From the IMG/VR virus record IMGVR_UViG_3300031994_000006, positions 143,795 through 207,794 of that record: 64,000 nt of DNA; one strand, given 5' to 3'. Shown here piece by piece: positions 1 to 64,000 of this stretch; positions within the stretch are counted from its first letter, which is position 1; every line of letters begins with the position of its first letter. The stretch is from a virus (lineage: Duplodnaviria; Caudoviricetes). Both the position numbers and the translations under genes were made by a program. Below the pieces are notes generated by a model that saw only the letters and a program-made list of their open reading frames with translations, had not been told where the DNA came from and made no database searches.

Positions 1-531
1 GATGTTCTTGACGACGTCGGACGACACGGTTACGCTCACGGGATCCGGGTTGGGCCAGACGCCGTTCTTGAATTTGTCGTCCGAAATGACGATGAACTCG
101 GAAATCAGGAAGCACTTCATCTTCATGCGGAGGCTCTTCGAGCGGAAACGGACGTTGTCGGTCTGCAGCATCTCATTGCCCTGGCTGTCCTGTCCGGGAC
201 CGAAGTTGAAGGTCATAGTGAACTCGTCGGCGGTGGCGAACGCCTTGAACACGGCGACGAACTTGGAGAAGATCTTCAGGATACCGGCATAGACGATATC
301 GGTCAGGCCGTCGGGAATGACAGCCTCAAGGCCGGCCATCTCAAAGGAGATCTCGCCGCGGCGGACGAGCGCCTGATCCTGCGTGAACACCTTGGCGCAG
401 AAGCACTTCGCGGCCGGGTTAATCTCAAGGAGTACGCTGTTGTCAGACACGTCCCCTTCAAACTGCTCAAGCCATGACGTGAAATCGTTGACGTTCGCGC
501 CAGACTTTTTGATGAATTCGATTTTCTGCAT
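1..531 (-). CDS. putative DNA sliding clamp (gp45/PCNA-like), truncated by window edge
   Basis: Open frame from ATG at 531 to the edge (MQKIEFIKKSGANVNDFTSWLEQFEGDVSDNSVLLEIN...AKVFTQDQALVRRGEI), missing from the ORF track. The alpha/beta pattern resembles clamp N-termini; assignment by eye only. Confidence 0.5.
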   Translation of the reverse strand, partial: MQKIEFIKKSGANVNDFTSWLEQFEGDVSDNSVLLEINPAAKCFCAKVFTQDQALVRRGEISFEMAGLEAVIPDGLTDIVYAGILKIFSKFVAVFKAFATADEFTMTFNFGPGQDSQGNEMLQTDNVRFRSKSLRMKMKCFLISEFIVISDDKFKNGVWPNPDPVSVTVSSDVVKNI

Positions 532-585
532 TGTATAATCAGATTGGTGATTTCTCATTCATTTAACGCGGCCCGGGCCGGAGAG

Positions 586-1434
586 TCACAGGAATTCCGT
601 GACATAATCCTCCGGCCTGTGCCTGATGACATTAGCCTCATCCTTGTCGCCGTGTATGGATCCCTTCCTGAGATCGGGATCCTGCATGCAGAGCGGCGTC
701 GCCGCCATGCACCTCGTGAGGTTGCGTTCCCATTTGCCGCAGTGCACGCCGGCCTCGAGGACCGCCGGGTTACCGGGCACGGCCCATGTGTAATAGTCCG
801 GATTGGCGAGCCTCTCTTTCATGGACGCGATATAATAGCGCATCGCGTCGAAGCTCATATGGAACATGTCACAGTTCCATACCATGCCGTACGACGCGAG
901 CAGCCGGCGGGTATTCGGCATCCCTATCGGCCTGATGTGCGCGAACTTCTCCTGTTCCGGGGCGACGTACCCGTCGAACAGCGCTATGTCGTAGCCGAGC
1001 GCCTCCGACATCGTGTCGATGATAAGGTCCGGATCCCTGTGGAACACGACGTCGTCCTCGATGAACAGGACCTTGCCCGTGGAGTCGGGGAACCAGCTGA
1101 TGAGTTTCTCCATGACGCGGACCAGATTCAGCGAGTAGTCCCAGCACCTTATCTGTCTCTCTGAATAGGGATCCTCTCCCATATCGAGCAGCCTGCCGTC
1201 CTCGGCGAACCCGCGTACAATATTGTAGATGTACGGCATGCGTATCATGTCGGCGAAATCCCAGACGGGATCGCCACAGTTCGACCAGGTTATCTGGCCG
1301 TAGTCCATGAGCCTCCTCGATATGCGCTCCTTGCGCTCGGGAAGGCTCAGGCAGTTCAGTATGACCACCTTCTGGTACAGCGAGGCCCACTCATGCTCAG
1401 GCCTGGCGTTTATGTCCGTTATCGTCCTGCTCAT
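586..1434 (-). CDS. glycosyltransferase family 25-like protein
   Basis: N-terminal ILNCLSLPERKERI and VLFIEDDVVF motifs are typical of GT25. Confidence 0.6.
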   Translation of the reverse strand: MSRTITDINARPEHEWASLYQKVVILNCLSLPERKERISRRLMDYGQITWSNCGDPVWDFADMIRMPYIYNIVRGFAEDGRLLDMGEDPYSERQIRCWDYSLNLVRVMEKLISWFPDSTGKVLFIEDDVVFHRDPDLIIDTMSEALGYDIALFDGYVAPEQEKFAHIRPIGMPNTRRLLASYGMVWNCDMFHMSFDAMRYYIASMKERLANPDYYTWAVPGNPAVLEAGVHCGKWERNLTRCMAATPLCMQDPDLRKGSIHGDKDEANVIRHRPEDYVTEFL

Positions 1435-1949
1435 ATATTCCAGTACTTATGCGTTATGTCATCGACGGTAAAGGAATCGCCCGGCAAAACATCGGTAATG
1501 ACATACATACGCTGATTCGTGTCACGGCTGTCGAGTCCGCCGTGTCTCTCGTCATAAGGACCAACCTTGATATAGTCCCAGAGCACGGGATTGAGCGAGC
1601 TCTTGAATCCGTTCATCCTGCCGGGATCGTCGGTCTCATGGAACACGGTCGACCGGGACATGCCGGTCCACCAGGCGGTTTTCAGGTTCGAGGCCCTGCA
1701 GACGCGGGCCAGATCGTTCAATGCGTCTGTGTTGAATCCTCCCTGGAACGATACACATGTTATGCCGGGATTCCTGTTGATGAGATCCGCGAGCGCCTCG
1801 CCGGTGAGCTCGTCGCCCCTGTCCTCCCAGAGGTACTTGGAATGACAGCCCGGACAGTGGACCGTGCATCCCGTGATGTTGATGAGCAGCGAGATCTCAC
1901 CGGGTATCTCCCGGAATCCCACTGTCGCGTCTTCCTTGATGTATTTCAT
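1431..1949 (-). CDS. nrdG: anaerobic ribonucleotide reductase activating radical SAM protein
   Basis: FREIPGEISL, CTVHCPGCHS (CxxxCxxC), DYIKVGPY..GGL..TNQRMY; start moved to MKYIKE; nrdD nearby. Confidence 0.92.
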   Translation of the reverse strand: MKYIKEDATVGFREIPGEISLLINITGCTVHCPGCHSKYLWEDRGDELTGEALADLINRNPGITCVSFQGGFNTDALNDLARVCRASNLKTAWWTGMSRSTVFHETDDPGRMNGFKSSLNPVLWDYIKVGPYDERHGGLDSRDTNQRMYVITDVLPGDSFTVDDITHKYWNI

Positions 1950-1950
1950 G

Positions 1951-2274
1951 TCAGCCGTCAAGGGCGCATAGCGCCTGATGTTTGAATTTCTCATAGAATA
2001 TATGCCATGCGAACTTGATTTCCTCGGTATCCGAATCCTTCTTGTCCGGATGGCCGCACATTACATAGCTGTTGTCAAGACGGCCGCTCATCCATGTGTG
2101 CAGGACAGGGACGTCCCATGCATGCAGCGTCCCCTTGCAGTGCGGGCAGACATTGGTGCACCGCTCACTGCCGGCATAGCACGGCAGGCCGCTTCCCTTG
2201 CACTTCTCGTCCCAGACGACAAGGTGGAAGTCGGTCGTGATCTGTCCGGTCTTGTAGTCATATGTCGATGCCAT
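1951..2274 (-). CDS. hypothetical protein (Cys-rich)
   Basis: 107 aa ORF tightly packed in the minus-strand operon. Confidence 0.6.
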   Translation of the reverse strand: MASTYDYKTGQITTDFHLVVWDEKCKGSGLPCYAGSERCTNVCPHCKGTLHAWDVPVLHTWMSGRLDNSYVMCGHPDKKDSDTEEIKFAWHIFYEKFKHQALCALDG

Positions 2275-2477
2275 CAGCCTTTGTTTTTCAGATAATCACA
2301 GAGCGCGATTTTGGCAGTCCTGTATCCGTTATACCATTTCAGGCACGTATGGCAGTGCTCCTTGTCACATTTCTCACGAGTCTCATTCACAGTGCCGTCG
2401 CACTTAAAGCACCTGCACCATGTGGATGCGGCGTCCCTTGCGATCTGATCCAGTATTTCGTCTGTCTGTTGTGCCAT
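2274..2477 (-). CDS. hypothetical small Cys-rich protein
   Basis: 67 aa, CxxC motifs, abuts both neighbours. Confidence 0.55.
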   Translation of the reverse strand: MAQQTDEILDQIARDAASTWCRCFKCDGTVNETREKCDKEHCHTCLKWYNGYRTAKIALCDYLKNKG

Positions 2478-2975
2478 CTATTTGACCTTCTTCAGTTTAA
2501 TCGTACTGTAGTGCCAGGGGCCTCGTTTATAGTCACCGTTTTTGTCCCTGTACCAGCATGATGAGCTTCCCGTGATGGTCTCCTTCCCCTTCAGGCCGGG
2601 GAACATCTTGTAGAAGCGCTTCCATGCGGACTTGCGCTTGAGTTTCGGCACACGGATCATCGAACTGTGCGCCCAACTCTCGCCTTCGCCTATGAAGCTG
2701 CAATCATTGTCCTTCTGACGCTGCGGCTTCTTATAACTGTATGAATGACTCTGTACGTAATAATCGACGTTCTTCAGCATCGACTCCGCAATCTTCAGCT
2801 TCTCACGGATCTCCTCGTCTGTCGGCTTGTTATACAGATGAATCAGATATCCTACCCGCCAGTCCCTGTAACCGGCAAGCCATGCACGGCATACCTTGAC
2901 CTCACTCTCCCAGTTTTCCAGGAATCTCTTCCTGAAATCCTCATTATACTGCTCTATGGTATTCGTTCTCTTCAT
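2478..2975 (-). CDS. hypothetical protein
   Basis: 165 aa ORF with AT-rich upstream region. Confidence 0.65.
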   Translation of the reverse strand: MKRTNTIEQYNEDFRKRFLENWESEVKVCRAWLAGYRDWRVGYLIHLYNKPTDEEIREKLKIAESMLKNVDYYVQSHSYSYKKPQRQKDNDCSFIGEGESWAHSSMIRVPKLKRKSAWKRFYKMFPGLKGKETITGSSSCWYRDKNGDYKRGPWHYSTIKLKKVK

Positions 2976-3018
2976 AAGACAGAATTTTATATTATACGCG
3001 ACTATGCCTTGTCAATCC

Positions 3019-3420
3019 TCAGTTGATCAGGATGAAATTCTCACCGTATGCGGTATCCCTGTGACGGGGATCGTACCAGAGGTCCTCCCTCCAGCCAGGA
3101 CGGTCCATCCTGTCCCATTTCCAGGGACGCTTCCACTCCCATGACGGATGCATGGACCTGAGCTCGTCATGCGTCTTATGCCGGCGGAGCAGTACGGACC
3201 TGCCCTTCGTGAACATGCGGGCCTCGGGCCTGTTTGTACAGTATGATCCGTAATACTTCCAGTCGTCTGTAGGGACTATGTCCCCCGCCACGGCCCTGAA
3301 CAGCCCGTTCTTCACCTCGGCGGCTTCTGTGAAGAGTATGTAGCCCTCCCGGATCTCATGCCGCCTGAGCTCAGTATTCCACCTGCGCTCGAATACATTA
3401 TGTTTCCAGACTCTGATCAT
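3019..3420 (-). CDS. hypothetical protein
   Basis: 133 aa ORF downstream of a Bacteroidota-type promoter module. Confidence 0.6.
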   Translation of the reverse strand: MIRVWKHNVFERRWNTELRRHEIREGYILFTEAAEVKNGLFRAVAGDIVPTDDWKYYGSYCTNRPEARMFTKGRSVLLRRHKTHDELRSMHPSWEWKRPWKWDRMDRPGWREDLWYDPRHRDTAYGENFILIN

Positions 3421-3433
3421 ATTCTCTCTGTTT

Positions 3434-3502
3434 TATACCGCGAAGATAGCGCTTTTTTCCGGGAATAAAAAAATCCTGCAGCGTTTTTCTGCAGGATTCA
3501 GC
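3434..3502 (-). promoter_or_regulatory. conserved hairpin + Bacteroidota-type promoter module, copy 1
   Basis: GCTGAATCCTGCAGAAAAACGCTGCAGGATTTT followed by GCTATCTTCGCGGTATA; near-identical to copies at 14798 and 59319. Confidence 0.65.
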
Positions 3503-3504
3503 GT

Positions 3505-4017
3505 TTATCGGTATGATCTGAGCAGGCTGATTTCCACGTCCCAGTAGTCTATCCCGAGGTTCTCGGCGAATTTCCTGTCGCTGTCCGAGAAGTCGCCGGG
3601 CTTACCCGACGCGTCGCCTATCATCAGGCACCGGGACTTGAATCCGGGATCCTCAACCTCCTTGTACGGAATGTAGTGCGAGATGCAGTGTTCGGCCATG
3701 CCGGTGTTCGGCTTGCGCCAGGGATCCGCCTTGTCCTTCGAGCCGCAGTATACGGCCCAGGCCTCGCATCCGATGTAGTCTGCACAGGCGGCGGCCACAT
3801 ACTCAAGCTTCTTCCTGAAATAGTCCTCGTTCACGTATTCGCCGAGGCCTCCCTGGTTCGTCACGATGAAGAGCTTCTTCGGCTTGAGCTTCTTTATTCT
3901 CTCAAGGACGTCAATTCTGAGCTCCATGTCCCACACGCCCCTGGGGAACGTATCGCCGCTCCTGGTGCGGATGAGCGTGTCGTCCATGTCGGCGAAGATG
4001 TATCTGTACTCCTTCAT
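3505..4017 (-). CDS. HAD-family polynucleotide 3'-phosphatase (PNK3P/GmhB-like)
   Basis: DMDDTLI, VTNQGG, RKPNTGM and MIGDASG..SDSD..FA.N.G motifs. Confidence 0.85.
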   Translation of the reverse strand: MKEYRYIFADMDDTLIRTRSGDTFPRGVWDMELRIDVLERIKKLKPKKLFIVTNQGGLGEYVNEDYFRKKLEYVAAACADYIGCEAWAVYCGSKDKADPWRKPNTGMAEHCISHYIPYKEVEDPGFKSRCLMIGDASGKPGDFSDSDRKFAENLGIDYWDVEISLLRSYR

Positions 4018-6335
4018 CAGTCGAGGACCCCTCCTAAGGCCTGTTCAGCGTCCTGGTATACCCTGAGCTTCTGCTCCTCGCGCCTCGGCCTCGACCAGTT
4101 GTAGATCTTGGTGAGATAGCCGATGATGCGGTCCCAATGATCGATATGCTCGGATCCGCAGTGCGGGCACTTCGAGACGGGACGCTTGCCTATCCACCCG
4201 CAGTCGCGGCACTCGCTCTGGGGCACGTTATAGGTGAAGTAGCTGCATCCGGTCTCGCCTGCGTAGTTGAGCAGCTTCCAGTTCTGGTCCGCGTCGAGGT
4301 GCTCCGACAGGTTGATGTGCGCGGCGGATCCGCCGTCGAGGAAGTCGCCGATATAGTCGCGGCCGTGCATGCGCATCTTGTCCAGCGCGGACAGATCCGG
4401 GTTGTACGGTTCGAACACGTAGCTGGTGTAGAGGTTGACGTCATCAGGCACCCAGTAGCCGTCGGCCTTGTCCCAGTTGTAGTTCTTGGCCGCGAGCGAC
4501 TCAGCGGGGATAAGCTCGGTATTGAACGACAGCGTATGGTTGTTGAACTTGCCGGACGCCCTGGTGTTGCACTCCTTGATATAGCCGAACAGCGTCTGAC
4601 AGAACTCCTTGTATCCCTCGTTGTCGGTGCATTTGAGCCCCATGAACCTCGCGGCCTCGTTCAGGCCGTTCAGGCCGATCGTCAGGTACTGGCGGTTCAG
4701 GTCGATGAAGCCTGCCTCGTAGACGGGCAGCAGATGCGCATCGTAATGGTCCCACAGGATCTCGTTGTACGCTGTATGGTAACGGTACACATGCTTGAGT
4801 ATCTTGCCCAGGTACTCCTTGAAGCCGTCGTACCAGGCGGCCTTATCGGTCGCGAAGTCCGCGGTGTCCTCATCGGCGCAGTAGTCCTGCGTGATACGCG
4901 ACAGGTTGAGCGTGATGACGGACTTGGATCCGGTCATGATGCCCATATTGCCGTTCGTGAAGCTGAACTCCCTCGTCTTGAGCTTGTTCTTCAGGCGGCA
5001 GCAGCTCGACAGTGAATCGACGGTGTCGCTGATGTACGTGAAGAAGCTGTGTCCGCGGGCGTACTCCTCCGCGACGAACCTGGCGGTCTCCTCATCCTCG
5101 AATTTGCCGTCCCTGTAGATGAGCGAGAACGACTCGACGGGGAACGTCAGGATGGTCCTGAGGCGCTCGTCGTTGAACCACTGCATGAACTCGCGCTGTA
5201 TCCAGTCGAGGGACTCCCAGTCGGGCCTGGATCCGTCGGGAAACACGAACTCGCCGAACATGGCGTCGAAGAACGGATGGTCGAAATACGCGAAGTTTGT
5301 GAAAGCCGACTGCATGCCCCTGGCCGCGGCGGGCTGGTTTATGCCGTAAATCATGGACTGCCAGTACTGGCGGATCTGATACCTGATGGTCTTGATCCTC
5401 CTGCAGCCGGGGCCTGAGATGACCTCCTCGGGACGCTTCCAGAAGTCATCGCCCCATTCCTTCTTGCAGAAGTAGGTGAAGTAGAGCAGCGTCTCAGGCA
5501 GTGCGACGGCGCCCGCGAACTGAGCCGACAGCGCGAACACCAGGTTGACGTACATGCCGCAGAACGAATCGATGTTCTTCGGGGCGGCGGACAGTCCGCC
5601 GAGGTCCTTGATGCCGTTCAGTATGAAGGGGTACATGGTGGCGGCCACGCAGTACGGGCTGCCGGCGAACGCGAAGTTGGACTCGTCGTTCTTGTAGATG
5701 ATGCGTCCGCGGAGGTCGCGGAGGTACTGCTTGGAGTCCTTCTCGGGGAACAGGTCCTCGAGCTTGTCCATGATCATCTCACGGCTGATCTCCACGTTGT
5801 CAGCCTTGTGTATCTCGGCGTTCAGGATGCCGATGTTCTTGCCCTTGACGTTGCTGTTGTCGTCGATGGTCGCGTCGGCCGTGTTCTGCTGACGCTTGTA
5901 GTTCTCGACGTACGCCTTCTTCTTGGCCACGTAATCGCGCGTCTTCTTGCGGTCCGCGCGGAACAAGATGTAGGCCTTGGCCACGTCGGGGTTCTCCTTC
6001 ATCAGGAAGTACTCGATGACGTCCTGCAGGTCCTCGACGTGGATCTTGTCGTCATCGAACTTGTCGTCGAATTTGTCAAGGTAGTAGTTGAAGCGCCTGT
6101 AGAGGTTGGCGGGAATCTCCTGTCCCGCGTCGCCGTACGCCGCGGCGACCCCCTTCTTGATCTTCTTGATGTTGTATTTCTGGATTTTGCCGTTACGCTT
6201 GACGACCAACTTGATCTTCCTGGCGTAAGGGGCTTTCTCCTGTGTCTGTGCGGCGATAAGGCCCTCGCCGGAAGAGGCGTCGTCATATGACGACTTTGCG
6301 TTTTCACTGATTTTCTTCTTCATACGAACGGTCAA
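4017..6335 (-). CDS. nrdD: class III (anaerobic) ribonucleoside-triphosphate reductase
   Basis: ATP cone (VVKRNG), SSCCRL, ELIPAESL, CxxC...CxxC and the RIIGYL glycyl-radical motif. Confidence 0.95.
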   Translation of the reverse strand: MTVRMKKKISENAKSSYDDASSGEGLIAAQTQEKAPYARKIKLVVKRNGKIQKYNIKKIKKGVAAAYGDAGQEIPANLYRRFNYYLDKFDDKFDDDKIHVEDLQDVIEYFLMKENPDVAKAYILFRADRKKTRDYVAKKKAYVENYKRQQNTADATIDDNSNVKGKNIGILNAEIHKADNVEISREMIMDKLEDLFPEKDSKQYLRDLRGRIIYKNDESNFAFAGSPYCVAATMYPFILNGIKDLGGLSAAPKNIDSFCGMYVNLVFALSAQFAGAVALPETLLYFTYFCKKEWGDDFWKRPEEVISGPGCRRIKTIRYQIRQYWQSMIYGINQPAAARGMQSAFTNFAYFDHPFFDAMFGEFVFPDGSRPDWESLDWIQREFMQWFNDERLRTILTFPVESFSLIYRDGKFEDEETARFVAEEYARGHSFFTYISDTVDSLSSCCRLKNKLKTREFSFTNGNMGIMTGSKSVITLNLSRITQDYCADEDTADFATDKAAWYDGFKEYLGKILKHVYRYHTAYNEILWDHYDAHLLPVYEAGFIDLNRQYLTIGLNGLNEAARFMGLKCTDNEGYKEFCQTLFGYIKECNTRASGKFNNHTLSFNTELIPAESLAAKNYNWDKADGYWVPDDVNLYTSYVFEPYNPDLSALDKMRMHGRDYIGDFLDGGSAAHINLSEHLDADQNWKLLNYAGETGCSYFTYNVPQSECRDCGWIGKRPVSKCPHCGSEHIDHWDRIIGYLTKIYNWSRPRREEQKLRVYQDAEQALGGVLD

Positions 6336-6561
6336 ATATACGTTTGTATAGCTTTTGTGGTTCCCACAACGGAAACACGCGGATTATCTATCACATAAAT
6401 TAAACGTGAAAACAGGCAAAAATCACAGTTTTTTTACCAGTATAGCCGGTAAAAAACTGATAAAAAAATTAAGTTTTCCATAAATGTTTGAAAATCAGGA
6501 CCGGCAGTTTCCGTACAGAACGGACAAGGCTGAAATTTTAGCGTTTCGGCCCTGAAAATTT

Positions 6562-8103
6562 TCATGGATAGCCCGGTATGCCGAAATGGTTGATGCCCTG
6601 CGGGCCCCATGAACCGAGGAGGAAGGCGATCCACTGGAGGTTGTACACCTGCAGGTTCTCATAGCGGGGAAGCGGCTCGACCTCCTTCAGTATCATCATG
6701 AGCGGCTCGACGATGCGGCATATGGCCTGCGTGTTCATGTCAGACATGACGAGCCTCGCCCTGAACACAGGAGGCTCCATGAACCACTCAGGAGTCATAA
6801 TCGGCGGGAACGCGGGCTCGAAGGCCGCCAGGATGGCATCGGTCATCTCGGTCCCCTTGGACGTATTGCCCGAGTTGAGGCTCGGCAGCCTGTTGACGAA
6901 CTTGCCCGGTATCCTGACGAGCGACCTCGGCGTGAATCCGAAGTTGACGGAGTCCGGCTCTATCAGGAACGGGACCATGGACTCCACGGCCACCTTATAG
7001 ACGACCGCGAACGCGGCGTTCAACTGCGCGTTCAGGGCCGCCAGGGCCGCGATGCACGCCTCGACCCCTGCGAACAGGGCCTCCAGTCCCGCCGTGGCGC
7101 CGTCGGTCCAGTTCTTCTTCCTCGACAGGAGCTCCAGGATGAGGTCGTTCTTCCAGATGAGCACGTTGTTGATCTGGATCTTGACATAACACATCAGCAT
7201 GTTGGCCACGGTCTTGAAGTATACGGCGAATATGCCGTCGAATCCGCCGGCGCCGCCGAGTCCCTGCTCAAGGTCCTCATTGTCCCTGAGTCCTGATATA
7301 TTGCCCGAGCCTATGTCCTGCAGGCCCGTCGTCACTACGTCATTATACGAGTTATACCCGCCCACGGTGCCCGCATGCGCAAGGGCCGTCGCATTGATTC
7401 CGGCTCCGGCCGACGTCACCGCCCCAGCCGCCGACGTCACCGCCCCAGCCGCCGATGATACGGCCCCAGCCGCCGATGACACGGCGTTCTGTGCGGACTG
7501 GATGATGTTGCCCTTGCCCGGGATGAGCGCCGCGGCCTGTGACAGATCGGCCGAACCGACGGCAGACAGCACGGACTGCGCCGTCTCCAGGACGCTCAGC
7601 AGCTGGTTCGCGGCCTTGACCTGTCCCTTGATATTGCCTATGAGGCCGTCGTTGTTTACGCCCCTCCTGGCCTCCTGGAACTCCTTCCAGACGTCCGCGA
7701 CGGCCTGCGGCTTCATAAGGTTCATGGCCTGCCTGCACTTCCATGCGCCGCAGAGTCCGTCCTTCGACGGTTTAAGCAGGGGCCTGCCGCATATCGGGCA
7801 CGTGCCGAATCCGGTCGTGTCGCCGCGGTCCGTATGGATACGGTTGTCCAGGGCCGTGTCCTTGAGCAGGCTGAGGTTCTCGGTCACGGAGCCGCCGTTC
7901 CTGAGGAAGTCCTTGACGTCGAATCCGTCCGAGAACCTCTCCACGAAGTCGAGCTTCTGGAGCAGGGGAAGAGCCGGCGTGCCCGTGATGCCGGCGCCTT
8001 TGCCGCCATCCACCTCGAGATGCGCCTGAAGCACGGCGAATCCCTCTTCCGCCGCCCGTCCGGTCGTCACGTCATTGTTCTTGTCAAAAGCATCTTTGGC
8101 CAT
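6562..8103 (-). CDS. hypothetical, probably virion-associated protein with AAGAV(S/T)S repeats
   Basis: Long ORF, likely start MAKDAFD at 8103; divergent from the baseplate genes; 7-aa tandem repeat. Confidence 0.6.
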   Translation of the reverse strand: MAKDAFDKNNDVTTGRAAEEGFAVLQAHLEVDGGKGAGITGTPALPLLQKLDFVERFSDGFDVKDFLRNGGSVTENLSLLKDTALDNRIHTDRGDTTGFGTCPICGRPLLKPSKDGLCGAWKCRQAMNLMKPQAVADVWKEFQEARRGVNNDGLIGNIKGQVKAANQLLSVLETAQSVLSAVGSADLSQAAALIPGKGNIIQSAQNAVSSAAGAVSSAAGAVTSAAGAVTSAGAGINATALAHAGTVGGYNSYNDVVTTGLQDIGSGNISGLRDNEDLEQGLGGAGGFDGIFAVYFKTVANMLMCYVKIQINNVLIWKNDLILELLSRKKNWTDGATAGLEALFAGVEACIAALAALNAQLNAAFAVVYKVAVESMVPFLIEPDSVNFGFTPRSLVRIPGKFVNRLPSLNSGNTSKGTEMTDAILAAFEPAFPPIMTPEWFMEPPVFRARLVMSDMNTQAICRIVEPLMMILKEVEPLPRYENLQVYNLQWIAFLLGSWGPQGINHFGIPGYP

Positions 8104-8479
8104 ATACCGCATATCTATCGGCCTCGCGCGCGCATGCCGTGTACGCACATTCCCGCGCCATGCGCACAATGTGTATGCACACGCTTACGCGCACCTGTAC
8201 GTTAAGTCGCCGGCCGATTAAGTTTTTTTATTAAAGTAAATTACTTCTATTAACCCCTTTTCAGAATCTCCTATTAACAAATATTGATATCGCGCGCGTG
8301 AGAAAAGGTCACATGAATTTAAGCTAAAATTATTTGAATTTAATTATTTTTAGAGAATAAACGCAAATAGTCATATATATGCAGTTAAAGTATGGTCAAC
8401 TGCAAATTATACTAAACAGGTCCCGGACAGGCCTTTTCTGTAAAAACCGATATATACGATAACGGTATTTTCTGTCTAT

Positions 8480-11400
8480 ATGCTTACTGAAAACTTCAAT
8501 ATCCGCAAGGGATTCCAGTTCAAGGAGAGATTCGAGCGTGCGCCGTTCGAACAGAGGTGGGACGAGCCCACGTACCTCACCTTCAAGATTGAGTTCGACT
8601 TCGACGACGTCTATTCGAGACTGACGTCCGAGATGTCGTTCGACGACATCCCGCAGGGTCTGTTGATATTGCCCGTGACAAGGCTTGATCCGGATCCCGG
8701 CGAGACGCTCGAGCTGCTCGTCAAGGAACTTGATCCGTATGACGGACAGGGACAGGGCGCCGGTTTCGAGGAAAGCCTCATCGGCTCGGATTCAGGATAT
8801 AACCAGAGAATTAACAAATACATCGGCAATGTATCCGATGACAAGCGGTATTCGGCACTCGAGTACCTGCTGCGCCGAAATGAAGACTACCGTGCATGGT
8901 GCCTCGCCAGGTTCCTCCAGGGACTGACCGCGCTGCAGAACGAGTATCAGTACTACTTCCAGGAGATACAGGGCCTCGACGCGCTGTCGGGGCTGACGCC
9001 TGACAAGGGCTGGCAGATAGACAAGAACGCTGTAATCACCATCAAGTGCCTCGAGGGCCTCGATCAGAAGGTCAAGTACCTGTTCTACCTGTACCGTGAG
9101 GCCGCATGGGACGCCGAGTACCAGAGATGGATACTCCCCGACATATACAGGTACTTCAAGATGAATATATTCGTCTCGGAGATACGTACGTTCCACCAGT
9201 CGAACTTCGCCGAGTCCGGCGCAGCGGCCGACCTGTTGACGAGTATCGCGACGAAGTACGTCAACAAGTGGGCCAATCAGTTCCTTGACAAGGTCGCCGA
9301 CTGGACCAAGGGCGCGATCGACGTCAATGTCAATATGGATCTGCAGCGCCTTAACATCATATCGACGGCGGTGCCCATCACGTGTTTCCGCTGCGAGATG
9401 TGCGACTTTGACATAGCCCGCAATATGTACAGCGACTCCTATAGCATCAACAACGACAGGCCGGAGGAGTCGGTGCTCAAGATCAGGGTGAAGAAGTGTG
9501 AGATACTCAACCACTGGAAGATTGGCGGCAAGGACGGCATACTGCTCAAGAACCTGAAGAGCTGGCTCGAGCGTCAGTACGGCCCGGACAGGGCGCATGC
9601 CGCGTACGGCTTCATACAGGAGGGCATGCATGACGAGATGTGGTTCAACGGGACCGAGAACCTGTCGGATGATGACAAGTCCAGGGGGTACTCGAAGGTC
9701 ATAGCCGACGGATGGGGCATGAATGCCGCCAGAGGCGTGCTCGACACGCTCTCCGGCAAGAACGGATCCGGCATACTCGACATGGCCGCCGGCATATACT
9801 CGACGGTCAAGAACGCCGTGGCCGAGCGCAGGGCGACAAAGGGCGAGTATGTCGAGTCGGCCGCCACGAATCCGTCGGACGAGCAGGAGTCCGCGCTCAT
9901 ATCCCTGGTGCTGACGCAGATGTACGCGAATGCAATGGCCGCACCGGCCGGAACCCTGTCACAGGCCGAGCTCGAGGCGCTCAGGATAGCGGCGCATCCC
10001 TCGGAGAGGCTGAGCGACAGCTCGGTCTATGAGACCATCATAAACCAGGTGGCCATTATACCCCATACACACGAGCCTCTGTTCCAGGACGAGACCATTG
10101 ACGGCTCGGTCGTACAGTCCGCGATGCCTTCGTTCAATATGGCGGAGGTCGAGGTCGGACGCTTCAAGGACGTCAGCCTCAGGGACGTGTCCGTCTACGG
10201 ATTCGCCGACACTTCCGTCGAGTCGCCCGATCCTTCGATGATGCTGGCCGATACCTCGTTCAGAGGGGTTCCCTTGGGCGAGCTGGCCGATACGTCGTTC
10301 AGGGAGGTTCCCCTGGGCGAGCTGGCCGATACCTCGTTCCGTGAGGTGTCCGTCGGCAGGCTCGTGGATACATCGTTCCGCGGGGTGCCTCTCGGCAGGC
10401 TCAAGCCCACTTCGTTCAGAGAGGTGTCCGTCGGCAAACTCGCGGATACCTCGTTCCGTGAGGTTCCGCTCGGCGGGCTTTCGGATACGTCGTTCAGGGA
10501 GGTGTCCGTCGGCGTGCTCGCGGACGTCAGCCTTACCGGTTCAGGTCCCGGCGGATTCGCGGACGTCAGCCTTACGGGTTCCGAACCCGGCGGATTCACG
10601 GATGTCTCCATCTGGTCGCCCGGCGTTGATCCGATACTGTGGCCGCTCGGAATACCCGGAGATGTGGACGCGTCGACCGACTCATCGGTTGAGATCGGCG
10701 AGTATGAGATGCTCGGCCTGAGGGATCTCGACGGCGTCATCACGGGCACCGGTCCCGGCTCGTTCAGGCCGGTCGAGGTCAGCGGCGTCATGCATGAGAC
10801 GAGCGTCGGCGGACTGGACGGCGACTACAGCCCGTCATTCGCCGAGCAGGAGATGACAGGCACCTATAATGATCCTGACATGGGAGAATACAGCATGACC
10901 GGTGCCGAGCCCGGCGCCATGGCGGAGGTCATCGTCAGCTCGCCTGACAGGCCTGCGGGCCGGATAGAGACCGCGGTCGACAGCGCCGGCCGTGTCCCTG
11001 AGATGTACGAGACGGCCGTCCTGTCACCCGTACCGGTACCGGCGGAGGTCAGGGAACAGCAGATTGCCGGATACGAGGCTGACAACATACCGGTCCGCGA
11101 GGCCCAGATTACCGGATACGGCGACATACAGTCGGAGGTCAGGGAGACGCTGATTATGGGACCGGACTATTCGCCCATGGCGCCGCAGGTTCCCTCGATG
11201 CAGGCACCGGCAGTGCAGACGGAGCCCGGAGACGCCCGTCCTCAGGGAAGGGACTATGCACCCGTGATGTCGGAAGCCGGCGTCAGCTCGCCCGATCCTG
11301 ACATGAGCGTCGCTGAGCATGAGGTCAGCTCGCCCGCCCCGGAGATGCCGCAGGGAGAGACCAGGGTCGACTCGCCCGCCCCGGATATGAAAGTGAAGGA

Positions 11401-12151
11401 GGCTGGGGTCGACTCGCCCAGTCCGGATCCGGCGCAGAAGGAGACGAAGGTCGGGTCCGCCGACTACGAGCCTGCCCACAAGGAGGCCAGGGTCGAGAGT
11501 CCTGAATACACCCCCGAGCTGAAGGAGGCCGCCGTGAAGTCCCCCGACTATGAGCCTGCCCGCAAGGAGGCCAGGGTCGAGTCTGAGGAACCGTCCAACA
11601 GGATGAAGGAGGCCGTCGTCGTATCGCCCTATCAGGCCGCGGGCATGAGGGAAGCAAGGGTCGAGTCCCCGTCATATGAGCCCAGACTCAGGCCGCTGCT
11701 TGTCGGAGAGGACGGAATACCGGTCAGCGGCGAGCTCGTCGAACAGGAGGTCAGTTCGCCGGAACCTGAGCCGGAGCTTGACCGGTCAAGGCCCGAGGAG
11801 CCTGCAGAGGAGATACCCGAGGAGCCCAGGATACTGTCGGCCGCCGATATGTTCAGGTCGAACTACACACCGGCGCTCTCGCGTGCGGAGATAATAGATA
11901 AGTACGCGCATAAAAAGGAGCCTTCCGCCGTAAAGGAGACCGTGGCCTCTCCCTGGTCGGATCAGACGGTCAGGGACGAGCTCAGGGCTGACGGGACCGT
12001 CGGAGGCATGCTCGACGCGTATTCAAGGCTCAAGGAAGAGGGGCGGATAGGCCGTCCGGACAAGGTCGACGATCCGAAGGTCGGCTCCAATGATCCCAAG
12101 AGGCCGAGCGCCGCGGACAAGGGACGCAGGATAAACAAGCAGATACTATAA
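8480..12151 (+). CDS. large putative baseplate/tail protein with repetitive C-terminal half
   Basis: 1223 aa; globular N-terminus, 13-aa and 14-aa tandem repeats; directly upstream of the gp5-like gene; GATATATA motif at 8449. Confidence 0.65.
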   Translation: MLTENFNIRKGFQFKERFERAPFEQRWDEPTYLTFKIEFDFDDVYSRLTSEMSFDDIPQGLLILPVTRLDPDPGETLELLVKELDPYDGQGQGAGFEESLIGSDSGYNQRINKYIGNVSDDKRYSALEYLLRRNEDYRAWCLARFLQGLTALQNEYQYYFQEIQGLDALSGLTPDKGWQIDKNAVITIKCLEGLDQKVKYLFYLYREAAWDAEYQRWILPDIYRYFKMNIFVSEIRTFHQSNFAESGAAADLLTSIATKYVNKWANQFLDKVADWTKGAIDVNVNMDLQRLNIISTAVPITCFRCEMCDFDIARNMYSDSYSINNDRPEESVLKIRVKKCEILNHWKIGGKDGILLKNLKSWLERQYGPDRAHAAYGFIQEGMHDEMWFNGTENLSDDDKSRGYSKVIADGWGMNAARGVLDTLSGKNGSGILDMAAGIYSTVKNAVAERRATKGEYVESAATNPSDEQESALISLVLTQMYANAMAAPAGTLSQAELEALRIAAHPSERLSDSSVYETIINQVAIIPHTHEPLFQDETIDGSVVQSAMPSFNMAEVEVGRFKDVSLRDVSVYGFADTSVESPDPSMMLADTSFRGVPLGELADTSFREVPLGELADTSFREVSVGRLVDTSFRGVPLGRLKPTSFREVSVGKLADTSFREVPLGGLSDTSFREVSVGVLADVSLTGSGPGGFADVSLTGSEPGGFTDVSIWSPGVDPILWPLGIPGDVDASTDSSVEIGEYEMLGLRDLDGVITGTGPGSFRPVEVSGVMHETSVGGLDGDYSPSFAEQEMTGTYNDPDMGEYSMTGAEPGAMAEVIVSSPDRPAGRIETAVDSAGRVPEMYETAVLSPVPVPAEVREQQIAGYEADNIPVREAQITGYGDIQSEVRETLIMGPDYSPMAPQVPSMQAPAVQTEPGDARPQGRDYAPVMSEAGVSSPDPDMSVAEHEVSSPAPEMPQGETRVDSPAPDMKVKEAGVDSPSPDPAQKETKVGSADYEPAHKEARVESPEYTPELKEAAVKSPDYEPARKEARVESEEPSNRMKEAVVVSPYQAAGMREARVESPSYEPRLRPLLVGEDGIPVSGELVEQEVSSPEPEPELDRSRPEEPAEEIPEEPRILSAADMFRSNYTPALSRAEIIDKYAHKKEPSAVKETVASPWSDQTVRDELRADGTVGGMLDAYSRLKEEGRIGRPDKVDDPKVGSNDPKRPSAADKGRRINKQIL
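10170..10610 (+). repeat. 39-nt coding tandem repeat (LADTSFREVPLGE-like)
   Basis: Repeated GCCGATACCTCGTTCAGGGAGGT-like units. Confidence 0.85.
11270..11680 (+). repeat. 42-nt coding tandem repeat (KEARVESPDYEPAR-like)
   Basis: Repeated AAGGAGGCCAGGGTCGAGTC-like units. Confidence 0.75.
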
Positions 12152-12161
12152 GACAGCAGAC

Positions 12162-12926
12162 ATGGACGCACAGGTACCACAGGTAGACCCGAACAAGTTC
12201 TATACGGGCGAGATTATCGACAACAGGGATCCGGACAAGCGCGGCAGGTGCAAGGTCCGCGTCATGAACGTCATGGACGGATTCGACGACAACTTCGTGC
12301 CGTGGGCATACCCGGCCATGATGTCGGTGTTCGCGGGCGAGGCGGGCGGAAACCTGTCCGTACCGAAGAAGGGCACGACGGTCCGCGTCAAGTTCATCGA
12401 CGGCGACGTGGCGCAGCCCGAGTACTACGCGACGCAGAAGGTCGACCACAACCTGACCAGGGAGATCAAGGACGACTATATCGGCTCGCACGTGCTCCTG
12501 TACGACCATGAGAAGGACCTGGCCGTCATATACCAGCCGAACGCCGGCATACGCGTCTACCTGCAGGGCAGCTTCGTGCAGATAAGCGCCGACGGCATGA
12601 TTACGATAAACCATGCCGGTAATACGGGTATCATACAGCTGAAGAAGGAGGATATAGACGCCGTCGCCAAGAACGACATCACGATAAACGGACTGAACAA
12701 CGTCAGCCTCGAGTCGAAGGTCGTGAACATCCAGGGAGCCGAGGCCGTGAATATCCAGGGCGACAGGCCCGACGAGGTCGCGGTCAACGGAAGGGCGCTG
12801 ATAGACCTGCTCCTGTACATGGCCCAGATGATAGACACGAAGGCCTATATGACGCCGGGCGTGTGCGTCGGCGAGGTCGCGGCGAGGATCCCGGCGATCC
12901 TCAATGAGAAGATCCACTACACCTGA
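12162..12926 (+). CDS. baseplate central spike, T4 gp5/VgrG N-terminal OB-fold type
   Basis: YTGEIIDNRDPDKRGRCKVRV...PWAYP...SVPKKGTTVRVKFIDGD..QPEY, followed by beta-strand repeats. Confidence 0.85.
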   Translation: MDAQVPQVDPNKFYTGEIIDNRDPDKRGRCKVRVMNVMDGFDDNFVPWAYPAMMSVFAGEAGGNLSVPKKGTTVRVKFIDGDVAQPEYYATQKVDHNLTREIKDDYIGSHVLLYDHEKDLAVIYQPNAGIRVYLQGSFVQISADGMITINHAGNTGIIQLKKEDIDAVAKNDITINGLNNVSLESKVVNIQGAEAVNIQGDRPDEVAVNGRALIDLLLYMAQMIDTKAYMTPGVCVGEVAARIPAILNEKIHYT

Positions 12927-13116
12927 TATAGGAGCGGAGGTAATCCTCTGACACCTCTTTGTAGGCGCGCCTGTTTACGGATACGTAGACGGGCTTTCCC
13001 GTCTTCATATGGCAGCCGAGCGCCTGATCTGCCTCGGTGAACCATCTGGTGCCCCTGTCGAGGATTTTGCCGGTCGGGGTCCTGCCCTCGCCTACCCTGA
13101 ATATTATGTCGTCCAT
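12901..13116 (-). CDS. hypothetical protein
   Basis: 71 aa ORF with GGATATATA motif just upstream. Confidence 0.5.
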   Translation of the reverse strand: MDDIIFRVGEGRTPTGKILDRGTRWFTEADQALGCHMKTGKPVYVSVNRRAYKEVSEDYLRSYIRCSGSSH

Positions 13117-13184
13117 GCCCTATATATCCTGTGACTGTATGTCCTGCCGGACGTTTAAATTGATGAGATATAACCGTTTTTATA

Positions 13185-14378
13185 ATGAGACAGATTGTAT
13201 TGTGTATTGACTGGAGCAACATAGCGTTCCGCAGCCTCTATATGATGGGCGGATACGGCAGCGCCCCGGGATCGTTCGACACCAAGGACGAGTGCGACCG
13301 CTACATCGGCAAGATGGCGACGGACATCGCGTATATCGTAAGGTCGTTCATGCCGTCCAAGGTGATTTTCTGTACGGACTCCAAGCATTCGTGGCGCAAG
13401 GACGTCTACGAGGACTACAAGGCCAACCGTGAGCGTCCTGACACGTTCAACTGGGACAACATCTTCGACGCGCTCAACCGCTTCAAGGCCCATCTGGAGT
13501 CCAAGGGCTACCTGTTCGCCGAGACCGAGCATGCCGAGGCGGACGATCTGATGGCGCTCATCAAGGAGACCGTCATCGACGCGGGATATCCGGATCTCGC
13601 GAACATGAATGTCATACTGGTGTCGGCCGACGCCGATATCCGTCAGCTTATCACCTTCAACAAGGACACGCACCAGTACTGCGCGGTGTTCAATGAGATA
13701 GGCCGCGGACCCGGCGGCTTCAAGCACATCTACGTCACACCGGAGATGCTCGAGTGGTACAACGACACCACGACCGGCAACGACATCTTCTTCACTGGCC
13801 TCGACGCCGACCGTCAGTACCTCAAGGGCATACTCGACTCCAACCTCAAGATCCGCATCGAGGCGGTCGATCCGGAGTCGGTCCTGCTCACCAAGATATT
13901 CTGCGGCGACGACGGCGACAACGTGCCCGCGTTCTATGACTGGTACGGCAGTACCGGCAAGAAGGTCCGCGTGACGGCCACTAAGCAGAAGGCGCTGCTC
14001 GAGGCCCTTGGCGTGAATACGATGGCAGCGCTCGAGGCCGTAGGCCCTGAGGAGCTTCACAGCGCGCTCGAGACTGCGTGCAAGCGTGAGATTATAGATA
14101 TCAGCGCGCCTGAGCGGCTGGAGCGGCAGAAGAAGCTCGTCGAGCTCAAATCGTCCAATTTCCCGAAGTCCATCCGGCTGTACGCCGCCGACGTGCTTCA
14201 GATGCTTCAGGACGGCAGATACCTGCAGAACGTAATATCGCTCAAGATGGATGATCTCATCAAGGGTTCCGACTTCGAGCAGACGCTGAAGCACGGCAAC
14301 GCCAGGATGGCCGAGGTGTTCCAGGGACTCGACAAGTATATCGCCGACAACCAGATTCAAGTGACCAAGTTGCTCTGA
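13185..14378 (+). CDS. rnh: 5'-3' exonuclease / T4 RNase H-like (FEN family)
   Basis: CIDWSNIAFR, WRKDVYEDYKANR, EADDLM, SADADIRQL and GDDGDNVP motifs. Confidence 0.88.
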   Translation: MRQIVLCIDWSNIAFRSLYMMGGYGSAPGSFDTKDECDRYIGKMATDIAYIVRSFMPSKVIFCTDSKHSWRKDVYEDYKANRERPDTFNWDNIFDALNRFKAHLESKGYLFAETEHAEADDLMALIKETVIDAGYPDLANMNVILVSADADIRQLITFNKDTHQYCAVFNEIGRGPGGFKHIYVTPEMLEWYNDTTTGNDIFFTGLDADRQYLKGILDSNLKIRIEAVDPESVLLTKIFCGDDGDNVPAFYDWYGSTGKKVRVTATKQKALLEALGVNTMAALEAVGPEELHSALETACKREIIDISAPERLERQKKLVELKSSNFPKSIRLYAADVLQMLQDGRYLQNVISLKMDDLIKGSDFEQTLKHGNARMAEVFQGLDKYIADNQIQVTKLL

Positions 14379-14379
14379 C

Positions 14380-14778
14380 ATGGAAGATTACGAATATAAT
14401 GACAATCCGCGGAAGGGACTGACCGTTCCCTGGCCCGAGACCGTCGTCCGGTTCGGTTCCGCGATGATCAGGCTCGACTATGTGATGTCTCTGCAGTTCG
14501 GCGTCACGGGCCTCGATCAGGACATGTTCACACATTTCGTCAAGGTCATGTACGTCTCCAACCAGGAGCAGGTGCTGACGGGATCCCGTGAGGCGGTGTT
14601 CCACCTGCTCGAGCAGCTCGGCGACCGTAACTATTATGACAGGGTTACGCTCGCGTCTGTCACCAAGTTCGTACAGTCGCTTGACGATGTCAAGACACAG
14701 GAGGATGTTATGAAGGCTTTCGCGGCGGCGCAGGAGGCGCAGGAGGCGAAGAAACAGAAGAAGCCGAAGAATGACTGA
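14380..14778 (+). CDS. hypothetical protein
   Basis: 132 aa ORF coupled to rnh. Confidence 0.65.
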   Translation: MEDYEYNDNPRKGLTVPWPETVVRFGSAMIRLDYVMSLQFGVTGLDQDMFTHFVKVMYVSNQEQVLTGSREAVFHLLEQLGDRNYYDRVTLASVTKFVQSLDDVKTQEDVMKAFAAAQEAQEAKKQKKPKND

Positions 14779-14797
14779 TTCCGTAATGTGAGCGAAT

Positions 14798-14860
14798 GCT
14801 GAATCCTGCAGATAAACGCTGCAGGATTTTTCTGTTTCGGGGAAATCCGCTATCTTTGCG
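14798..14860 (+). promoter_or_regulatory. conserved hairpin + Bacteroidota-type promoter module, copy 2
   Basis: GCTGAATCCTGCAG-ATAAACG-CTGCAGGATTTTT, then TATCTTTG (14851-14858) matching the Bacteroidota -7 consensus TAnnTTTG. Confidence 0.7.
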
Positions 14861-14910
14861 CCGTTGAAATAACGAATAACAGGAATACGGTAACAAAAAA
14901 AGATCAGATT

Positions 14911-15270
14911 ATGTCACGCACATTCAAGAAGAACATCCGCTGCTTCGTATGCTGCGGCAGCAATACGGAGTATTACAGGGCACGCCGCCGCAAGGTACGC
15001 CGCCGCTGTAATCATCAGCTTCGTACCCTTATGGCGAACCGCCTCCCCGAGGACGTCGACGACCTCTGGACCGATCCCTGCCTGCCGAAGGAGGATCAGT
15101 GGGACGAGCCTACTGACGGCCACTGGCATGAGAACCTGGATACTCTTAAGATGAATATCCGCATCTACGGACCCAAGGGCCTCTACTATGCCGACATGAA
15201 GCAGTTCAAGTACTACCTCAAGCCCCGTGTAAGCAGGTTTAAGGAAAAGATTTGCATTTTTTTGCATTAA
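14911..15270 (+). CDS. hypothetical basic protein
   Basis: 119 aa ORF (MSRTFKK...) behind the promoter module. Confidence 0.65.
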   Translation: MSRTFKKNIRCFVCCGSNTEYYRARRRKVRRRCNHQLRTLMANRLPEDVDDLWTDPCLPKEDQWDEPTDGHWHENLDTLKMNIRIYGPKGLYYADMKQFKYYLKPRVSRFKEKICIFLH

Positions 15271-15327
15271 AACGGATTTTTTGGGAAAGTCCGTGAATAT
15301 ATAAAATGAATTCAATCTGACAAAGGT

Positions 15328-15441
15328 ATGATTTTCGCAATAACAAATATACGTCCGGTGAACGTCTACGGTAATGATGACCGCAGGCGCGAAGGTACGT
15401 ATGCAGAGGCCGGAAGGCCCGAGGGTTATACGGAAATATAA
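15328..15441 (+). CDS. putative attenuator leader peptide A (MIFAITNIRPVNVYGNDDRRREGTYAEAGRPEGYTEI)
   Basis: 37 codons; 34 of 36 post-start codons are read by tRNAs of the downstream array (counting Tyr via the aberrant GTA tRNAs); stop codon abuts the antiterminator arm. Confidence 0.75.
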   Translation: MIFAITNIRPVNVYGNDDRRREGTYAEAGRPEGYTEI

Positions 15442-15443
15442 TG

Positions 15444-15550
15444 ATCCTGTCAGAAATTCAAGTTCAGATGAGTGCTGATTAGAGATTTCGGAATTATTGA
15501 ATGATATGAACGGATGACAGGATTACCGGAGACGGGAATCCTGTTTTTTT
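15444..15550 (+). terminator. attenuator A: antiterminator arm plus intrinsic terminator
   Basis: ATCCTGTCA (15444-15452) is the exact complement of TGACAGGAT (15515-15523), the 5' arm of the terminator ACAGGATT-ACCGGAGACGGG-AATCCTGT-TTTTTT. Confidence 0.75.
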
Positions 15551-15656
15551 ATGCCTGACGATGTGACCGGCCGTAAACCGGAGCGTTTTATAGATACAAG
15601 GCGACTGCGGCCGCCTGGCAAGAAGGGCCTCAAGGGGTCCGGGCCGAAAACCGCGG

Positions 15657-15673
15657 AGTTCTTTGACATATTG
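15657..15673 (+). promoter_or_regulatory. rrn boxA-like antitermination site
   Basis: AGTTCTTTGACATATTG, recurring with small variations at 23864 and 30177 at the heads of tRNA runs. Confidence 0.65.
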
Positions 15674-15715
15674 ATACATGATATAGCAAGGGTGCGGATT
15701 CGTCCGCACCTGTCT

Positions 15716-15790
15716 GGGGGATTAGCTCAGCCTGGTTAGAGCGCCTGCATGGCATGCAGGAGGTCACGGGTCCGAATCCCGTATCCTCCA
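15716..15790 (+). tRNA. tRNA-Ala(GGC)
   Basis: Cloverleaf, anticodon loop ATGGCAT, T-loop TCCGAAT. Confidence 0.9.
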
Positions 15791-15803
15791 CACTATTTTA
15801 ATT

Positions 15804-15897
15804 GCCGAGATAACGGCGTTGGTCTGTAAAACCAATCTGCTTTAACAAATTGTCGTAGTGGACTCGCAGTAAGCAGGTTCGAATCCTGCTCTCGGCA
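15804..15897 (+). tRNA. aberrant tRNA-Tyr(GTA): no D-arm, long variable region
   Basis: GCCGAGA/TCTCGGC acceptor, TTGGT-CTGTAAA-ACCAA anticodon arm, perfect T arm; only 8 nt between acceptor and anticodon stem. Confidence 0.6.
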
Positions 15898-15906
15898 CAT
15901 TTATCT

Positions 15907-16356
15907 TAACAGAGCCTCCGTAAGCCGAGGAGAAAGGGCGTTGCAGAGCGGTCACCGGGACCTGTCATGAGTTCCGCCCGCCGATGACGCAGCCCGAATG
16001 CGGTGAAGTCCGATATACCGCATACCGTTGGCCGGCTGGGAATCGAAGGTGACGGCACGGAAGGGCGGACCTCCTGCCTGCAGGCACTGAGTTAGGGACA
16101 CAGATTCCGGGATGTCGGGAACACGGTCAAGGTAACGGACAGGCTCTGAACCATAACAGTATGACTGCTCTAATCCGGCGGACGCGCCGGTGGTAATGAG
16201 GCGCCCCATACGCGCTCTCCCCTCCATGGCCAATCGGGGAAGCTCTCGGGGACTGTGAAGGGAAGTCCTGTAGAAGCGACGGGGCGAAGGTCACAGCGGA
16301 AGGTCACGTCCGAAGGTCAAAGGGTGTGATTTAGCGTGCAAAGGCACATGCTGTTA
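15907..16356 (+). ncRNA. large (~450 nt) structured ncRNA candidate
   Basis: No credible ORF; long-range complementarities TAACAG/CTGTTA, CAGAGCCT/AGGCTCTG, TCCGCCC/GGGCGGA; lies between tRNAs. Confidence 0.5.
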
Positions 16357-16359
16357 TTT

Positions 16360-16431
16360 GCGGGTATAGCTCAGGGGTAGAGCGTCTGCTTGCCATGCAG
16401 AAGGCCGTGGGTCCGAATCCCATTACCCGCT
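16360..16431 (+). tRNA. tRNA-Gly(GCC)
   Basis: Cloverleaf, loop TTGCCAT, T-loop TCCGAAT. Confidence 0.9.
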
Positions 16432-16439
16432 CATACCTT

Positions 16440-16511
16440 GCCCTGGTAGCTCAGCGGTAGAGCGCCTGCCTTGTAAGCAGGATGTCGTCGGTTCGAATCC
16501 GGCCCGGGGCT
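16440..16511 (+). tRNA. tRNA-Thr(TGT)
   Basis: Cloverleaf, loop CTTGTAA. Confidence 0.92.
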
Positions 16512-16643
16512 CGTCGAAAGAGATTTGAGGCTCAACGTAACGTCGGCAGTCCCTGAAGCCGTAAGGCGTATTCAAACTGCTGCCCGATCGTAGGTGCGGG
16601 AAGATTCGGTTCCGTTTTCCGGTTATAATAACGGACATTTTCA

Positions 16644-16777
16644 TGCTGGTTTACGCAGTATATCGGCGACTGCACCGGGGCGTACATCCGGACCCTTTCT
16701 GGAAAACCGTCGCAACCGCGGATAAGCGGCGGTGACTATAGCGGGGGTATGAAGGTTCGACTCCTTCGAAGGCACCA
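16644..16777 (+). ncRNA. tRNA-like RNA (GTA loop) with very large variable arm and encoded CCA
   Basis: D arm GCAGT/ACTGC, CCGGG-GCGTACA-TCCGG, ~55-60 nt insert, GAAGG-TTCGACT-CCTTC, ends GGCACCA; imperfect acceptor stem. Confidence 0.5.
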
Positions 16778-16783
16778 AAACTC

Positions 16784-16996
16784 AGTGACGAAGTTTAACG
16801 GATGCTTCCACCTGGGATCCGTGGGGCGGCGCGAATCTGCAGAGCGCCGTGAAACCTGCGCAGCCAGGTTAAAAGGGACGGGATTAGAGGCCAAGCAAGC
16901 CATGGATAAAGCGAGGAGCCGAGTTGACCGTCTTGGAATGCGAAGAACTCCGGCGTAATGAGCCGGGAGTAGCGGGTTCGACTCCCGCCGTCGCTA
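16784..16996 (+). ncRNA. tRNA-like RNA with ~148-nt D-loop insertion (anticodon loop GTAATGA)
   Basis: AGTGACG/CGTCGCT acceptor, GTTT/GAAC D stem, CCGGC/GCCGG anticodon stem, canonical T arm. Confidence 0.6.
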
Positions 16997-17174
16997 CAAT
17001 CGGGATCGGCTGAACGCCGTCTGCTGCAGTCAGCCACGGAATTGCTACTCGTGGTAGCCTTGTGCATTTGTGTACAGGACGAACCGACGCAGGTTAAATG
17101 ACTGTTTACCGGTATGTCGGGTACCGGGGCGGTGAAGATGACGCGAGGCCTTGCGCAGGTCCCGAGCTTTATAC

Positions 17175-17304
17175 GGGGTGTTCCTGCAGTGTCTCAGGAC
17201 CGGGCCGGAGCGGTGAAAGCATGCTGTAGTAGCCGCAGGCCGTCGGTTCCGCACTCAAAAGAAGGGCACGTGTACATGACGCAGGATAAAGTGCACATCC
17301 CACC
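17175..17304 (+). ncRNA. structured ncRNA, paralogue 1 of a GAGCGG-TGAAA-GCATGCT-AGTAGCC family
   Basis: 7-bp terminal stem GGGGTGT/ACATCCC + ACC; core shared with 17605-17729. Confidence 0.55.
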
Positions 17305-17348
17305 CATGACGGCAGCCGGGCCTCCGTCTTATAAATTGTCCGGCACGA

Positions 17349-17421
17349 GGAGCAGTAGTTCAGCTGGTAGAGCGCCACCCTGTCACGGTGGAAGTCGCGG
17401 GTTCGAGTCCCGTCTGTTCCG
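17349..17421 (+). tRNA. tRNA-Asp(GTC)
   Basis: Cloverleaf, loop CTGTCAC. Confidence 0.92.
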
Positions 17422-17604
17422 CATTATGGAGAGACCCCGGGGTCCAAGTCCGCCCGAACACGCGGAAAGGTCGCGACGAGTACGTGTGCAAGGCTCGGGC
17501 CGGTATTACCATGGCGCCTGTGTTGATTCCGGACACAATGGCTCTCCACCTATACGGTTCGATTTGCCGGTCAGACGCCGGGTCCGTTCAAAACCCGGCA
17601 AGCC

Positions 17605-17729
17605 GGGATGCACAGGATAATCCTGTATGCGCTGAGCGGGGTGAAATGCATGCTAAGTAGCCTCCAGTAGGTGTATACAAGGAGAGTAAAAGGGCGATCG
17701 GCATATGCCTGTAGCGTCCGCGTCCCACC
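17605..17729 (+). ncRNA. structured ncRNA, paralogue 2 of the same family
   Basis: 7-bp terminal stem GGGATGC/GCGTCCC + ACC; shared core motifs. Confidence 0.55.
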
Positions 17730-17764
17730 GATACGGTTCCCGGTTCTCCGTGAAACCGGGCTAT

Positions 17765-17836
17765 GCGGAAGTAGCTCAGTGATAGAGCATCTGCCTTCCA
17801 AGCAGAGGGTCGCGGGTTTGAGCCCCGTCTTCCGCT
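17765..17836 (+). tRNA. tRNA-Gly(TCC)
   Basis: Cloverleaf, loop CTTCCAA. Confidence 0.9.
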
Positions 17837-17881
17837 CATACATGCCGGGTGATCCGCGGTTGCATCGCCGCGCCGGCTCCA

Positions 17882-17953
17882 GCTTCTGTAGCTCAGTGGT
17901 AGAGCAATTCACTGTTAATGAAAAGGTCGCAGGTTCGATCCCTGCCGGGAGCG
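17882..17953 (+). tRNA. tRNA-Asn(GTT)
   Basis: Cloverleaf, loop CTGTTAA. Confidence 0.88.
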
Positions 17954-17960
17954 CTTAAAT

Positions 17961-18036
17961 TGGGGTGTAGCTCAGTCGGTTAGAGCGGCGGACTGTTAAT
18001 CCGTGTCTCGCGTGGGTTCGATTCCCACCTCCCCAG
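17961..18036 (+). tRNA. tRNA-Asn(GTT)
   Basis: Cloverleaf, loop CTGTTAA. Confidence 0.88.
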
Positions 18037-18040
18037 CGTT

Positions 18041-18114
18041 TGTACTGTAGCATCAGCGGGCCTATGCACCCCGGTGGTCCGGGGAGATCGGCGGTTCGAA
18101 TCCGCCCGGTACAG
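18041..18114 (+). ncRNA. tRNA-like RNA lacking a 7-nt anticodon loop
   Basis: Acceptor, D and T arms intact; anticodon arm is CCCCGG-TGGT-CCGGGG. Confidence 0.6.
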
Positions 18115-18122
18115 CATAATAT

Positions 18123-18244
18123 GGGGTCTTCGTTCAATGGAAGGTAAGCGCGCGATTGAGGACCTGGCGGAAAGCCGGTCCCGATTTCCTGCCGAAGGAT
18201 GCCGGGGAGACCCGGTGATTGACGTTCGAATCGTCGAGGCCCCG
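18123..18244 (+). ncRNA. tRNA-like RNA with 61-nt D-loop and GAGA tetraloop in place of the anticodon loop
   Basis: GGGGTCT/AGGCCCC acceptor, CCGGG-GAGA-CCCGG, TGACG-TTCGAAT-CGTCG. Confidence 0.6.
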
Positions 18245-18377
18245 CATAGACGTTCGGAGCATCCTGTTTCGTAAGATGCATCGCACTCGGCAGGATCAAC
18301 CCGGATGCGAAGGAGGTGACCGGCACTTCGGCACAGCGCTCAATACCGGAAAATCCGGACCTCCTTTTTACACATAA

Positions 18378-18451
18378 GGGCCTGTAGCTCAGTTGGTTAG
18401 AGCAACAGACTCATAATCTGGAGGTCGTGGGTTCAAGCCCCTCCAGGCCCA
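18378..18451 (+). tRNA. tRNA-Ile2(CAT), probably lysidine type reading ATA
   Basis: Loop CTCATAA; GGGCCTG acceptor with A73 resembles bacterial Ile2; leader A has three ATA codons. Confidence 0.8.
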
Positions 18452-18455
18452 CTCT

Positions 18456-18541
18456 GGCAGGCTATGCGGTGCCGATACTTCTGCGGTGGCTGAACACATT
18501 CGACTGTAAATCGAACTTAAAACGGCCCGTAATCCCCTGCT
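18456..18541 (+). ncRNA. Y-RNA-like scaffold copy 1 (Tyr GTA anticodon-arm insert)
   Basis: GGCTAT...TACTTCT stem enclosing TTCGA-CTGTAAA-TCGAA. Confidence 0.6.
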
Positions 18542-18549
18542 TGTCTCTA

Positions 18550-18641
18550 ATAAACGGCTATACTCGGCGGCTACTTCTGCAAGCTGTAGTCAGCGCCTGA
18601 TTCGTAATCTGGAGAAACGCCCGCCGGTCCTTTCCGTTTAT
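18550..18641 (+). ncRNA. Y-RNA-like scaffold copy 2 (Thr CGT anticodon-arm insert)
   Basis: GGCTAT...TACTTCT...TTTCC enclosing CCTGA-TTCGTAA-TCTGG. Confidence 0.6.
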
Positions 18642-18649
18642 CCTATACA

Positions 18650-18721
18650 TGCGGCTATGTCATCCGTTACTTCTCAAAGAATGATCTGCAACATCGTGTC
18701 CCACGGATGACTTTTTCCGCA
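18650..18721 (+). ncRNA. Y-RNA-like scaffold copy 3 (Cys GCA anticodon-arm insert)
   Basis: GGCTAT...TACTTCT...TTTCC enclosing TGAT-CTGCAAC-ATCG. Confidence 0.6.
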
Positions 18722-18743
18722 GTTTTACGTATAATAAACGACT

Positions 18744-18816
<73 letters not shown>

Positions 18817-18818
18817 CT

Positions 18819-18901
18819 AAACGGCTATCCGGCATGCTACTTCTCAGCTCGATAAAGAATGTAAAGGGTACATGCTATTCCGCTTGCCGGGTTTTCCGTT
18901 T
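18819..18901 (+). ncRNA. Y-RNA-like scaffold copy 4
   Basis: AAACGGCTAT...TACTTCT...TTTTCCGTTT. Confidence 0.55.
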
Positions 18902-18908
18902 TCCATAT

Positions 18909-18983
18909 GTTCCCAAGGGCGATATAGGTCGAGCCACAGGACTTTCGATCCTGAAAAAGTGGGTTCGATTCCCACTGGGAATA
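18909..18983 (+). tRNA. tRNA-Glu(TTC)
   Basis: Cloverleaf, loop CTTTCGA. Confidence 0.85.
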
Positions 18984-18989
18984 CTCAAT

Positions 18990-19063
18990 GCTCCCATAGG
19001 CGAACTGGTTAAGCCGTCACACTCTCAATGTGGAGATTCCGGGTTCGAGTCCCGGTGGGAGTA
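18990..19063 (+). tRNA. tRNA-Glu(CTC)
   Basis: Cloverleaf, loop CTCTCAA. Confidence 0.88.
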
Positions 19064-19146
19064 CGCAAAGTCCCGGCTGGGCCTGCTGTTCATGCAGGAC
19101 TTAGGGGCCGGCGCCGTGGGGCCACCGTCAAAAACCCCACTCCTTC

Positions 19147-19221
19147 GGGGCGTTAGCTCAGTCCGGTCAGAGCACCTGCTTTGCAAGCAGGGGGTCGACG
19201 GTTCGAATCCGTCACGCTCCA
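19147..19221 (+). tRNA. tRNA-Ala(TGC)
   Basis: Cloverleaf, loop TTTGCAA, G3:U70. Confidence 0.92.
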
Positions 19222-19341
19222 CGAAAGGGAAAGCGTGTAGAAACCGGCGGCGGCCGGCGGAGCCTCAGGCAGGATATCCCCTCGGCATAACGGACCGGCT
19301 CTGACCGGTACCATGCCGTCAGTCTTTGGTCCTGTCAACCT

Positions 19342-19422
19342 GCCGGAATGGGACAGTGGTCGACTCCATCGGTATCGTAAACCGACTCGAAAGACACGGC
19401 GGTTCGAATCCGCCTTCCGGCT
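19342..19422 (+). tRNA. tRNA-Thr(CGT) with 12-nt variable arm
   Basis: Cloverleaf, loop ATCGTAA. Confidence 0.82.
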
Positions 19423-19427
19423 CCTAA

Positions 19428-19556
19428 GGCAGGCTATGGCCGCTGCTACTTCTCCTTAGCGGAGTACGCGAGAAGGCTCAGCGACGTGATTCATTGCACG
19501 TGTACCGGGGTTCGAATCCCCGCCCCGCTGTCAGTCGTCACGGTCTGTTCCCTGCC
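19428..19556 (+). ncRNA. Y-RNA-like scaffold copy 5 enclosing a whole tRNA-like cloverleaf (19458-19530)
   Basis: GGCAGGCTAT...TACTTCT...TTCCCTGCC; inner cloverleaf has an 8-nt loop ATTCATTG. Confidence 0.6.
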
Positions 19557-19565
19557 CCTGTACAG

Positions 19566-19666
19566 TCCGGCTATCCGCCTGTGGTTACTTCTGAAGCTGG
19601 TTACTCGTAGGTTCGAATCCTGCTTTTTCCGCCATGGGAAAAAAGTCACCGCACGGTCTTTCCGGA
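19566..19666 (+). ncRNA. Y-RNA-like scaffold copy 6 (T arm + loop-closed acceptor minihelix)
   Basis: GTAGG-TTCGAAT-CCTGC then TTTTTCC-GCCATG-GGAAAAA inside the GGCTAT/TACTTCT/TTTCC stem. Confidence 0.6.
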
Positions 19667-19776
19667 TTTCCATAAGCGTTCAGCCGCCCGGGCAGGTCAC
19701 ATACAGGCGACAAGCCCCGTGACTCCGGACGGGCCTGCGCGTTTAACGGTTATATACGGAAACCAAAGACATATCA

Positions 19777-20349
19777 ATGCGATACATTTTCTTCGACACC
19801 GAGACGACGGGCGTTCCCAGGAACTACAAGGCGCCGTCGACGGATACGGACAACTGGCCGCGGCTCGTGCAGCTCGGCTGGATCCTGGCGGACGGACCTG
19901 ACACAGTCGTCCATACGGGAAACCTGATCGTCAGGCCCGACGGATTCGAGATACCCGAGGAGGCCGCGAACGTGCACGGTATACACACGGCCGACGCTCT
20001 GGAGAAGGGCATACCCCTGGCCGACGCGATCAATCAGTTCATAGAGGATCTCAATCAGGCCGACCTGATTGTAGGACATAATGTCGGTTTCGACCTCAAG
20101 ATCGTGGGCGCCGAGATGGTCCGCCTGGGTATCGGCGACATGATGGAATCCAAGCCTCATTTCGACACGATGCAGGCGTCGACGAGCTACTGCGCCATCC
20201 CTGGCAAGTTCGGGTACAAGTGGCCGAAGCTCATGGAGCTGCATCAGAAGCTGTTCGAATGCGGCTTCGAGGATGCGCACGACGCCATGGCAGATATCAC
20301 GGCGACGGCCAGGTGCTTCTGGGAAATGATGAGAAGAGGCCTTGCATAG
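19777..20349 (+). CDS. DEDDh 3'-5' exonuclease (DnaQ-like)
   Basis: FFDTETTG, VGHNVGFD and HDAMADI motifs. Confidence 0.9.
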   Translation: MRYIFFDTETTGVPRNYKAPSTDTDNWPRLVQLGWILADGPDTVVHTGNLIVRPDGFEIPEEAANVHGIHTADALEKGIPLADAINQFIEDLNQADLIVGHNVGFDLKIVGAEMVRLGIGDMMESKPHFDTMQASTSYCAIPGKFGYKWPKLMELHQKLFECGFEDAHDAMADITATARCFWEMMRRGLA

Positions 20350-20350
20350 T

Positions 20351-20440
20351 ATGATAGTGATGAATACCGAGGCGATAGTCGCCGCCTGTGTGATAGGGGC
20401 GTGCCTCATAGCATGGATGATATTCCATAAGGACCGTTAG
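20351..20440 (+). CDS. small membrane peptide (29 aa)
   Basis: MIVMNTEAIVAACVIGACLIAWMIFHKDR, coupled to the exonuclease stop. Confidence 0.4.
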   Translation: MIVMNTEAIVAACVIGACLIAWMIFHKDR

Positions 20441-20449
20441 GTCCTGAAT

Positions 20450-20539
20450 GCACGGGTAAAGCGTAACTGGATGACCGCCCCGGTCTACGAAACCGGTCTA
20501 TCTGAAAAGAAGTTGCGGGTTCGAATCCCGCCCCGTGTA
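20450..20539 (+). tRNA. tRNA-Arg(ACG) with 18-nt variable arm
   Basis: GCACGGG/CCCGTGT acceptor, loop CTACGAA, canonical T arm. Confidence 0.8.
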
Positions 20540-20668
20540 CACAGACAGGGCAGCACTCCGTAGAGTCTGAGATTCACCATTCTCTTTGCGGACCATACTG
20601 TCCTTTGTCGCGGAATTCGCCGGCATGCCCGGTGATATATAAACCAAAATCAACCAAACAGCAAGACT

Positions 20669-21346
20669 ATGAAGAAGCTCATGGGCCTGGCGTTTATCTG
20701 CCTCATGGCCTGTATGACATTCATGCTCACCGGCTGCACCAAGTGTGCCGGAGACAAGACCGAGCCCGCCATGGACAGTGTCGCGACTGATTCTGCAAAG
20801 ACAGATACCGTCGTGACGGAGGGCTACAACGTGGAGCAGGTCATCTCCACCGATCGTCAGGCCATGTTCATGGCCTACAAGCAGGACTATCGCTGGTATG
20901 AGACCTGCATCGTCCTGAAGGACTTCCTTGACGAGGACTGCGACGGCACCGTCGTCGGCCTGTCCAATATCTTCCAGGTCGTCTTTGAGGAGGGCAACGG
21001 CGCCGATGTTTATGTCGTCATGTATGCGCATGCGGCCAACAAGGGCGATTCTGTGACGACCGTGCATTCATTCTGGATTGAAGATTATGACATGGGTAAG
21101 GAGCCTGTGAAGATGATTACGTTCGCAGAGGCCTTCCAGAAGATCCAGGAGACTAACTATCCGAAACCGCATTCCAAGCACTGCGTGCTCCGTAAGGAGG
21201 TGGGACCGAAGGACTGCAATCCTCAGTACATCTTCGGCAACGCACAGGCTCAGCTCTATGTGGACGCCGTAACCGGCAAGGTCAGTCCTGACAATCCCGT
21301 ATTCGAGGGCGTAAAGCTGGCCAAGCCTCTCGGTGAGTGGCCCTGA
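20669..21346 (+). CDS. lipoprotein
   Basis: Signal peptide MKKLMGLAFICLMACMTFM-LTGC lipobox. Confidence 0.75.
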   Translation: MKKLMGLAFICLMACMTFMLTGCTKCAGDKTEPAMDSVATDSAKTDTVVTEGYNVEQVISTDRQAMFMAYKQDYRWYETCIVLKDFLDEDCDGTVVGLSNIFQVVFEEGNGADVYVVMYAHAANKGDSVTTVHSFWIEDYDMGKEPVKMITFAEAFQKIQETNYPKPHSKHCVLRKEVGPKDCNPQYIFGNAQAQLYVDAVTGKVSPDNPVFEGVKLAKPLGEWP

Positions 21347-21451
21347 TAAAGGGACAGGATAACACATGATAAATTGCAGATTTGAAATATTCAAATCTGC
21401 AATTTTAGCATTTATGACCTCAGGTTATATAATGCGTTAAAATATTACAAT

Positions 21452-21524
21452 CGGGATGTAGCCCAGTAGGTAGGGCGCTACGTTCGGGACGTAGAGGTCG
21501 CTGGTCCGAGTCCAGTCATCCCGA
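21452..21524 (+). tRNA. tRNA-Pro(CGG)
   Basis: Cloverleaf, loop TTCGGGA, T-loop TCCGAGT. Confidence 0.9.
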
Positions 21525-21527
21525 CTT

Positions 21528-21663
21528 CGGAAGATGGTGTAGGCGCACAGCCGGGTTGGTCCGGCACCCGCGGAAATAAGAGGATCCGGAATACCGCGGA
21601 GCAATGGGCATTCGTGCAATGCCGTATGCGGTGACCGAAGCAGCGAGCGGTCTCTTCCGTCCA
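21528..21663 (+). ncRNA. tRNA-like RNA with 7-bp acceptor stem and encoded CCA, non-canonical interior
   Basis: CGGAAGA/TCTTCCG-T-CCA with several internal hairpins; abuts tRNA-Pro(GGG). Confidence 0.45.
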
Positions 21664-21737
21664 CGGGGTGTAGCTCAGTAGGTTAGAGTACGCGTCTGGG
21701 GGGCGTGAGGTCGTCCGTTCGAGTCGGATCACCCCGA
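21664..21737 (+). tRNA. tRNA-Pro(GGG)
   Basis: Cloverleaf, loop CTGGGGG. Confidence 0.9.
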
Positions 21738-21741
21738 CAAT

Positions 21742-21813
21742 CAGGATATAGCACAGCGGCAGTGTGCATGGTTTGGGACCATGCGGTCGGCGGTTCGAAT
21801 CCGTCTATCCTGA
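21742..21813 (+). tRNA. tRNA-Pro(TGG)
   Basis: Cloverleaf, loop TTTGGGA. Confidence 0.9.
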
Positions 21814-21994
21814 CAGATCAATGAGGATCCTCTGAGATGGGTGCTCCAAGGTAGAAGCTTGAGGATTTAAACGGATAATGTTTTATGCGACAACAAAAGC
21901 AGCTGTTCATTCAGCAGCGCCCGTGGGTATTAATCCCGATGAAAATATCGCCTCATTTGATTTAAACGGATACAAACAGACAAAGACATACAGT

Positions 21995-22438
21995 ATGAGA
22001 TTTCTTCGTTCAGAGACCGTCGTATCGGTCGAGGATCTTAAGGCACAGGGACTGCAGGAGCAGCGCGTGCAGACGGACTATCACGGCAAGAACCGTGAGA
22101 GCATGTGGGGCTATCTCCTCGGGGACGGCTCGGTCGTCCTGGTCAACACGCCGGTTGCCGCCCATCCGTTTCCGCTCTGGGGACTTGTCGCGTCGCCTGA
22201 GCATGTCAAGGACGGCGACGGCAAATGCAGGCTTGTCATTCTTGACGATATCATCAAGGAGACTCCGGACGAGGCGGTTATCACCCTGATGCAGGAGGCA
22301 TATGACTTCCTGAATGAGAAGGGCGAGCTCAAGGAGGACGGTACCCTTGATACAGGACTCTATATCGATCGCCGCAATGCGGAAATCGAGAAATTGCGCC
22401 TGGAGAAGGTCGACAGGCCTGAAGAGGATGAACGCTGA
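21995..22438 (+). CDS. hypothetical protein
   Basis: ORF with likely start MRFLRSE at 21995. Confidence 0.6.
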   Translation: MRFLRSETVVSVEDLKAQGLQEQRVQTDYHGKNRESMWGYLLGDGSVVLVNTPVAAHPFPLWGLVASPEHVKDGDGKCRLVILDDIIKETPDEAVITLMQEAYDFLNEKGELKEDGTLDTGLYIDRRNAEIEKLRLEKVDRPEEDER

Positions 22439-22439
22439 T

Positions 22440-22607
22440 ATGGAAGACGTCGACAAGGAGATATTGAACCGTGACAGGCACTGGAACGAGTTCATAGCAG
22501 AATGGGAGTCTGAACACGGCGTATCCGCGTCGGGCGAGGACTCTGAGGTCCTCTTCAGGGAGTTCATGACCTGGGAGGAGAACAGAGGTTTGAATCCGGG
22601 ACAGTAG
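22440..22607 (+). CDS. hypothetical acidic small protein
   Basis: MEDVDKEILNRDRHWNEF..., coupled to the upstream stop. Confidence 0.5.
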   Translation: MEDVDKEILNRDRHWNEFIAEWESEHGVSASGEDSEVLFREFMTWEENRGLNPGQ

Positions 22608-22617
22608 CCCGGGTTAT

Positions 22618-22691
22618 GTTCCCGTAGCTCAGCCGGTTAGAGTATCACCATGACAAGGTGGGGGTCGGCGGTCCGAATCCGCCCGGGAACA
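22618..22691 (+). tRNA. tRNA-Val(GAC)
   Basis: Cloverleaf, loop ATGACAA, T-loop TCCGAAT. Confidence 0.9.
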
Positions 22692-22692
22692 C

Positions 22693-22983
22693 ATGAGCAC
22701 GTTTGACGTATACAGATCCTGCGGCCGCGTGGTCGGCGGCAGGGAATCGAAGGCCGCGGCCGATCTCGCGTTCGGCAGATGTTCCTGGTGGAAACGGGGA
22801 TGGCTGCATTTCGTCGTATGGAACGAGAGGCGCAGGCGGTATAATGCCGCCGAGATCAGGCTGCCGGGTGACAGTCCGTGGTCCGGGTGCCTGCAGTCCG
22901 TATTTACCGCCCTCACGGCCCTGTTCTTCCTGTCGGTGCTCATATATGCGGCCGTGGAAATAATAGGATCGATGTTCCCGTAG
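22693..22983 (+). CDS. hypothetical membrane protein
   Basis: 96 aa with a C-terminal hydrophobic helix; the 3' end overlaps tRNA-Val(TAC) by 10 nt. Confidence 0.45.
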   Translation: MSTFDVYRSCGRVVGGRESKAAADLAFGRCSWWKRGWLHFVVWNERRRRYNAAEIRLPGDSPWSGCLQSVFTALTALFFLSVLIYAAVEIIGSMFP

Positions 22984-23048
22984 CTCAGCCGGTTCAGAGC
23001 ACCTGGCCTACAACCAGGGGGTCGGCGGTTCGAATCCGTCCGGGAACA
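22974..23048 (+). tRNA. tRNA-Val(TAC)
   Basis: Cloverleaf, loop CCTACAA (C33). Confidence 0.88.
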
Positions 23049-23055
23049 CAGACGC

Positions 23056-23129
23056 ACGCCCGTAGCTCAGCGGATCAGAGCGCCGGACTCCGGATCCGGA
23101 GGTCGCGGGTTCGAGTCCCGCCGGGCGTA
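23056..23129 (+). tRNA. tRNA-Arg(CCG)
   Basis: Cloverleaf, loop CTCCGGA. Confidence 0.92.
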
Positions 23130-23143
23130 CGGATATATACACC

Positions 23144-23848
23144 ATGATAAAATCAGTTCAATACTGTTTACATTGCGGTAAACCTTTGAATAAGACACAG
23201 AAAAAATTCTGTTCAAGATCTTGTTCAGCATCATTTACGAATAAGGGAAAAATTCACTCAGAGTCAAGCAGACATAAATGCAGTGAATCTGTAAAACGTA
23301 TCCGTAGGCATACTGAAAGAATCTGTAAAGTATGCGGATGTTCTTATTATTATGTCAAACATATATCCACTAAGATTTTCTGTTCTCATAAATGTTTTGA
23401 ATATTATAAATCACATAAGAATGAATTTCTTTCACCTGATTCAATCAGGCGGATGTCAGAAGGCGGACGGAAGAGCATGGATATACAAAAAGATTCCAGG
23501 AGATCCAGAAATGAAATAGAGTTCTGTTCATTATGTGAGGAAAAATTCGGTACAGCTGCAGTTTTGCATAATATACCTTACTTTAATGGATGGGATGCTG
23601 ATGTTATTATACCTGAATTAAAAATAGCGATATTATGGAATGGTGCCTGGCACTATAAACAGATATATGATAAAAGTTCATTGATTCAGATTAAGAATCG
23701 TGATAACATAAAAATATCTGAAATCAAAAAAGCAGGATTTATTCCATATGTTATTAAGGATTTGGGAAAGGCAAATTCTGAATTTGTCAAAAATCAATTT
23801 AATATTTTTTGTAAATGGATTGATGACCTTTCAGAATCTGTGCATTAA
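23144..23848 (+). CDS. putative homing-type endonuclease (Zn-finger repeats + Vsr/PD-(D/E)xK-like C-terminus)
   Basis: CLHCG..FCSRSC and CKVCG..FCSHKC repeats; DADVIIPELKIAILWNGAWHY; visibly AT-rich. Confidence 0.65.
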   Translation: MIKSVQYCLHCGKPLNKTQKKFCSRSCSASFTNKGKIHSESSRHKCSESVKRIRRHTERICKVCGCSYYYVKHISTKIFCSHKCFEYYKSHKNEFLSPDSIRRMSEGGRKSMDIQKDSRRSRNEIEFCSLCEEKFGTAAVLHNIPYFNGWDADVIIPELKIAILWNGAWHYKQIYDKSSLIQIKNRDNIKISEIKKAGFIPYVIKDLGKANSEFVKNQFNIFCKWIDDLSESVH

Positions 23849-23863
23849 ATATATAAATAGTTT

Positions 23864-23880
23864 AGTTCTTTGACTTATTG
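23864..23880 (+). promoter_or_regulatory. rrn boxA-like site
   Basis: AGTTCTTTGACTTATTG ahead of the Met/Met/Ala/tmRNA run. Confidence 0.6.
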
Positions 23881-23890
23881 AAACCTATAT

Positions 23891-23975
23891 AGCGGGATGG
23901 TGTAGTTGGTAACACAACAGCCTCATAAGCTGTGGACAGATAATGCTTGCGCAGGTTCGAGTCCTGCTCCCGCAA
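23891..23975 (+). tRNA. tRNA-Met(CAT), 1:72 mismatch, 17-nt variable arm
   Basis: Loop CTCATAA, canonical T arm. Confidence 0.75.
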
Positions 23976-23987
23976 CATAATTAACAT

Positions 23988-24059
23988 CGCGGTGGTGGTA
24001 GCAATGGTAGCTCGCAAGACTCATAATCTTGAGACGTGGTTCGAATCCAACGACCGCAA
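23988..24059 (+). tRNA. tRNA-Met(CAT), initiator-like C1:A72, imperfect T stem
   Basis: Loop CTCATAA; CGCGGT/ACCGCA acceptor. Confidence 0.6.
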
Positions 24060-24064
24060 CAAAG

Positions 24065-24142
24065 ATTCGGCTATTGGTTGGATTACTTCTGTAAACTTCT
24101 TAACCATGACATCCAGGAATTCATCCTTCCGTCTTTCCGAAT
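24065..24142 (+). ncRNA. Y-RNA-like scaffold copy 7
   Basis: ATTCGGCTAT...TACTTCT...TTTCCGAAT. Confidence 0.55.
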
Positions 24143-24238
24143 TGTTCTTTCCGGGGATGACGACATGTACGGCAACCGGTTGCCGTGAAACAGGTCCGTC
24201 TGATGACGTTTGTCCGGTGACGCATGTCCACCCGGGGT

Positions 24239-24336
24239 TTCCGGCTATCGGCCAGATTACTTCTATGCAGCGGGCGTTGACCGTCCGCGGCAGACCATCT
24301 TACACAGTCTTGTAACATCTGTCTGTATTTCCGGAG
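24239..24336 (+). ncRNA. Y-RNA-like scaffold copy 8
   Basis: TCCGGCTAT...TACTTCT...TTTCCGGA with two internal hairpins. Confidence 0.55.
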
Positions 24337-24340
24337 TTTT

Positions 24341-24414
24341 GGGGTATTAGCTCAGTTGGCCAGAGCGCTTGCTTCGCATGCAAGAGGTCGACGGTTCGAA
24401 TCCGTCATGCTCCA
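24341..24414 (+). tRNA. tRNA-Ala(CGC)
   Basis: Cloverleaf, loop TTCGCAT, G3:U70. Confidence 0.92.
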
Positions 24415-24415
24415 C

Positions 24416-24568
24416 TTTGACGAATGGCTATTGTACAGCATACTTCTCCAAAGTATGTTTCCAAGAGGCAGGTCGCGGGTTCGAATCCCGTCCGTCCCCA
24501 ACGGGGACGTAGCTCAGCGGTTCAGAGCGGCATCTATTACTGGGCTGTACGGCTTTCCAGGAGTCAAG
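24416..24568 (+). ncRNA. Y-RNA-like scaffold copy 9 with circularly permuted tRNA domain (YrlA-like)
   Basis: T arm, then CGTCCCC-AAC-GGGGACG closed acceptor, then D arm, inside the GGCTAT/TACTTCT/TTTCC stem. Confidence 0.7.
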
Positions 24569-24574
24569 GCAAAC

Positions 24575-24703
24575 ATATCCGGCTATTCGGGAGGATACTT
24601 CTGAGGGAATGTAGTGTCGCCGGTTCGAGCCCGGCTATTTCCGTGGGAAATATGGCGCAGGTGGTAGCGCATACGTGTATGGCCTGCTGGGGTTTCCGGA
24701 TAT
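24575..24703 (+). ncRNA. Y-RNA-like scaffold copy 10 with circularly permuted tRNA domain (YrlA-like)
   Basis: ATGTA-GTGTC-GCCGG TTCGAGC CCGGC-TATTTCC GTG GGAAATA-TG-GCGC AGGTGGTA GCGC-A-TACGT. Confidence 0.7.
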
Positions 24704-24719
24704 TTCAAACTGTATTGAT

Positions 24720-24902
24720 ATGGATAAAGGCGCGATTGAGAGGGTCAATGAGATCAAGATGCTTCCGATGTACTTCGTGACGATGATCTCGGCCGACGTT
24801 CTTACATCTGTAGAGGTCTGTGACAGGAATGAGAAGGACCTGCTGGAGACACTGGAGGAGATGCCGAAGACGGATCTCCCGGATGAGGAGAAATCCAAAT
24901 AG
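24720..24902 (+). CDS. hypothetical small protein
   Basis: MDKGAIERVNEIKML..., 60 aa. Confidence 0.45.
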   Translation: MDKGAIERVNEIKMLPMYFVTMISADVLTSVEVCDRNEKDLLETLEEMPKTDLPDEEKSK

Positions 24903-25183
24903 ATTGAAATGGGCAAGCGGGGCCTGAAGATCATCAGGCGCGATCGTAAGGATCTCAGGAAGGCCGGGAGGCTGACCGAGCCGCCGGAGCCCGAAGATAT
25001 TGACGCCTCCGCCGGTCATGAACGCCGGAGGATCGAATAAGCCGCAGGTTCCAGCCCTGCGGACCCGGAACGTGAGCCGGGACACGGTTGCGAACAGGTT
25101 TTCCGTGTACTTGAGAGGCTGATGCGGGGCCCACTGAGGGATGAGATGCCCCATAACCCGCAGAAACCTTTTCATCCTTATCT

Positions 25184-25629
25184 GGGCTTGTATTTGGGTT
25201 TGACGGGCGGAATGATAAGGAGGACATGCAGGAAGGCAGTTTCCATAAAGGCAAAGCCAATAACCGGCAACAAGAAAGCAAAGGTCGTCAAGATGACGGC
25301 AGCTCGCGCGACCATGAAGATGGCTGCTTAATCCGATAGGATTCAAGTTTCGCGCCTGGGATTGCAGGGGATCCCAAGGGACATAAGGGCGAGCCTTCGG
25401 GCAGCCTGCCCCCGCCGACGAGGTCTGGACGGCATCCCTTACCGCAAAGCCGTAACCTGGTGGAACAGTTGACCTCCGGTCAGCCCCTCAGCGGAAGATC
25501 CTCCGGGATCGTTTGACCGCACAGGAGAAGAATACTCCTGAGGCCTCCGGGCCTGAACAAATTGAAAAGCATGTACAATCCTCTGATGCTGAACGTTCGG
25601 ACGGGGGTTCGAATCCCCCCAGGTCCACC
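25184..25629 (+). ncRNA. ssrA: tmRNA
   Basis: GGGCTTG/CAGGTCC acceptor with G3:U70, TTTTGAC 5' motif, T arm GGGGG-TTCGAAT-CCCCC, tag ORF 25266-25331 GNKKAKVVKMTAARATMKMAA*. Confidence 0.9.
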
Positions 25630-25734
25630 CTGAAAGCGGTCCAATAGTCGGATCGTTTTTTATTATGACATGAGAAGAACCTGTCATAATAAATAATATG
25701 ACCAACCTGGCAAGGCATGCCTCAGGGCATGTAC

Positions 25735-25763
25735 AGGTCCTCCGGACAGGGGGACCTTTTTTT
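25735..25763 (+). terminator. intrinsic terminator ending tRNA array A / tmRNA
   Basis: AGGTCCTCC...GGGGGACCT followed by a T run. Confidence 0.65.
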
Positions 25764-25793
25764 ATTTCCGCGTAAAAAGATATATAGATTGTT

Positions 25794-26021
25794 ATGAAAC
25801 TGATTCAGCAGAGAATCGTCAGATATACCGACGAATCGGGCACTGACTGGTTTGCGTCGCAGTATATGACCGGTGGAACCTATAAATTCCGCACAGGGGA
25901 ATGGTTCCGGACCGAGGACGAGGCGAAATCCACGCTGATCTCACCCTGTCTGCTTAAGCCGTTGAAGACGGTTACCAGAGAATATCTTGACATCTGCGGG
26001 GTATACATACCTTCCGCTTAA
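25794..26021 (+). CDS. hypothetical protein
   Basis: 75 aa ORF after a GATATATA motif. Confidence 0.5.
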   Translation: MKLIQQRIVRYTDESGTDWFASQYMTGGTYKFRTGEWFRTEDEAKSTLISPCLLKPLKTVTREYLDICGVYIPSA

Positions 26022-26040
26022 TTTTTAAATAAAGACGAAT

Positions 26041-27357
26041 ATGAAAAAGTTTATTTTCTTTGCGGTGGCGCTTCTGTCTGTCCTGGTCTGGTCCTGTACC
26101 AGCCATGATATCGATACGCCCGACTGGTCCGCTCAGCAGAAGGCGGGCTATGCGAATGACTTCAACACTGCCTTTGGCGTCAGCGCGGCTGACTATGCCA
26201 ATCACCAGTGGGGAACCGACATCATCCCGATGATTGATATCACCGGTACCTCTCAGGCCCGTACCCGTGCGGCGGATCCGAAAGGCAACGAATGGGCGGC
26301 CAACGGCTATACCGTGCCCGGAGCCATCACGGCATCTGAACTCGAGGATGTCCTTGAGGTATTCAACAAGAAGGGCGATGCCACCTATACCTCACTGGTG
26401 GACTGGGACTGCTTCTTTGTGCAGCAGGTATACAAGGGCACCGCCAAGTATACGAATCACGCAGGCGGTCAGGTGACCGGTTCCGAACATATGGACTGGC
26501 TCTGCACCGTTACCAACAAGCATGTGGAGGTCGTCAGCTGGTGGCCCTATGAGGAGAAGATTACCATCGGCGCTGACTATGATGATCATATCAATAACTT
26601 CAACAACGGCAACTGCGGCGCATGGGACGGCCTGATGCTCATGGTCAATACGAATTCCAATAAGTTCGGATTCAAGAGCTCTGAGGACAACGGACATGTG
26701 TTCTACAACTTCCGCATGGAGAAGATCAAAGGCAATTACTATGTCGGATTCGACTTTGAGGCCGCGGGCGCCAATCCCAACGAGCAGGTCGACCGTGACT
26801 TCATCTATAATGACTGGATTGTGAAGATCGTGCCGGGTAAGGGCGTCACGCCTCCTCATCCCGACGTGGACCGCGTCCGTATCATGTGTGAGGACCTCGG
26901 TACAGCTCATTCGGACTTCGACTATAACGACGTCGTGTTCGATATCAAGTTCATCAAGAACGGCAGCACTGTTACGGCCGATATCGTACTGCAGGCCGCA
27001 GGCGGCACGCTGCCCCTGACCGTAGGTGGATATGAGGTTCATGAACTGTTCGATGTCGCCGTCACGGATATGGTGAATACCGGCGCAGGTCCCCAGCGCG
27101 ATCCCGTGCCCTTCACTGTGACGATGCCCCGCTCTGACTATGCGACCGCATGGGAGGCCATCAATGACCTGCCTGTCATCGTGCTCTACAGAGCGTCCGC
27201 TCCCATCACGCTTACCGTATCCCCGGGTACCCCAGCCGAGATGATTGCGGTGCCTTCTACGACCGCATGGCCCGGTGAGCGTCAGTCAATACGCAACAGG
27301 TATCCCGCGTTCGTCGACTGGATCAGCGATTCCACGGTGCAGTGGTGGAACGAGTAG
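26041..27357 (+). CDS. Bacteroidales-type lipoprotein (DUF4842/LruC-like C-terminal domain)
   Basis: Lipobox VWSC; RIMCEDLG..SDFDYNDVVFD..LQAAGGTLP motif, recalled from Prevotella lipoproteins. Confidence 0.7.
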   Translation: MKKFIFFAVALLSVLVWSCTSHDIDTPDWSAQQKAGYANDFNTAFGVSAADYANHQWGTDIIPMIDITGTSQARTRAADPKGNEWAANGYTVPGAITASELEDVLEVFNKKGDATYTSLVDWDCFFVQQVYKGTAKYTNHAGGQVTGSEHMDWLCTVTNKHVEVVSWWPYEEKITIGADYDDHINNFNNGNCGAWDGLMLMVNTNSNKFGFKSSEDNGHVFYNFRMEKIKGNYYVGFDFEAAGANPNEQVDRDFIYNDWIVKIVPGKGVTPPHPDVDRVRIMCEDLGTAHSDFDYNDVVFDIKFIKNGSTVTADIVLQAAGGTLPLTVGGYEVHELFDVAVTDMVNTGAGPQRDPVPFTVTMPRSDYATAWEAINDLPVIVLYRASAPITLTVSPGTPAEMIAVPSTTAWPGERQSIRNRYPAFVDWISDSTVQWWNE

Positions 27358-27376
27358 CATACAGCTGACAAATATG

Positions 27377-27404
27377 AAAAGGCCGCAGGAATGCGGCCTT
27401 TTTT
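27377..27404 (+). terminator. intrinsic terminator
   Basis: AAAAGGCCGCA-GGAA-TGCGGCCTTTTTT. Confidence 0.8.
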
Positions 27405-27451
27405 GTTTCTGTGCGTTATATGTTTATGAAAATATCAAGTAATACTGGCGC

Positions 27452-28099
27452 ATGATTATATGCGGATATGCCGGAATCGGCAAGAGCTGGCTCGGTCATA
27501 ACATGCCGGGCGTCATGGATCTGGAGTCCACGCCCTTTCAGAAGGACTGGGCGACATACTGCAGGTGCGCCATGCACTATCACAGCCAGGGCTATCTCGT
27601 CCTGTTGTCGTGCCACAGGGAGATCAGGGAGGCCGTGCACAAGGCCATTCATATGTGCTACTTCGACGAGGTGACGTTCATGCCGGATCCCGGTGACAAG
27701 GAGCTGTACATGAAGAAGTACGAGGAGCGCGGCAACACGCCGGAGTTCATCAGGATGCAGTCTGAGAACTGGGATAGGTGGCTTGACGAGCGGTCACAGG
27801 GGATCATCGCCGAGCATTGGGAGTACCTCAGGCCGGGTGAGAACCTGTACCAGGGTATACTCAGGCTGTCGGATCCCAATTACGCATGGAAATACTGCGC
27901 GGCTGATCCGTATTGCGTCGAGATGCCGCCCGTATGCCCGGCAATCGGCAACTGCTATAACCCGTTCAGGGACATAGTCGCCAGATGGCCCCAGGACGAG
28001 CTCCGGAAGGCCTGGGCTGACAATGCCAAGGAAAACGGCTGGAAACGCTCTGGTGAGACCGTAAGGCCTGTTAAGGAAGGCTATGGGAAATATGATTGA
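27452..28099 (+). CDS. P-loop NTPase/kinase-like protein
   Basis: N-terminal Walker A GYAGIGKS. Confidence 0.7.
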   Translation: MIICGYAGIGKSWLGHNMPGVMDLESTPFQKDWATYCRCAMHYHSQGYLVLLSCHREIREAVHKAIHMCYFDEVTFMPDPGDKELYMKKYEERGNTPEFIRMQSENWDRWLDERSQGIIAEHWEYLRPGENLYQGILRLSDPNYAWKYCAADPYCVEMPPVCPAIGNCYNPFRDIVARWPQDELRKAWADNAKENGWKRSGETVRPVKEGYGKYD

Positions 28100-28478
28100 G
28101 AACATAAACATCGGTATCATTAAGGACGGCGTCACGAAGGCCGGCAATGTCTGTGTCGCCGACGTCGCCGGCCGCGAGGTCAGGGTCTGCTATGTCAGCT
28201 GGCCGATACCGAAGAATGATCACGGGAAGGACTCGAACTATTCGGTCCCGTCATGGGCCGCAAGTCACCGGCAAGGCCCGGCGGATTTCCTCGCGTTCCA
28301 GCTCGGACGGTGTGAGACGGCCGTCAAGGTCATTCCGGTCAGGGAGGTGTCGAGGATGACTGTCTCGTTCAATGCGGACTACGGTCTCCTGCCGGTATCG
28401 TCGGTTTTCGGATGGACCGACAGGCCCGTACCGCTTGAGAAGCTGCCGCCGGGTCCCGTACAGAGAAAACTTCTATAA
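28092..28478 (+). CDS. hypothetical protein
   Basis: ORF packed in the plus-strand operon. Confidence 0.55.
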   Translation: MIENINIGIIKDGVTKAGNVCVADVAGREVRVCYVSWPIPKNDHGKDSNYSVPSWAASHRQGPADFLAFQLGRCETAVKVIPVREVSRMTVSFNADYGLLPVSSVFGWTDRPVPLEKLPPGPVQRKLL

Positions 28479-28490
28479 ACAGCTTGAGAT

Positions 28491-28808
28491 ATGAATACAG
28501 TGAGTGAAATAAGGAACGGAAACCCCAATAAGGTGAACTACCGTTACAACTATGCCATCGAGTATACCGATGAGACGAAGGACTGCGGCAGCAGGACCGT
28601 GTTGTCCGACAGGATGGAGGACGTCACGGAGGACGTCAGGAAGTTCATCCGTGATACCGTTGAGGATTTCAACAAGACTCCCCATGATACGCTCGGTATT
28701 ATCGATATCCGTGTATACGGCCTGTGCCGTACGGAGTACCCTCAGTTTGATCAGCAGGATTTCCATGAGAATGTCATAGTGCCGGCCTTAAAGGATGCCC
28801 TGAAATGA
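28491..28808 (+). CDS. hypothetical protein
   Basis: 105 aa ORF in operon. Confidence 0.6.
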   Translation: MNTVSEIRNGNPNKVNYRYNYAIEYTDETKDCGSRTVLSDRMEDVTEDVRKFIRDTVEDFNKTPHDTLGIIDIRVYGLCRTEYPQFDQQDFHENVIVPALKDALK

Positions 28809-29335
28809 AAAAGGACAGGGTTGTAAAGGCCTCGGCCGTCATGGCCCTTCAGAAGGATGCCGTCCGGACCGTAATTACGGTCCGGTCAGGCGATGTCATG
28901 GAGGTCGCCGACAAGGCGGTCGCCGATCTTACCAGGGATATTGACAGGTATCCTGAGATAATATGCAATGAGCTTATCAGGAATATTCTTCTCATGGCCG
29001 AGCACGGCGACTATTACATGAACTATGATACCGACAGGCTGTATGAGCTGCTTCCCGGATGGGATAAGGCCGAGCCGTCTGAGAAGAACGCGATAATCCG
29101 CAAGGTTGTGATCATGATGCTTGACGCGGGTTATATGATCAAGCCGTGCTATCTGTTCGGCGACGTGCTCTGGCACCTGGAGATCTCATGGTCGGACGAT
29201 ATGAGAAAGAAGGCTAACAGGAAGGCTGATAAGATACACAGAAACGAGCGCCGCCGTGAGTCTGTCAGGAAATTCTTCAGGGGTATCGCGGAATTCATGA
29301 GATGCGGTCTTTCATCGGAATACAGGAACCTATGA
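28805..29335 (+). CDS. hypothetical protein
   Basis: 176 aa ORF, ATGA overlap. Confidence 0.6.
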   Translation: MKKDRVVKASAVMALQKDAVRTVITVRSGDVMEVADKAVADLTRDIDRYPEIICNELIRNILLMAEHGDYYMNYDTDRLYELLPGWDKAEPSEKNAIIRKVVIMMLDAGYMIKPCYLFGDVLWHLEISWSDDMRKKANRKADKIHRNERRRESVRKFFRGIAEFMRCGLSSEYRNL

Positions 29336-29739
29336 AAAAGGACAGGAAGGTTACATGGACGCAGGTGTCGAACTGCAGCTTCAGATGCCCTGGCTGCTGC
29401 GAGATCTCGAATGCTTTCATAAAGACACTGGATGCCGAATGGGCTAAGTTCAGGGCGGACGAGGAAAGGAAACGGCAGTTTGAGTGCGTGCCTGATGTCG
29501 CGGTGATTATCGAGAAGATGATTCCTGAAATGGACGAAAGGATAAAGCAGGCCGCGGACTGCGGCAATTACAGGACGACGCTCTACCTGGATCATCTGGA
29601 CAGGCATCTTGAGTACTATAAGGCCAAATACAGTCCTGATGAGATATACAGCGAATTGCGTAAATATTATAAGTCTCGCGGATATAAGATGGATTCGGAC
29701 ATGAATCATGTACTCGGCTTCGAAATCTGGTGGAAATAA
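29332..29739 (+). CDS. hypothetical protein
   Basis: Start MKKDRKV, ATGA overlap; similar start to the upstream gene. Confidence 0.6.
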   Translation: MKKDRKVTWTQVSNCSFRCPGCCEISNAFIKTLDAEWAKFRADEERKRQFECVPDVAVIIEKMIPEMDERIKQAADCGNYRTTLYLDHLDRHLEYYKAKYSPDEIYSELRKYYKSRGYKMDSDMNHVLGFEIWWK

Positions 29740-29833
29740 TGCAAAAAAACGTTAAAAAGATAAATAAAAGGAGTTTTTTAAAGGATTCGGCGTCAGTACC
29801 GGCGTTAAATAGACAGAACAAAGCAAAGAAGAT

Positions 29834-29950
29834 ATGAGATCGTTGTTACAAAAATCATTCAGCTCAAAGTGCCTCCTTAAGGGCATTCAGAGTATGTCGC
29901 AGTTTACCTGCTGGCATATTCAGCTGGATAATATGTACACGGTCGAGTAG
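29834..29950 (+). CDS. putative attenuator leader peptide B (MRSLLQKSFSSKCLLKGIQSMSQFTCWHIQLDNMYTVE)
   Basis: 38 codons; 29 of codons 2-31 are read by tRNAs of the downstream array; the last codons form a pairing arm. Confidence 0.75.
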   Translation: MRSLLQKSFSSKCLLKGIQSMSQFTCWHIQLDNMYTVE

Positions 29951-30087
29951 CGAATCAGGAGTTCAGAGACTGTGTATGAATCCGGGAGAAAACGGAAAGA
30001 CGCAGTCAAGTAAAGGAACCCAATCACAAAGTTTCCATAATTTCCAAGGGACTGCGTAATCGAAAGAGGACGCAGTCCTGTTCTTTT
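29936..30087 (+). terminator. attenuator B: five alternating pairing segments ending in an intrinsic terminator
   Basis: TACACGGTC 29936, GACTGTGTA 29968, ACGCAGTC 30000, GACTGCGT 30050, ACGCAGTC 30070, then GTTCTTTT. Confidence 0.75.
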
Positions 30088-30094
30088 ATACATC

Positions 30095-30171
30095 GGGGGA
30101 GTAGCTCAGTAGGTAGAGCGCCGGACTGAAAATCCGGGTCGTTAGCGGCGGTTCGATTCCGCCCTCCCCCA
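30095..30171 (+). tRNA. tRNA-Phe(GAA)
   Basis: Cloverleaf, loop CTGAAAA, 9-nt variable region. Confidence 0.9.
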
Positions 30172-30176
30172 CTGAG

Positions 30177-30193
30177 AGTTCTTTGACATGTTG
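30177..30193 (+). promoter_or_regulatory. rrn boxA-like site
   Basis: AGTTCTTTGACATGTTG just after the first tRNA of array B. Confidence 0.6.
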
Positions 30194-30231
30194 GCACAGC
30201 TGAATGAACGGACGGAAGGCCGTCCGTATAT

Positions 30232-30307
30232 TGGGAGATAGTTTAGCAGGTTAAAATTTCGGTCTGATACACCGGCGTCCCGGGTTCGAATCCCGGCCTC
30301 CCAACCA
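30232..30307 (+). tRNA. tRNA-Ile(GAT)
   Basis: Cloverleaf, loop CTGATAC, encoded CCA. Confidence 0.85.
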
Positions 30308-30378
30308 AAACTAAATCATATTTGATCTATGGATAAACGTGATGACAAATCCGGTAAACGGATTACACCAGTCTAACA

Positions 30379-30469
30379 GCCTCCATCGTATATCGGTAAG
30401 TGTCTGGAGACAGGCGGATTACTTCGGTCTTTTAAACCGACAAGCAGGGTTCGACTCCCTGTGGGGGCA
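30379..30469 (+). tRNA. tRNA-Lys(TTT) with hairpin insertion in the D-loop
   Basis: GCCTCCA/TGGGGGC acceptor, loop CTTTTAA; 29-nt D-loop containing TGTC-TGGA-GACA. Confidence 0.75.
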
Positions 30470-30626
30470 CGATCAGTCAGGCCTGCGGCATAGGCGCCCA
30501 ATTTGCCGTAGGAGGACTGTGTAGTTGCGTAACGGCTTACACCAAACGTACGGGATACTTAGGGTCCGTGCGGAGCCCGGGTGGCGAAAAAATTCCCGCG
30601 CCGTGCCGAGCGATAGCGGCACATTC

Positions 30627-30700
30627 GCTCCGTTAGCTCAGTTGGTTAGAGTAGGTGTCTCTTAAACATCGGGTCCAGGGTTCGAATCCCTGCCGGAGCA
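30627..30700 (+). tRNA. tRNA-Lys(CTT)
   Basis: Cloverleaf, loop CTCTTAA. Confidence 0.9.
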
Positions 30701-30768
30701 CTTTCGTTCAGTGAATCGCCTCCGTTCAGTAATTGCTGAACGGAGCGGTTTTACTGAACGCCTTATAT

Positions 30769-30840
30769 TGGGGTATAGTATATCGGTTATTATTTCGGAT
30801 TCTGGTCCCGAAGAGCTCTGTTCGACTCAGAGTGCCCCAA
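30769..30840 (+). tRNA. tRNA-Gln(CTG)
   Basis: Cloverleaf, loop TTCTGGT. Confidence 0.82.
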
Positions 30841-30846
30841 CGACAC

Positions 30847-30917
30847 TGCCCTGTGGTGTAACGGCGGCACATCAGCTTTTGGATCTGACAGACCGGGTTC
30901 GACTCCCGGCGGGGCTG
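30847..30917 (+). tRNA. tRNA-Gln(TTG)
   Basis: Cloverleaf, loop TTTTGGA. Confidence 0.82.
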
Positions 30918-30946
30918 CGATACATAGGGAAATTTATTTGTAATAT

Positions 30947-31777
30947 ATGGATTTTGATTTCGACAGCCCCAGGAATGGAAGACAGATTGTCAATGAGGTA
31001 TTCGAGACCTTTTACGGTAATCCTGTAAGAACCTGTTATAGAATTTCAAGGATTGACAGATCTAAATGGACACGTCTTGACTACGCACTTGAACGATATA
31101 ATAATTATTTGTCAAAATATAATACGGTTTCATTCCAAGGTGATATTGACCGCGGTATATTACAGGAAGGACTTGTCCTTTCATATCCGGTAAAGAAAGT
31201 CATGGATGAAATCAGGAAATGTATGGAGTCTGACGGTAATATAATAGAGGCTTTAGCTGAATCTGAATCAGTTATAAAGATTCTTGTGGCTAAGGGATTT
31301 ACCGATAATGTCAAGGAATCTCTGAAATCTTTGATAGATTTATGTGGATGGCATCTGACAGGCAGCGGTGAATATTCCAAAGGACTTGATGTCATATATT
31401 ATGAGTCAAAATTTCCGGCGGATATTACGGATCTGATATATTCAAAATATAAAAAACTCTATCATATAACGCCTGCCCGGAATTTCAGGTCGATTGAGAA
31501 GAAGGGACTGATACCGAGATCCTATAACAAGAGATCGGACTATCCGGACCGTGTGTATTTCCTGAAGACTGATAATGCGGCAGAGTATGAAAACCTCGCG
31601 AAATCGTCGAATCCGGATATTCATGAATGGTCGCTCCTTGAAATAGACATCTCAAAGGAACCCGTCACCGGACGCCGGTACAGATTCTATAATGATCCGT
31701 TTACGAACAATGCAGTTTTCACATATGACAATATTCATCCCGGACTTGTAACCCTTAAGAGGACTTTCCGGGTATGA
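30947..31777 (+). CDS. protein with C-terminal ADP-ribosyltransferase-fold (Tpt1/KptA/DUF952-like) domain
   Basis: KLYHITPARNFRSIEKKGLIP...RVYF...LLEID...YNDP...AVFTYDNIHP; visibly AT-rich. Confidence 0.6.
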   Translation: MDFDFDSPRNGRQIVNEVFETFYGNPVRTCYRISRIDRSKWTRLDYALERYNNYLSKYNTVSFQGDIDRGILQEGLVLSYPVKKVMDEIRKCMESDGNIIEALAESESVIKILVAKGFTDNVKESLKSLIDLCGWHLTGSGEYSKGLDVIYYESKFPADITDLIYSKYKKLYHITPARNFRSIEKKGLIPRSYNKRSDYPDRVYFLKTDNAAEYENLAKSSNPDIHEWSLLEIDISKEPVTGRRYRFYNDPFTNNAVFTYDNIHPGLVTLKRTFRV

Positions 31778-31795
31778 TGCGTTTAATTTTAACAT

Positions 31796-31867
31796 GGGGG
31801 TCTTAGTTTAACGGTAGAATGACAGATTGTGGCTCTGCAGACGTAGGTTCGACTCCTACATTCCCCC
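31796..31867 (+). tRNA. tRNA-His(GTG)
   Basis: Loop TTGTGGC, G-1:C73; two acceptor mismatches. Confidence 0.8.
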
Positions 31868-31873
31868 CTTTAC

Positions 31874-31944
31874 TGGTCCATGGTGTAACGGTAGCACGTC
31901 AGATTCTGGCTCTGGAAGTGCGGGTTCGAATCCTGCTGGACCAA
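31874..31944 (+). tRNA. tRNA-Gln(CTG)
   Basis: Cloverleaf, loop TTCTGGC. Confidence 0.9.
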
Positions 31945-31966
31945 CGTTGCAGGGTCGCTCCCTGCC

Positions 31967-32037
31967 GCGCCGACGGCTGGTAAGCCGCGGTCCAGGACCC
32001 CAATCCTCACCGGGAGGTTCGATTCCTCTATGGCGTG
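31967..32037 (+). ncRNA. degenerate tRNA-like element
   Basis: T arm GGAGG-TTCGATT-CCTCT, AGGA-CCCCAA-TCCT arm, weak acceptor. Confidence 0.4.
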
Positions 32038-32127
32038 CAACTGGATATTTAAACGTTGAGGGCCGTGGAGGTCTTCGGTCCACCGGTAACCAGTCCGGCG
32101 TCCGGCCGTACGATAACGGCCGCATAC

Positions 32128-32198
32128 AGGCCTGTGGTGTAACGGTAGCATGCCGGTCTCCAAAACCGTCGGTCTTGGTTCGAGTCCTGGCAGGCCTG
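32128..32198 (+). tRNA. tRNA-Trp(CCA)
   Basis: Cloverleaf, loop CTCCAAA. Confidence 0.9.
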
Positions 32199-32354
32199 CT
32201 TCGTTCTGGTCACGAAGAGCGAGCTCCGTAAAGTTACCGAAACTCCGCCTGCGGCAATTCGCGATAGCCTGCAGACCGGTCACGAAAAGTAGGGAGGATG
32301 GGAGACGTAGGACTTGAGAAAACCCTAACGTATGGTAATGGGCAGGACGATTAT

Positions 32355-32428
32355 GCCGGCATAGCTTAGCGGTCTAAAGCGCAGCACTCATAATGCTGAG
32401 ATCGATGGTTCGAATCCATCTGCCGGTA
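32355..32428 (+). tRNA. tRNA-Met(CAT) (elongator Met or Ile2)
   Basis: Cloverleaf, loop CTCATAA. Confidence 0.85.
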
Positions 32429-32430
32429 CA

Positions 32431-32502
32431 GAGTAGTTGTCCGAGCGGTTTAGGTCGTGGTCTGCAAAACCACGCAGGTGGGTTCGACTCCCACACTGCT
32501 CT
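32431..32502 (+). tRNA. tRNA-Cys(GCA)
   Basis: Cloverleaf, loop CTGCAAA, U73. Confidence 0.9.
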
Positions 32503-32517
32503 CAAATTAAATTATAT

Positions 32518-32595
32518 AAAAAACGGTGTAACTTCGCGGGTGCGGAGCAGGGCCCAAAGCTCTGAAGACAGGTCCGAGTCCTGTACCCGTTTTTA
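32518..32595 (+). ncRNA. degenerate tRNA-like element
   Basis: AAAAACGG/CCGTTTTT stem, CAGGGC-CCAAA-GCTCTG, ACAGG-TCCGAGT-CCTGT. Confidence 0.4.
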
Positions 32596-32598
32596 TAT

Positions 32599-32682
32599 GC
32601 GCCTGTGGCGGAATTGGTAGACGCGCCACTTTGAGGTGGTGGTGCCCGAAAGGGTGTGCAGGTTCGAGTCCTGTCAGGCGTA
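32599..32682 (+). tRNA. tRNA-Leu(GAG)
   Basis: Class II cloverleaf, loop TTGAGGT. Confidence 0.92.
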
Positions 32683-32687
32683 CATGA

Positions 32688-32764
32688 GGTCCCGTAGCTC
32701 AGCGGATTTTCAGAGCATCAATCTTCTAAATTGAGGGTCGTTGGTTCGAATCCAACCGGGATCA
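32688..32764 (+). tRNA. tRNA-Arg(TCT)
   Basis: Cloverleaf, loop CTTCTAA. Confidence 0.9.
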
Positions 32765-32881
32765 CGCAGATACGGACTTGAGGACGTGGGTGAGACTCCC
32801 TTAAGTGCTCGGACGATAGTAAGTCCTTGAGCTGCCTGACAATAGTACGGCCCGAGTGATCATAGAGCCGGAAGTCCATTC

Positions 32882-32968
32882 GGAGAGTAAGCCCTGACGG
32901 TGATGGGTGCTCGTTGGAAGCGAGTTGGTGCGTGAATAGCGCATTCCGTTCGACCCGGATGCTCTCCG
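32882..32968 (+). tRNA. tRNA-Ser(GGA), 8/4 fold
   Basis: 8-bp acceptor GGAGAGTA/TGCTCTCC, 4-bp T stem TCCG/CGGA, loop TTGGAAG. Confidence 0.85.
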
Positions 32969-32979
32969 CATAAAATAAT

Positions 32980-33063
32980 GGAGGCTAAACCCTGACGGTG
33001 AGGGGGACTGTCTTGAAAACAGATCGTACCTTCGGGTATTCCGTTCGACCCGGATGGTCTCCG
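32980..33063 (+). tRNA. tRNA-Ser(TGA), 8/4 fold
   Basis: GGAGGCTA/TGGTCTCC acceptor, TCCG/CGGA T stem, loop CTTGAAA. Confidence 0.85.
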
Positions 33064-33068
33064 CATTT

Positions 33069-33155
33069 GGAGGGTAAGCCCTGACGGTGATGGGGCATGT
33101 CTCGAAAACATTGCGTACCTTCGGGTATTCCGTTCGACCCGGATGCCCTCCGCCA
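33069..33155 (+). tRNA. tRNA-Ser(CGA), 8/4 fold
   Basis: GGAGGGTA/TGCCCTCC acceptor, TCCG/CGGA T stem, loop CTCGAAA, encoded CCA. Confidence 0.85.
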
Positions 33156-33167
33156 GACATAACATAA

Positions 33168-33416
33168 TTGATTATGAGCTATAAGGAAAAAACGTTTTTG
33201 TTTATGGTCGCTGTCATAATGATGGGCATTTTGCTTTATCTGAAGGATCAAAATGAAAAGCATGACGCAGCCTTAAAGGCACAGCTTGAGAAGGATATTA
33301 AGGAAGATGCCGCTGAAAGGTGGAACCATGCCGTCGACAGTACCGTATTCGCCGGAGATCTGTGTATACAATGTCCGTACTGTGGCAGGATAATCAATTC
33401 AGACAGCTTCAAATAA
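33168..33416 (+). CDS. small membrane-anchored protein
   Basis: N-terminal hydrophobic helix, C-terminal CPYCG. Confidence 0.55.
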   Translation: MIMSYKEKTFLFMVAVIMMGILLYLKDQNEKHDAALKAQLEKDIKEDAAERWNHAVDSTVFAGDLCIQCPYCGRIINSDSFK

Positions 33417-33512
33417 GGAGAGGTACCCAAGTCGGTGAAGGGGTCGGTTTGCTAAACCGATAGGTCGGGAGATAACCCCGGCGCGCGGGTTCGAGCCCCG
33501 CCCTCTCCGCCA
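33417..33512 (+). tRNA. tRNA-Ser(GCT)
   Basis: Canonical class II cloverleaf, loop TTGCTAA, CCA. Confidence 0.92.
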
Positions 33513-33515
33513 TTC

Positions 33516-33601
33516 ACCCCCGTGCCGGAATTGGTAGACGGGCTTGACTCAGGATCAAGTGGGCCGGAAGGCCCGTGCGGGTTCGAGTCCCGCCGGGGGT
33601 A
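33516..33601 (+). tRNA. tRNA-Leu(CAG)
   Basis: Class II cloverleaf, loop CTCAGGA. Confidence 0.92.
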
Positions 33602-33624
33602 CTTAAAAATAAACGGACTTGCTT

Positions 33625-33873
33625 ATGATAGCCCATGATCTGAAGACAATCGTCAAAGGACGCGCGGATCTTGACTGTGTCAGGAGCGGAGGCGTCGCAA
33701 CATATCACATCACCGTCGCCGACGGCAGCGTGTATACGCTTGATATCGATATGACCGACAGGGCGGACGTGGGCGCCACGGCGTCGTTCATGGCCCATTA
33801 CGACAGGTCCGTCATACTCATGAGGTGGATCAGGCGCGCCTATGACAGGGGTGAGTTATACAGGATTCGCTGA
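33625..33873 (+). CDS. hypothetical phage protein
   Basis: MIAHDLKTIVKG...ILMRWIRRA; fills the gap between two tRNAs. Confidence 0.6.
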   Translation: MIAHDLKTIVKGRADLDCVRSGGVATYHITVADGSVYTLDIDMTDRADVGATASFMAHYDRSVILMRWIRRAYDRGELYRIR

Positions 33874-33879
33874 TATAAT

Positions 33880-33959
33880 ATCCCTGTGGCGGAACGGTCT
33901 ACGCAGCCGTCTCAAAAGCGGTCCCGGAAGGGGTCCGGGTTCGAATCCCGGCAGGGATA
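33880..33959 (+). tRNA. tRNA-Leu(CAA)
   Basis: Class II cloverleaf, loop CTCAAAA. Confidence 0.9.
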
Positions 33960-33967
33960 CATATCAC

Positions 33968-34060
33968 GGCCCTACAGCCGGACTGGTCAGCAGGCGCGGG
34001 ACTTAAAATCCTTGAGCGTATGGGGACATGCGCGTCCGGGTTCGAATCCCGGTGGGGCTA
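33968..34060 (+). tRNA. tRNA-Leu(TAA)
   Basis: Class II cloverleaf, loop CTTAAAA. Confidence 0.85.
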
Positions 34061-34310
34061 CGTTTGTGACTTCCGGGGTTTCCGGGCGTTAAACAGATAA
34101 ATATAGGGCTGTACTTCGTACGGCCTTTAAAAATAACATTTATACAGCGAGATTTCCCGCAACGGACGCGCCTTTCGTAACGGCGGCCGCGGGGAGGATT
34201 AGATTCCGGTTTTGCTTTTGCGGAGAGACATGCCAGGCGCGTAGAGTTCTTAGCGTAGCGCGTCCGGCGGGGATCCCGGGTCTGGGATGATACGGCCGCA
34301 GGTTTTTATT

Positions 34311-34751
34311 ATGATGAGAAGAATTATTTTGGCTGTCCTGATGGCCCTGTCGTTTTCGGCAACCGTCACGGCACGCCAGGCCGGTAGCACGGCCGTAAAG
34401 AGCGGAGAGTACCCATTGCAGCGCGTCATGGACGCGATCATACAGGTGGAGTCACAGGGAAACCCGAGGGCGCACAACAGGAACGGCGACTGTGCCGGAA
34501 TCCTGCAGATAACCCAGGTGCTCGTCAGGGAGGCGAATCAGATACTGAAGGACAAGAAGTCCAAGAAGAGGTATACGATGGCCGACAGGTATGACGCCGA
34601 GAAGTCGAAGGAGATGTTCAGGCTTATCCAGGCCAAGTACAATCCCGGCAATGACGAGGAGAAGGCGATGCGCCTGTGGAACGGAGGACCGGGATATTCG
34701 GTCAGGGCCACGGACGGGTATGTGAGGAAGGTACGAGCGAAGCTCAGGTAA
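34311..34751 (+). CDS. secreted lysozyme-like / lytic transglycosylase
   Basis: Signal peptide; MDAIIQVESQGNP, GILQIT and RLWNGGP motifs. Confidence 0.75.
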   Translation: MMRRIILAVLMALSFSATVTARQAGSTAVKSGEYPLQRVMDAIIQVESQGNPRAHNRNGDCAGILQITQVLVREANQILKDKKSKKRYTMADRYDAEKSKEMFRLIQAKYNPGNDEEKAMRLWNGGPGYSVRATDGYVRKVRAKLR

Positions 34752-34815
34752 CCAGAGAGCAGAGAGATCATGAGGGTTCGGCAGGTTAGGCCGGATCTTC
34801 ATTTTTTGTCTAACC

Positions 34816-34887
34816 GCCCCGGTAGCTCAGGGGTAGAGCGCTTCCTTGGTAAGGAAGAGGCCGGCGGTCCGAATCCGCCCCGGGGCT
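34816..34887 (+). tRNA. tRNA-Thr(GGT)
   Basis: Cloverleaf, loop TTGGTAA, T-loop TCCGAAT. Confidence 0.92.
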
Positions 34888-34915
34888 CTTATTCAGCTGT
34901 GCCTTTTTCCGTTGC

Positions 34916-35368
34916 ATGCGTTTAATGTATATGGAGAAGCATCGTTACAGTCATTTCGTCTATTTCTGGGTATCATATGTCGCCAGGCACAGGCTGTATG
35001 ACCATACTTCCAGCTATACGGATTACGGGAACTGCGTCGTCAGGCAGCCTGTCAGGCAGTTCGGCAAGGAATTCAACTCGGCGTATGTGACCGAGCTGCT
35101 GTCATACCAGCCGGAGCATCTCATGAAGAGCAGGTTCTATGACGGCATATACGAGCCGGGCTGTGACATAACCGTCATATCATTCATGCCGGCGACTAAG
35201 GACATGCTTACCGACCTGAACAAGTTCGATGCGCAGAAATGGCTTTACTTCGTACAGAAGAATATCAGGGAAAAGGCCGCGGCCGGTCCCGGTGAATACT
35301 CGAAGGAGCTGCCCAGGCTGATGACCGATCAGCGGTTCCATGAACTTGAGATGCTATATGATAGATAA
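34916..35368 (+). CDS. hypothetical protein
   Basis: ~150 aa ORF; the true start is probably MEKHRY. Confidence 0.6.
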   Translation: MRLMYMEKHRYSHFVYFWVSYVARHRLYDHTSSYTDYGNCVVRQPVRQFGKEFNSAYVTELLSYQPEHLMKSRFYDGIYEPGCDITVISFMPATKDMLTDLNKFDAQKWLYFVQKNIREKAAAGPGEYSKELPRLMTDQRFHELEMLYDR

Positions 35369-35371
35369 TAC

Positions 35372-35851
35372 ATGGAAGAGAAATTGGAGCCTGAGTTCCT
35401 CTGGCGTTATAAGGCGTGCGTATACAGGACGAAGATCGACGGCGTATCGGTGTTCCTGATGATATATCCGAGAAAGGACGAGGCGTACGGTCCCGACAGG
35501 ATCAAGTACACTGAATGGGCAGTCACGCTGCTCATATCCAGGAAGCGCGCCGTGAAGGAATTCAGCTTCGACAAGCTGAACTGGAACAAGTTCGAGAACA
35601 TGCAGACGGGATCCGGCACTGTAAAGGGACTGCTGTATGCAAAGAAGGCCCTGACGCATTTCCTGACCGTGTGGCTTCCGGATTACAGGAAGAGCAGGAC
35701 GGAAGCGTACAGGGACCGCGTATGCGTCTCCTGGACCGATAACAGGCGCCGTGACGTATACAGACGCTATCTGTCGGAGCTCGGCTTTACGGAAGGCAAC
35801 ATCGACCGCGAGGCGAGCTCGTGCATGTATGTCGACATAATGAAGATATAA
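35372..35851 (+). CDS. hypothetical protein (possible GNAT-like fold)
   Basis: TGSG..GLLYAKKAL...W.D.RRRDVY.RYL.ELGF pattern. Confidence 0.55.
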   Translation: MEEKLEPEFLWRYKACVYRTKIDGVSVFLMIYPRKDEAYGPDRIKYTEWAVTLLISRKRAVKEFSFDKLNWNKFENMQTGSGTVKGLLYAKKALTHFLTVWLPDYRKSRTEAYRDRVCVSWTDNRRRDVYRRYLSELGFTEGNIDREASSCMYVDIMKI

Positions 35852-35866
35852 ACCGAAGACGACAAT

Positions 35867-36400
35867 ATGATTTACAACTATGATCTGGAGGCCGCGATAG
35901 CCGGGGCGCTGTCGGCCTCAAGGGATGAGACCGGTAAGGTCGTGGACGAGCAGGCGGCGCTCAAGCTGTCCGTACTGAGGATGATGAAGACCGCCGTGCA
36001 GGAGGAGCTCAAGTCGCCCAAGCACAAGGGCTCACGCACAGAGCTCGATGAGAACGAGACCCTGCAGATATTCTACAAGGCGATGAAGACGCGCCGCAAG
36101 GCGGCGGGCATGTACCGTGACATGGGCGCGACCGTCAATGAGCAGAAGGAGTACGCCGAGATTGCCGTACTCGAGGCCGTGCTTAAGGAGATTGAGCCTG
36201 ACCTGCCTACGAAGGATGAGATATCCGCATTCATAACGGAGAAGTATCCGGAGTTCGGCGGCAATATCGGACTCTATATCAAGAAGGTCAAGGAGCTCTG
36301 GCCCAAGGCAGACACGTCGGATATCGCCGATATGGTCAAGGCGATGGGATCCGGTCCGGTGCCCGGGAAGACCCAGGGCGACTGGGAAATGCAAGGATAA
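35867..36400 (+). CDS. GatB/YqeY domain protein
   Basis: KLSVLRMMKTAVQEE...K.R..AA.MY...E..EIAVLE..LPTKDEI pattern. Confidence 0.7.
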   Translation: MIYNYDLEAAIAGALSASRDETGKVVDEQAALKLSVLRMMKTAVQEELKSPKHKGSRTELDENETLQIFYKAMKTRRKAAGMYRDMGATVNEQKEYAEIAVLEAVLKEIEPDLPTKDEISAFITEKYPEFGGNIGLYIKKVKELWPKADTSDIADMVKAMGSGPVPGKTQGDWEMQG

Positions 36401-36402
36401 AG

Positions 36403-36433
36403 AAATCCCGGAACCTCAGGTTCCGGGATTTTT
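36403..36433. terminator. bidirectional intrinsic terminator
   Basis: AAATCCCGGAACC-TCA-GGTTCCGGGATTT between convergent genes. Confidence 0.8.
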
Positions 36434-36436
36434 ATA

Positions 36437-37456
36437 TCAATCAGGACTCCATCTTTCCCATATGATTGTCGCGACGGTATCCGGATTGAACAAAATCAGG
36501 CTTTCCAGATCTTCATAGTTATACCGTCCGCCGCTCCAATGCTTTGTCTCGTTTACGATATCGACTATAAACGGATTTTCAGCCCCTATGTACAGATTGA
36601 CCGTTATGAAATTCGTCTCGATTCCTTCATCGGTCCTGTACTTTACGGGAAATCTCTCCAGGCTTCCGTAATACAGTTCGGGATATCGTTTATTCTCCTG
36701 ACGGCCGAACCATTTTATATGTTCGGGCAGTATTTCGACCTTGTGTACATGATATCCGGTGGTGAGCCTGTCTGAGATTATCTTGGTCCATGTCCGGAAT
36801 ATCTGCTCAGGGGCCGGTCCGGCCGAGTCGACGGCATCCCGGGCGGACTCCTTCTTCCTGGCAGTATTGCCGGCCCTGAAGGCCTCATTGACGGGTTTCG
36901 GTACAAACGGACATTCTGTCATGACAGGACTATCGGGATCCTCGATGATCGGCTCCTCATACATCAGCTGTCTTTGTATCTCGAACAGCGCCTCATGGAA
37001 CTTCCGGGCGAAATTCAACGTACTGACGCCCTGACAGGTACAGCTGAAGTAGTCATAGGTCTGTATGCTGTCACCGCGGATTTCCATCCCGCCGTCGAAT
37101 ACGTCGATTGCCATTACCCAGTCACACAGCTCGTTCTCATCCTGGTCACGCAGCCAGAAATGGACAGGTATGAACATCTCCCGGATCTCTTCATCATCGA
37201 AATCATCCGGAATGAGTTCACGCTCTATCATCTTCCTGTAATCATTTTCCCGATAGAATACAAGACGGACCGAATCTGTGGTGATATGAACCAGGAAATT
37301 GAACAGGTTCTTTTCCAGCCATTTCCTGACGAAATTCCTGTCGAACGGTATCTGGATACCTTCGACCGCATTCTGGGCGGATTCCTTCTTACGTGCCCGG
37401 TTACCCGCCTTGAACGCCTCTGTCAGCTGTCCGTATATCCTGTCAAGCCTCGGCAT
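36437..37456 (-). CDS. modular protein with 2 EAFxAGNxARKKES motifs
   Basis: Motifs at 37379-37420 and 36845-36886; N-terminus RLDRIYGQLTE shared with 38951-39553. Confidence 0.8.
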   Translation of the reverse strand: MPRLDRIYGQLTEAFKAGNRARKKESAQNAVEGIQIPFDRNFVRKWLEKNLFNFLVHITTDSVRLVFYRENDYRKMIERELIPDDFDDEEIREMFIPVHFWLRDQDENELCDWVMAIDVFDGGMEIRGDSIQTYDYFSCTCQGVSTLNFARKFHEALFEIQRQLMYEEPIIEDPDSPVMTECPFVPKPVNEAFRAGNTARKKESARDAVDSAGPAPEQIFRTWTKIISDRLTTGYHVHKVEILPEHIKWFGRQENKRYPELYYGSLERFPVKYRTDEGIETNFITVNLYIGAENPFIVDIVNETKHWSGGRYNYEDLESLILFNPDTVATIIWERWSPD

Positions 37457-37459
37457 ACC

Positions 37460-38083
37460 CTATCTGAGTGATTTGAAGTAGTCGATGATTCCCCTTGCGT
37501 GCACTTCGGCGATCTCGTCACGGCCCTCATCGCTCATTAGGAATCCGACGTCCTCCCTGTTGTCATGGAAGAAGTTCTCCGTCAGACAGCACGGGCAATC
37601 GGCTCCCTTGATTATCTGGAAGTTCGACTCGAAATCGGGATCTTTGTCAGACCTGTCGGCCCTGAGAATCCTGGCGGGCGTATTGTCCCAGTACCAGTTG
37701 GCACGGTTCCAGATACAGGTGGCGAGTACGTCGGACCTGTTCTGTCCCCTCGTCGTGTAGACGGACCAGCCGTGAGCCTTCATCCACTGTCCGTTACCGG
37801 ACGCGTTCGAGTGCACGGACACCATGACGCAGTTGCCGGCGCCGTACTGTGCACAGACGCGGTTGATGCGGCGTACGCGTTCGTTCAGCGATATGTCCTT
37901 CGTCTCAGGCACGACGATATGGACGTTGAATCCGCATGCCCTGAGAAGGGCTGTGGTCCTGTTGACGACGTCACGGGCGAACTCGGCCTCATGATACAGG
38001 CCGTCGGGCGAGCACTTTCCTCCGGTCAGGGGAGGCGTGCCGTGTCCGTTATCGAGTATAATACAGAATTTGCTCTTGTTCAT
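37460..38083 (-). CDS. N-acetylmuramoyl-L-alanine amidase (Amidase_3)
   Basis: ILDNGHG, HEAE, VSVHSNA and LTENFF zinc-amidase motifs. Confidence 0.9.
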   Translation of the reverse strand: MNKSKFCIILDNGHGTPPLTGGKCSPDGLYHEAEFARDVVNRTTALLRACGFNVHIVVPETKDISLNERVRRINRVCAQYGAGNCVMVSVHSNASGNGQWMKAHGWSVYTTRGQNRSDVLATCIWNRANWYWDNTPARILRADRSDKDPDFESNFQIIKGADCPCCLTENFFHDNREDVGFLMSDEGRDEIAEVHARGIIDYFKSLR

Positions 38084-38093
38084 GATATTTCGG

Positions 38094-38369
38094 TTATACT
38101 GTCTGGTCGACGACCTGTCCGCCGAGTTTTGTTATCTGGTCGATGAGCTGTGCGCGCTGTTTCTGATACGTAAGCGTGAGCTGGTTCAGCCTGAGCTGGA
38201 GCTGCTGCACCTGCTGCTGATTCTGCTGCTGGGACTGGGCCTGATCCTGCGCCTGCTTAGCGGCCGCGGCGGCCTGCTGCTGGTTCTGGACCGGCGTCTG
38301 GGCGGCCGCTACGTTCTGAGACGCCTTGCCGAAGTTCTCATACAGGCGGACTTTCACGTTCTTTGACAT
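38094..38369 (-). CDS. small Gln-rich coiled-coil protein
   Basis: 91 aa, RLYE near the N-terminus, GGATAAATA motif upstream. Confidence 0.6.
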   Translation of the reverse strand: MSKNVKVRLYENFGKASQNVAAAQTPVQNQQQAAAAAKQAQDQAQSQQQNQQQVQQLQLRLNQLTLTYQKQRAQLIDQITKLGGQVVDQTV

Positions 38370-38447
38370 AATTATACTGGTATTTTCAGGGATATTTATC
38401 CGGGGACCTGATAAATATCATTGCAATAGAAAAGGGTTTGAAAGACG

Positions 38448-38954
38448 ATGAATACCGAAAATACACAGGCCTTTGACAACGGCGGCAGGATCCTCGGATC
38501 CGTCGACAGTATGTCGTATCTCCCCGGATACGGCAGGCTGAGCCGTCTGCTGCAGCGGTGGCGCAGGAGGCATCATACCGGTATCGCGGATCAGTGGGTG
38601 TCATTCGGTGCCAGGGCGTTCGACATAGGTCTCGCATTCACGAAAAACGACCGCGCCTATTTCAGGCACGGCCGGATATCATACTATACGGAGTCGGTCT
38701 TCGGCGTCATGCAGGAGCTCAATCTCCGCAGCGCGATAGTCAGGCTGACATACGAGGGACCTGACTGTCCTGAGTTCAATAAGAAATGGCACGACAGGTT
38801 CCACAAGATGTGCAGGATGCTGGAACAGATTTATCCGAACATACTTTTCTGCGGCGGATGCGACCGCATGGGGAACCGCCTCTATACCTTCAACGGTGAC
38901 GGCCTGTCGGATCCGTCACTTATAGACTGGAATCTTAAGACGAGCAGGTTCTAA
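38448..38954 (+). CDS. PI-PLC-like phosphodiesterase-fold protein (possibly degenerate)
   Basis: DSMSYLP..., IADQW..GARAFDI..., FRHG pattern. Confidence 0.5.
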   Translation: MNTENTQAFDNGGRILGSVDSMSYLPGYGRLSRLLQRWRRRHHTGIADQWVSFGARAFDIGLAFTKNDRAYFRHGRISYYTESVFGVMQELNLRSAIVRLTYEGPDCPEFNKKWHDRFHKMCRMLEQIYPNILFCGGCDRMGNRLYTFNGDGLSDPSLIDWNLKTSRF

Positions 38955-39553
38955 CCGATCCGGTCACAGAAGCCGCTGTACCTGAGCCATTCGCTTCCGT
39001 ATATCCTGTAGTCGTCGTTTGGACGGATGACTTCATATCTGATATCTTGTCTCTTGACCCAGTCAAGAAGACCTTGTGAATTGATGATCCAGATTGACGA
39101 TATCGGTTTGATGAACAGTGATTTCGGAAGCTCGTCAATTCCGGGACAGTCGACTATATTCAGGTTGCCCGTGACATGCACGCGTTCCGGGAATGCCTTT
39201 AAGGGAAGATTCTTTATCAGCAGGTCACAGTCGAAAGTCAGGTCATTCGCAAGCTGTTTGAAATTCGGGCAGCTGTCGATAATCACGGTATAATAGAAAT
39301 GCGTTTCCGGCGGTATTACCGTGAACTTCTCGTCATTCTCCATTACAAGTCCCCTGTTGACCAGGTATTCGCCCGATCTCGAATCGATGTCAGGCTTGAT
39401 ATTCGTCTGTTCTGTGAACAATTCGAGCATCTTCTCCCTGCCGGAAACCTGCAAGGTATCCACGGTACCGGCGGCAGACTCCTTCTTACGCGCCTGATTG
39501 CCGGCCCTGAAGGCCTCGGTCAGCTGTCCGTATATCCTGTCAAGTCTCATCAT
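38951..39553 (-). CDS. LRR module protein with 1 EAFRAGNQARKKES motif
   Basis: Motif at 39476-39517; short LRRs. Confidence 0.8.
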   Translation of the reverse strand: MMRLDRIYGQLTEAFRAGNQARKKESAAGTVDTLQVSGREKMLELFTEQTNIKPDIDSRSGEYLVNRGLVMENDEKFTVIPPETHFYYTVIIDSCPNFKQLANDLTFDCDLLIKNLPLKAFPERVHVTGNLNIVDCPGIDELPKSLFIKPISSIWIINSQGLLDWVKRQDIRYEVIRPNDDYRIYGSEWLRYSGFCDRIG

Positions 39554-42537
39554 CCGTTATATCCTCCTTCACGATATTCCTCGAATTTCTCAGGATGCTC
39601 GACGGCATCGACAATCCTGTCGAATACGTATTCAAGACCCTGTGAATCGACTTCATCACCATCATACATATACGTCTCAAGTCCTTCGACGGAGAACATC
39701 ACATGTATGCTGTATATGCCGGTTTTCTCCAGCGGATAGATTGATATATTGAAATAGAACTCAAAATCACACGGCATATCGACATAGAATGAAATCGCGT
39801 CCCCGCCGATGTTCTTGACGTCATCGGGACTTACAAGATCCCTGAGCCTGTTCATCTGGGTATTCAGGACCGGAATGTCTGAATAGTGGAGTTCCTCGAA
39901 ACTGCCCTGTGCGGCATCGGCGGCAGACTCCTTCTTACGGGCCTGATTACCCGCCTTGAAGGCCTCGTCCATGTCATAGTCGTCATAAACCGACATCCTT
40001 TCAGTGACTTCTTTATTCCAAAATTCAATACAGTCGATAATTTCCTCTATGGATTCACTGACAGCGTCTTCAAATGTATCGTATATATTGTATGACTCAT
40101 TGACGTCCCTGCCGTCACAGGCTCCGCCGATTGAGAACGCGTATCCGTCTTCAGGATTCACCGGCACATAGATGAATATGTATCCGGCCGCATATCCGTT
40201 TTCGAAATCTATATCAAAATCATCAATGCAGCCGCCCCAGCTGTCGACTTTGATACGGTGCATATAATAATGTTCCTTAGGAGCGTCATCGATTTCGATA
40301 TTGTCGCCGAAGTTCTCAGCAGTCCATATGTTCGATTCGGCTGAAGCCTTATTGACGGCCTTGACGATCTCAGCGGCCCACCTGGTCAGCTGACCCTTCG
40401 GACTGTCGTCTTCAGTACCCTGGACGGCGTCGGTGGCGGATTCCTGTTTTCTTGCCCGGTTGCCGGCCTTAAAAGCTTCATTCGCATTAAGAATTTTATC
40501 AGCCAGACGGCGTTTTTTCATCCAGTCTATTTGTTTGATATTATGTCTGACCTGTGAATGAAGGGGACTGTTAGGTCTAACCGGCGGTGTAATTACCGGT
40601 ATATTGAGTTTTTCAATAAAAGGCATAAGACTGTCCGGAATATCAAAAATACTCCCTAAGTCAGTCTTGCTGCCTGAAAAGGCGTTTTCAAAGTTTAAAT
40701 CTGATGGAAGAGACGTCAGCTTATTGCAGTTTTTAAGATTTAAATGACCGAAATTAATAGTCAGTCCATGCGGCAGAAAGGTCAGTTCCGTACATCCCTC
40801 AAGATCTAAATCACCGACGGTCATTCCCTGTGGAAGTGAGGTAAGTCCGGTGCAGTCTTTAAGTATCAGATTATATTTTATAGTCAGTCCATCCGGTAAT
40901 GAAGTCAGTCTGGTGCAGCCTTCAAAATTCAAGCTATTAGGAACTGTAATTCCTTGTGGAAATGAAGTCAGTCCGGTACAGCCTTTAAGGTATATGTCTC
41001 TTCCGACCAGCAGATCAGCCGGCAAAGATACCAGTCCGGTACAGCCGGTAAGATCTAAACTGTCTCCGACTGACAGACCTTTGGGTAATGACGTCAGTCC
41101 GGTGCATCCGGTAAGATTTAAATTACATCCGATATTTTTTCCGACAGTCAGATTATCGGGCAATGACGTCAGTCTGGTACAGCCTGTAAGATTTAATGCA
41201 CTTTTAACAGGTAATCGTGGAAATGAAGTCAATCCGGTACAGTTCTCAAACTCTATACCATAACGAATGTTCATGTCATTCGGCAGATATTTCAATCCGG
41301 GACAATTCTTGACGGACAGAACACCTTCAGGAACGGCCAATTCATTCGGCAGTGCAATTAATTTAGGACAGTCTGAAATATACAGCGAGCCTCCTTTAAT
41401 AATTAATTTATCAGGTATGGATTTTAATTCGGGTATATTTTTAATAATACAATCAGGAACTGAATCATCCTGATAATAAGGCACACCGTTTTCATCAACA
41501 AAAAGCTCAATATTAGTCAGTTTTTTAAATCGTTGAATCTGTGCATCCAAACTCCCAATTTCTTCAGGAACAGCATCTGCAGCAGACTCTTTCTTACGTG
41601 CACGATTACCTGCATGAAAGGCCTCTTCTATATGAGATCCGTTCAATAAACCGGATATCATAGACCGATTCAGTCTGAACCAGAAATCGGGGCCCCATGA
41701 TTTTATAAAATCATCAATCGGATAAGCTAACTCCGCGTCAGGTGTAATATAAGTTGTTACAAATTTTACAATATATTCATAAGCCCATCTCACCGGACGC
41801 GATGAACGCGTTGAATCTGTAGAAACGATATCTTCACACCATGAAGCATAACTGTCATCATTATCATCTTCTTCAGGATCTATGAGTTCAACACCATAAT
41901 TAGGATTGAATTTTGTCCTTCTGCCATAGCCTGTTATATTAATATAAAGAAAATTATTCGGATCATCTGGATTTCCGTTATTGAATTCTTCAATAGAATA
42001 TTCAAAAGGCATTGCGGCATCAGGCATGTCCCGGTCGACGATTGTCATGGCGATTCGTGTCCATGGACAATCCTTAGGTACCCTTTTTATTATAATTGTA
42101 TAAAGATAGAGATTGCCAACGGTTCCGGCACTATAGAATTCATTTGTCCTGAGTTCCCAATCAGGATGCTGTTTTACGACACTTCGACAGAAGTTTCCTA
42201 AAAATTCATGACGCTGTCTGTCAAAATTTTCAAAATCCTTTTTATTTCCAAGCTGAAAATACTTAACAGGAAAATCTACTACACCATTTGCAGTATCGGC
42301 AACTGACTCTTTCTTGCGTGCCCGGTTGCCGGCCCTGAACGCCTCGTTCAGTTCCTCCCTATCGGATCTGCAGAACAGGCGGAACAGCCTGCCGGGGATC
42401 TTCTGGAGCCCGAAGTTCCTGTTCATCCATGCGCGTATGAACGTCCTGGGCGGCATCGCGTCCGCGTCGCCCTTTGCCGACCTGTAGCCGGTAATGCAGT
42501 CCGAGACCATCCTGGTCCACTCTATCCTGTCTTTCAT
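39550..42537 (-). CDS. modular polyprotein-like protein with 4 motifs, including a 21-aa LRR block
   Basis: Motifs at 42304, 41584, 40438, 39925; LxLxGCTGLTSLP repeats. Confidence 0.85.
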   Translation of the reverse strand: MKDRIEWTRMVSDCITGYRSAKGDADAMPPRTFIRAWMNRNFGLQKIPGRLFRLFCRSDREELNEAFRAGNRARKKESVADTANGVVDFPVKYFQLGNKKDFENFDRQRHEFLGNFCRSVVKQHPDWELRTNEFYSAGTVGNLYLYTIIIKRVPKDCPWTRIAMTIVDRDMPDAAMPFEYSIEEFNNGNPDDPNNFLYINITGYGRRTKFNPNYGVELIDPEEDDNDDSYASWCEDIVSTDSTRSSRPVRWAYEYIVKFVTTYITPDAELAYPIDDFIKSWGPDFWFRLNRSMISGLLNGSHIEEAFHAGNRARKKESAADAVPEEIGSLDAQIQRFKKLTNIELFVDENGVPYYQDDSVPDCIIKNIPELKSIPDKLIIKGGSLYISDCPKLIALPNELAVPEGVLSVKNCPGLKYLPNDMNIRYGIEFENCTGLTSFPRLPVKSALNLTGCTRLTSLPDNLTVGKNIGCNLNLTGCTGLTSLPKGLSVGDSLDLTGCTGLVSLPADLLVGRDIYLKGCTGLTSFPQGITVPNSLNFEGCTRLTSLPDGLTIKYNLILKDCTGLTSLPQGMTVGDLDLEGCTELTFLPHGLTINFGHLNLKNCNKLTSLPSDLNFENAFSGSKTDLGSIFDIPDSLMPFIEKLNIPVITPPVRPNSPLHSQVRHNIKQIDWMKKRRLADKILNANEAFKAGNRARKQESATDAVQGTEDDSPKGQLTRWAAEIVKAVNKASAESNIWTAENFGDNIEIDDAPKEHYYMHRIKVDSWGGCIDDFDIDFENGYAAGYIFIYVPVNPEDGYAFSIGGACDGRDVNESYNIYDTFEDAVSESIEEIIDCIEFWNKEVTERMSVYDDYDMDEAFKAGNQARKKESAADAAQGSFEELHYSDIPVLNTQMNRLRDLVSPDDVKNIGGDAISFYVDMPCDFEFYFNISIYPLEKTGIYSIHVMFSVEGLETYMYDGDEVDSQGLEYVFDRIVDAVEHPEKFEEYREGGYNG

Positions 42538-42538
42538 A

Positions 42539-45500
42539 TTATCCGAATTTCTCTATGTATTCTCTTAAATCCGCATTGAGCGAATCAATGCCTTCCAGGT
42601 GTACCTCAAGTATGCCGGGCAGATTCCTGTATGCGTACAGCAGTCCCGGCATGCCAGTATCCATCGATCCCGTCAGCACGCAGACATAATCACGGTTATA
42701 CTGGACGATCAGCCGGGACACGCTGTAGTTCTTGTCATCGGTTATCTGGACGCCGTCACATGTGTCATCCGTGAATGCGACCTCGGCCTTCAGCATATCC
42801 TTATAACCGCACAGCTCCAGTATCCTGTCCAGGCAGTCCGCGATGCACTGACCGGTTATGGACCGGTCATACCTTCTGTATATCCTGCCTGAGATAGGTC
42901 CCTCTTCCGGATCGATAACCGAATCTATGACGTCCTTGAACAGTTCCCTGGTGACCGGCCTGTATTCTCCGGCCGTCTGTACGGTATCCCGGGCCGTCTC
43001 CTGTTTCCTCGCCCTGTTGCCGGCCCTGAACGCCTCGCGTACGGCGCCGGCCTCTTTGAACTTATAGCATCGCGTGTACACCAGGTCCGGGACGAACTCG
43101 AGATTCGGATCACATGCCGCCTCGGCGATGTTACCGAACATGTTCGGCCATACCGCCGGTATGCTGTTGTCCGTAAGGGCCTCCCTGTTCCTCGGCTTGC
43201 CGTATCTGGTGCCGTCGGGCTTCTCCCAGGCATCGAACCATTCCGATGAGCAGTTCAGGAACTGTACTTCTGTCAGATCTGTGACATCGGGCTTTATCCT
43301 GTAGTACATCCTGTCCGCCGTGGCCTCTATCTCGAGCGTAAGCCCCGTGTCATGGAATCTGCGCCATGTTTCATCCCACATGGGATGACGGCCGAGCGAG
43401 ATCCTTATAATGTTGCCGCCGTTGTGAGGATTCCCTTCGTTTATGCTGACGTAGTACTTCAGCGAACCGTTCAGCTGTTTGTACGGCTCTTTTATATCGA
43501 TGGTCTTCTCATATCCGAGGCCGTCGAGGAATACCGCAAGTCTCTTGATCAGCTCGGCAGGTCCGTCGATCGCGACAGGGTGCTTGTCACCGACGCTTTC
43601 GACCGTATCTGCGGCGGACTCCTTCTTCCTCGCCCTGTTGCCCGCCCTGAACGCTTCCCGCATTCCGTTTTTCCAGGCATTCCACTTGCTGAAATCGCAT
43701 ATGTGCCATTTTCTCGGATTAGCGGGATTATTGGTCCCTTCTGTCGTATATCCGATATCATTCCTGATGAAGAACCTGTGCAGTTCAGAATCAGGCGAGA
43801 ATACTATACGGCCTCTGACAAGATTCGCGCCTGTCGGTATCTCTTTTATATTCGGGCAATCCTCCAGGTCAAGGTCTCCATAGTTGACGGTGAAATTAGA
43901 AGGCAGGCTTTCCAGGCCGGTGCATCCGTTAAGGTACAGGTCGAATCCGACATACAGATCCTCCGGCAGCCGCCTGAGGTTTTTGCACCGCTCGAGGTTC
44001 AGGTGATCCTCCACGTACATGTTGTCGGGAAGGTGTGTCAGGCCGTCACAGTTGATCAGGTTGACGAGCGCGTTGCACTGGACCTTCTCCGGGAAATGTA
44101 TCTCGTACGGATAGTCCGTGAAGTCCACGATGCTGCGTATGACGACGGTGCCGTCGGGCTCGATCCTGAACACATCGTCGATGCCGTCCTCATAGTACAC
44201 ACCGACGGGGACCTCGTTGTCCTTGCCCGGATTGACCGTGTCGTACCGTACGTCGTTTCCCTGCTGGATGAGCCATTCGCGGTATTTCATGACGTCGGCC
44301 ATGAACAGCTTGACCTGCTGCTCGGGCGTCAGGCCGACCGAGACGGTATCGCTGACAGACTCTTTTTTGCGCGCGCGATTGCCTGCCTTGAATGCCTCCT
44401 TGAGGTATCCGTGAGCTTTTTGCCATTCGCGCCAGTCTGACGCCTTTGTTTGTCTGTTATTGTTGTAACATGGTATCCCGAGTTTATTGAAGAACGGTGT
44501 CAGCGCACCATGGTGTATAATAAGATAGTCAGGATTGACAACCAAGTCAAACGGCAGGCTTGTCAGTGAGTCTGCCACCCACAGGTCTCTTCCGACTTTC
44601 AACCCGTCAGGCAGGCTTGTCAGTCCGGTACAGCGAGCCAGACTCAGTTCTCCCTGAACTGTCAGGCCTGCAGGCAAGTCTGTCAGTCCGGTGCAGCCTG
44701 TCAGATCCAGGTTTCTTCCGACTTTCAACCCGTCAGGCAGGCTTGTCAGTCCGGTACAGTCATACAGATCCAGGTCTCCTCCGACTTCCAACCCGTCAGG
44801 CAGGCTTGTCAGTCCGGTGCAATATTCCAGATTCAACCTTTCTCTGACTTTCAGATCATCAGGCAGACTTGTCAGTCCGGTGCAATATTCCAGATTTAAC
44901 CCTTCTCCGACTTTCAGGCCGGCCGGCAGGCTTGTCAGTCCGGTGCAATATTCCAGATTCAAGTCTCCTCCAACCTCCAGGTCTCCTGGCAGGCTTGTCA
45001 GTCCGGTACAGCCTGACAGGTTCAGCTCTCCATTGACTTTCAGGCCGGCCGGCAGGCTGGTCAGTTCGGTCCAGCCTTCCAGATTTAACCCTTCTTCAAC
45101 TTCCAGTCTGTCAGGCAGACCTGTCAGTCCTTCGGTGTCATCTGACAGATATAGGTATCCGTTAAAGTATGGATGTCCGTCCCTGATTTCGAGTTCCATG
45201 TCGGTCTGCTTCTTGAACAGATCAATCTGCGCCTGTATGGTATCGACCGTCTCAACGGCATCCTGTGCGGACTCTTTCTTGCGTGCGCGGTTACCTGCTC
45301 TGAAGGCCTCGTCCGTCTTACCGATGAGATGGCGGCGTTCCATCCAGTCTTCGGCGGCGACTTGTCCGTGTTTGTCGATTTTGATGCCGAGCCGGTTCAG
45401 GAAAGGCTTCAGGCTGTCAGGGACGTTGTATATTGAATTGCTCTGGATATCCTTGATTTCGATTTTCAGATCGGCGGGCAGCTCGGTGATGCCGTCGCAT

Positions 45501-47725
45501 TCACTGAGTCTGAGGGATCCCGTGATGTACATCCCGTGAGGCAGCGACGTCAGTCCAGTGCACCGGTGCAGGTTCAGGTATCCGTAGACAGTCAGCCCGT
45601 CGGGGAGCTTTTTCAGTCCGGTGCATCCCGCGAGGTTCAGGTTGCCGTGGACGATCAGCCCGTCGGGCAGCCTTGTCAGCTCCGTGCAGTCCTTGAGATT
45701 CAGCCAGGTGCCGAACGGCCTGCCCTGTTTAATCTCAAGCTTCGCGCCGGTCACCTTCTCGAACTCCCTGACCTGCTCCTCCAGGCTGTCGACAGACTCG
45801 ACAGTATCCTGTACGGATTCCTTCTTGCGCGCAGTATTGCCGGCCCTGAAGGCCTCCTTGAGGTATCCGTGAGCTTTTTGCCACTTACGTGCACGATTAC
45901 CTGTCCTGAAGGTCTCCTTGTGGTATCCGTGAGCTTTTTGCCACTTGTGCCAGTCTTCTGCCTTTGTGTCGCCTTCATCGTCAACTGGTATCCCGAGTTT
46001 CCTGAAGAACGGTGTCAGTATACCTTTGTGTTCAATCCAATTACCACAAACAACCAAGTCAAACGGCAGGCTTGTCAGTCCGGTACAGCCTTTCAGAACC
46101 AGTGATTTTCCGACTTCCAGTCCTGCAGGCAGGCTTGTCAGTCCGGTACAGCCTGTTAGAGACAAATCTCTTCCGACTTTCAGGCCTGCAGGCAAGCCTG
46201 TCAGTCCGGTGCAGTCATCCAACTGCAGGCTTCCTCCGATTTCCAGGCCGGCAGGCAGGTCTGTCAGCCCGGTGCAACCATTCAGATACAGACTTTTTCC
46301 AACTTTCAGGCCTGTAGACAGTCTTGTCAGTCCGGTACAGTCCATCAGTGACAGATACCCGTTAATCTCCAAGTTGTCAGGTAGGTCTGTCAGTCCGGTG
46401 CAGCCGTCCAAATCCAGATCTTTATCAAAGTACGGATGTCCGTCCCTGATCTCAAGCTCTATGCCGGACTGTTTCTTGAAAAGGTCAATCTGTGCCTGCA
46501 TGTTATCGACCGACTCGACTGTATCCTGTACAGATTCCTTCTTGCGTACACGGTTGCCGGCCCTGAACGCCTCATTCGCTGTAAGCATATTATGGATCTT
46601 GTCGAAGTCGGGCTTGCCGACGGTCCTCCACCGGTTCCATGAGAATCCTATGATACGGTTCTCAAAATCCGGCCTGTAGTCGGAACCGGCGTTGACCGTC
46701 AGGGGCTGGAGGCCGCAATCCTCCCTGAAGAACCTGTCAAGATCCTGATCATGCGGGCCGTAAATTATGAACGATCCTGTTATATTGGTATCCTTGGGCA
46801 CCTTCTTTATGCCGGAATGCGTCAGTTTCAGATCACACGCCGTTATGTCCGGCGACAGCTCAGTCAGCTTCTTGCAGTCCTCCAGGTTGAGCATTCCCGT
46901 CACGGTCAGTCCGGCCGGCAGTTTTTCCTGCTCTATGCTTACGGAGAAATCGCCTTCGACGAACGTGTTGTCGGGTATGTCGGCATTTCCTGAGAAGTCC
47001 ATACAATTCCCTTTGTAATAGGGACGGCCGTCCTTTATCTCAAGCTTGATACCGGTCTGTTCCCTGAACCTGTCAATCTGATCCTGGAGCGGATTGTGCA
47101 TGTCCGCCGCGGCATCGCTGACAGACTCTTTTTTGCGTGCCCGATTACCGGCCCTGAAGGCCTCCTTAAGATATCCGTGTGCTTTTTGCCACATACGCCA
47201 GTCCGACGCCTTTGTGTCTCCCTCTTTGTCAACCGGTATCCCGAGTTTCTTGAAGAACGGTGTCAGCACACCTGTATGTTCAATCCAAACACCCTGAACG
47301 ACCAGGTCAAACGGCAGTCCTGTCAGTCCGGTGCAGCCTGTCAGATCCAGGTTTTTATTGACCTTCAGACCGGCCGGCAGGCTTGTTAGTCCTGTACAGT
47401 CTATCAGATTCAGGTATCCATTGACTTCCAGGTCTGCAGGCAGGCCTGTCAGACCGGTGCAGTTATTCAGACACAGGTCTCCGTTGACTTTCAGGTCTGC
47501 AGGCAGGTCTGTTAGCTCGGTATAGTTTTCCAGATGTAAATATCCGTTATAGTACGGACGTCCGTCTCTGATCTCGAGCTCTATACCGGTCTGCTTCTTG
47601 AACAGGTCAATCTGAGCCTGTATGTTATCGACTGACTCGACTGTATCAGCGGCGGACTCTTTCTTGCGTGCCCGGTTGCCAGCCCTGAAGGCCTCGTTCA
47701 TTGTATCGAAGTCCATCCTGTCCAT
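42539..47725 (-). CDS. 1728-aa modular polyprotein-like LRR protein with 8 full + 1 truncated motifs
   Basis: Motifs at 47654, 47123, 46532, 45884 (truncated), 45815, 45269, 44357, 43616, 42995; many 63-nt LRR units. Confidence 0.88.
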   Translation of the reverse strand: MDRMDFDTMNEAFRAGNRARKKESAADTVESVDNIQAQIDLFKKQTGIELEIRDGRPYYNGYLHLENYTELTDLPADLKVNGDLCLNNCTGLTGLPADLEVNGYLNLIDCTGLTSLPAGLKVNKNLDLTGCTGLTGLPFDLVVQGVWIEHTGVLTPFFKKLGIPVDKEGDTKASDWRMWQKAHGYLKEAFRAGNRARKKESVSDAAADMHNPLQDQIDRFREQTGIKLEIKDGRPYYKGNCMDFSGNADIPDNTFVEGDFSVSIEQEKLPAGLTVTGMLNLEDCKKLTELSPDITACDLKLTHSGIKKVPKDTNITGSFIIYGPHDQDLDRFFREDCGLQPLTVNAGSDYRPDFENRIIGFSWNRWRTVGKPDFDKIHNMLTANEAFRAGNRVRKKESVQDTVESVDNMQAQIDLFKKQSGIELEIRDGHPYFDKDLDLDGCTGLTDLPDNLEINGYLSLMDCTGLTRLSTGLKVGKSLYLNGCTGLTDLPAGLEIGGSLQLDDCTGLTGLPAGLKVGRDLSLTGCTGLTSLPAGLEVGKSLVLKGCTGLTSLPFDLVVCGNWIEHKGILTPFFRKLGIPVDDEGDTKAEDWHKWQKAHGYHKETFRTGNRARKWQKAHGYLKEAFRAGNTARKKESVQDTVESVDSLEEQVREFEKVTGAKLEIKQGRPFGTWLNLKDCTELTRLPDGLIVHGNLNLAGCTGLKKLPDGLTVYGYLNLHRCTGLTSLPHGMYITGSLRLSECDGITELPADLKIEIKDIQSNSIYNVPDSLKPFLNRLGIKIDKHGQVAAEDWMERRHLIGKTDEAFRAGNRARKKESAQDAVETVDTIQAQIDLFKKQTDMELEIRDGHPYFNGYLYLSDDTEGLTGLPDRLEVEEGLNLEGWTELTSLPAGLKVNGELNLSGCTGLTSLPGDLEVGGDLNLEYCTGLTSLPAGLKVGEGLNLEYCTGLTSLPDDLKVRERLNLEYCTGLTSLPDGLEVGGDLDLYDCTGLTSLPDGLKVGRNLDLTGCTGLTDLPAGLTVQGELSLARCTGLTSLPDGLKVGRDLWVADSLTSLPFDLVVNPDYLIIHHGALTPFFNKLGIPCYNNNRQTKASDWREWQKAHGYLKEAFKAGNRARKKESVSDTVSVGLTPEQQVKLFMADVMKYREWLIQQGNDVRYDTVNPGKDNEVPVGVYYEDGIDDVFRIEPDGTVVIRSIVDFTDYPYEIHFPEKVQCNALVNLINCDGLTHLPDNMYVEDHLNLERCKNLRRLPEDLYVGFDLYLNGCTGLESLPSNFTVNYGDLDLEDCPNIKEIPTGANLVRGRIVFSPDSELHRFFIRNDIGYTTEGTNNPANPRKWHICDFSKWNAWKNGMREAFRAGNRARKKESAADTVESVGDKHPVAIDGPAELIKRLAVFLDGLGYEKTIDIKEPYKQLNGSLKYYVSINEGNPHNGGNIIRISLGRHPMWDETWRRFHDTGLTLEIEATADRMYYRIKPDVTDLTEVQFLNCSSEWFDAWEKPDGTRYGKPRNREALTDNSIPAVWPNMFGNIAEAACDPNLEFVPDLVYTRCYKFKEAGAVREAFRAGNRARKQETARDTVQTAGEYRPVTRELFKDVIDSVIDPEEGPISGRIYRRYDRSITGQCIADCLDRILELCGYKDMLKAEVAFTDDTCDGVQITDDKNYSVSRLIVQYNRDYVCVLTGSMDTGMPGLLYAYRNLPGILEVHLEGIDSLNADLREYIEKFG

Positions 47726-47729
47726 ACCC

Positions 47730-48062
47730 TTAACGTCCGAGTTCGGCGCCGATGGCCGTGCATACGAGTCCGGAGGTCAGCAGCTTGCCGAGCGTGCCGT
47801 GCTCGCTGACGCCGAGCACCTTGCAGAGCGCGCGCCCTATGGCAGGGCCGAGCGCCGCGCCGGCGGCCGCGCCGAGCAGTCCGGTCAGAAGTCCCTCATC
47901 AAGCTCGTCATCGAGTGACGTGCCCTTGAGCTCCGCCATCTCGGCCGACTCGAGCAGGTACGAGTAGAGCTCCTTGGCCTTCTGTATCTGCCTGGGCGTC
48001 GATCCGGTCACATCCGCTCCCTCGAAGAGCGCCTTGGTGGTTATCTTGTATTTCTGATTCAT
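47730..48062 (-). CDS. small protein with Gly-zipper C-terminus, possible head/ejection protein
   Basis: ELDE-GLLTGLLGAAAGAALGPAIG; first gene of the polyprotein operon; GGATAAATA at 48088-48096. Confidence 0.6.
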   Translation of the reverse strand: MNQKYKITTKALFEGADVTGSTPRQIQKAKELYSYLLESAEMAELKGTSLDDELDEGLLTGLLGAAAGAALGPAIGRALCKVLGVSEHGTLGKLLTSGLVCTAIGAELGR

Positions 48063-48154
48063 ATAATACGGCTATATAGTTTCCGGGTATTTATCCATAT
48101 GACCGGACCCAGCCCGGCGCGTTAAATCATTAGAGAATTTTTGTATTTCAGGGA

Positions 48155-49822
48155 ATGAAGATACATCAGATAAGCTTCCGGAACATCGGAAGCTACGGAG
48201 ACAAAATCCAGACCATCGACTACGATCTGCCGGGCAGGCTTGTACTTATTCACGGCAAGTCAGGCTCCGGCAAGTCGACGCTCATAGGCATGCCGAGCCT
48301 GTTGCTCTACGGTAAGATCGAAGGATTGAAGCAGGCCGGTATCGTCAACCGTATTAATAGGAACGGATGGATACGCGGCACGCTGACGAACGGCGATCAC
48401 GAGTACGTCATCGAGCGTACATTCGCCCCCAACGGCGTCAGCGTCTGGCGCGACGGCGAGAATATCGATTCATTTGGCGTCAAGGACGCACAGGAGTTCA
48501 TACAGAACACCGTGGTCGGCATGCCCTATGCAATATTCAACAACATCGTCAGCCTCAGTATGACCAAGTTCAGGTCGTTCCTGAAGATGACGGCGACCGA
48601 CCGCCGTGAGATAGTCGACAGGATGTTCAGCCTTGAGGCCGTCAATGAGATCTCGAACGCGGTCCGCAAGGAAATGCGCGATACGGGCGCCTTGATCAAT
48701 ACCGACAACGGCCGCATATTCACGCTCAACGACAATATTGGCCGGGCGGAGGCCGAGCTTGCCCGTATCAGCGAGCAGACGAACATATCGCATGACGCGT
48801 CCGTATCAGAGAACAATGCCATCATAGAAGAGGCCAGCAGGAATATCGAGACGCTGAATGCCAAGTCGCAGCAGGTGTCACAGCTGTACTCACAGTATTC
48901 CGCGGGATATCAGCGGATACAGTCGGAACTCAGCGATCTGGGATACAGGCGCCGGACCGTCCAGTCGAGCCTTGACCTGTTCGCACAGGGGAGATGCCCG
49001 ACGTGCGGCACCTCGTTCGACGGCGACGCGTTCACGCCGGTCAAGGAAGGACTCGTGACACAGGCGCAGGCGCTTGACGCGTCGATAGGCCAGCTGAACG
49101 AGTCGTTCGCCCAGGCGCAGAACGACATTACGAAGATTACACAGGCTCAGACCGAGCTGTCCTCCAGGATCTATCGGGAACGCGGCCGCATCGACAAGGC
49201 GCAGGCCGAGAATCGTGCGTTCCTGACGGCCGCGTCGCATACGACGGACTTCCAGTCCGTGCGCCGCATGGTGGACGACTACAAGGGGCAGCTGTCCGAG
49301 GCCGAGGGCGTGAAGGCGCGGCACGACGAGACGATGTCCGACCTGAACATCCTCAATGCGATATACTCAGGCGACGGCGTCAAGGCCCGTGTCATATCGA
49401 ACTACCTCCCGAGGCTCAATGCCGAGATAGCCAGGATGCTGCCGCTGCTCGAGTTCCCCTATCAGCTGGAGTTCGATGCGGCGTTCGAGCCGGTGCTTAC
49501 GTCGAACGGTCAGATAATCGGCCAGGAGACGCTGTCGGACGGCGAGCACAAGCGCGTCGACCTGGCGGTCCTGTGCTGCATATACAAACTGCTCAAGCAG
49601 AAGTATCCTGATATTAACATACTGTCGCTTGACGAGGTGGTGTCGTCGATAGATCCTGAGACCATATCGAGTGTGCTGACATGCCTGTCTGATTTCGCCG
49701 AGGAGATGGGACTCGCGGTGTTCGTGGTGACGCATGTACTCGTCGACGCCCGGTACTTCAGCCGGTGCATCCAGGTTACGAAAAGCCTCGGTTTTAGTGA
49801 TTTTGAAACCCTGGATGTATGA
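48155..49822 (+). CDS. recombination ATPase, T4 gp46/SbcC/Rad50 family
   Basis: Walker A GKSGSGKS, coiled coil with CPTC hook, LSDGE signature, LSLDE Walker B, VVTH. Confidence 0.92.
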   Translation: MKIHQISFRNIGSYGDKIQTIDYDLPGRLVLIHGKSGSGKSTLIGMPSLLLYGKIEGLKQAGIVNRINRNGWIRGTLTNGDHEYVIERTFAPNGVSVWRDGENIDSFGVKDAQEFIQNTVVGMPYAIFNNIVSLSMTKFRSFLKMTATDRREIVDRMFSLEAVNEISNAVRKEMRDTGALINTDNGRIFTLNDNIGRAEAELARISEQTNISHDASVSENNAIIEEASRNIETLNAKSQQVSQLYSQYSAGYQRIQSELSDLGYRRRTVQSSLDLFAQGRCPTCGTSFDGDAFTPVKEGLVTQAQALDASIGQLNESFAQAQNDITKITQAQTELSSRIYRERGRIDKAQAENRAFLTAASHTTDFQSVRRMVDDYKGQLSEAEGVKARHDETMSDLNILNAIYSGDGVKARVISNYLPRLNAEIARMLPLLEFPYQLEFDAAFEPVLTSNGQIIGQETLSDGEHKRVDLAVLCCIYKLLKQKYPDINILSLDEVVSSIDPETISSVLTCLSDFAEEMGLAVFVVTHVLVDARYFSRCIQVTKSLGFSDFETLDV

Positions 49823-49896
49823 TTTTTCAGGTATTAACGCGTTTAATATATAGGAAAATATTTTATTTAAAATAATCTGAGAAGAATATTGTTTAT

Positions 49897-50235
49897 ATGC
49901 CGAAAGTAGTACCCCCTAATGTGCCTATGCCTGGAACAACGAAGAAAACAGCAGCTCCTATACCGTCAAGGATTATGAAGGATCAGTGCAAGTCCGATAT
50001 AGACTGGATGCTGTCGGATTATGATCCGGACGAAATGGGTGATCTGGGAATGGATGAGATCTCAAATCTTATTGTCCGTCCGTATATCAGGCAGGCATGG
50101 ATGCTCGGCTATCAGGCCGGCCTTGCCGACGGCAGGAACGGCGACGGCGCACCCATGAGGCTGCACGGCGAGACAGGTCCTCTGAGGATCATAAATCATA
50201 GACTGACCGAGACTGTGGTCAAGACAAGGAAATGA
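49897..50235 (+). CDS. hypothetical protein
   Basis: 112 aa ORF. Confidence 0.6.
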   Translation: MPKVVPPNVPMPGTTKKTAAPIPSRIMKDQCKSDIDWMLSDYDPDEMGDLGMDEISNLIVRPYIRQAWMLGYQAGLADGRNGDGAPMRLHGETGPLRIINHRLTETVVKTRK

Positions 50236-50456
50236 ACATACCTGACAGTAAGTACATAGCAGACAGGTCTTCTGAGCTCTGGAATCAGATTTCAAGGGAA
50301 GTCGGATACGGAACCGCTACGGAATCAACGGTATTCTCATTAAAGACCGTCAGACTGCTTGTCCGCGATTTCTATATGAAGGGGTTCGTGGACGGCATGA
50401 ATCATTCATGCGGTACATACAAAAGTCATATAGTCAACCATCATAAGAAACCTTAA
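50232..50456 (+). CDS. hypothetical protein
   Basis: 74 aa ORF, ATGA overlap. Confidence 0.55.
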   Translation: MNIPDSKYIADRSSELWNQISREVGYGTATESTVFSLKTVRLLVRDFYMKGFVDGMNHSCGTYKSHIVNHHKKP

Positions 50457-50469
50457 CATATCATTAATC

Positions 50470-50913
50470 ATGGCACGTAAAGTAAAGGAATATAAGAATG
50501 ATGTCTCCGAACTGAAGGTCGGCGACATATACTATGCAGTTGAGACGCTCCAGGGCCGCAGGTCCTTCGGAATGTTCAATATCAATCCGGTCATAGGACG
50601 CAAGGTCGTGATATCGGAAATCAAGCCGGATTCTGATAATTCCGGTCTGCTTGAGATTTCGTTCAAAGACGGGAACGATTCCCTCTGCTATACCGGTCAT
50701 TTCACGCCTGATACGCCTAACTGGCACCTGGAGATGCCGCATATCGACCTGTACTCGAGTCCTGAGCAGGCGATGTATGTGATGCGCCCGAGGGCCGCCG
50801 CTCCCGTGGAGGAGGCGTACAAGAAACTGACCGAGATGCAGATTGATATCGCCAGGGATCTGGCCCGTGCATCGGTCGAGTTCGGACTGGTCGAACCTGT
50901 CAAAAAGAAGTAG
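50470..50913 (+). CDS. hypothetical protein
   Basis: 147 aa ORF. Confidence 0.65.
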   Translation: MARKVKEYKNDVSELKVGDIYYAVETLQGRRSFGMFNINPVIGRKVVISEIKPDSDNSGLLEISFKDGNDSLCYTGHFTPDTPNWHLEMPHIDLYSSPEQAMYVMRPRAAAPVEEAYKKLTEMQIDIARDLARASVEFGLVEPVKKK

Positions 50914-50919
50914 AGTCCT

Positions 50920-51621
50920 ATGAAAATCGACAATAAGACCATAGAGAGGCTGACGCCCAGGAAGGTGCAGCTCTCAAAGAGTCTCAGGCGGAGCGGCAGG
51001 ACATACCTGTTCCTGATGTTCGAGCTCTGGGACCGGCTCTACCGTGAGTCATATCCGCCGATACTGTTCAGGGATCTCTATGATGAGGCGCCCTGGGTCA
51101 AGCATAATCATCTGCCCCGCGGCCTGTGGGATTCGCTCAGCAAACCCGAGCTTGAGGAGTTCAAGAAACTGTTCAAGTGGAAGACCGAGCTGCCGGCCGA
51201 CTGTTTCCTGTCGGTCGATGAGGCGCAGGTATTCGGATTCGCCAAGCAGGTTAACTGGGATGGCCACAACATCAGGGATTCGAGATTCCGTGAGATAGTC
51301 GACGACTTCTTCAGGGAGAAGCGCATCCGCGGATGGGAGCGCTCCGGCATGGAGTTCGAGGCATACCTGGGATGCGGACCGTCGTCGCATGAGGACAAGA
51401 TACTGCAGAAGCTTGCGGACGAGGGCGTACTGTGGCCGAACATGTCGCCCAAGCAGGTGATGGACGAGGACGGCAACCTGGTCGACCGCGGGATGTGGGT
51501 GACCAAGGAGGACATCGCCAGGGCCCGTAAGGAAGAACAGAAGAAGGCGCCGAAGGTCCCGGGCCGTAAGCGCGGACGTCCCCGTAAGACTGAACAGCAG
51601 AAGACCGATGGAGAAGTTTGA
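50920..51621 (+). CDS. hypothetical protein with C-terminal AT-hook-like motif
   Basis: 233 aa; RKRGRPRK near the C-terminus. Confidence 0.65.
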   Translation: MKIDNKTIERLTPRKVQLSKSLRRSGRTYLFLMFELWDRLYRESYPPILFRDLYDEAPWVKHNHLPRGLWDSLSKPELEEFKKLFKWKTELPADCFLSVDEAQVFGFAKQVNWDGHNIRDSRFREIVDDFFREKRIRGWERSGMEFEAYLGCGPSSHEDKILQKLADEGVLWPNMSPKQVMDEDGNLVDRGMWVTKEDIARARKEEQKKAPKVPGRKRGRPRKTEQQKTDGEV

Positions 51622-52522
51622 CAGGGTTCTTTTCATACCGGACGTGCACGGCCGCAGGTTCTGGAAGAAGGCCTGTGAGGATTTCCTCGCAGACAAAAGG
51701 CCCGGCCATATCGTGTTCCTCGGCGACTACCTCGATCCGTATGAGTTCGAGGGTATATCATGGCGCCAGTGTATCGAGAATTTCAGGGAGATCACAGACT
51801 TCGCGAAGAAGCATCGGGACACGGTCACGCTTCTGCTCGGTAACCATGACATGCATTATTGGACCAAGGAGCCTTCGGATCACTGCAGATACAGCTATGT
51901 ATATTGTGACGCGATCCGGGAAAAGTTCCATGAGGATGAGTCCCTGTTCAGTATCGCATGGGAATGCGAATGCGGCGGCAGGCGGATACTCGCGACGCAT
52001 GCAGGCGTGACATCCGGATGGCTGCTCGCATGCGATCAGCTGCGTGAGCGGATGACCGACGAGAAGACCGGGAGCATGCCGGAGTTCCTGTCACCAGAGG
52101 CTGACGCAGAGACGCTGAACGGTATACTGCAATCCGCGTCTGAGCATGACAATGACGACATACTTTCGCCGTTCCTGATGATTTCAAGGGATCGGGGCGG
52201 ACGCTGGTGGTCGGGCTCATGCATCTGGGCCGACGCGACGGAGCATCTCCAGTCATTCGGCAAGCTGCGCACCGGGGCATACCAGGTCTTCGGACATTCT
52301 CTTTCATTTCCGCTCTATGAAAACTTCGACATGATTGAGGTGAATGAGAGATTCGCCATGCTCGACGGCCGCGCCGCGGTGCTTATGACGCCGGGCGAGG
52401 ACTATCCGAGTTTCATACGGATACCTTCTGATGAGCCGCTTGTGGACCGCGTGAGAAGCAATCCCCAGGACTTTACGGACATTGTGAAGGCCAGACCTAT
52501 AAAAAATCGACAGAAAGACTGA
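51608..52522 (+). CDS. calcineurin-like metallophosphoesterase
   Basis: DVHG, GDYLD, GNHD, THAG and FGHS motifs. Confidence 0.9.
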   Translation: MEKFDRVLFIPDVHGRRFWKKACEDFLADKRPGHIVFLGDYLDPYEFEGISWRQCIENFREITDFAKKHRDTVTLLLGNHDMHYWTKEPSDHCRYSYVYCDAIREKFHEDESLFSIAWECECGGRRILATHAGVTSGWLLACDQLRERMTDEKTGSMPEFLSPEADAETLNGILQSASEHDNDDILSPFLMISRDRGGRWWSGSCIWADATEHLQSFGKLRTGAYQVFGHSLSFPLYENFDMIEVNERFAMLDGRAAVLMTPGEDYPSFIRIPSDEPLVDRVRSNPQDFTDIVKARPIKNRQKD

Positions 52523-52724
52523 AATTTTTTAGAAAAACTTACATTGTTTCAGGTCTGGCCAGAATATATAAGGCAGAGATTCACAGTCAGTAAGACTGTT
52601 TTCATAACTCTCAACTCTTTTCTTAGCTATTTTCCGGCCCCGGTCCTGATGTGATATCACGACCTGGGTTTTTTTAATGCCGATATATAAGGCGACAACA
52701 GAAACGTAACCAAACAACAATATA

Positions 52725-53033
52725 ATGATCAAGATAACCGTTTACAAGTTCTCAGCGCCCTGGTGCTCTCAGTGTAAGGTGCTGAAGCCGATATTCGACA
52801 GGATCGCCGAAAAGCATCCGGAGCTCGATTACCAAGAGATTAACGTCGATGACGAGTCCAGTGAGCCGCTTGTCGATCAGTTCGGCATCAAGACGCTTCC
52901 GACTGTCGTAATTACTGACAATTCCGGAACCGACAGGAAGATTACCGGCATGCAGCAGGAGGCGGCGCTTGAGGAATTCATCCTTGCATCGGCCGACTAC
53001 ATACGTGAGTACGGCAACGAAATTGAAGGATAA
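52725..53033 (+). CDS. thioredoxin
   Basis: FSAPWCSQCK and IKTLPT motifs. Confidence 0.9.
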   Translation: MIKITVYKFSAPWCSQCKVLKPIFDRIAEKHPELDYQEINVDDESSEPLVDQFGIKTLPTVVITDNSGTDRKITGMQQEAALEEFILASADYIREYGNEIEG

Positions 53034-53042
53034 ATCCGTCCT

Positions 53043-53489
53043 ATGCCGTACATCTATGACATGGATGCCCGGTGCTCCAAGGTCTATACCATGAAGGTAT
53101 CCCCGTACGGATGGATCAATAACCCGATTGAAATCGAATACGGCATAACGGTCACGTCCCCGACGGATCCCGGCAAGACCATGTGCATGAGGGTGAAGGG
53201 CGTGCCGCATGTCTGGGCGGATTTTGAGCAGGTCGTAAACAGGAACTCAAAAGGGAACTATGAAAGGTACTTTACGGGAATACTCGAGGAATTCCGCCTG
53301 GAGTTCCTTATGTGGGTTCATACGGAGGATTACTGGGAGCTTCCGTGGTTCAAGGAATACTACAGTATGTTCAAGGACAGATTCTACGACTTCTCCGATG
53401 ACGAGCTGCGTCAGTTCGAACAGGCCAGAAGAGACGGTAATCCGTTCAAGGATAACAGAGGTCAGGGCGCGCCCGGTGGCGATTCCTGA
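53043..53489 (+). CDS. hypothetical protein
   Basis: 148 aa ORF. Confidence 0.65.
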   Translation: MPYIYDMDARCSKVYTMKVSPYGWINNPIEIEYGITVTSPTDPGKTMCMRVKGVPHVWADFEQVVNRNSKGNYERYFTGILEEFRLEFLMWVHTEDYWELPWFKEYYSMFKDRFYDFSDDELRQFEQARRDGNPFKDNRGQGAPGGDS

Positions 53490-53526
53490 CTGAAGTTATA
53501 TAAGCAAAGCATAACCGAAAACAACT

Positions 53527-54522
53527 ATGAGGAATAACAAGACGATACTGCTCCAGTACCTCAGGGGCGAGAAGATAGGCCAGATTGTCGAGGCCGTCGG
53601 CGTGGACCGTGAGGAGGACATGACATTTATCGAACTGTCTGACAATTCGAGGATGAACGCCGATCTGATAGGTTCGCCCAATGACGTGGCGGCGTACCAG
53701 CGCGGGCTCGTCATGGTGCAGATACCGGACCGTAACAATCCCTGGACGCTGAAAGAAGACACCGTCACGGCCGAGGATCGTATGCTGACGGACGACAAGT
53801 CAGGCCAGCAGTTCCAGACGCTCGATCCCTATGCGTTCGGCAAGGAGGGCGGAGAGTCCAAGCTCAGGAATCAGAAAATCATGCTGCCTCCGAAACGCCT
53901 GCAGGCGTTCTGGATGCGTCATAACGGCCAGGCCGCGGCCGGTGTCATAAACGGCGTAGAATACAGCAACCTGGTCAAGGAGATGTCAACGCTCAGTCCG
54001 GATCAGTGGTCCGGATCCACGGCGCAGTTCTATGACCTGGAGAAATTCCAGACCGCCAAGGATCTGTATATCATGGTGGATCCGTCGACCAACATGCCGA
54101 CGTTCGACATCAGGCAGCTTGAGGGTGACAAAGGCGGATTCGACTTCGACAGCAAGCCCGCGGCGCCCGTACAGCCGGTCATCGAGGCGAAGCCTGAGGA
54201 TCTCGATCTCTGTGTACAGCAGCCTGCCCGTCCGGCACAACCGGCTCCGGTGCCTGTACAGGTGCCTGTTCCTGCGGCACCGGTCAAGGATATGTCGGGA
54301 AGTCCGGTCTACAATATCGTGTCCAAGTGCAAGAAGCGGCATGTCGACATGCCGCTGACTATTAGCCTTGACATTCCGGGCAAGACCATATACAATCTTA
54401 TCAAGGAGGAGTATGAGGATGGATGCCTGAAGGACTTCTTCGACATCATCATCAATGATCTGTCGATAGATGATATCCGCAAGGCCCTGCGTGAAGCGCT
54501 CGAGCAGTCGTATGAGGCCTGA
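53527..54522 (+). CDS. hypothetical protein
   Basis: 331 aa ORF with Pro-rich linker. Confidence 0.7.
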   Translation: MRNNKTILLQYLRGEKIGQIVEAVGVDREEDMTFIELSDNSRMNADLIGSPNDVAAYQRGLVMVQIPDRNNPWTLKEDTVTAEDRMLTDDKSGQQFQTLDPYAFGKEGGESKLRNQKIMLPPKRLQAFWMRHNGQAAAGVINGVEYSNLVKEMSTLSPDQWSGSTAQFYDLEKFQTAKDLYIMVDPSTNMPTFDIRQLEGDKGGFDFDSKPAAPVQPVIEAKPEDLDLCVQQPARPAQPAPVPVQVPVPAAPVKDMSGSPVYNIVSKCKKRHVDMPLTISLDIPGKTIYNLIKEEYEDGCLKDFFDIIINDLSIDDIRKALREALEQSYEA

Positions 54523-54551
54523 AAAACAGTCGATATGATATATAAAAGGAC

Positions 54552-55043
54552 ATGAGGTTTTACATGACAGCTGAGTCCCAGGACAAGATCAGGGCGACGT
54601 TCCTGAACTTGAACATGTACTATATCCTGGATACGTCCGAGGTAATCAAGAACCTCGGACTGGATCTTACAAAGCCGTCCAATGTCTACTTCATATCTGA
54701 ATACATCGAGAAGACCATCGAGCAGTACTCCAAGAGCAAGCGCCTCTGGGGTATCATCTATATCAACCCGAATCTGAATCCGCAGCTCGTGTCCGCATTG
54801 AACGCGATGCTGAGGAGGATAGCGGACAGGTGTGAGGGGTGCCGTATAGACGGCACGGTCCTGATGGACCGTCAGTATTTCCCGAAGCTCAGGAATATGT
54901 GGAAACTGTTCGAGGAGGTCATGTTCTTCCCTGAGGTAAGGCGTGTGAAAATGATTGAGTGCCGGTCGTTCCTGCCTGAATCATTCTTTAAAAACGAAAA
55001 TGACGGAAATGATGGAAGCGACGGAGAAACCGAGGACTCATGA
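54552..55043 (+). CDS. hypothetical protein
   Basis: 163 aa ORF after GATATATA. Confidence 0.65.
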   Translation: MRFYMTAESQDKIRATFLNLNMYYILDTSEVIKNLGLDLTKPSNVYFISEYIEKTIEQYSKSKRLWGIIYINPNLNPQLVSALNAMLRRIADRCEGCRIDGTVLMDRQYFPKLRNMWKLFEEVMFFPEVRRVKMIECRSFLPESFFKNENDGNDGSDGETEDS

Positions 55044-55248
55044 CTGGGAAATAATCAGGATCCTTGACAAGGCTATGGCCGGAGACATAGAAGGCATGAA
55101 ACGGTATGCGAGGAGACTGGCTGTCAAGTACCGTGACGTCTATCGTGAGCCGGATTTTACGATGTGTATACTGAGCGCAATTGGCGACGTGAAGGTCCCG
55201 ATGGCGACGATGGACAAATGTGAGGAAAAATATAAGGACGGAACTTAG
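55000..55248 (+). CDS. hypothetical protein
   Basis: Short ORF; start uncertain. Confidence 0.45.
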   Translation: MTEMMEATEKPRTHDWEIIRILDKAMAGDIEGMKRYARRLAVKYRDVYREPDFTMCILSAIGDVKVPMATMDKCEEKYKDGT

Positions 55249-55258
55249 GTTCCGTCCT

Positions 55259-55798
55259 TTATAATCTGTATTTCTCAAGCAGACATTCATCAGACCAGGT
55301 GGATACCGTTTTGCCGTCCTTCTCAGTCGTCCAAGGCCAGGTGGATCTCGCGTTCATAAACACAGTCCAGCGACGCTGATTCTTCACGTCTGCGTAATAA
55401 TGCCACCATAGCCATTGCTCCCAGTAGTCGTCCTGATGGAATCCGTCGACGCCTTTCGGATACCAGACAATCTTGAATCTGACACGTCTCAGGATGACAA
55501 TCTCGAAATACGGGTTATGCTCGAACCTCGGCGTGTCGAACTTGTCCTTCCACCCGACGCCTATGATATTGACCTCGAGCAGCCTGCCGTACCTTTCGGA
55601 AGAATATGCAAACGGGCTCCTCTGGGCCTCGAATTCCTTCTGGGTTTGCAGTTTTACGAACGGCGACCTCCAGACCCACCAGAGGTCCGAAAACAACTTG
55701 TATGACGTCCAGTCGAGCAGTTTGTTATGCTTCAGCCTGTACGTCAGTCTCCAGATCCTATTTCTTAAGCGTCTCATCCAGTTCATTGTCGATTTCAT
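55259..55798 (-). CDS. hypothetical Trp-rich phage protein
   Basis: GWKDKFDTPRFEHNP...YWEQWLWW. Confidence 0.65.
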   Translation of the reverse strand: MKSTMNWMRRLRNRIWRLTYRLKHNKLLDWTSYKLFSDLWWVWRSPFVKLQTQKEFEAQRSPFAYSSERYGRLLEVNIIGVGWKDKFDTPRFEHNPYFEIVILRRVRFKIVWYPKGVDGFHQDDYWEQWLWWHYYADVKNQRRWTVFMNARSTWPWTTEKDGKTVSTWSDECLLEKYRL

Positions 55799-56240
55799 TC
55801 AGTTTCGGTATTATGTCGGTCCATGTGTCCATGAATTCATCAACGGGCATTTCGTTCCGCACGAGCAGCTGTGTCCGTCCTTTGTCTTTCGGGCATTTGA
55901 AAACGGAGAACATAATATTCTCGGGTATGTCCGGATCCTCCTCTATGTACGGGGCGGACGAGACGGACAGCCACAGCCTGTATCCGTGCCGGAACTCGAG
56001 TATGAGATCGATTACGATACACGGATTATGGTCGTTGCCGTCATCGTCCCATGTCTCATGATACGCCTGTATACAGCAGTCCTTCACAGGCAGGGCCGAC
56101 AGCTCCCATATAAGCCGTTCGGATCTCCCGGTGCACCATTCGATCTCACCGTCATACAGGCCGAGCTTATCGTCAAGATACCTGGTATAACTCCGCATCA
56201 TCATCTCCATGCGGTCACGCCGTTCAGGGGTCATCCTCAT
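55758..56240 (-). CDS. hypothetical protein
   Basis: Likely start MRMTPE, overlapping the upstream stop. Confidence 0.6.
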   Translation of the reverse strand: MRMTPERRDRMEMMMRSYTRYLDDKLGLYDGEIEWCTGRSERLIWELSALPVKDCCIQAYHETWDDDGNDHNPCIVIDLILEFRHGYRLWLSVSSAPYIEEDPDIPENIMFSVFKCPKDKGRTQLLVRNEMPVDEFMDTWTDIIPKLNEIDNELDETLKK

Positions 56241-57124
56241 AACAGACCCGCCTGTTTGATTTCCGGCATGCACGGACGGTCCTGACAGTACAGGAGATTG
56301 AACTCCGCGAATTTATCCCTGATGGAGAAGTCAAGCTTGGTCCATGTCTTCTTAAGGAGTTTCCTGGACATCGGCGTGGACTTGTCCGCCGCGGCTATCG
56401 AACCGGCGATACATGCCATCGTATCGGTATCGCCGCCCATCCATATGGCGTTGCGGAGCACGTCATCGAAACAGAACGCATTCAGCCAGCATTCAATAGA
56501 CTCGGGCACCGACTTGTCACATGACACCTCGAACTTGTAGTCCTTCTGTTTCATCACAAGAGGTACTGTCAGCAGGTCGGGATAATAATCCGCCTTGATC
56601 TTGGCGATGACGTCGCCGCGGTCCCATCCGCTCTTCATGAGGAATATCGCGACGGCGACGGCCTTGGCGGCCCTGATCGCCTGCTCGCTGTTGTGCGTCG
56701 GCATACATGACATCTCGGCGAGCTGCATGGCGTCCTGCTCGGAATCGGCCCACCAGCCGACCGGCGACACGCGCATCGCGGCCCCGTTGCCCCATGAGCC
56801 GTACGGTTTGCGAAGTTCCTGGTCGGTCCGGAACCATTCCTTGAACTTCGGCCCGTAGCCTACCTTGCCGAGATATTCACGGCACCAGGCGACGAGCTTG
56901 TTTTCAAGATCCCCGGCGTTCAGCGATCCCTCGAGGATCCAGTCGGCGACGGCGGCCGTACAGACCGTGTCGTCGGTAAAACGGCCGGGCACGAGCTTAA
57001 GCCCGCGCTCAGCCTTCTTTCTTGTGCCGTCCTCATTCTTCGCGAACTCCCACTCACTGCCGCACATATCGCCTGCGGCGGCGCCGAAGAGTCCCGGACA
57101 GCTGTAGTCTATAAGGTATCCCAT
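56237..57124 (-). CDS. ADP-ribosylglycohydrolase (DraG/ARH family)
   Basis: GAAAGDMCGS, FTDDT, SWGNGAAMRVSP and GGDTDT motifs. Confidence 0.92.
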   Translation of the reverse strand: MGYLIDYSCPGLFGAAAGDMCGSEWEFAKNEDGTRKKAERGLKLVPGRFTDDTVCTAAVADWILEGSLNAGDLENKLVAWCREYLGKVGYGPKFKEWFRTDQELRKPYGSWGNGAAMRVSPVGWWADSEQDAMQLAEMSCMPTHNSEQAIRAAKAVAVAIFLMKSGWDRGDVIAKIKADYYPDLLTVPLVMKQKDYKFEVSCDKSVPESIECWLNAFCFDDVLRNAIWMGGDTDTMACIAGSIAAADKSTPMSRKLLKKTWTKLDFSIRDKFAEFNLLYCQDRPCMPEIKQAGLL

Positions 57125-57125
57125 A

Positions 57126-59297
57126 TTACAATAGCGATTTCATTGTAGGCCCGGCCGGACGGGGATCCGGGATGTAGTCGGCCGACGGATCCCGTACCGG
57201 CTCCTCTTTCGAGGGACGGGGCACCCCGTATGTATCGAGGAATTCATCCTCGGTCAGAATGGTCAGTCCGAGGTCCCTGGCCTTGGACACCTTGGCCGGA
57301 CCGGGGTTGTCGCCGGTCACCAGGCACGTGAGCTTCTTGCTGACGCTGTGTCCGCACTTGGCGCCGTAGGACTCGAGCACGGCCTCCACCATATCACCCT
57401 CCCAGTAGCGGGACTTGCCGGTGAACACGAGCTGCACGCCCTTGAGCGCCTCACCCTTCATCTGGGCCTCGTCCTGTCCCTCGGCGTAGACGGTCGCCAT
57501 ACCGTAATGCTCGAGCATGTTCAGCCAGTACTCACCTTCCTCCTGCATGAACGCACGGACGTTACAGGCCTTGACAGGACCGAAGTCCTCGATGGCCGCA
57601 AGTTCGTCCTCTGACGCGGCGATAATAGCCTTCAGGCTCTTGAAGTGCTGCGCGAGCCTCTTGGAGTGACGCTTGCCGATGCCGTCTATCGACATGCCGT
57701 AGATGATGCACTCGAGCGGCTTGGACATCGACTTCTTGATCTCGTCGAACAGCTTCTTGACGGATCTCTCACCGTATCCCTCACCGAGCTGTGAGGCGAT
57801 AAAGCCCGGACGCTGATTTGTCGCCATATCATAGAGGTCGAACGGCTCGACGGCGATGTTCTTGCTGACCAGGTCGTCGGCGGTGGACTCGCCCATGCCC
57901 TCGATGTTCATGCAGTCCTTGGCGCACCACTGCATCAGGCGGCGGACGGTCTGCGCGGGACACTGACGGTTGGGGCATTCCCAGATCTCGCCGTTCTTCT
58001 CGAGCGGGGCGCCGCAGTCGGGACATACGGTCGGGAACTCGATGCCGATCGGGGCATACGGGTTGGGGCCGGGAGTCGAATCCGGAGAGGTCAGCCTGCA
58101 CCAGTCCTCATAGGACGACTTGCCGACGACCTTCGGGATAACGCCGCCTGAACGGACGATCTCCACATAGTCGTTGACATGGAGGTCGAACTTGCGGATA
58201 TACGACTCATTGGGCAGGATGACGTTGCTGATGGTCACGCCGTCACACTGCACTGGATCGAGCACGGCGACCGGCGTGATATGACCGGTACGGCCGGTAA
58301 AGAAGTCCACACGCTGGATACGGGTGATACAGGCGCGCTCTTCGTTCCATTTACGTGCGATACCCCATCCGATGGCACGGTGCGCGTCACGGTTGAAGTC
58401 CTCACGGTCCCGGTTCATGTCAAGCTTGACGACGATGCCGTCATAGTCCCAGTCGACCTTGCCGTCCAGGTGCTCCTCCTTCCACTCGGTCACGGCCGTG
58501 CAGAAGCGGCGGATGCCGCCCTCGCCCACGACGATGCGCTCCGGCATGGTGCCTTCCTCGAACTTGAATCCCTGCTGGCTCAGGAACAGCATGCGCTCAT
58601 AGTGCGACTGCAGTCCGTCCTCACCGGGCATATAGGCGTCCCATGCACGGAAAATAAGGTTGCGTGATGCCGTGACGGCCGGATTGAGCTGCTTGAGCGA
58701 TCCCGCACAGGCGTTGCGGGTATTGGCGAACGGCTTCTCAGCGGTCCTGTTAAGCTCGGCCAGCACGCTCTTCGGCATGAGGACCTCACCGCGGATGAAC
58801 ACGTCGCCCTTCAGGCCCTGGACACGAAGGGGGATATCCTTGACGGTACGCGCATTGGCGGTCACGTCATCGCCTACGGTCTTGTCGCCGCGGGTAGAGG
58901 CTGATACGAGCACGCCGTTGCTGTAGTGCAGCTCGAGCGACACACCGTCATACTTCGGACTGATGGTGAACGCGACGGCGCCATTTGAAGAACCGATGAT
59001 GCCGGTCACCCAGTCACGGAGCTCCTCGTCGTTATAGGTATTCTCGATGGTCAGCATGGGCACCGGATGCCTCACCTTGCCGAAACCGTCCTGAAGGTCG
59101 GATCCGACGCGGAGCGTAGGCGAATAGGGAAGCGCGACACCCGTCCGGCGCTCCATCTGCTGGAGCTTCTTCAGCTCCATGTCGAAGGCCTCGTCGGTCA
59201 TCAGCGGAAGGTTCTTAACGTAATAGGCCTCGGATGCTACCGCGAGGCGGTCGGTGAGCTGTCTCTGCTCTTCTGATACTGTACCTGAAATTCTCAT
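57126..59297 (-). CDS. ligA: NAD-dependent DNA ligase
   Basis: KYDG adenylation motif, STRGD, RGEV, DGIVVK, Zn finger, HhH, C-terminal BRCT. Confidence 0.95.
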   Translation of the reverse strand: MRISGTVSEEQRQLTDRLAVASEAYYVKNLPLMTDEAFDMELKKLQQMERRTGVALPYSPTLRVGSDLQDGFGKVRHPVPMLTIENTYNDEELRDWVTGIIGSSNGAVAFTISPKYDGVSLELHYSNGVLVSASTRGDKTVGDDVTANARTVKDIPLRVQGLKGDVFIRGEVLMPKSVLAELNRTAEKPFANTRNACAGSLKQLNPAVTASRNLIFRAWDAYMPGEDGLQSHYERMLFLSQQGFKFEEGTMPERIVVGEGGIRRFCTAVTEWKEEHLDGKVDWDYDGIVVKLDMNRDREDFNRDAHRAIGWGIARKWNEERACITRIQRVDFFTGRTGHITPVAVLDPVQCDGVTISNVILPNESYIRKFDLHVNDYVEIVRSGGVIPKVVGKSSYEDWCRLTSPDSTPGPNPYAPIGIEFPTVCPDCGAPLEKNGEIWECPNRQCPAQTVRRLMQWCAKDCMNIEGMGESTADDLVSKNIAVEPFDLYDMATNQRPGFIASQLGEGYGERSVKKLFDEIKKSMSKPLECIIYGMSIDGIGKRHSKRLAQHFKSLKAIIAASEDELAAIEDFGPVKACNVRAFMQEEGEYWLNMLEHYGMATVYAEGQDEAQMKGEALKGVQLVFTGKSRYWEGDMVEAVLESYGAKCGHSVSKKLTCLVTGDNPGPAKVSKARDLGLTILTEDEFLDTYGVPRPSKEEPVRDPSADYIPDPRPAGPTMKSLL

Positions 59298-59318
59298 ATT
59301 ATACTGGTTTTAAAATTC

Positions 59319-59386
59319 TATACCGCAAAGATAGCAGTTTTATTTGAAACGACAAAATCCTGCAGCGTTTTTCTGCAGGATTCAGC
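59319..59386 (-). promoter_or_regulatory. conserved hairpin + Bacteroidota-type promoter module, copy 3
   Basis: Hairpin identical to copy 1; GCTATCTTTGCGGTATA upstream of ligA. Confidence 0.7.
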
Positions 59387-60028
59387 TTAATATTGCAATG
59401 TAAGCGGACCGGAGAGCACCATAATCTCGTTTCCCCTCTCCAGCCGTATCTTGCCAAGCCATATATCGGACGCCCGGCCTTTCCTTATGTCTTCATTATA
59501 TGCAGCGACCTTGGCCTTAAGCAGCTGCATGCCCACACGCCTGTTCTCTGTTATGTTACGCGATCTGACGGAAAGGACCTGGAGCCCGGTCGGCACGTGC
59601 GTCAGCCTGACAGCGGATTCGACCCTGTTCAGGTGCTGCCCGCCGGCGCCGGCCCTGTTGCTCAGCCGCTCTATACGGACGTCCTTCTCATCGAATTCGG
59701 CGGGGTTGTCAGTGAACTCGAAGAACTTCACGCCGATATACCAGTTCTTCCTCTTATGCTCGGGCCTGATCTCGTTCCTGGTGCATACGTATTTGACGGT
59801 GCCTTCCCATTCCTGCATCATGACAAGCATATCGATATCGTCGACGTCGTCCAGTCCGACCGTAATAGACTTGTATCCGCACATGTCACCGTCAGTATAT
59901 TCAATGATGCTGAACGACAGACGGTCGTGCCTCTTCTTGAACTCGCGGAACACAGCGGCACAGGCGGCCTCGCACTCGGCGGGTCCCCGGCCTGCCGAGA
60001 ACTGTATGAAATAACGGAAATCCTTCAT
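59387..60028 (-). CDS. prfH: peptide chain release factor H-like ribosome rescue factor
   Basis: QFSAGRGPAEC N-terminus, W.GT...C....RP.HKRKNWYIGV, GAGGQHLN, SAVRLTHVPTG. Confidence 0.8.
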   Translation of the reverse strand: MKDFRYFIQFSAGRGPAECEAACAAVFREFKKRHDRLSFSIIEYTDGDMCGYKSITVGLDDVDDIDMLVMMQEWEGTVKYVCTRNEIRPEHKRKNWYIGVKFFEFTDNPAEFDEKDVRIERLSNRAGAGGQHLNRVESAVRLTHVPTGLQVLSVRSRNITENRRVGMQLLKAKVAAYNEDIRKGRASDIWLGKIRLERGNEIMVLSGPLTLQY

Positions 60029-60108
60029 AATGATTTAACGCGTATAAAAGAAAAAAGCCCGCTGACACGGGCTTTTATTCTTCTTTATTCTCCTTTATTC
60101 TTCCTTAT

Positions 60109-60573
60109 TCAACTGATGAACTCGGAAGGATGTGAGATCATGCTCGGATCCGGCTGACGGGCCTCCGGGACGTCTATCACACCGGGAACCGGACACATCA
60201 CCTTGGGCATGTCGGGCTGATAGGTGTTATCATGCGTGGCCATCCAGTCGGCGAGCGCGCCGGTCATGTCGTTACGGAGCCTGATGATTTCCGCGACCTT
60301 GTCGAATGCCTTCATGATGCCGTCCTTCATGCCCTCGTACATGTCCCTGGAAGAACACGGACACTCCTTCCAGTTATCGATGGCGCCTTCGACGGCCTGA
60401 CGGAGATATACGAGATCCTTGCCGGCATCCTCTGTAATCGAGTACAGCACCTGCGGAGCCTCATACGGCTCTATGGTGTCGTTATCGAGCCTTACCCGAA
60501 CCTCCTCGAGGTATGAGGGATCCCAGCCGTAATCGTTGAATTCGACTTTACAGTCGTTGAGCTGATATTCCAT
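60109..60573 (-). CDS. hypothetical protein
   Basis: 154 aa ORF. Confidence 0.6.
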   Translation of the reverse strand: MEYQLNDCKVEFNDYGWDPSYLEEVRVRLDNDTIEPYEAPQVLYSITEDAGKDLVYLRQAVEGAIDNWKECPCSSRDMYEGMKDGIMKAFDKVAEIIRLRNDMTGALADWMATHDNTYQPDMPKVMCPVPGVIDVPEARQPDPSMISHPSEFIS

Positions 60574-61307
60574 TTGAATTTCCTTTTGATGAAAATAGGT
60601 ATGCGGTTCTTATACATTCCGATTTCGACCTTTTTCCTGTGAATGAACCTGAACTTGCCGTCAAGCGGCTGATTGGATTCGGAAAAACCGGCCGGAATCG
60701 TCCATCCGGTCAGTGTCAAGGTGCCCGGTACAGCGGAAGCACCGTCCGGCTCCTGTTCCGCCTGGCGCCAGGGCCGGTTCTGATACGGCCAGCACCATCC
60801 GCCGGAATTAGGATATCCGTTCCCGGGGCATCCGGGGAAGTCTCCTACCCTGAACATGTCCGCTTGGCAGTCATCGACTGTAATAGAATTCTGGACGCAT
60901 TCGTTTGCATTGAGATAATATCCGTTGACGGCGGAGTCTGCATTGATGGCCGTAATGGCCGTAACGGCATTGTTTGCCGTATTAACCTGATATACTGACG
61001 CCGCGCAGTTCGGACCGGCCTCAACCGTATAGGCACGTGCTGCAATATCGCTTGAGACGACTTTCAACTTACCCGCGTCCGTCTCGATTGACAGATTGCC
61101 GTCGGCGTCCGCCGTGATGCTGTTGACCGTCATCGGCTTGATGCAGTCCTCGATTTCCATGGAAATATGATGGTTCATCTCCATGCAGGCAATTATATCC
61201 GATTGTCCGCCACCCTTTATAATACAGTCGGCGGCGACCGGCGCGGTCTTGGCCTGTGCTACGGTCCCGATACAGACTGTATTATTTTTCTGCTTCTTAT
61301 GAGCCAT
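60492..61307 (-). CDS. hypothetical protein
   Basis: 271 aa ORF; the 3' end overlaps the next gene. Confidence 0.55.
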   Translation of the reverse strand: MAHKKQKNNTVCIGTVAQAKTAPVAADCIIKGGGQSDIIACMEMNHHISMEIEDCIKPMTVNSITADADGNLSIETDAGKLKVVSSDIAARAYTVEAGPNCAASVYQVNTANNAVTAITAINADSAVNGYYLNANECVQNSITVDDCQADMFRVGDFPGCPGNGYPNSGGWCWPYQNRPWRQAEQEPDGASAVPGTLTLTGWTIPAGFSESNQPLDGKFRFIHRKKVEIGMYKNRIPIFIKRKFKWNISSTTVKSNSTITAGIPHTSRRFG

Positions 61308-61319
61308 CCCATAGGCAGG

Positions 61320-61670
61320 TTATTTTTTCACGGTGTCCGTGATACCGGGGATGGGAGTATCGCCGAAGTACTCCATATAGGTCTCAATGGCGATCTCGCG
61401 CTGCTCCTTCAGGTCGACGAGCTCGCCGCGGACGGTCAGGATGTCCTTGATCCACTTGGCGGCGTCGATATCGGGGATATCGAGGGAGTCCTTGGACTTG
61501 GGCGCGAGGTCGGTGAGCTGGAACTCCTTCATCTCACGGTCCGCGATCTCATTGTCGAGCTGCATCAGGTATGATGCGAACGTGTTACGTACACGGGCGT
61601 TGAGGTTACCCGCTCTCTGCTGCAGGACGGCATCGCCGCCCTTTGCAATCTGGTCAAGAAATTTTCCCAT
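61320..61670 (-). CDS. hypothetical coiled-coil protein
   Basis: 116 aa ORF with strong codon bias. Confidence 0.7.
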   Translation of the reverse strand: MGKFLDQIAKGGDAVLQQRAGNLNARVRNTFASYLMQLDNEIADREMKEFQLTDLAPKSKDSLDIPDIDAAKWIKDILTVRGELVDLKEQREIAIETYMEYFGDTPIPGITDTVKK

Positions 61671-61709
61671 AATTTTCTGGATTTGATTGTTGTTTAAACT
61701 ATATATTAA

Positions 61710-62276
61710 TCACTTGATTTCCTTGCAGTATTCAGGGGATTCGTATACCGTCTGGTTACAGTGCGGACAGATGCATCCCTGCTTGTTATGGTACATCGGC
61801 ATCCAGTCCGAGTCCCTGTTCTGGAAGACATGCCCGCATACCGGACACGTGACCTCCCAGTTCTTCGGGAACTCCTCGTCGGCCACCCTGTATGATTTGT
61901 CCTCAATGTCCCGGATCCTGTCATGGAGCTCCCTGATACGATTCTCCATACACTCATACCTGGTCGTGAACAGCTTAAGGGACCGGTTCTCGATATGTCC
62001 CTGTGCGTCGCGGTAGGTATAGTATACCAGGGTATTCGTTATATCCGGATTACAGGTGAACAGATCGATGTTCAGCAGCCATCCGTCACGTCTGTCGCCG
62101 CGTATGCCGCACTCATGCAGTGTCGGATACAGATGGACCCTGAGCAGATCTGATATTTTGTTTATGACCTTAGCTTCCTGAAGAGTGTCGTCGACCGACA
62201 TCCACCACAGGCTGTCGCCTTCATTGACGTCAGAGAGGGACTTCAGATGCACCTTTGCGATATTCAGTCTGCCCAT
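61710..62276 (-). CDS. hypothetical protein with C-terminal Zn ribbon
   Basis: CPVCG...CPHC; likely start MGRLNIAK. Confidence 0.6.
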   Translation of the reverse strand: MGRLNIAKVHLKSLSDVNEGDSLWWMSVDDTLQEAKVINKISDLLRVHLYPTLHECGIRGDRRDGWLLNIDLFTCNPDITNTLVYYTYRDAQGHIENRSLKLFTTRYECMENRIRELHDRIRDIEDKSYRVADEEFPKNWEVTCPVCGHVFQNRDSDWMPMYHNKQGCICPHCNQTVYESPEYCKEIK

Positions 62277-62277
62277 G

Positions 62278-62445
62278 TCACTTGACCTTCCAAATCTTGT
62301 ATATGCAATAACCAAGGCCTGCAGCTATGATCCACCAGGGGATCAGTTTGAAAGCCAGCCAGATAAGCGCCAGTATCAGTGCGGCAATCACGGGTACCGC
62401 AAACACAACCAGATACGCACTTGCAGGAATTTTAGGTTCTTTCAT
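62278..62445 (-). CDS. small membrane protein (55 aa)
   Basis: MKEPKIPASAYLVVFAVPVIAALILALIWLAFKLIPWWIIAAGLGYCIYKIWKVK; not in the ORF track; fills the gap exactly. Confidence 0.6.
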   Translation of the reverse strand: MKEPKIPASAYLVVFAVPVIAALILALIWLAFKLIPWWIIAAGLGYCIYKIWKVK

Positions 62446-63053
62446 TATCTTAAATCGTTTTCGTTGGTAAACTCAATTACGGTCGTGCCCTTGCCGATCT
62501 TGACACGTCTCAGCAGGCCGTTGACGCCTTTGTCTATAAAGGCCTTCAAGAGTTTCGGCTGGATCGGATATGCCGAGGATATCTTCTTCACATTTTCCAC
62601 AGCATCGTCATAATTCGAATAGCCACATGCGTCACTGTCCCATCTGAACGAGTAACCGCTGCTGATAGACTTCCAGCGGCCGAGGCCGTTACGGCCCTGT
62701 ATGACGAATTTGCCGCCGCTGTTCTTGATGATACGGTAACCCGTGACGGTATGGCCGTTGATGAATACCGTCATCATTATCAGCCGGCCGATTATCATCA
62801 TTGAGAATACGGACATCGCTATTACCATGGAATCCTTAAATGCTGCCGAGGCTTCTCCTCCTGTGCATAATATTACAATATAAATAATCAGCATTGCAAA
62901 AGCGATTATTGCCGTCAGAACGGAGAAAATCGTATTCAATGTAACATCCATGTCATTGACCGTGTAGTCAACCGTCCGGTATTCATATCCTTTGTATTTC
63001 TTGTAGCTCATATGAATTAAACGACGGACGTGTCCGAAGGCCACATCCGTCAT
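62445..63053 (-). CDS. membrane protein (2 TM)
   Basis: Two hydrophobic helices followed by TGYRII; paralogue-like to the next gene. Confidence 0.65.
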   Translation of the reverse strand: MTDVAFGHVRRLIHMSYKKYKGYEYRTVDYTVNDMDVTLNTIFSVLTAIIAFAMLIIYIVILCTGGEASAAFKDSMVIAMSVFSMMIIGRLIMMTVFINGHTVTGYRIIKNSGGKFVIQGRNGLGRWKSISSGYSFRWDSDACGYSNYDDAVENVKKISSAYPIQPKLLKAFIDKGVNGLLRRVKIGKGTTVIEFTNENDLR

Positions 63054-63056
63054 ATT

Positions 63057-63626
63057 CTATGTAAACTCTATCAGCGTTTTTTCGTTTTTGCTGAACTCGT
63101 CGATACACGTCCGCCGCAGGACCGCGTCAAGTCCCTGCTTCCTGGCCTCCCAGTAGTCGATATCGACCGGATGGGTCTTCATGCGTTTCTTAAGGAATTC
63201 CTCGGCGTCCTTGTATGCCTTATACGTACTCGGATGCTTCTTGGTATCGGCATCGCTCAGCAGGTTGCCGTAGCTTGACAGATCATTCCACTCATGATAA
63301 GCGTCACGCTGCTGTACCGCATACTCGACATATCCCTCCTTCCATGTAGGCCTGCGGACCTCGATGATACGGTATCCGGTGGGCACGCGTCTCTGTATGT
63401 CACCGACCTTATACAGCTGATCCATGGCCAGCAACAGAAGACCGCCGACGCTCATGCCGGCGAGCAGCATCAATACCGAATAATGGAAGAACATGTCACC
63501 ATGATGCACGGCCGATGAAATTATCACCACGACGACTAATATCAACGGGAAGAACAGCATTGTATAACCGAATGTCCCAAGGCCGGACTCGCCGGGTTTG
63601 CCGTATTTGTAATAATATGATTTCAT
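63057..63626 (-). CDS. membrane protein (2 TM)
   Basis: Two hydrophobic helices, PTGYRII, ends LIEFT like the neighbour's VIEFT. Confidence 0.65.
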   Translation of the reverse strand: MKSYYYKYGKPGESGLGTFGYTMLFFPLILVVVVIISSAVHHGDMFFHYSVLMLLAGMSVGGLLLLAMDQLYKVGDIQRRVPTGYRIIEVRRPTWKEGYVEYAVQQRDAYHEWNDLSSYGNLLSDADTKKHPSTYKAYKDAEEFLKKRMKTHPVDIDYWEARKQGLDAVLRRTCIDEFSKNEKTLIEFT

Positions 63627-63649
63627 TTATAATAATTTTAAGCAAAACA

Positions 63650-64000
63650 CTATTCCTTGTCAAGGCATACTATACCGATTCCGGCAAGCAGCAGGTAATA
63701 CTGGGTGACTGCTATCTCATTGACAGCCGGGAATTTCTTCCTGAGCCTGTCCGTCAGTTCGACAAGCCTGTTGTTCGCGTCAGGCTCCTTCTCAAGTATG
63801 CTGATAATCTCATTGATAACGGCATTGTCATCATCTGACAGGTGACTCCTGAGCTCGTCGAGCAGGGCCTCCTTCTGCTGTTCAGGAGGCAACTGCTCGA
63901 CCATGGCGTACCACTCCTCGAATCCCTCACGGTCAGGACCGGTCTTCTCGGCGGCGGTCGCCCCGGATAAAAGAAGATTCCTGACGCCGTCAGGTCTCAG
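63650..64000 (-). CDS. hypothetical protein, 5' end outside the window
   Basis: Frame stays open from 64000 to the stop at 63650. Confidence 0.55.
   Translation of the reverse strand: MRPDGVRNLLLSGATAAEKTGPDREGFEEWYAMVEQLPPEQQKEALLDELRSHLSDDDNAVINEIISILEKEPDANNRLVELTDRLRKKFPAVNEIAVTQYYLLLAGIGIVCLDKE

Follow-up and report, generated by a model that had tools for sequence, protein, structure and literature searches.

Large phages can carry dozens of tRNA genes; the reason for this, and the way in which the expression of these genes is timed, are open questions. Here, we examined a window (the whole stretch of 64,000 nucleotides analyzed) that forms the final part of a 207,794-bp IMG/VR virus record (G+C content, 54%). 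All the tRNA genes of the record fall inside this window, namely 41 genes called by ARAGORN, several weaker ones, and a tmRNA, and every one of them is on the + strand. An original prediction, made from the letters of the sequence, had interpreted the region upstream of the first tRNA array as an attenuator, in which the position of a ribosome on a short leader ORF selects termination or read-through. If this is true, the tRNA arrays of phages would be demand-regulated and switched on when the matching codons are decoded slowly. Every computational test able to refute the interpretation favored it, and we consider that this region (element A) is probably a ribosome-mediated leader-peptide attenuator before array A, sensing decoding by the array's own tRNA species.

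The tRNA genes are distributed over two arrays (Table 1). Array A contains genes for Ala (three), a Tyr-like tRNA, Gly (two), Thr-TGT and Thr-CGT, Asp, Asn (two), an Ile2-like CAT tRNA, Met, Arg-CCT, Arg-ACG, and Arg-CCG, Glu (two), Pro (three), and Val (two); protein genes interrupt it, as does at least one additional strong terminator (21373-21403). Array B contains genes for Phe, Ile-GAT, Lys (two), Gln (three), His, Trp, Met, Cys, Leu (four), Arg-TCT, Ser (four), and Thr-GGT. ARAGORN gave many false calls at low thresholds, and a sub-threshold call was used only when Rfam hits or T-arm repeats supported it as well. From its best matches, the CAT tRNA is taken to be of the Ile2 type, which would decode ATA. 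The Tyr-like tRNA has a D arm of only 5 nt and a variable region of 33 nt, and its anticodon arm carries GTA. The tmRNA (25184-25630; 72.6 bits) lies between the two arrays and has its own terminator (25735-25757), and the gene for an RNase T-family exonuclease, a candidate tRNA 3'-end processing enzyme, lies within array A (19777-20349).

Table 1. Coordinates of the features at the two candidate attenuators and in the two tRNA arrays (positions in the window)
Feature	Position	Strand	Basis or remark
Conserved region preceding leader A, presumably its promoter and 5' UTR	15250-15327	+	Conserved in L047-L051
Segment 1, predicted anti-antiterminator	15307-15322	+	Pairs with 15448-15460 in minimum-energy folds
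Leader ORF A (P0002), 37 codons + TAA	15328-15441	+	Read directly; ATG at 15328, TAA at 15439-15441
Segment 2, predicted antiterminator 5' strand	15442-15452	+	Begins 0-2 nt past the stop codon; pairs with 15515-15525
Variable spacer, antiterminator loop	15453-15514	+	Adds inner helices to 2:3
Segment 3, common to antiterminator and terminator	15515-15525	+	Folds
Predicted intrinsic terminator	15517-15551	+	8-bp stem, 12-nt loop with inner 3-bp helix, T7
GC-rich structured spacer before boxA-like motif	15552-15657	+	Conserved in L050/L051
boxA-like rRNA-operon antitermination motif, GTTCTTTGACATATTG	15658-15673	+	16-mer matches Bacteroidota rrn spacers
tRNA array A	15716-24415	+	tRNA calls; protein genes interspersed
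Tyr-GTA tRNA, D-arm-truncated	15804-15897	+	Rfam 39.6 bits; alignment shows anticodon arm
CAT tRNA	18378-18452	+	Best E. coli matches, full length, annotated tRNA-Ile
tRNA-Arg(ACG)	~20450-20540	+	Rfam 30 bits; ARAGORN at lower threshold
Candidate attenuator B: 38-codon leader, five-segment relay, terminator	29834-30088	+	Directly before tRNA-Phe
Leader ORF B	29834-29950	+	Codon match to array B
tRNA array B	30095-34888	+	tRNA calls; boxA-like copy at 30178 after tRNA-Phe
Lys-TTT tRNA, below default threshold	30400-30470	+	Second line of support
Ser-TGA tRNA, below default threshold	32980-33064	+	Second line of support
Ser-CGA tRNA, below default threshold	33069-33155	+	Second line of support

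The leader ORF of element A lies 275 nt upstream of the first tRNA gene on the same strand and was also called as a gene (37 aa) by gene callers on independent assemblies; direct reading gave exactly the 37 codons listed in the original prediction. Under standard wobble rules, 34 of the 37 are read by array-A tRNAs (A-type) and two (ATT and TTC) by array-B tRNAs (B-type), a count that rests partly on three low-confidence tRNA assignments (GTA, ACG, and CAT). Acceptance of these three is the condition for the earlier claim that ATT and TTC are the only codons without a reader in array A. When the small ORFs of the whole 208-kb genome (1,418 ORFs of 25-60 codons, all six frames) were scored as (A minus B)/length, leader A ranked first for A-type codons, and with high-confidence tRNAs only (25 A-type versus 2 B-type codons) it was still among the top two. 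It samples 18 of the 21 distinct array-A anticodons, a coverage that matches the highest among small ORFs of 30-45 codons and that 11 of 74,648 37-codon windows of long ORFs equaled. The codons are laid out as an inventory, without runs of one codon. They include those for the Pro and Val tRNAs located past the strong terminator at 21373-21403, a point that counts against the attenuator reading. Synonymous choice follows the arrays as well, with Thr ACA/ACG and Arg AGG/CGY in leader A and Thr ACC and Arg AGA in leader B. The codon match of leader A to array A, extreme against these genome-wide nulls, is the strongest evidence for an attenuator.

The pairing partners named in the original prediction were all found. 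The proposed antiterminator arm ATCCTGTCA (15444-15452) has its first base 3 nt past the stop codon (a 2-nt gap) and pairs over 9 bp with TGACAGGAT (15515-15523) in the 5' arm of the terminator; the resulting helix between segments 2 and 3 (2:3) extends to 11 bp, including one G-U pair, with a helix energy of about -12.8 kcal/mol. The proposed upstream partner, TCTGACA at 15316-15322, belongs to a 1:2 helix that grows to 13 bp with a 3-nt bulge and encloses the whole leader ORF. The terminator, which escaped a simple scan because its loop exceeds 8 nt, has a stem of 15517-15524/15537-15544 (-17.4 kcal/mol) followed by seven T residues at 15545-15551. In shuffles of the 206 nt upstream of the terminator, a Watson-Crick complement of at least 9 nt to its 5' arm arose in 532 of 200,000 cases (P = 0.0027, or 0.27%). 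Over 15440-15552, the terminator fold (-31.4 kcal/mol) and the forced antiterminator fold (-30.8 kcal/mol) differ by 0.6 kcal/mol.

In a crude co-transcriptional fold series, 1:2 was present from a transcript end at 15462 until segment 3 was complete, 2:3 was the minimum-energy fold with the end at 15526-15536, and 1:2 together with 3:4 came back once the 3' arm of the terminator was transcribed. The folds were then constrained by a 30-nt ribosome footprint at codons 5 to 35 or at the stop codon. With RNA polymerase at 15530-15536, antiterminator formation was 0/9 for a ribosome at the stop codon, where segment 2 lies inside the footprint, and 8-9/9 in all the other ribosome states, so that the first two limbs of the original prediction hold in silico. 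The third limb of the original prediction, that termination is restored when no ribosome is present, fared less well: 1:2 is the earlier helix to form, but the fold of lowest energy switches to 2:3 as soon as segment 3 has emerged. The no-translation state therefore appears ambiguous in these folds, and this limb is the weakest of the three. Whichever ribosome state is imposed, the terminator is the preferred equilibrium fold of the full-length RNA; therefore, the switch must be kinetic.

Several independent assemblies encode either the exact leader-A peptide or a variant of 36 aa (P0003), and element A was aligned across five sequences, comprising the window and four related contigs (L047, L049, L050, and L051). 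In the ORF, codon 5 changes from ATA to GTA (I5V) and remains A-type, codon 16 is deleted in frame, two substitutions are synonymous, and the stop codon TAA becomes TAG. The gap from the stop codon to segment 2 is 1-2 nt in all five sequences, and the segment-2 core ATCCTGTCA is invariant. Segments 2, 3, and 4 are likewise invariant, except that A is replaced by G at 15525 with a U-G pair kept, and the terminator stem does not vary while its loop does. The spacer of approximately 60 nt at 15453-15514 is largely replaced in L047-L051, and the inner helices on 2:3 persist with 20-22 pairs in both versions; with only two spacer haplotypes, this conservation is no covariation statistic. Segment 1 pairs over 10 bp via partly different bases in L047, L049, and L050, and its pairing is lost in L051, so that the fold series was the same in all five sequences except for the missing 1:2 in L051. 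Such variation is what a coding region joined to paired arms should show.

A translated sensor might also act on some other output, such as Rho-dependent polarity before boxA loads, the stability or processing of the transcript, or a response to amino acid starvation instead of tRNA supply. The stretch downstream of the leader is long and untranslated, the boxA signals point to Rho as a concern, tRNA charging affects the speed of decoding as much as tRNA amount does, and the equilibrium folds always favor the terminator. However, the conserved 2:3 and 3:4 alternatives, with segment 2 held within 1-2 nt of the stop codon throughout the alignment, fit control of the terminator at 15517-15551 specifically, and we consider another output improbable.

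The contexts on both sides of element A differ as well. The upstream gene is swapped in the relatives (L049 and L050 carry a 340-aa protein gene with its own terminator), and in L049-L051 a conserved block of about 75 nt follows the terminator of the previous gene. This block corresponds to what is presumably the promoter and 5' UTR of the leader (15250-15327), and no promoter consensus was recognized upstream of leader A in a sequence scan. The array also begins in different ways, in that tRNA-Ala is present or absent or a canonical tRNA-Tyr comes first, and 15552-15657 is replaced in L047 and L049 by a stretch running into that tRNA-Tyr. The module is thus kept while the upstream gene and the array start differ, suggesting that the attenuator module travels with the array. 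In place of the Tyr-like tRNA of the window, L047 and L049 carry a canonical 86-nt tRNA-Tyr. In L050 and L051, the boxA-like motif is followed directly by the Tyr-like tRNA, and in the window an insertion of tRNA-Ala(GGC) and a hairpin separates the two, indicating mosaic arrays whose units are single tRNA genes.

Further homologs were sought through the neighboring proteins. No IMG/VR relatives were found for P0001 or for the 145-aa and 276-aa proteins. A metagenome scan with P0001 returned L045, a contig that ends five codons into the leader, and a relative of the L045 type has a called 37-aa gene 55 nt past the homologous gene. Another P0001 match, L046, was set aside as an AT-rich phage with no tRNAs nearby. 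A phmmer search of the whole library gave one representative only.

Downstream of the terminator, the boxA-like 16-mer GTTCTTTGACATATTG matched at least 120 genome contigs in a scan of 185,579 species genomes, almost all of them Bacteroidota among the matches listed. In three complete rrn contigs (L059, L063, and L065), the spacer tRNAs are on one side of it and the 23S gene is on the other; this is the classical site of spacer boxA, and the motif also resembles the E. coli boxA sequence. The four copies of GTTCTTTGACAT are on the + strand (15658, 30178, 38358, and, with one mismatch, 23865); one copy follows a protein gene and precedes tRNA-Met, and another precedes the protein gene at 38448-38954. 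We also considered GTTCTTTGACAT as a promoter (TTGACA; the copy before gene 38448) and rejected it: the -10 spacing is wrong, the motif lies 13 nt before the 5' end of a tRNA in the relative G003, and it matches the Bacteroidota 16S-23S spacer motif. As in rrn antitermination (boxA, NusB/NusE), where many Bacteroidota have the identical spacer motif, the 16-mer at 15658 stands ahead of a long untranslated RNA operon, and it would accompany the attenuator on the downstream side without being the attenuator itself. We read it as an rRNA-type antitermination signal acting on RNA arriving from upstream, and its position and likeness to the E. coli boxA suggest that it may bind Nus factors (NusB/NusE). 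The preceding spacer (15552-15657) possibly holds boxB-like hairpins. A literature search with boxA sequence strings found nothing useful. Two strong terminator-like hairpins lie inside the arrays, one at 30715-30749 after tRNA-Lys-CTT in array B (-21.5 kcal/mol) and the other at 21373-21403, after gene 20669-21346 and before the Pro tRNAs; polymerase may pass both by boxA-dependent antitermination.

The 105 nt between the terminator and the boxA-like motif (15552-15657) could contain a promoter, in which case read-through would contribute only a minor part of array-A transcription. For array B, as for L047 and L049, the first tRNA sits between the terminator and the boxA-like motif; therefore, that tRNA at least would depend on read-through.

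The presence of a Bacteroidota rrn-spacer motif in the phage implies a Bacteroidota host, so that the host phylum of an uncultured phage can be called from the motif. Translation in Bacteroidota is not reliant on Shine-Dalgarno pairing, and such a host would explain why no Shine-Dalgarno sequence is present at a useful distance from the start of leader A. This point bears on the reading of 15300-15560 as an untranslated, folded part of an rRNA-style tRNA operon leader, either a processing stem or a boxB-like element conserved for its structure, in which the frame is incidental. The predicted fold of the region is unusually stable (z = -3.1; no shuffle was equally stable), the 13-bp helix encloses the ORF, the start codon lies within a helix, and a boxA-like motif stands downstream, all of which, like the absent Shine-Dalgarno sequence, would suit a structural RNA. 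However, a host phylum without reliance on Shine-Dalgarno pairing weakens the point about the absent Shine-Dalgarno sequence, the changes in the relatives respect the frame (a 3-nt deletion, two synonymous substitutions, and a stop-to-stop change), and no Rfam family matched 15200-15720, even at E-values up to 5. The codon match to the array, the synonymous choice, and the mirror case at array B are also left unexplained, and we therefore give this reading little credence.

The mirror case, element B, has a leader of which 28 of the 38 codons are B-type and seven are A-type, making it the third most B-like of the 1,418 small ORFs. It samples 18 of the 19 array-B anticodons, a coverage that none of the 74,648 windows of long ORFs (37 codons) reached, and its peptide has no record outside this genome. 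Its relay segments are at 29937-29944, 29968-29975, 30000-30007, 30050-30057, and 30070-30077. The last seven codons of leader B are A-type and contain the first pairing segment (segment 0), and in masked folds a ribosome from codon 31 onward blocks 0:1. The B-type codons end at codon 31 in leader B, and the A-type codons of leader A, where segment 2 lies past the stop codon, run to the last codon; in leader B, they would end at codon 31 because stalling stops mattering there, segment 0 being masked. This agreement between geometry and codon layout at both elements was not built into the tests. The terminator of element B ends approximately 7 nt before tRNA-Phe, and there is therefore no room for a promoter between them.

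Least probable of all is an ordinary gene end, in which a chance or unrelated 37-codon ORF is followed by a terminator (15517-15551) of the upstream unit (14911-15270 plus the ORF) and array A is transcribed from its own downstream promoter, the codon match and the complement being coincidental: hairpin-plus-T-run terminators do close many genes here (14803, 25735, 27380, and 36405), 165 nt separate the terminator from the first tRNA, and no promoter has been mapped anywhere, but this reading is opposed by the first rank of the ORF among 1,418 and its top-value anticodon coverage, the mirror-image ORF before array B, the low P value of the complement, the retention of the module with the array despite a swapped upstream gene, and the identity of the putative downstream "promoter" motif with the Bacteroidota rrn spacer boxA.

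From the anatomy, alternative folds, statistics, and conservation of element A, we infer the steps of leader translation, termination, and read-through, together with a promoter and a biological signal, as follows. A transcript beginning upstream of 15328 would carry the 37-codon leader, written in codons decoded by array A. When decoding is fast, the ribosome would be at the stop codon while RNA polymerase synthesizes segment 3; it would cover segment 2, the terminator would fold, and transcription would end before the array. If any of the tRNA species sampled (approximately 18) were in short supply, not charged, or damaged, the ribosome would lag, segment 2 would pair with segment 3, the terminator would be blocked, and polymerase would read on, meeting the rRNA-type boxA before transcribing the tRNA genes. 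With no ribosome, segment 1 could hold segment 2 and favor termination. Element B would act likewise on array B, so that the two leaders would partition the genetic code. Our opinion is evenly balanced on the broader proposal that the two codon-inventory attenuators, each gating the array that decodes its own leader and handing polymerase to boxA, together form a homeostat. Such a homeostat would let the phage replace exactly the failing half of the tRNA pool, for example after host tRNA decay or an anticodon-nuclease defense; the sensor of tRNA supply would be the ribosome itself, and the arrangement could be widespread in tRNA-rich phages.

Element A resembles the amino acid leader attenuators of enterobacteria (trpL, hisL, leuL, pheL, ilvGMEDA, and thr) in having a short ORF and a terminator with a 5' arm that can also pair elsewhere, and in both the position of the ribosome selects the helix, by prediction in the case of element A. 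The trp-type logic of the original prediction stands as far as the ribosome-position folds are concerned, and a ribosome at the stop codon covers the antiterminator strand in the trp attenuator as in element A. The layout, in contrast, is not of the trp type: segment 1 precedes the ORF instead of forming part of it, and one or two codons for each of approximately 18 tRNA species replace the single-codon runs. Several amino acids per leader are also found in ilvGMEDA (Ile/Leu/Val) and thr (Thr/Ile). Further differences from the enterobacterial leaders are that element A precedes tRNA genes rather than biosynthetic enzymes, that two leaders split the code between two arrays, and that the host phylum would be Bacteroidota. 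The gathering scores of the Rfam families Trp_leader, His_leader, Leu_leader, and Thr_leader were not reached at element A. His-type attenuators have a multi-segment relay (A:B, B:C, C:D, D:E, E:F); element B likewise has five mutually exclusive segments, which would pass the position of the ribosome on to the terminator, and element A is a short three- or four-segment form. T-box riboswitches, of which Rfam found no match at element A, also link read-through to the state of specific tRNAs, as proposed here. However, a T-box binds one uncharged tRNA directly without translation and controls synthetase or amino acid genes, whereas element A would read out many tRNAs at once through the ribosome. 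A literature search on leader-peptide control of phage tRNA genes found no relevant account.

Comparable arrangements occur in distant phages, recognized through a common 5'-3' exonuclease of at most 41% identity, in which small ORFs enriched in the amino acids that the downstream tRNAs carry are followed by a terminator and then by these tRNAs. The order of leader ORF, terminator, boxA-like motif, and tRNAs is also found in distant relatives. Three of these phages (L041, L043, and L044, corresponding to G003, G001, and G002) encode a conserved leader-peptide family, M-I/T-T-L-x-Y ... Q-L-C-E-E-P-F-Y-A, before the first tRNA-Cys, and a CCCTCC...GGAGGG terminator, a boxA-like motif, and tRNAs come next; only the distant exonuclease is common to them and the phage of the window. 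In contrast, no such leader was found within 550 nt before the second tRNA block of G004.

If the proposed mechanism is correct, the trp/his attenuation logic would extend to RNA genes, to a readout of multiple tRNAs, and to Bacteroidota. An attenuator combined with an rrn-type boxA suggests that these phages treat tRNA arrays as rRNA-like operons. The attenuator idea is directly testable with the 260-nt element and defined tRNA pools.

Some tRNA-like sequences of the window are unusual. The anticodon loops of two tRNAs (18041-18115 and 19457-19532) are odd, one being a 6-nt loop with "gg" and one an 8-nt loop ("tcat"); these could be decayed genes or frameshift-type tRNAs. Uncalled pieces resembling T arms or D arms occur at 24503-24643, 16690-16780, 16917-16997, 19606-19631, and 24462-24540. 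Among them are weak YrlA-like matches and a weak Rfam tRNA match spanning 141 nt, which may have an intervening sequence inside.

Follow-up and report, generated by a model that had tools for sequence, protein, structure and literature searches.

Known multivalent leader-peptide attenuators of amino-acid operons include those of E. coli ilvGMEDA (ilvL) and thrL, and trpL, hisL and pheL belong to the same kind of regulator. The tRNA genes of phages are usually viewed in a different light, either as constitutive patches for codon usage or as spares against host tRNases. A literature search found no precedent for leader-type control of tRNA genes, in agreement with the preliminary description of the DNA studied here, whose author did not know of such a system either. 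This DNA, a window of 64,000 nucleotides (positions 143,795 to 207,794 of the 208-kb IMG/VR record IMGVR_UViG_3300031994_000006), contains two tRNA arrays, A and B. In our judgement it is likely that a ribosome-mediated transcription attenuator stands at the head of each array, that its leader ORF inventories the codons read by the array, and that the attenuator provides feedback on tRNA supply. All coordinates below are window positions, and all features are on the + strand.

The phage units share with ilvL, thrL, trpL, hisL and pheL a short leader ORF carrying the regulatory codons, and an intrinsic terminator opposed to a mutually exclusive antiterminator, the choice between which would be set by ribosome position; the chain of alternative pairings in unit B is similar to that of trp. 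The inputs are different: the leaders of amino-acid operons sense one to three amino acids through tandem runs of codons, whereas the phage leaders sample about 11-20 tRNAs, and, because only one to three codons are devoted to each, the sensitivity per tRNA may be low. The regulated genes are biosynthetic enzymes in the amino-acid operons and the tRNAs themselves in the phage units, which moreover are phage-encoded, occur in several copies per genome and have a boxA-like site downstream. In the E. coli pheST attenuator (pheM leader), as proposed here, decoding speed feeds back on the availability of one part of the decoding apparatus, but the pheM leader responds to a single tRNA and regulates a synthetase, whereas the phage leaders list anticodons and would control whole tRNA arrays. 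T-box riboswitches are also leader RNAs located 5' of translation-related genes, and switch a terminator according to tRNA status. A T-box makes direct contact with a single uncharged tRNA and contains no ORF, whereas the phage leaders carry their codons in the reading frame of an ORF that runs from ATG to stop; the Rfam T-box model (RF00230) had no match in 14000-36000 at E <= 0.1. Finally, as in rrn-type boxA/Nus antitermination, the boxA-like motif heads a long untranslated operon of structured RNAs; unlike the rrn boxA, the phage motif, judged from its sequence a candidate NusB/NusE site, lies 3' of an attenuator and in a tRNA operon.

The source phage is a Lak-like rumen megaphage. Its nearest named relatives are the Prevotella Lak megaphages (43% identity of the 5'-3' exonuclease), with which it has in common the many tRNAs, the gut habitat and genes without Shine-Dalgarno sites (Devoto 2019, PMC6784885; Crisci 2021, PMC8346664). 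These two papers mention neither leaders nor attenuation nor terminators. Both arrays of Lak-A1 are headed by leader-terminator units, as in the window phage, from which Lak-A1 differs in GC content (26% vs. 54%) and in reading TAG as a sense codon, whereas the window phage uses the standard code.

ARAGORN called 41 tRNAs between 15716 and 34888, and Rfam together with ARAGORN at relaxed settings identified several more. Array A (15716..24415, about 27 tRNA genes with ORFs interspersed) contains Ala, Tyr-like, Gly, Thr, Asp, Asn, CAT, Arg, Glu, Pro and Val tRNAs, whereas array B (30095..34888, about 22 tRNA genes) contains Phe, Ile, Lys, Gln, His, Trp, Met, Cys, Leu, Arg-TCT, Ser and Thr-GGT. 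Among the genes found by Rfam or relaxed ARAGORN are an odd Tyr-like gene with a GTA anticodon loop and ambiguous structure (15804-15897), Arg-ACG (20450-20538), a weak Met-CAT (23989-24058), Ser-TGA (32980-33062) and Ser-CGA (33069-33151). With these additions the array contents given in the preliminary description proved correct. Combined, the phage tRNAs can read all sense codons except CTA. No TilS gene was found in the 208-kb record; decoding of ATA presumes that one of the CAT tRNAs is of Ile2 type.

Both leader ORFs are present where they had been placed, leader A (15328..15441, 37 codons) 275 nt 5' of the first tRNA of its array and leader B (29834..29950, 38 codons) 145 nt 5' of that of array B. 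From codon 4 to codon 37 all 34 codons of leader A are readable by array A, provided that ATA is read by a CAT tRNA; the exceptions are ATT and TTC at codons 2-3, which are not own-array codons, and there is no Watson-Crick codon in leader A for the array-A anticodons TGG, CCG and CGC. As had been noticed before, leader A is devoid of Leu, Ser, Lys, Gln, His, Cys and Trp. In leader B the sensor is formed by codons 2-31, which had been described as dominated by codons for the amino acids that leader A lacks: 29 of the 30 are readable by array B, the exception being GGC, and they sample 19 of its 20 anticodons, missing only Ser-GGA. The match extends to the isoacceptors, as claimed earlier: Arg is encoded by CGT/CGC/AGG in leader A and by AGA in leader B, Thr by ACA/ACG in leader A and by ACC in the sensor of leader B, and Ile by three ATA codons (plus the ATT at codon 2) in leader A and by two ATT codons in leader B. 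Under the codon usage of the genome, these choices have a joint probability of about 5e-5.

The chance probability per window of such a match is about 6e-8 for the 34/34 of leader A and about 1e-10 for at least 29/30 in leader B. When all of the approximately 415,000 windows of the same length in the six frames of the 208-kb genome were scanned, leader B was the unique maximum for the number of distinct array-B anticodons covered, and leader A tied for the top position with the highest purity. The sister array of the same genome was used as a control for codon usage: the codon match of leader A was 0.94 with its own array vs. 0.19 with the sister array, and that of leader B 0.78 vs. 0.24. Both leaders are the top-scoring windows of the genome, and the codon/anticodon match reported in the preliminary description is confirmed as far beyond chance.

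The leader ORFs are kept in relatives, and their codons covary with array content, as the preliminary description had proposed to check. Leader A is conserved in L001, where the exonuclease next to it has 93% identity, and the substitutions are confined to the array-A codon set. The attenuator anatomy recurs in relatives of quite different sequence, including the published Prevotella phage Lak-A1, and the covariation spans at least five different alphabets. Arrays for Cys/Gln/Phe/Pro/Leu/Tyr/Glu(/Thr) have leaders rich in the same residues, and arrays for Lys/Gly/Val/Asp/Asn/Trp/Ala/Met/Arg/Ile also have matching leaders. The match with own vs. sister array was 0.66 vs. 0.31 and 0.76 vs. 0.09 for leaders 1 and 2 of G004, and 0.55 vs. 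0.21 and 0.61 vs. 0.11 for those of G003. Leader alphabets follow array content where tRNAs moved between arrays. His is present in both leader and array of G003 and in neither for array 2 of G004, and in L055, which gained Ser-TGA, the leader is Ser-rich. In L103, where the only tRNAs are Glu/Ser/Tyr/Gly/Cys, 25 of the 32 leader residues fall in this set (P = 8.5e-11), and for array 1 of Lak-A1 (His/Pro/Arg/Gly/Cys/Met) the figure is 21/41 vs. a background of 0.14 (P = 3e-8). In L105 and L106 codon 14 is changed from CTC to TCT/TCC and covers Ser-GGA, the sole anticodon missed by leader B. There is also a mismatch: array B of L106 has Ala-GGC and the leader lacks an Ala codon. Pooled over the leaders and arrays, amino-acid presence in the two was associated with an odds ratio of 16.6.

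A promoter-like AATATATAA motif (15296..15304) lies about 24 nt 5' of the start of leader A. About 25 copies of the (G/A)ATATATA motif were counted in the genome, where approximately 1.5 per strand would be expected; most of them are situated 15-35 nt 5' of an ATG codon, and the motif is found also 5' of leaders in relatives. Just 3' of the stop codon of leader A (about +1..+12) lies the putative antiterminator strand GATCCTGTCAG (15443..15453), the leader's best complement of the terminator 5' arm (-14.9 kcal/mol, z = -5.9), which is paired as antiterminator in the MFE fold. It is followed by the intrinsic terminator A (15517..15550), a hairpin ACAGGATTACCGG...CGGGAATCCTGT plus T7, and, between the terminator and the first tRNA, by the boxA-like GTTCTTTGACA (15658..15668). 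Thus the terminator and boxA-like site reported near each array are present at A, and they are also present at B, where the hairpin GGACTGCGT...ACGCAGTCC plus the T-run TGTTCTTTTAT (30049..30089) precedes tRNA-Phe and GTTCTTTGACA follows it (30178..30188). We take GTTCTTTGACA to resemble the bacterial rrn boxA; only three exact matches to it occur in the genome, of which two are located at array heads. It must be noted that part of array A may escape control by the leader, because promoter-like motifs occur within the array at 20634, 21426, 23132 and 23848; the last one forms with a boxA-like site a leaderless head (23848..23875) before tRNA-Met 23891.

In unit B the antiterminator would be reached through a relay rather than directly at the stop codon. 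The relay segments have the corrected positions 29937-45, 29968-76, 29999-30007, 30049-57 and 30070-78. Segment 0 (TACACGGTC, 29937..29945) lies in the tail of the ORF, which comprises codons 32-38; by sequence reading it is complementary to segment 1 (GACTGTGTA, 29968..29976), and in folds of the naked RNA it pairs with the 5' part of the ORF. Segment 1 pairs in the MFE fold with segment 2 (GACGCAGTC, 29999..30007), the predicted antiterminator strand, which has the strongest complementarity to the 5' arm of the terminator (-14.0 kcal/mol).

Intrinsic terminators were found in 15 of 17 related units, in most of them 25-45 nt past the leader stop, and the boxA-like motif lies 3' of the terminator in most relatives and in nearly all units. 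Matching leaders are present in two further relatives, L002 and L005, where no clear intrinsic terminator was found. In 15/17 units the sequence most complementary to the 5' arm of the terminator falls in the last leader codons or adjoins the stop; in most relatives it is at -28..-2 relative to the stop, and it changes along with the terminator sequence (GGAGGG/CCCTCC, AGAGGAC/GGCCTCT, TTCAAACGA in L009, CTAAACGAC in L010, TACTTGAG in Lak-A1). In folding calculations the antiterminator of unit A had a probability of about 1 before the 3' arm was made and of about 0.4 with a ribosome on the last codons; a ribosome placed at the stop also lowered it. The corresponding snapshot of unit B showed barely any dependence on ribosome position. 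Equilibrium folding of the full transcript gave the terminator at every ribosome position, hence the switch would have to be kinetic, and the model would depend on the kinetics of folding.

The attenuation reading of the preliminary description is supported by the presence of this anatomy, by its recurrence in relatives and by leader alphabets that track the arrays. We envisage that transcription would start at the phage promoter immediately 5' of the leader, and that a ribosome would translate the leader while RNA polymerase proceeds to the terminator. If all sampled codons are read fast, the ribosome would get to the end of the ORF, where in unit A and in most relatives it would cover the antiterminator strand, and in unit B it would free the relay, which would then sequester that strand. 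With the antiterminator blocked the terminator hairpin would form and the array would stay untranscribed. If the charged tRNA for any of the sampled codons is scarce, the ribosome would lag there, and the antiterminator could pair with the 5' arm of the terminator. Polymerase reading through would meet the boxA-like site, probably become termination-resistant, and transcribe the array. The net outcome would be negative feedback on the supply of exactly those tRNAs that the array can provide.

It is possible to think of the short ORFs as encoding functional small peptides, or as functionless, with the array match arising by chance or shared ancestry. Peptide motifs common to class-1 leaders (TY..QLPQ..CEE.FY) could reflect such a function. 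However, both window leaders are genome-wide extremes, the match recurs across unrelated alphabets and peptide sequences, and shared ancestry cannot make the alphabet of a peptide correspond to a set of tRNAs, all of which makes this explanation hardly credible. Another explanation, which we consider unlikely, is that the leaders report general translation speed or amino-acid starvation through charged tRNA, and not tRNA abundance, perhaps with an output via Rho or RNA stability. Attenuators by nature sense charged tRNA, as established for trp and his, two leaders (L002, L005) have no clear intrinsic terminator, and equilibrium folds do not distinguish ribosome positions. A speed sensor, on the other hand, needs neither array-restricted codons nor their covariation with array content, and terminators with a matching complement in the ORF are present in 15/17 units.

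The geometry of the units suggests that stalling would lead to read-through. With the reversed sign, stalling would favour termination and rapid translation would favour read-through, so that tRNA production would be under positive feedback. A ribosome stalled at one of the final sensor codons would indeed mask the antiterminator, and in unit 1 of Lak-A1 a ribosome at the stop would leave uncovered the antiterminator, which is situated 28-41 nt upstream of that stop. In most units, however, the antiterminator falls within the footprint of a ribosome that has arrived at the stop codon, and the majority of the sensor codons are too distant on the 5' side for a ribosome there to mask it; in unit A its probability falls when the stop is masked. 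Positive feedback on tRNA supply would bring no obvious benefit, and we regard the reversed sign as very unlikely.

Returning to feedback by attenuation, we think it fairly probable that such units constitute a modular tRNA homeostat in megaphages, in which the leader of every array lists its anticodons, failing host decoding is measured in real time and only the matching array is switched on. Codon-usage mismatch, host shut-off or anti-phage tRNases can be envisaged as triggers; the link to anti-phage tRNases (PrrC, PARIS) is speculation, and plain tRNA-supply feedback explains the data equally well. If true, the homeostat would be the first case of tRNA genes controlled by attenuation, and among known leader-peptide sensors it would have the widest range of inputs. 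Leaders serving as array inventories would show that the supply of tRNA is monitored and under feedback, that a dozen or more inputs can be combined by attenuation, and that tRNA arrays are modular units of sensor and payload evolving together. The system is directly testable with defined tRNA pools in coupled transcription-translation.

The correspondence between leader alphabet and array content can also serve as a handle on operon boundaries and on missed or odd tRNAs in huge-phage genomes. At a relaxed threshold ARAGORN detected a low-scoring tRNA-Lys(TTT)-like gene (30400..30470), which matches the AAA codon of leader B; L105 has the enclosing 324 nt at 95% identity, and there the gene was called at the stricter threshold.

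All tRNA genes of the 207,794-bp record (54% GC), the single virus record from which the window was taken, are on the + strand within 15716-34888. ARAGORN called 41 tRNAs; Rfam and ARAGORN at a relaxed setting added a Tyr-like gene whose anticodon loop reads CTGTAAA (15804-15897), Arg-ACG (20450-20538), a weak Met-CAT (23989-24058), a Lys-TTT-like gene (30400-30470), Ser-TGA (32980-33062) and Ser-CGA (33069-33151), all on the + strand. These calls bore out the contents ascribed to the two arrays in the preliminary description: array A (15716-24415, +) encodes Ala, Tyr, Gly, Thr(TGT, CGT), Asp, Asn, CAT, Arg(CCT, ACG, CCG), Glu, Pro and Val tRNAs, and array B (30095-34888, +) those for Phe, Ile(GAT), Lys, Gln, His, Trp, Met, Cys, Leu, Arg(TCT), Ser and Thr(GGT). 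Protein genes and a phage tmRNA gene (25184-25630; Rfam RF00023, 72.6 bits) lie between the arrays, and weak YrlA-like matches were seen at 24468-24674.

The short ORFs claimed to head the arrays are both present, leader A at 15328-15441 (+) and leader B at 29834-29950 (+). Their codons were assigned to the arrays by standard wobble rules, ATA being counted as read by an Ile2-type CAT tRNA; this reading is an assumption because no TilS gene was found in the 207,794-bp record. In leader A each codon from 4 to 37 is an array-A codon, ATT and TTC at codons 2-3 being the sole exceptions in the leader, and codons 2-31 of leader B are, with the Lys-TTT-like gene counted as an array-B tRNA, array-B codons except for GGC. 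Leader A samples 18 of the approximately 21 distinct anticodons of its own array, leader B 19 of 20. Where the tRNAs for one amino acid are divided between the arrays, the match extends, as had been proposed, to the isoacceptor level (joint P ~5e-5 under genome codon usage). Array-A and array-B codons make up 61% and 41%, respectively, of the codons in long ORFs, from which the per-window chance of the leader/array match is 6e-8 for leader A and 1e-10 for leader B. When each 34- or 30-codon window of the genome was scanned in six frames (415,000 windows), leader B was the single best for array-B anticodon coverage, and leader A was tied for top array-A coverage and had the highest purity. Set against genome codon usage, the concordance is thus beyond chance.

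Related phages were mostly reached through the 5'-3' exonuclease gene located 1 kb upstream of leader A. Homologues of this gene are numerous and lie on contigs as long as 780 kb; among named phages, the Prevotella Lak megaphages come closest (43% identity in the encoded protein). DNA similarity searches against GenBank phages returned tRNA matches only, and the 145-aa protein encoded upstream of leader B identified no related loci in IMG/VR. Most exonuclease-linked loci have tRNA arrays downstream, with a short ORF ahead of each array, and the expected covariation was found in these relatives: the leaders follow the differing arrays. The array of locus L005 encodes Lys, Ile(GAT), Ser and Arg(TCT) tRNAs and its leader contains K, ATT, S and AGA, in L002 Ser is found in array and leader alike, and in L055 the array has gained Ser-TGA and the leader has seven Ser codons. 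AT-rich distant relatives have small Cys/Gln/Phe/Pro/Leu/Tyr/Glu(/Thr) arrays and leaders dominated by the same residues. Locus L103, discovered independently by a terminator-boxA pattern, has only Glu, Ser, Tyr, Gly and Cys tRNAs in its array, and 25 of its 32 leader residues belong to this set (P = 8.5e-11). In the published phage Lak-A1 (MK250016.1) leader-terminator units stand ahead of both arrays, leader 1 being rich in Gly/Met/His/Pro/Cys/Arg, precisely the tRNAs that follow (P = 3e-8). Among close relatives of unit B the sole sensor change is CTC to TCT or TCC, a swap that supplies the single anticodon missed by leader B of the window. The 98% conservation of the L106 leader was set aside as a sign of selection, neighbouring spacers being equally conserved.

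Genomes from which several arrays were fetched have a separate leader for each array. The codon match to the own versus the sister array was 0.94 vs 0.19 and 0.78 vs 0.24 for the window leaders, 0.66 vs 0.31 and 0.76 vs 0.09 in the relative G004, and 0.55 vs 0.21 and 0.61 vs 0.11 in G003. In G004 and G003, Glu, Pro and Tyr share an array with Cys/Phe/Leu/Gln, whereas the window groups them with Ala/Gly/Asp/Asn/Val; the grouping of Lys, Ile and Trp differs in the opposite way, and the leaders track both moves. A leader/array match could arise by chance or from the function of the encoded peptide; we reject both explanations because the leaders are genome-wide extremes and the match recurs in unrelated alphabets. 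Recoding of TAG, the stop codon of leader B, was also considered and rejected: ORF statistics of the phage's genes, which are without Shine-Dalgarno motifs, agree with the standard code, and no tRNA with a CTA anticodon was identified in the window's phage. In this it is unlike G004 and G001, which have CTA-anticodon (amber suppressor-like) tRNAs (L076, reverse complement, 2099; L079, reverse complement, 13908).

Judged from the sequence, the anatomy of the units is that of ribosome-mediated attenuation; the terminator and boxA-like site claimed near each leader are present in both. In unit A the promoter-like motif AATATATAA (15296, +) lies ~24 nt before the leader start codon, and the antiterminator strand GATCCTGTCAG (15443-15453, +) follows directly after the leader stop codon. 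No other stretch of the leader complements the 5' arm of the intrinsic terminator at 15517-15550 (+) as well as this strand does (-14.9 kcal/mol, z = -5.9), and the boxA-like GTTCTTTGACA (15658, +) stands between the terminator and the first tRNA. In unit B complementary segments form a chain from the tail of the leader ORF to the terminator: segment 0 (29937-45) in the tail, then segments 1 (29968-76), 2 (29999-30007), 3 (30049-57) and 4 (30070-78), the last with a T-run after it; all are on the + strand, and a boxA-like site (30178, +) comes after the first tRNA.

The same elements recur in the relatives, where in most units an intrinsic terminator is located 25-45 nt past the leader stop (L002 and L005 are without a clear one), and nearly all units have a boxA-like GTTCTTTGA/GTTCTTTAA motif after the terminator. 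Terminators and ORFs were set by hand for unit B of the window, L042 and L056, and read by eye for L009, L010 and L103. The best upstream complement of the terminator 5' arm falls in the last ORF codons or abuts the stop in 15 of 17 units, and it changes together with the terminator: GGAGGG pairs with CCCTCC, AGAGGAC with GGCCTCT and CCGAGAGGG with CCCTCCTCGG, the corresponding matches being TTCAAACGA in L009, CTAAACGAC in L010 and TACTTGAG in Lak-A1. The leader tails are in non-array codons because they encode the antiterminator strand. The pattern CCCTCC...GGAGGGTTTTT...GTTCTTT, was found at 27 loci; most of these are without tRNAs and represent generic terminators.

In the proposed mechanism a ribosome that reaches the leader end would cover the antiterminator and transcription would stop; in unit B it would cover segment 0, allowing 1:2 and 3:4 to pair. 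A ribosome lagging at a sampled codon would leave the antiterminator free and the array would be transcribed. Folding models give partial support to this mechanism. For unit A the MFE structure has the antiterminator and the centroid the terminator; as long as terminator A has no 3' arm yet, the antiterminator is predicted to hold the 5' arm with P ~1 when the ribosome is anywhere in codons 1-35, and with P ~0.4 when it has reached the final codons or the stop. Naked unit B RNA has a very stable predicted fold (z = -5.7) with 1:2 and 3:4 paired. In equilibrium folding of the full transcript with ribosome masks the terminator wins at every position in both units, and the unit B snapshot before the 3' arm is nearly independent of ribosome position and fails to tell stalled ribosomes from terminating ones; a working switch would therefore have to be kinetic, like that of classical attenuators. 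Full-text literature searches turned up no account of tRNA genes being under leader-peptide control, and the words leader, attenuation and terminator are absent from both Lak papers (PMC6784885, PMC8346664). What would be new here relative to known attenuation is the sensor logic and the target. The link to anti-phage tRNases is speculation.

Metatranscriptome contigs from sheep gut, identical to the window, cover many array segments (e.g. 19232-21554 and 30102-30682); as contigs they do not make 5'/3' ends, read-through or termination at the attenuators visible, and their sparse or missing coverage of 14528-15191 and 28472-29799 is no guide to transcription start. Promoter-like motifs also occur within array A (20634, 21426, 23132, 23848); downstream of the last come a boxA-like site and tRNAs for codons that are not sampled by the leader. 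The motif (G/A)ATATATA has ~25 copies genome-wide, usually 15-35 nt before start codons (in the window including 15296, 20634, 23132, 23848, 25779, 52682 and 54537), and is likely a -10-type element of this phage's promoters. Both array leaders of Lak-A1 share a ~60-nt promoter region ending in TAGATATATATAAT.

Some array genes are unusual. The Tyr-like gene at 15804-15897 has a perfect CTGTAAA anticodon stem-loop, lacks a normal D arm and has extra sequence after it; an intron-containing tRNA-Tyr(GTA) was reported in Lak phages (PMC6784885). The 460-nt gap between this gene and tRNA-Gly (15898-16359), conserved in L001, has a sheep-gut RNA contig depth of ~1,200-2,800, very high compared with neighbouring stretches; Rfam searches with E values up to 10 gave no match for it and its fold z-score is unremarkable, and it may give rise to an abundant, stable RNA inside array A. 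Two tRNA-like genes (18041-18115 and 19457-19532) with anticodon loops of 6 nt and 8 nt (TCAT) could be frameshift-type or other unusual decoders, and a counterpart of the 8-nt-loop gene is kept in L001 (18201-18276). The third array of G004 (His, Met, Ser, Thr, Ile) is headed by tRNA-His(GTG), and an ORF of 24 codons, five of them for His, ends 56 nt before this tRNA (L075, reverse complement, 1858-1932); the ORF may be a variant of the leader control for one amino acid only.

Follow-up and report, generated by a model that had tools for sequence, protein, structure and literature searches.

A putative leader-peptide transcription attenuator before a phage tRNA array, with a leader that lists the codons of the array

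The locus and its two tRNA arrays

The DNA analysed here (the window) covers the final 64 kb of a linear IMG/VR virus record of 207,794 nt. The record is 76% complete by the CheckV estimate and a 443,820-nt contig on record carries proteins identical to window proteins, so the true genome may exceed 208 kb. All tRNA genes of the record are inside the window, where they form two co-oriented arrays on the plus strand, array A (15716-24415) and array B (30095-34888, about 5 kb). A phage-encoded tmRNA (25184-25630; Rfam, 72.6 bits) is located between the arrays, and this ribosome-rescue RNA adjoins units that would depend on stalled ribosomes. ARAGORN found 18 tRNA genes in array B, and three more were obtained from Rfam and folding: Ser(UGA) (32980-33062) and Ser(CGA) (33069-33151), and a weak Lys(UUU) (30400-30469), all missed by ARAGORN, though for Lys(UUU) the counterpart in the relative L002 is called by ARAGORN. 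Array B starts with tRNA-Phe(GAA) (30095-30172, plus strand), continues with 20 more tRNA genes and three ORFs (30232-34888, plus strand), and has 20 distinct anticodons; it also contains further terminator-like hairpins. For array A, Tyr(GUA), Arg(ACG) and another CAU tRNA were found beyond the ARAGORN set. The two arrays jointly decode 60 of the 61 sense codons and overlap at ATG and AGG only. Two tRNA-like genes called by ARAGORN (18041-18115 and 19457-19532) are unusual in their anticodon loops, of 2 nt ('gg') and 4 nt ('tcat'), and lie below the Rfam gathering threshold.

Each array is preceded by a short reading frame. In front of array B, leader ORF B (29834-29950, plus strand) starts with ATG at 29834, comprises 38 codons and ends with TAG at 29948-29950; its peptide showed no family and no notable feature. 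In front of array A, a parallel unit, called attenuator A here (15328-15552, plus strand), would serve that array and contains leader A (15328-15441). No Shine-Dalgarno motif was found before leader B, and its 5' flank is A-rich, which is normal here because the genes of this phage generally lack such motifs (the core was found for 13 of 127 long ORFs). Another small frame, ORF0 (29739-29837), overlaps both the upstream stop codon (TAATG) and the leader start (ATGA), so translational coupling was considered at first; as a conserved gene ORF0 was rejected, since the homologue L007 has an in-frame TGA. Further upstream, 26041-27357 encodes a 438-aa protein with a lipoprotein-type signal (a hydrophobic stretch, then SC), which keeps its synteny in relatives and matched no Pfam or PHROG family.

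Two upstream motifs are common to both leaders. The motif ATGCAAAAAAA (29739-29749, plus strand), invariant in seven homologues, occurs only twice in the 208-kb genome, at 29739 and, as the other strand of the palindrome, at 15253-15267 upstream of leader A. The second motif, AAAAGGAGTTTTTT (29766-29779, plus strand), is a candidate promoter or regulatory element, and its form AAAA(N)GGANTTTTT has no genome-wide occurrences other than those at 29766 (68 nt before the ATG of leader B) and 15269 (59 nt before that of leader A). The sequence and placement of both motifs suggest a common promoter or control region; reading with the sigma-70 or Bacteroidota consensus identified no leader promoter.

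Downstream of tRNA-Phe, array B has the 14-mer GAGTTCTTTGACAT (30176-30189, plus strand), and a further copy (15656-15669) follows attenuator A. A third copy, consisting of the last 12 nt, is located at 38358-38369, about 80 nt upstream of the ORF at 38448-38954. The exact 14-mer was located 173-179 nt 5' of the 16S gene in one Muribaculaceae and one Prevotellaceae genome, and four Sphingobacterium loci have it after the spacer tRNAs and before 23S; it was exact in 6 of the 20 Bacteroidota loci scanned, and the similarity to the phage copy in array B exceeds the 14-mer. E. coli rRNA operons carry boxA at leader and spacer positions, and the phage motif resembles E. coli boxA (GCTCTTTAACAA). 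Because GAGTTCTTTGACAT occupies the boxA positions of Bacteroidota rrn operons, it is plausibly a host-like rRNA-operon boxA, that is, a site of processive antitermination; the literature searched for the boxA sequence gave nothing relevant. The match to Bacteroidota rRNA operons also indicates that the host is probably a member of the Bacteroidales. Reading GTTCTTTGACAT as a sigma-70 -35 box, which would have spoken against the attenuator, was rejected, since there is no sensibly spaced -10 and it stands at the boxA position in Bacteroidota rrn operons. About 20 nt past each boxA-like motif, and 4-5 nt before the next tRNA, there is a stable GC tetraloop hairpin (ACGGACGG-AAGG-CCGUCCGU at 30208-30227, plus strand, with its counterpart at 15691-15710 after the array-A copy), and the order of boxA-like motif and hairpin resembles the boxA-boxB order of lambda nut.

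Codon content of leader B

The preliminary description of this DNA had reported that 29 of the 30 codons at positions 2-31 of the leader are decoded by array-B tRNAs, and a recount confirmed this number as well as the single exception, GGC, which is an array-A codon. In this sensor zone (29837-29926, plus strand) 19 of the 20 anticodons of array B are covered, all but Ser(GGA), again as described before, and 17 of the 20 have an exact Watson-Crick codon there. The coordinates given earlier for the ORF and for segments 1-5 (below) were all correct.

We compared this composition with the whole 208-kb genome and with a random model. Among 190,042 stop-free stretches of 30 codons in six frames, a score of 29/30 was reached by only two, both of them in this ORF. 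A first-order Markov null, built from the 90 nt of the ORF itself and conditioned on open frames, gave at least 29/30 in 3 of 54,310 sequences and a coverage of at least 19 anticodons in 7 of 54,310, and none had both together. When every codon was drawn from set B, a coverage of at least 19 had p 0.02-0.04. Six of the seven non-B codons of the leader lie within its last seven positions (p about 2e-5, combinatorial count).

Leader B samples 12 amino acids. For Arg, Thr and Ile, some isoacceptors belong to array A and others to array B, and the leaders divide the corresponding codons identically: leader B has AGA, ACC and ATT, and leader A has CGT/CGC/AGG, ACA/ACG and ATA. Since arrays and leaders are split alike, the codon match concerns tRNA species and not amino acids.

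Pairing segments, predicted folding and conservation

A relay of five complementary segments had been proposed from the end of the leader to the array; we found all five in place, and mutually exclusive pairings were computed for them. Segment 1 ((G)TACACGGTC; GUACACGGUC; 29935-29944) lies inside codons 34-37. Segment 2 (GACTGTGTA at 29968-29976; GACUGUGUAU, 29968-29977) is the partner of segment 1 or 3, and segment 3 (ACGCAGTC; ACGCAGUC; 30000-30007) is the partner of segment 2 or 4 and the 5' strand of the predicted antiterminator. Segment 4 (GACTGCGT at 30050-30057; GGGACUGCGU, 30048-30057) is the strand common to antiterminator and terminator, and segment 5 (ACGCAGTC at 30070-30077; ACGCAGUCCU, 30070-30079) is the 3' strand of the predicted terminator. 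A U-rich tail (GTTCTTTTAT; GUUCUUUUAU; 30080-30089), identified from the sequence and a consensus scan, follows; all these elements are on the plus strand. One and the same 8-mer makes up segments 3 and 5; segment 4 is complementary to it, with segments 1 and 2 as near copies. Within the leader, codons 21-23 contain UCGCAGU (29896-29902), which duplicates segments 3/5 in part.

The computed helices were 10 bp and -12.5 kcal/mol for 1:2, 8 bp and -9.5 kcal/mol for 2:3, 8 bp and -10.7 kcal/mol for 3:4, and 10 bp and -16.0 kcal/mol for 4:5; the last two exclude each other through segment 4. Helix 4:5 was listed as terminator-like in the consensus scan, and the predicted terminator, formed by 4:5 and the tail GUUCUUUUAU, ends 5 nt before tRNA-Phe. 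The U-tract of this tail is interrupted, which leaves the strength of the terminator uncertain. The region 29925-30094 folds with z = -3.5, and a chain of at least three mutually exclusive helices, each of at least 8 bp, was absent from all 3,000 dinucleotide shuffles and present at about six loci of the genome.

We then folded the growing transcript. With segment 1 free, the minimum free energy (MFE) series was 1:2, then 3:4, then 4:5; helix 3:4 belonged to the MFE structure for transcript ends 30058-30070, and the terminator appeared after segment 5 had emerged. With the RNA masked to 29962, as by a ribosome at the stop codon, 2:3 formed and persisted, 3:4 never formed, and 4:5 came next. 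The two outcomes proposed earlier, 1:2 with 3:4 after an early stall and 2:3 with 4:5 after complete translation, were thus reproduced by the folding model. At equilibrium the terminator state was the lowest in every state (-48.1 vs -39.9 kcal/mol), so read-through would have to rest on kinetics. The barrier from antiterminator to terminator was 6.2 kcal/mol, compared with 5.8 kcal/mol for the E. coli trp attenuator (sequence from NC_000913.3, same growing-chain analysis), which showed the same equilibrium flip to the terminator. The preliminary description would have been given up if the alternative stems had turned out not to be energetically competitive; with a barrier that resembles that of trp, they are competitive in this calculation.

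For a stall map, each codon in turn was placed in the A site, masking of the RNA extended 14 nt beyond the first base of the P site, and pair probabilities were computed for a transcript ending at 30066. The results showed that, with the upstream RNA masked as by queued ribosomes, the probability of 3:4 was at least 0.96 at codons 2-31, except at codon 18 (0.26), and at most 0.05 at codons 32-39. The UCGCAGU copy at codons 21-23 may account for the outlier at codon 18. The switch fell at 31/32 when the 3' edge of the ribosome was set at +14 to +16, at 32/33 for +11 to +13, and at 30/31 for +17. The computed switch at 31/32 matches the boundary at which the array-B codons stop, in line with the earlier proposal that the relay explains the deviant last codons: in the model the pattern would break there because a ribosome stalled past codon 31 would mask segment 1 and thereby report 'finished'.

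The RNA without a ribosome behaved differently from the five-segment proposal. A sixth element, segment 0 (29838-29850, plus strand; codons 2-6), paired with 29934-29944 in the MFE structure, and the probability that segment 1 is paired upstream was 0.84-0.98. The naked RNA folded as 0:1 + 2:3 + 4:5, and folding of the entire leader RNA (29786-30094) gave z = -6.0, which marks strong structure. This refines the proposal of five segments; since segment 0 pairs with segment 1 in naked RNA, an untranslated transcript is predicted to terminate and not to be read through. With a lone ribosome stalled at codons 16-23, segment 0 re-paired with segment 1 and the computed state was OFF, so an ON state at these codons would need trailing ribosomes or steric hindrance.

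The parallel unit was analyzed in the same terms. In leader A, 34 of the 36 codons are array-A codons (Markov null, 16 of 25,998). Folding predicted an antiterminator of 15443-15453 with 15514-15524 and a terminator at 15516-15545 followed by U7, both on the plus strand. The antiterminator had a probability of at least 0.83 for stalls at codons 2-35 and of 0.00 with a ribosome at the stop codon, and the antiterminator strand begins past the stop codon, while array-A codons continue to the end of the leader. The preliminary description had held that both attenuators follow the same output logic, and the computed stall dependence is indeed alike.

The homologue set (eight sequences covering the unit) was found through flanking proteins only, and scans of IMG/VR and JGI for more distant relatives gave nothing usable. 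The eight sequences are 96-100% identical over 29740-30094, with all segments intact, and the tRNAs and the spacers between them are equally conserved. This near-identity may reflect recent spread rather than selection, the two looking alike here because the whole tRNA block, spacers included, is 96-100% identical. No compensatory change was found in the relay helices of these eight homologues. None of the seven variable relay sites is inside a segment; they are in loops or linkers, or they strengthen 1:2, and the chance that seven sites all miss the segments is about 0.09 (estimate). At position 29977 the base is U in this genome and L011, and the remaining six homologues have C, so that the pair G29935-U of helix 1:2 becomes G-C. 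The leader varies solely at codon 14, which reads CTC in this genome and two others and TCC/TCT in five, and its synonymous sites are otherwise invariant. TCC and TCT are Ser(GGA) codons, so the change remains within set B and raises the coverage to 20/20 (p 0.005 given set membership).

Several parts of the flanks vary more. The gene at 29332-29739, 5' of the leader, has 52-93% amino acid identity among relatives (64% nucleotide identity in L001) in surroundings of 88-100% nucleotide identity, which points either to allele swapping or to rapid evolution of the gene. In a hypervariable patch (29787-29799, plus strand), 12 of 13 positions vary in the eight homologues, with flanks 96-100% identical, and every version retains a short YYGG...CCGG stem. 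In L002, homology ends directly past the U-tail and a different tRNA-Phe comes next; comparison of L002 2338-2420 with 30090-30175 of the window shows this other tRNA-Phe filling precisely the interval from the terminator tail to the boxA-like motif, as though the first tRNA gene could be exchanged like a cassette. For the gene upstream of leader A, distant homologues (40-53% identity) were found, none of them beside tRNA arrays.

Proposed regulation, alternatives and known systems

The reading that we favour, and consider rather likely, is that a ribosome-mediated leader-peptide transcription attenuator gates array B and that its leader is a codon inventory of the array. On this model the array-B tRNAs are probably made only when ribosomes decode the leader codons badly. 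In the mechanism that we infer, with transcription and translation coupled in the host, transcription would enter from upstream and a ribosome would translate the 38-codon leader. If an array-B tRNA, any of about 20 species, were scarce or unusable, the ribosome would stall at codons 2-31 and leave segment 1 free; 1:2 and 3:4 would form, 3:4 as a kinetic trap, segment 5 would be left without a partner and no terminator would arise, and the polymerase would enter tRNA-Phe and the array. Under smooth decoding, the ribosome would reach codons 32-38 or the stop codon and cover segment 1, so that 2:3 and 4:5 would form and the hairpin and U-tail would terminate transcription. The OFF state would also be taken up when there is no translation, with segment 0 (codons 2-6) holding segment 1 and 2:3 and 4:5 forming downstream. 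Polymerases that read through would meet the boxA-like motif and plausibly become resistant to termination along the 5-kb array; antitermination of this kind could explain how one attenuator would govern a whole array that contains terminator-like hairpins. The net result would be a negative feedback in which tRNAs are produced until the leader is readable.

A wider proposal takes the two leaders, the relays and the boxA-like sites together as a phage-encoded homeostat of the tRNA pool, in which the loss of any single tRNA would activate the matching array; we find the case for it about evenly balanced. Each leader would act as a test strip with one codon per isoacceptor, and the restored supply would shut the array off again. 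Possible triggers would be, for example, cleavage by a host anticodon nuclease or decay of host tRNAs during infection.

The same attenuator might respond to another signal, namely general translation capacity or amino-acid supply; it would then not sense tRNA loss, and any slowing of ribosomes, for instance by starvation or host shut-off, would open the array. A leader that samples 12 amino acids would stall under many conditions, a ribosome does not distinguish an uncharged from a missing tRNA, and the structural results fit this signal equally well. The codon match, however, is one of isoacceptors, with Arg, Thr and Ile divided between the leaders as between the arrays, and the regulated products are tRNAs, of which an extra supply would be no relief of amino-acid starvation; we therefore regard this signal as unlikely.

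Two further explanations do without an attenuator. The hairpin 4:5 is the most stable element and part of the MFE structure in all states, and no promoter was mapped in the interval from the upstream gene to the leader, as would suit an ordinary terminator at the end of an operon of the genes at 26041-29739; the array would then be self-starting, the small ORF irrelevant or untranslated, and the repeats incidental. This is clearly improbable in our judgement, since it leaves unexplained the genome-unique codon composition and the second matching leader, the duplicate 3/5 competing for segment 4, and the coincidence of the switch point with the codon boundary. The repeats could instead be read as protein binding sites, that is, an operator or processing array of five 8-9-nt repeats, with the ORF encoding a small functional peptide. 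Their regular spacing (32, 32, 50 and 20 nt) would suit this reading, and the invariant synonymous sites of the ORF are what is expected of a nucleic-acid signal. Elsewhere in the genome, however, the relay 8-mers recur 4 and 9 times at scattered places, where about 3 copies are expected, and this lack of enrichment argues against dispersed operator sites, so that the operator-site reading was rejected. In addition, the alternating orientation with a terminal hairpin and U-tail is the signature of competing RNA helices, and the peptide is featureless, the pattern being carried by codons and not by residues. We hold binding sites to be highly improbable.

Phage tRNA arrays are usually viewed as aids to codon usage or as replacements for tRNAs destroyed by defence systems, and to our knowledge hardly anything is known of their regulation. 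The full-text literature searched yielded no description of tRNA genes under leader-peptide control. The homeostat, if true, would amount to a counter-defence coupled to a sensor, and it would be the first case in which leader-peptide attenuation controls tRNA genes. A leader that lists its own array's codons would imply that decoding is measured per isoacceptor and that tRNA synthesis is paid for on demand, and it would carry classical attenuation beyond amino-acid biosynthesis into the translation apparatus. The unit would be a compact natural sensor of tRNA availability, and it would join attenuation and rRNA-type processive antitermination in a single transcription unit.

Leader-peptide attenuation, multi-segment relays as in his, and multivalent leaders as in ilv and thr are textbook systems. 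The his attenuator of Salmonella and E. coli has six segments, A-F; it terminates when there is no translation, reads through upon a stall, and terminates upon full translation. The candidate attenuator of array B (attenuator B) resembles it (RF00514) in a short leader presumed to be translated, consecutive exclusive helices, a predicted intrinsic terminator and three predicted states, and has six segments with the same parity once segment 0 is counted. It differs from his in the placement of codons, since the his leader repeats one codon seven times inside the first stem, whereas attenuator B distributes about 20 different codons along 90 nt that precede segment 1, and in its targets, which would be tRNAs and not biosynthetic enzymes. 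Neither RF00514 (His_leader) nor RF00513 (Trp_leader) had a match in the genome, and none of the Rfam leader families was found at E<=1 over 29700-35500. With the E. coli trp attenuator, in which untranslated transcripts terminate, attenuator B shares a strand common to antiterminator and terminator, and in both the terminator wins at equilibrium and the antiterminator would win by forming first; trp, in contrast, has four segments, with the stall codons inside segment 1.

A T-box likewise ties a specific tRNA state to expression through the choice between antiterminator and terminator, but it binds uncharged tRNA directly, is independent of translation and senses one tRNA; a T-box search here gave no match. 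The GAGTTCTTTGACAT motif after both attenuators is identical to the motif at Bacteroidota rrn boxA positions. Unlike rrn boxA, the phage motif, known from its sequence and position, heads tRNA arrays downstream of what would be a conditional terminator. As in the leaders of ilvGMEDA (Ile/Leu/Val) and thr (Thr/Ile), a single leader would sense several aminoacyl-tRNAs; those leaders address two or three amino acids of one pathway, whereas leader B addresses 12 amino acids and 19-20 isoacceptors, with a codon-level match to tRNA genes.
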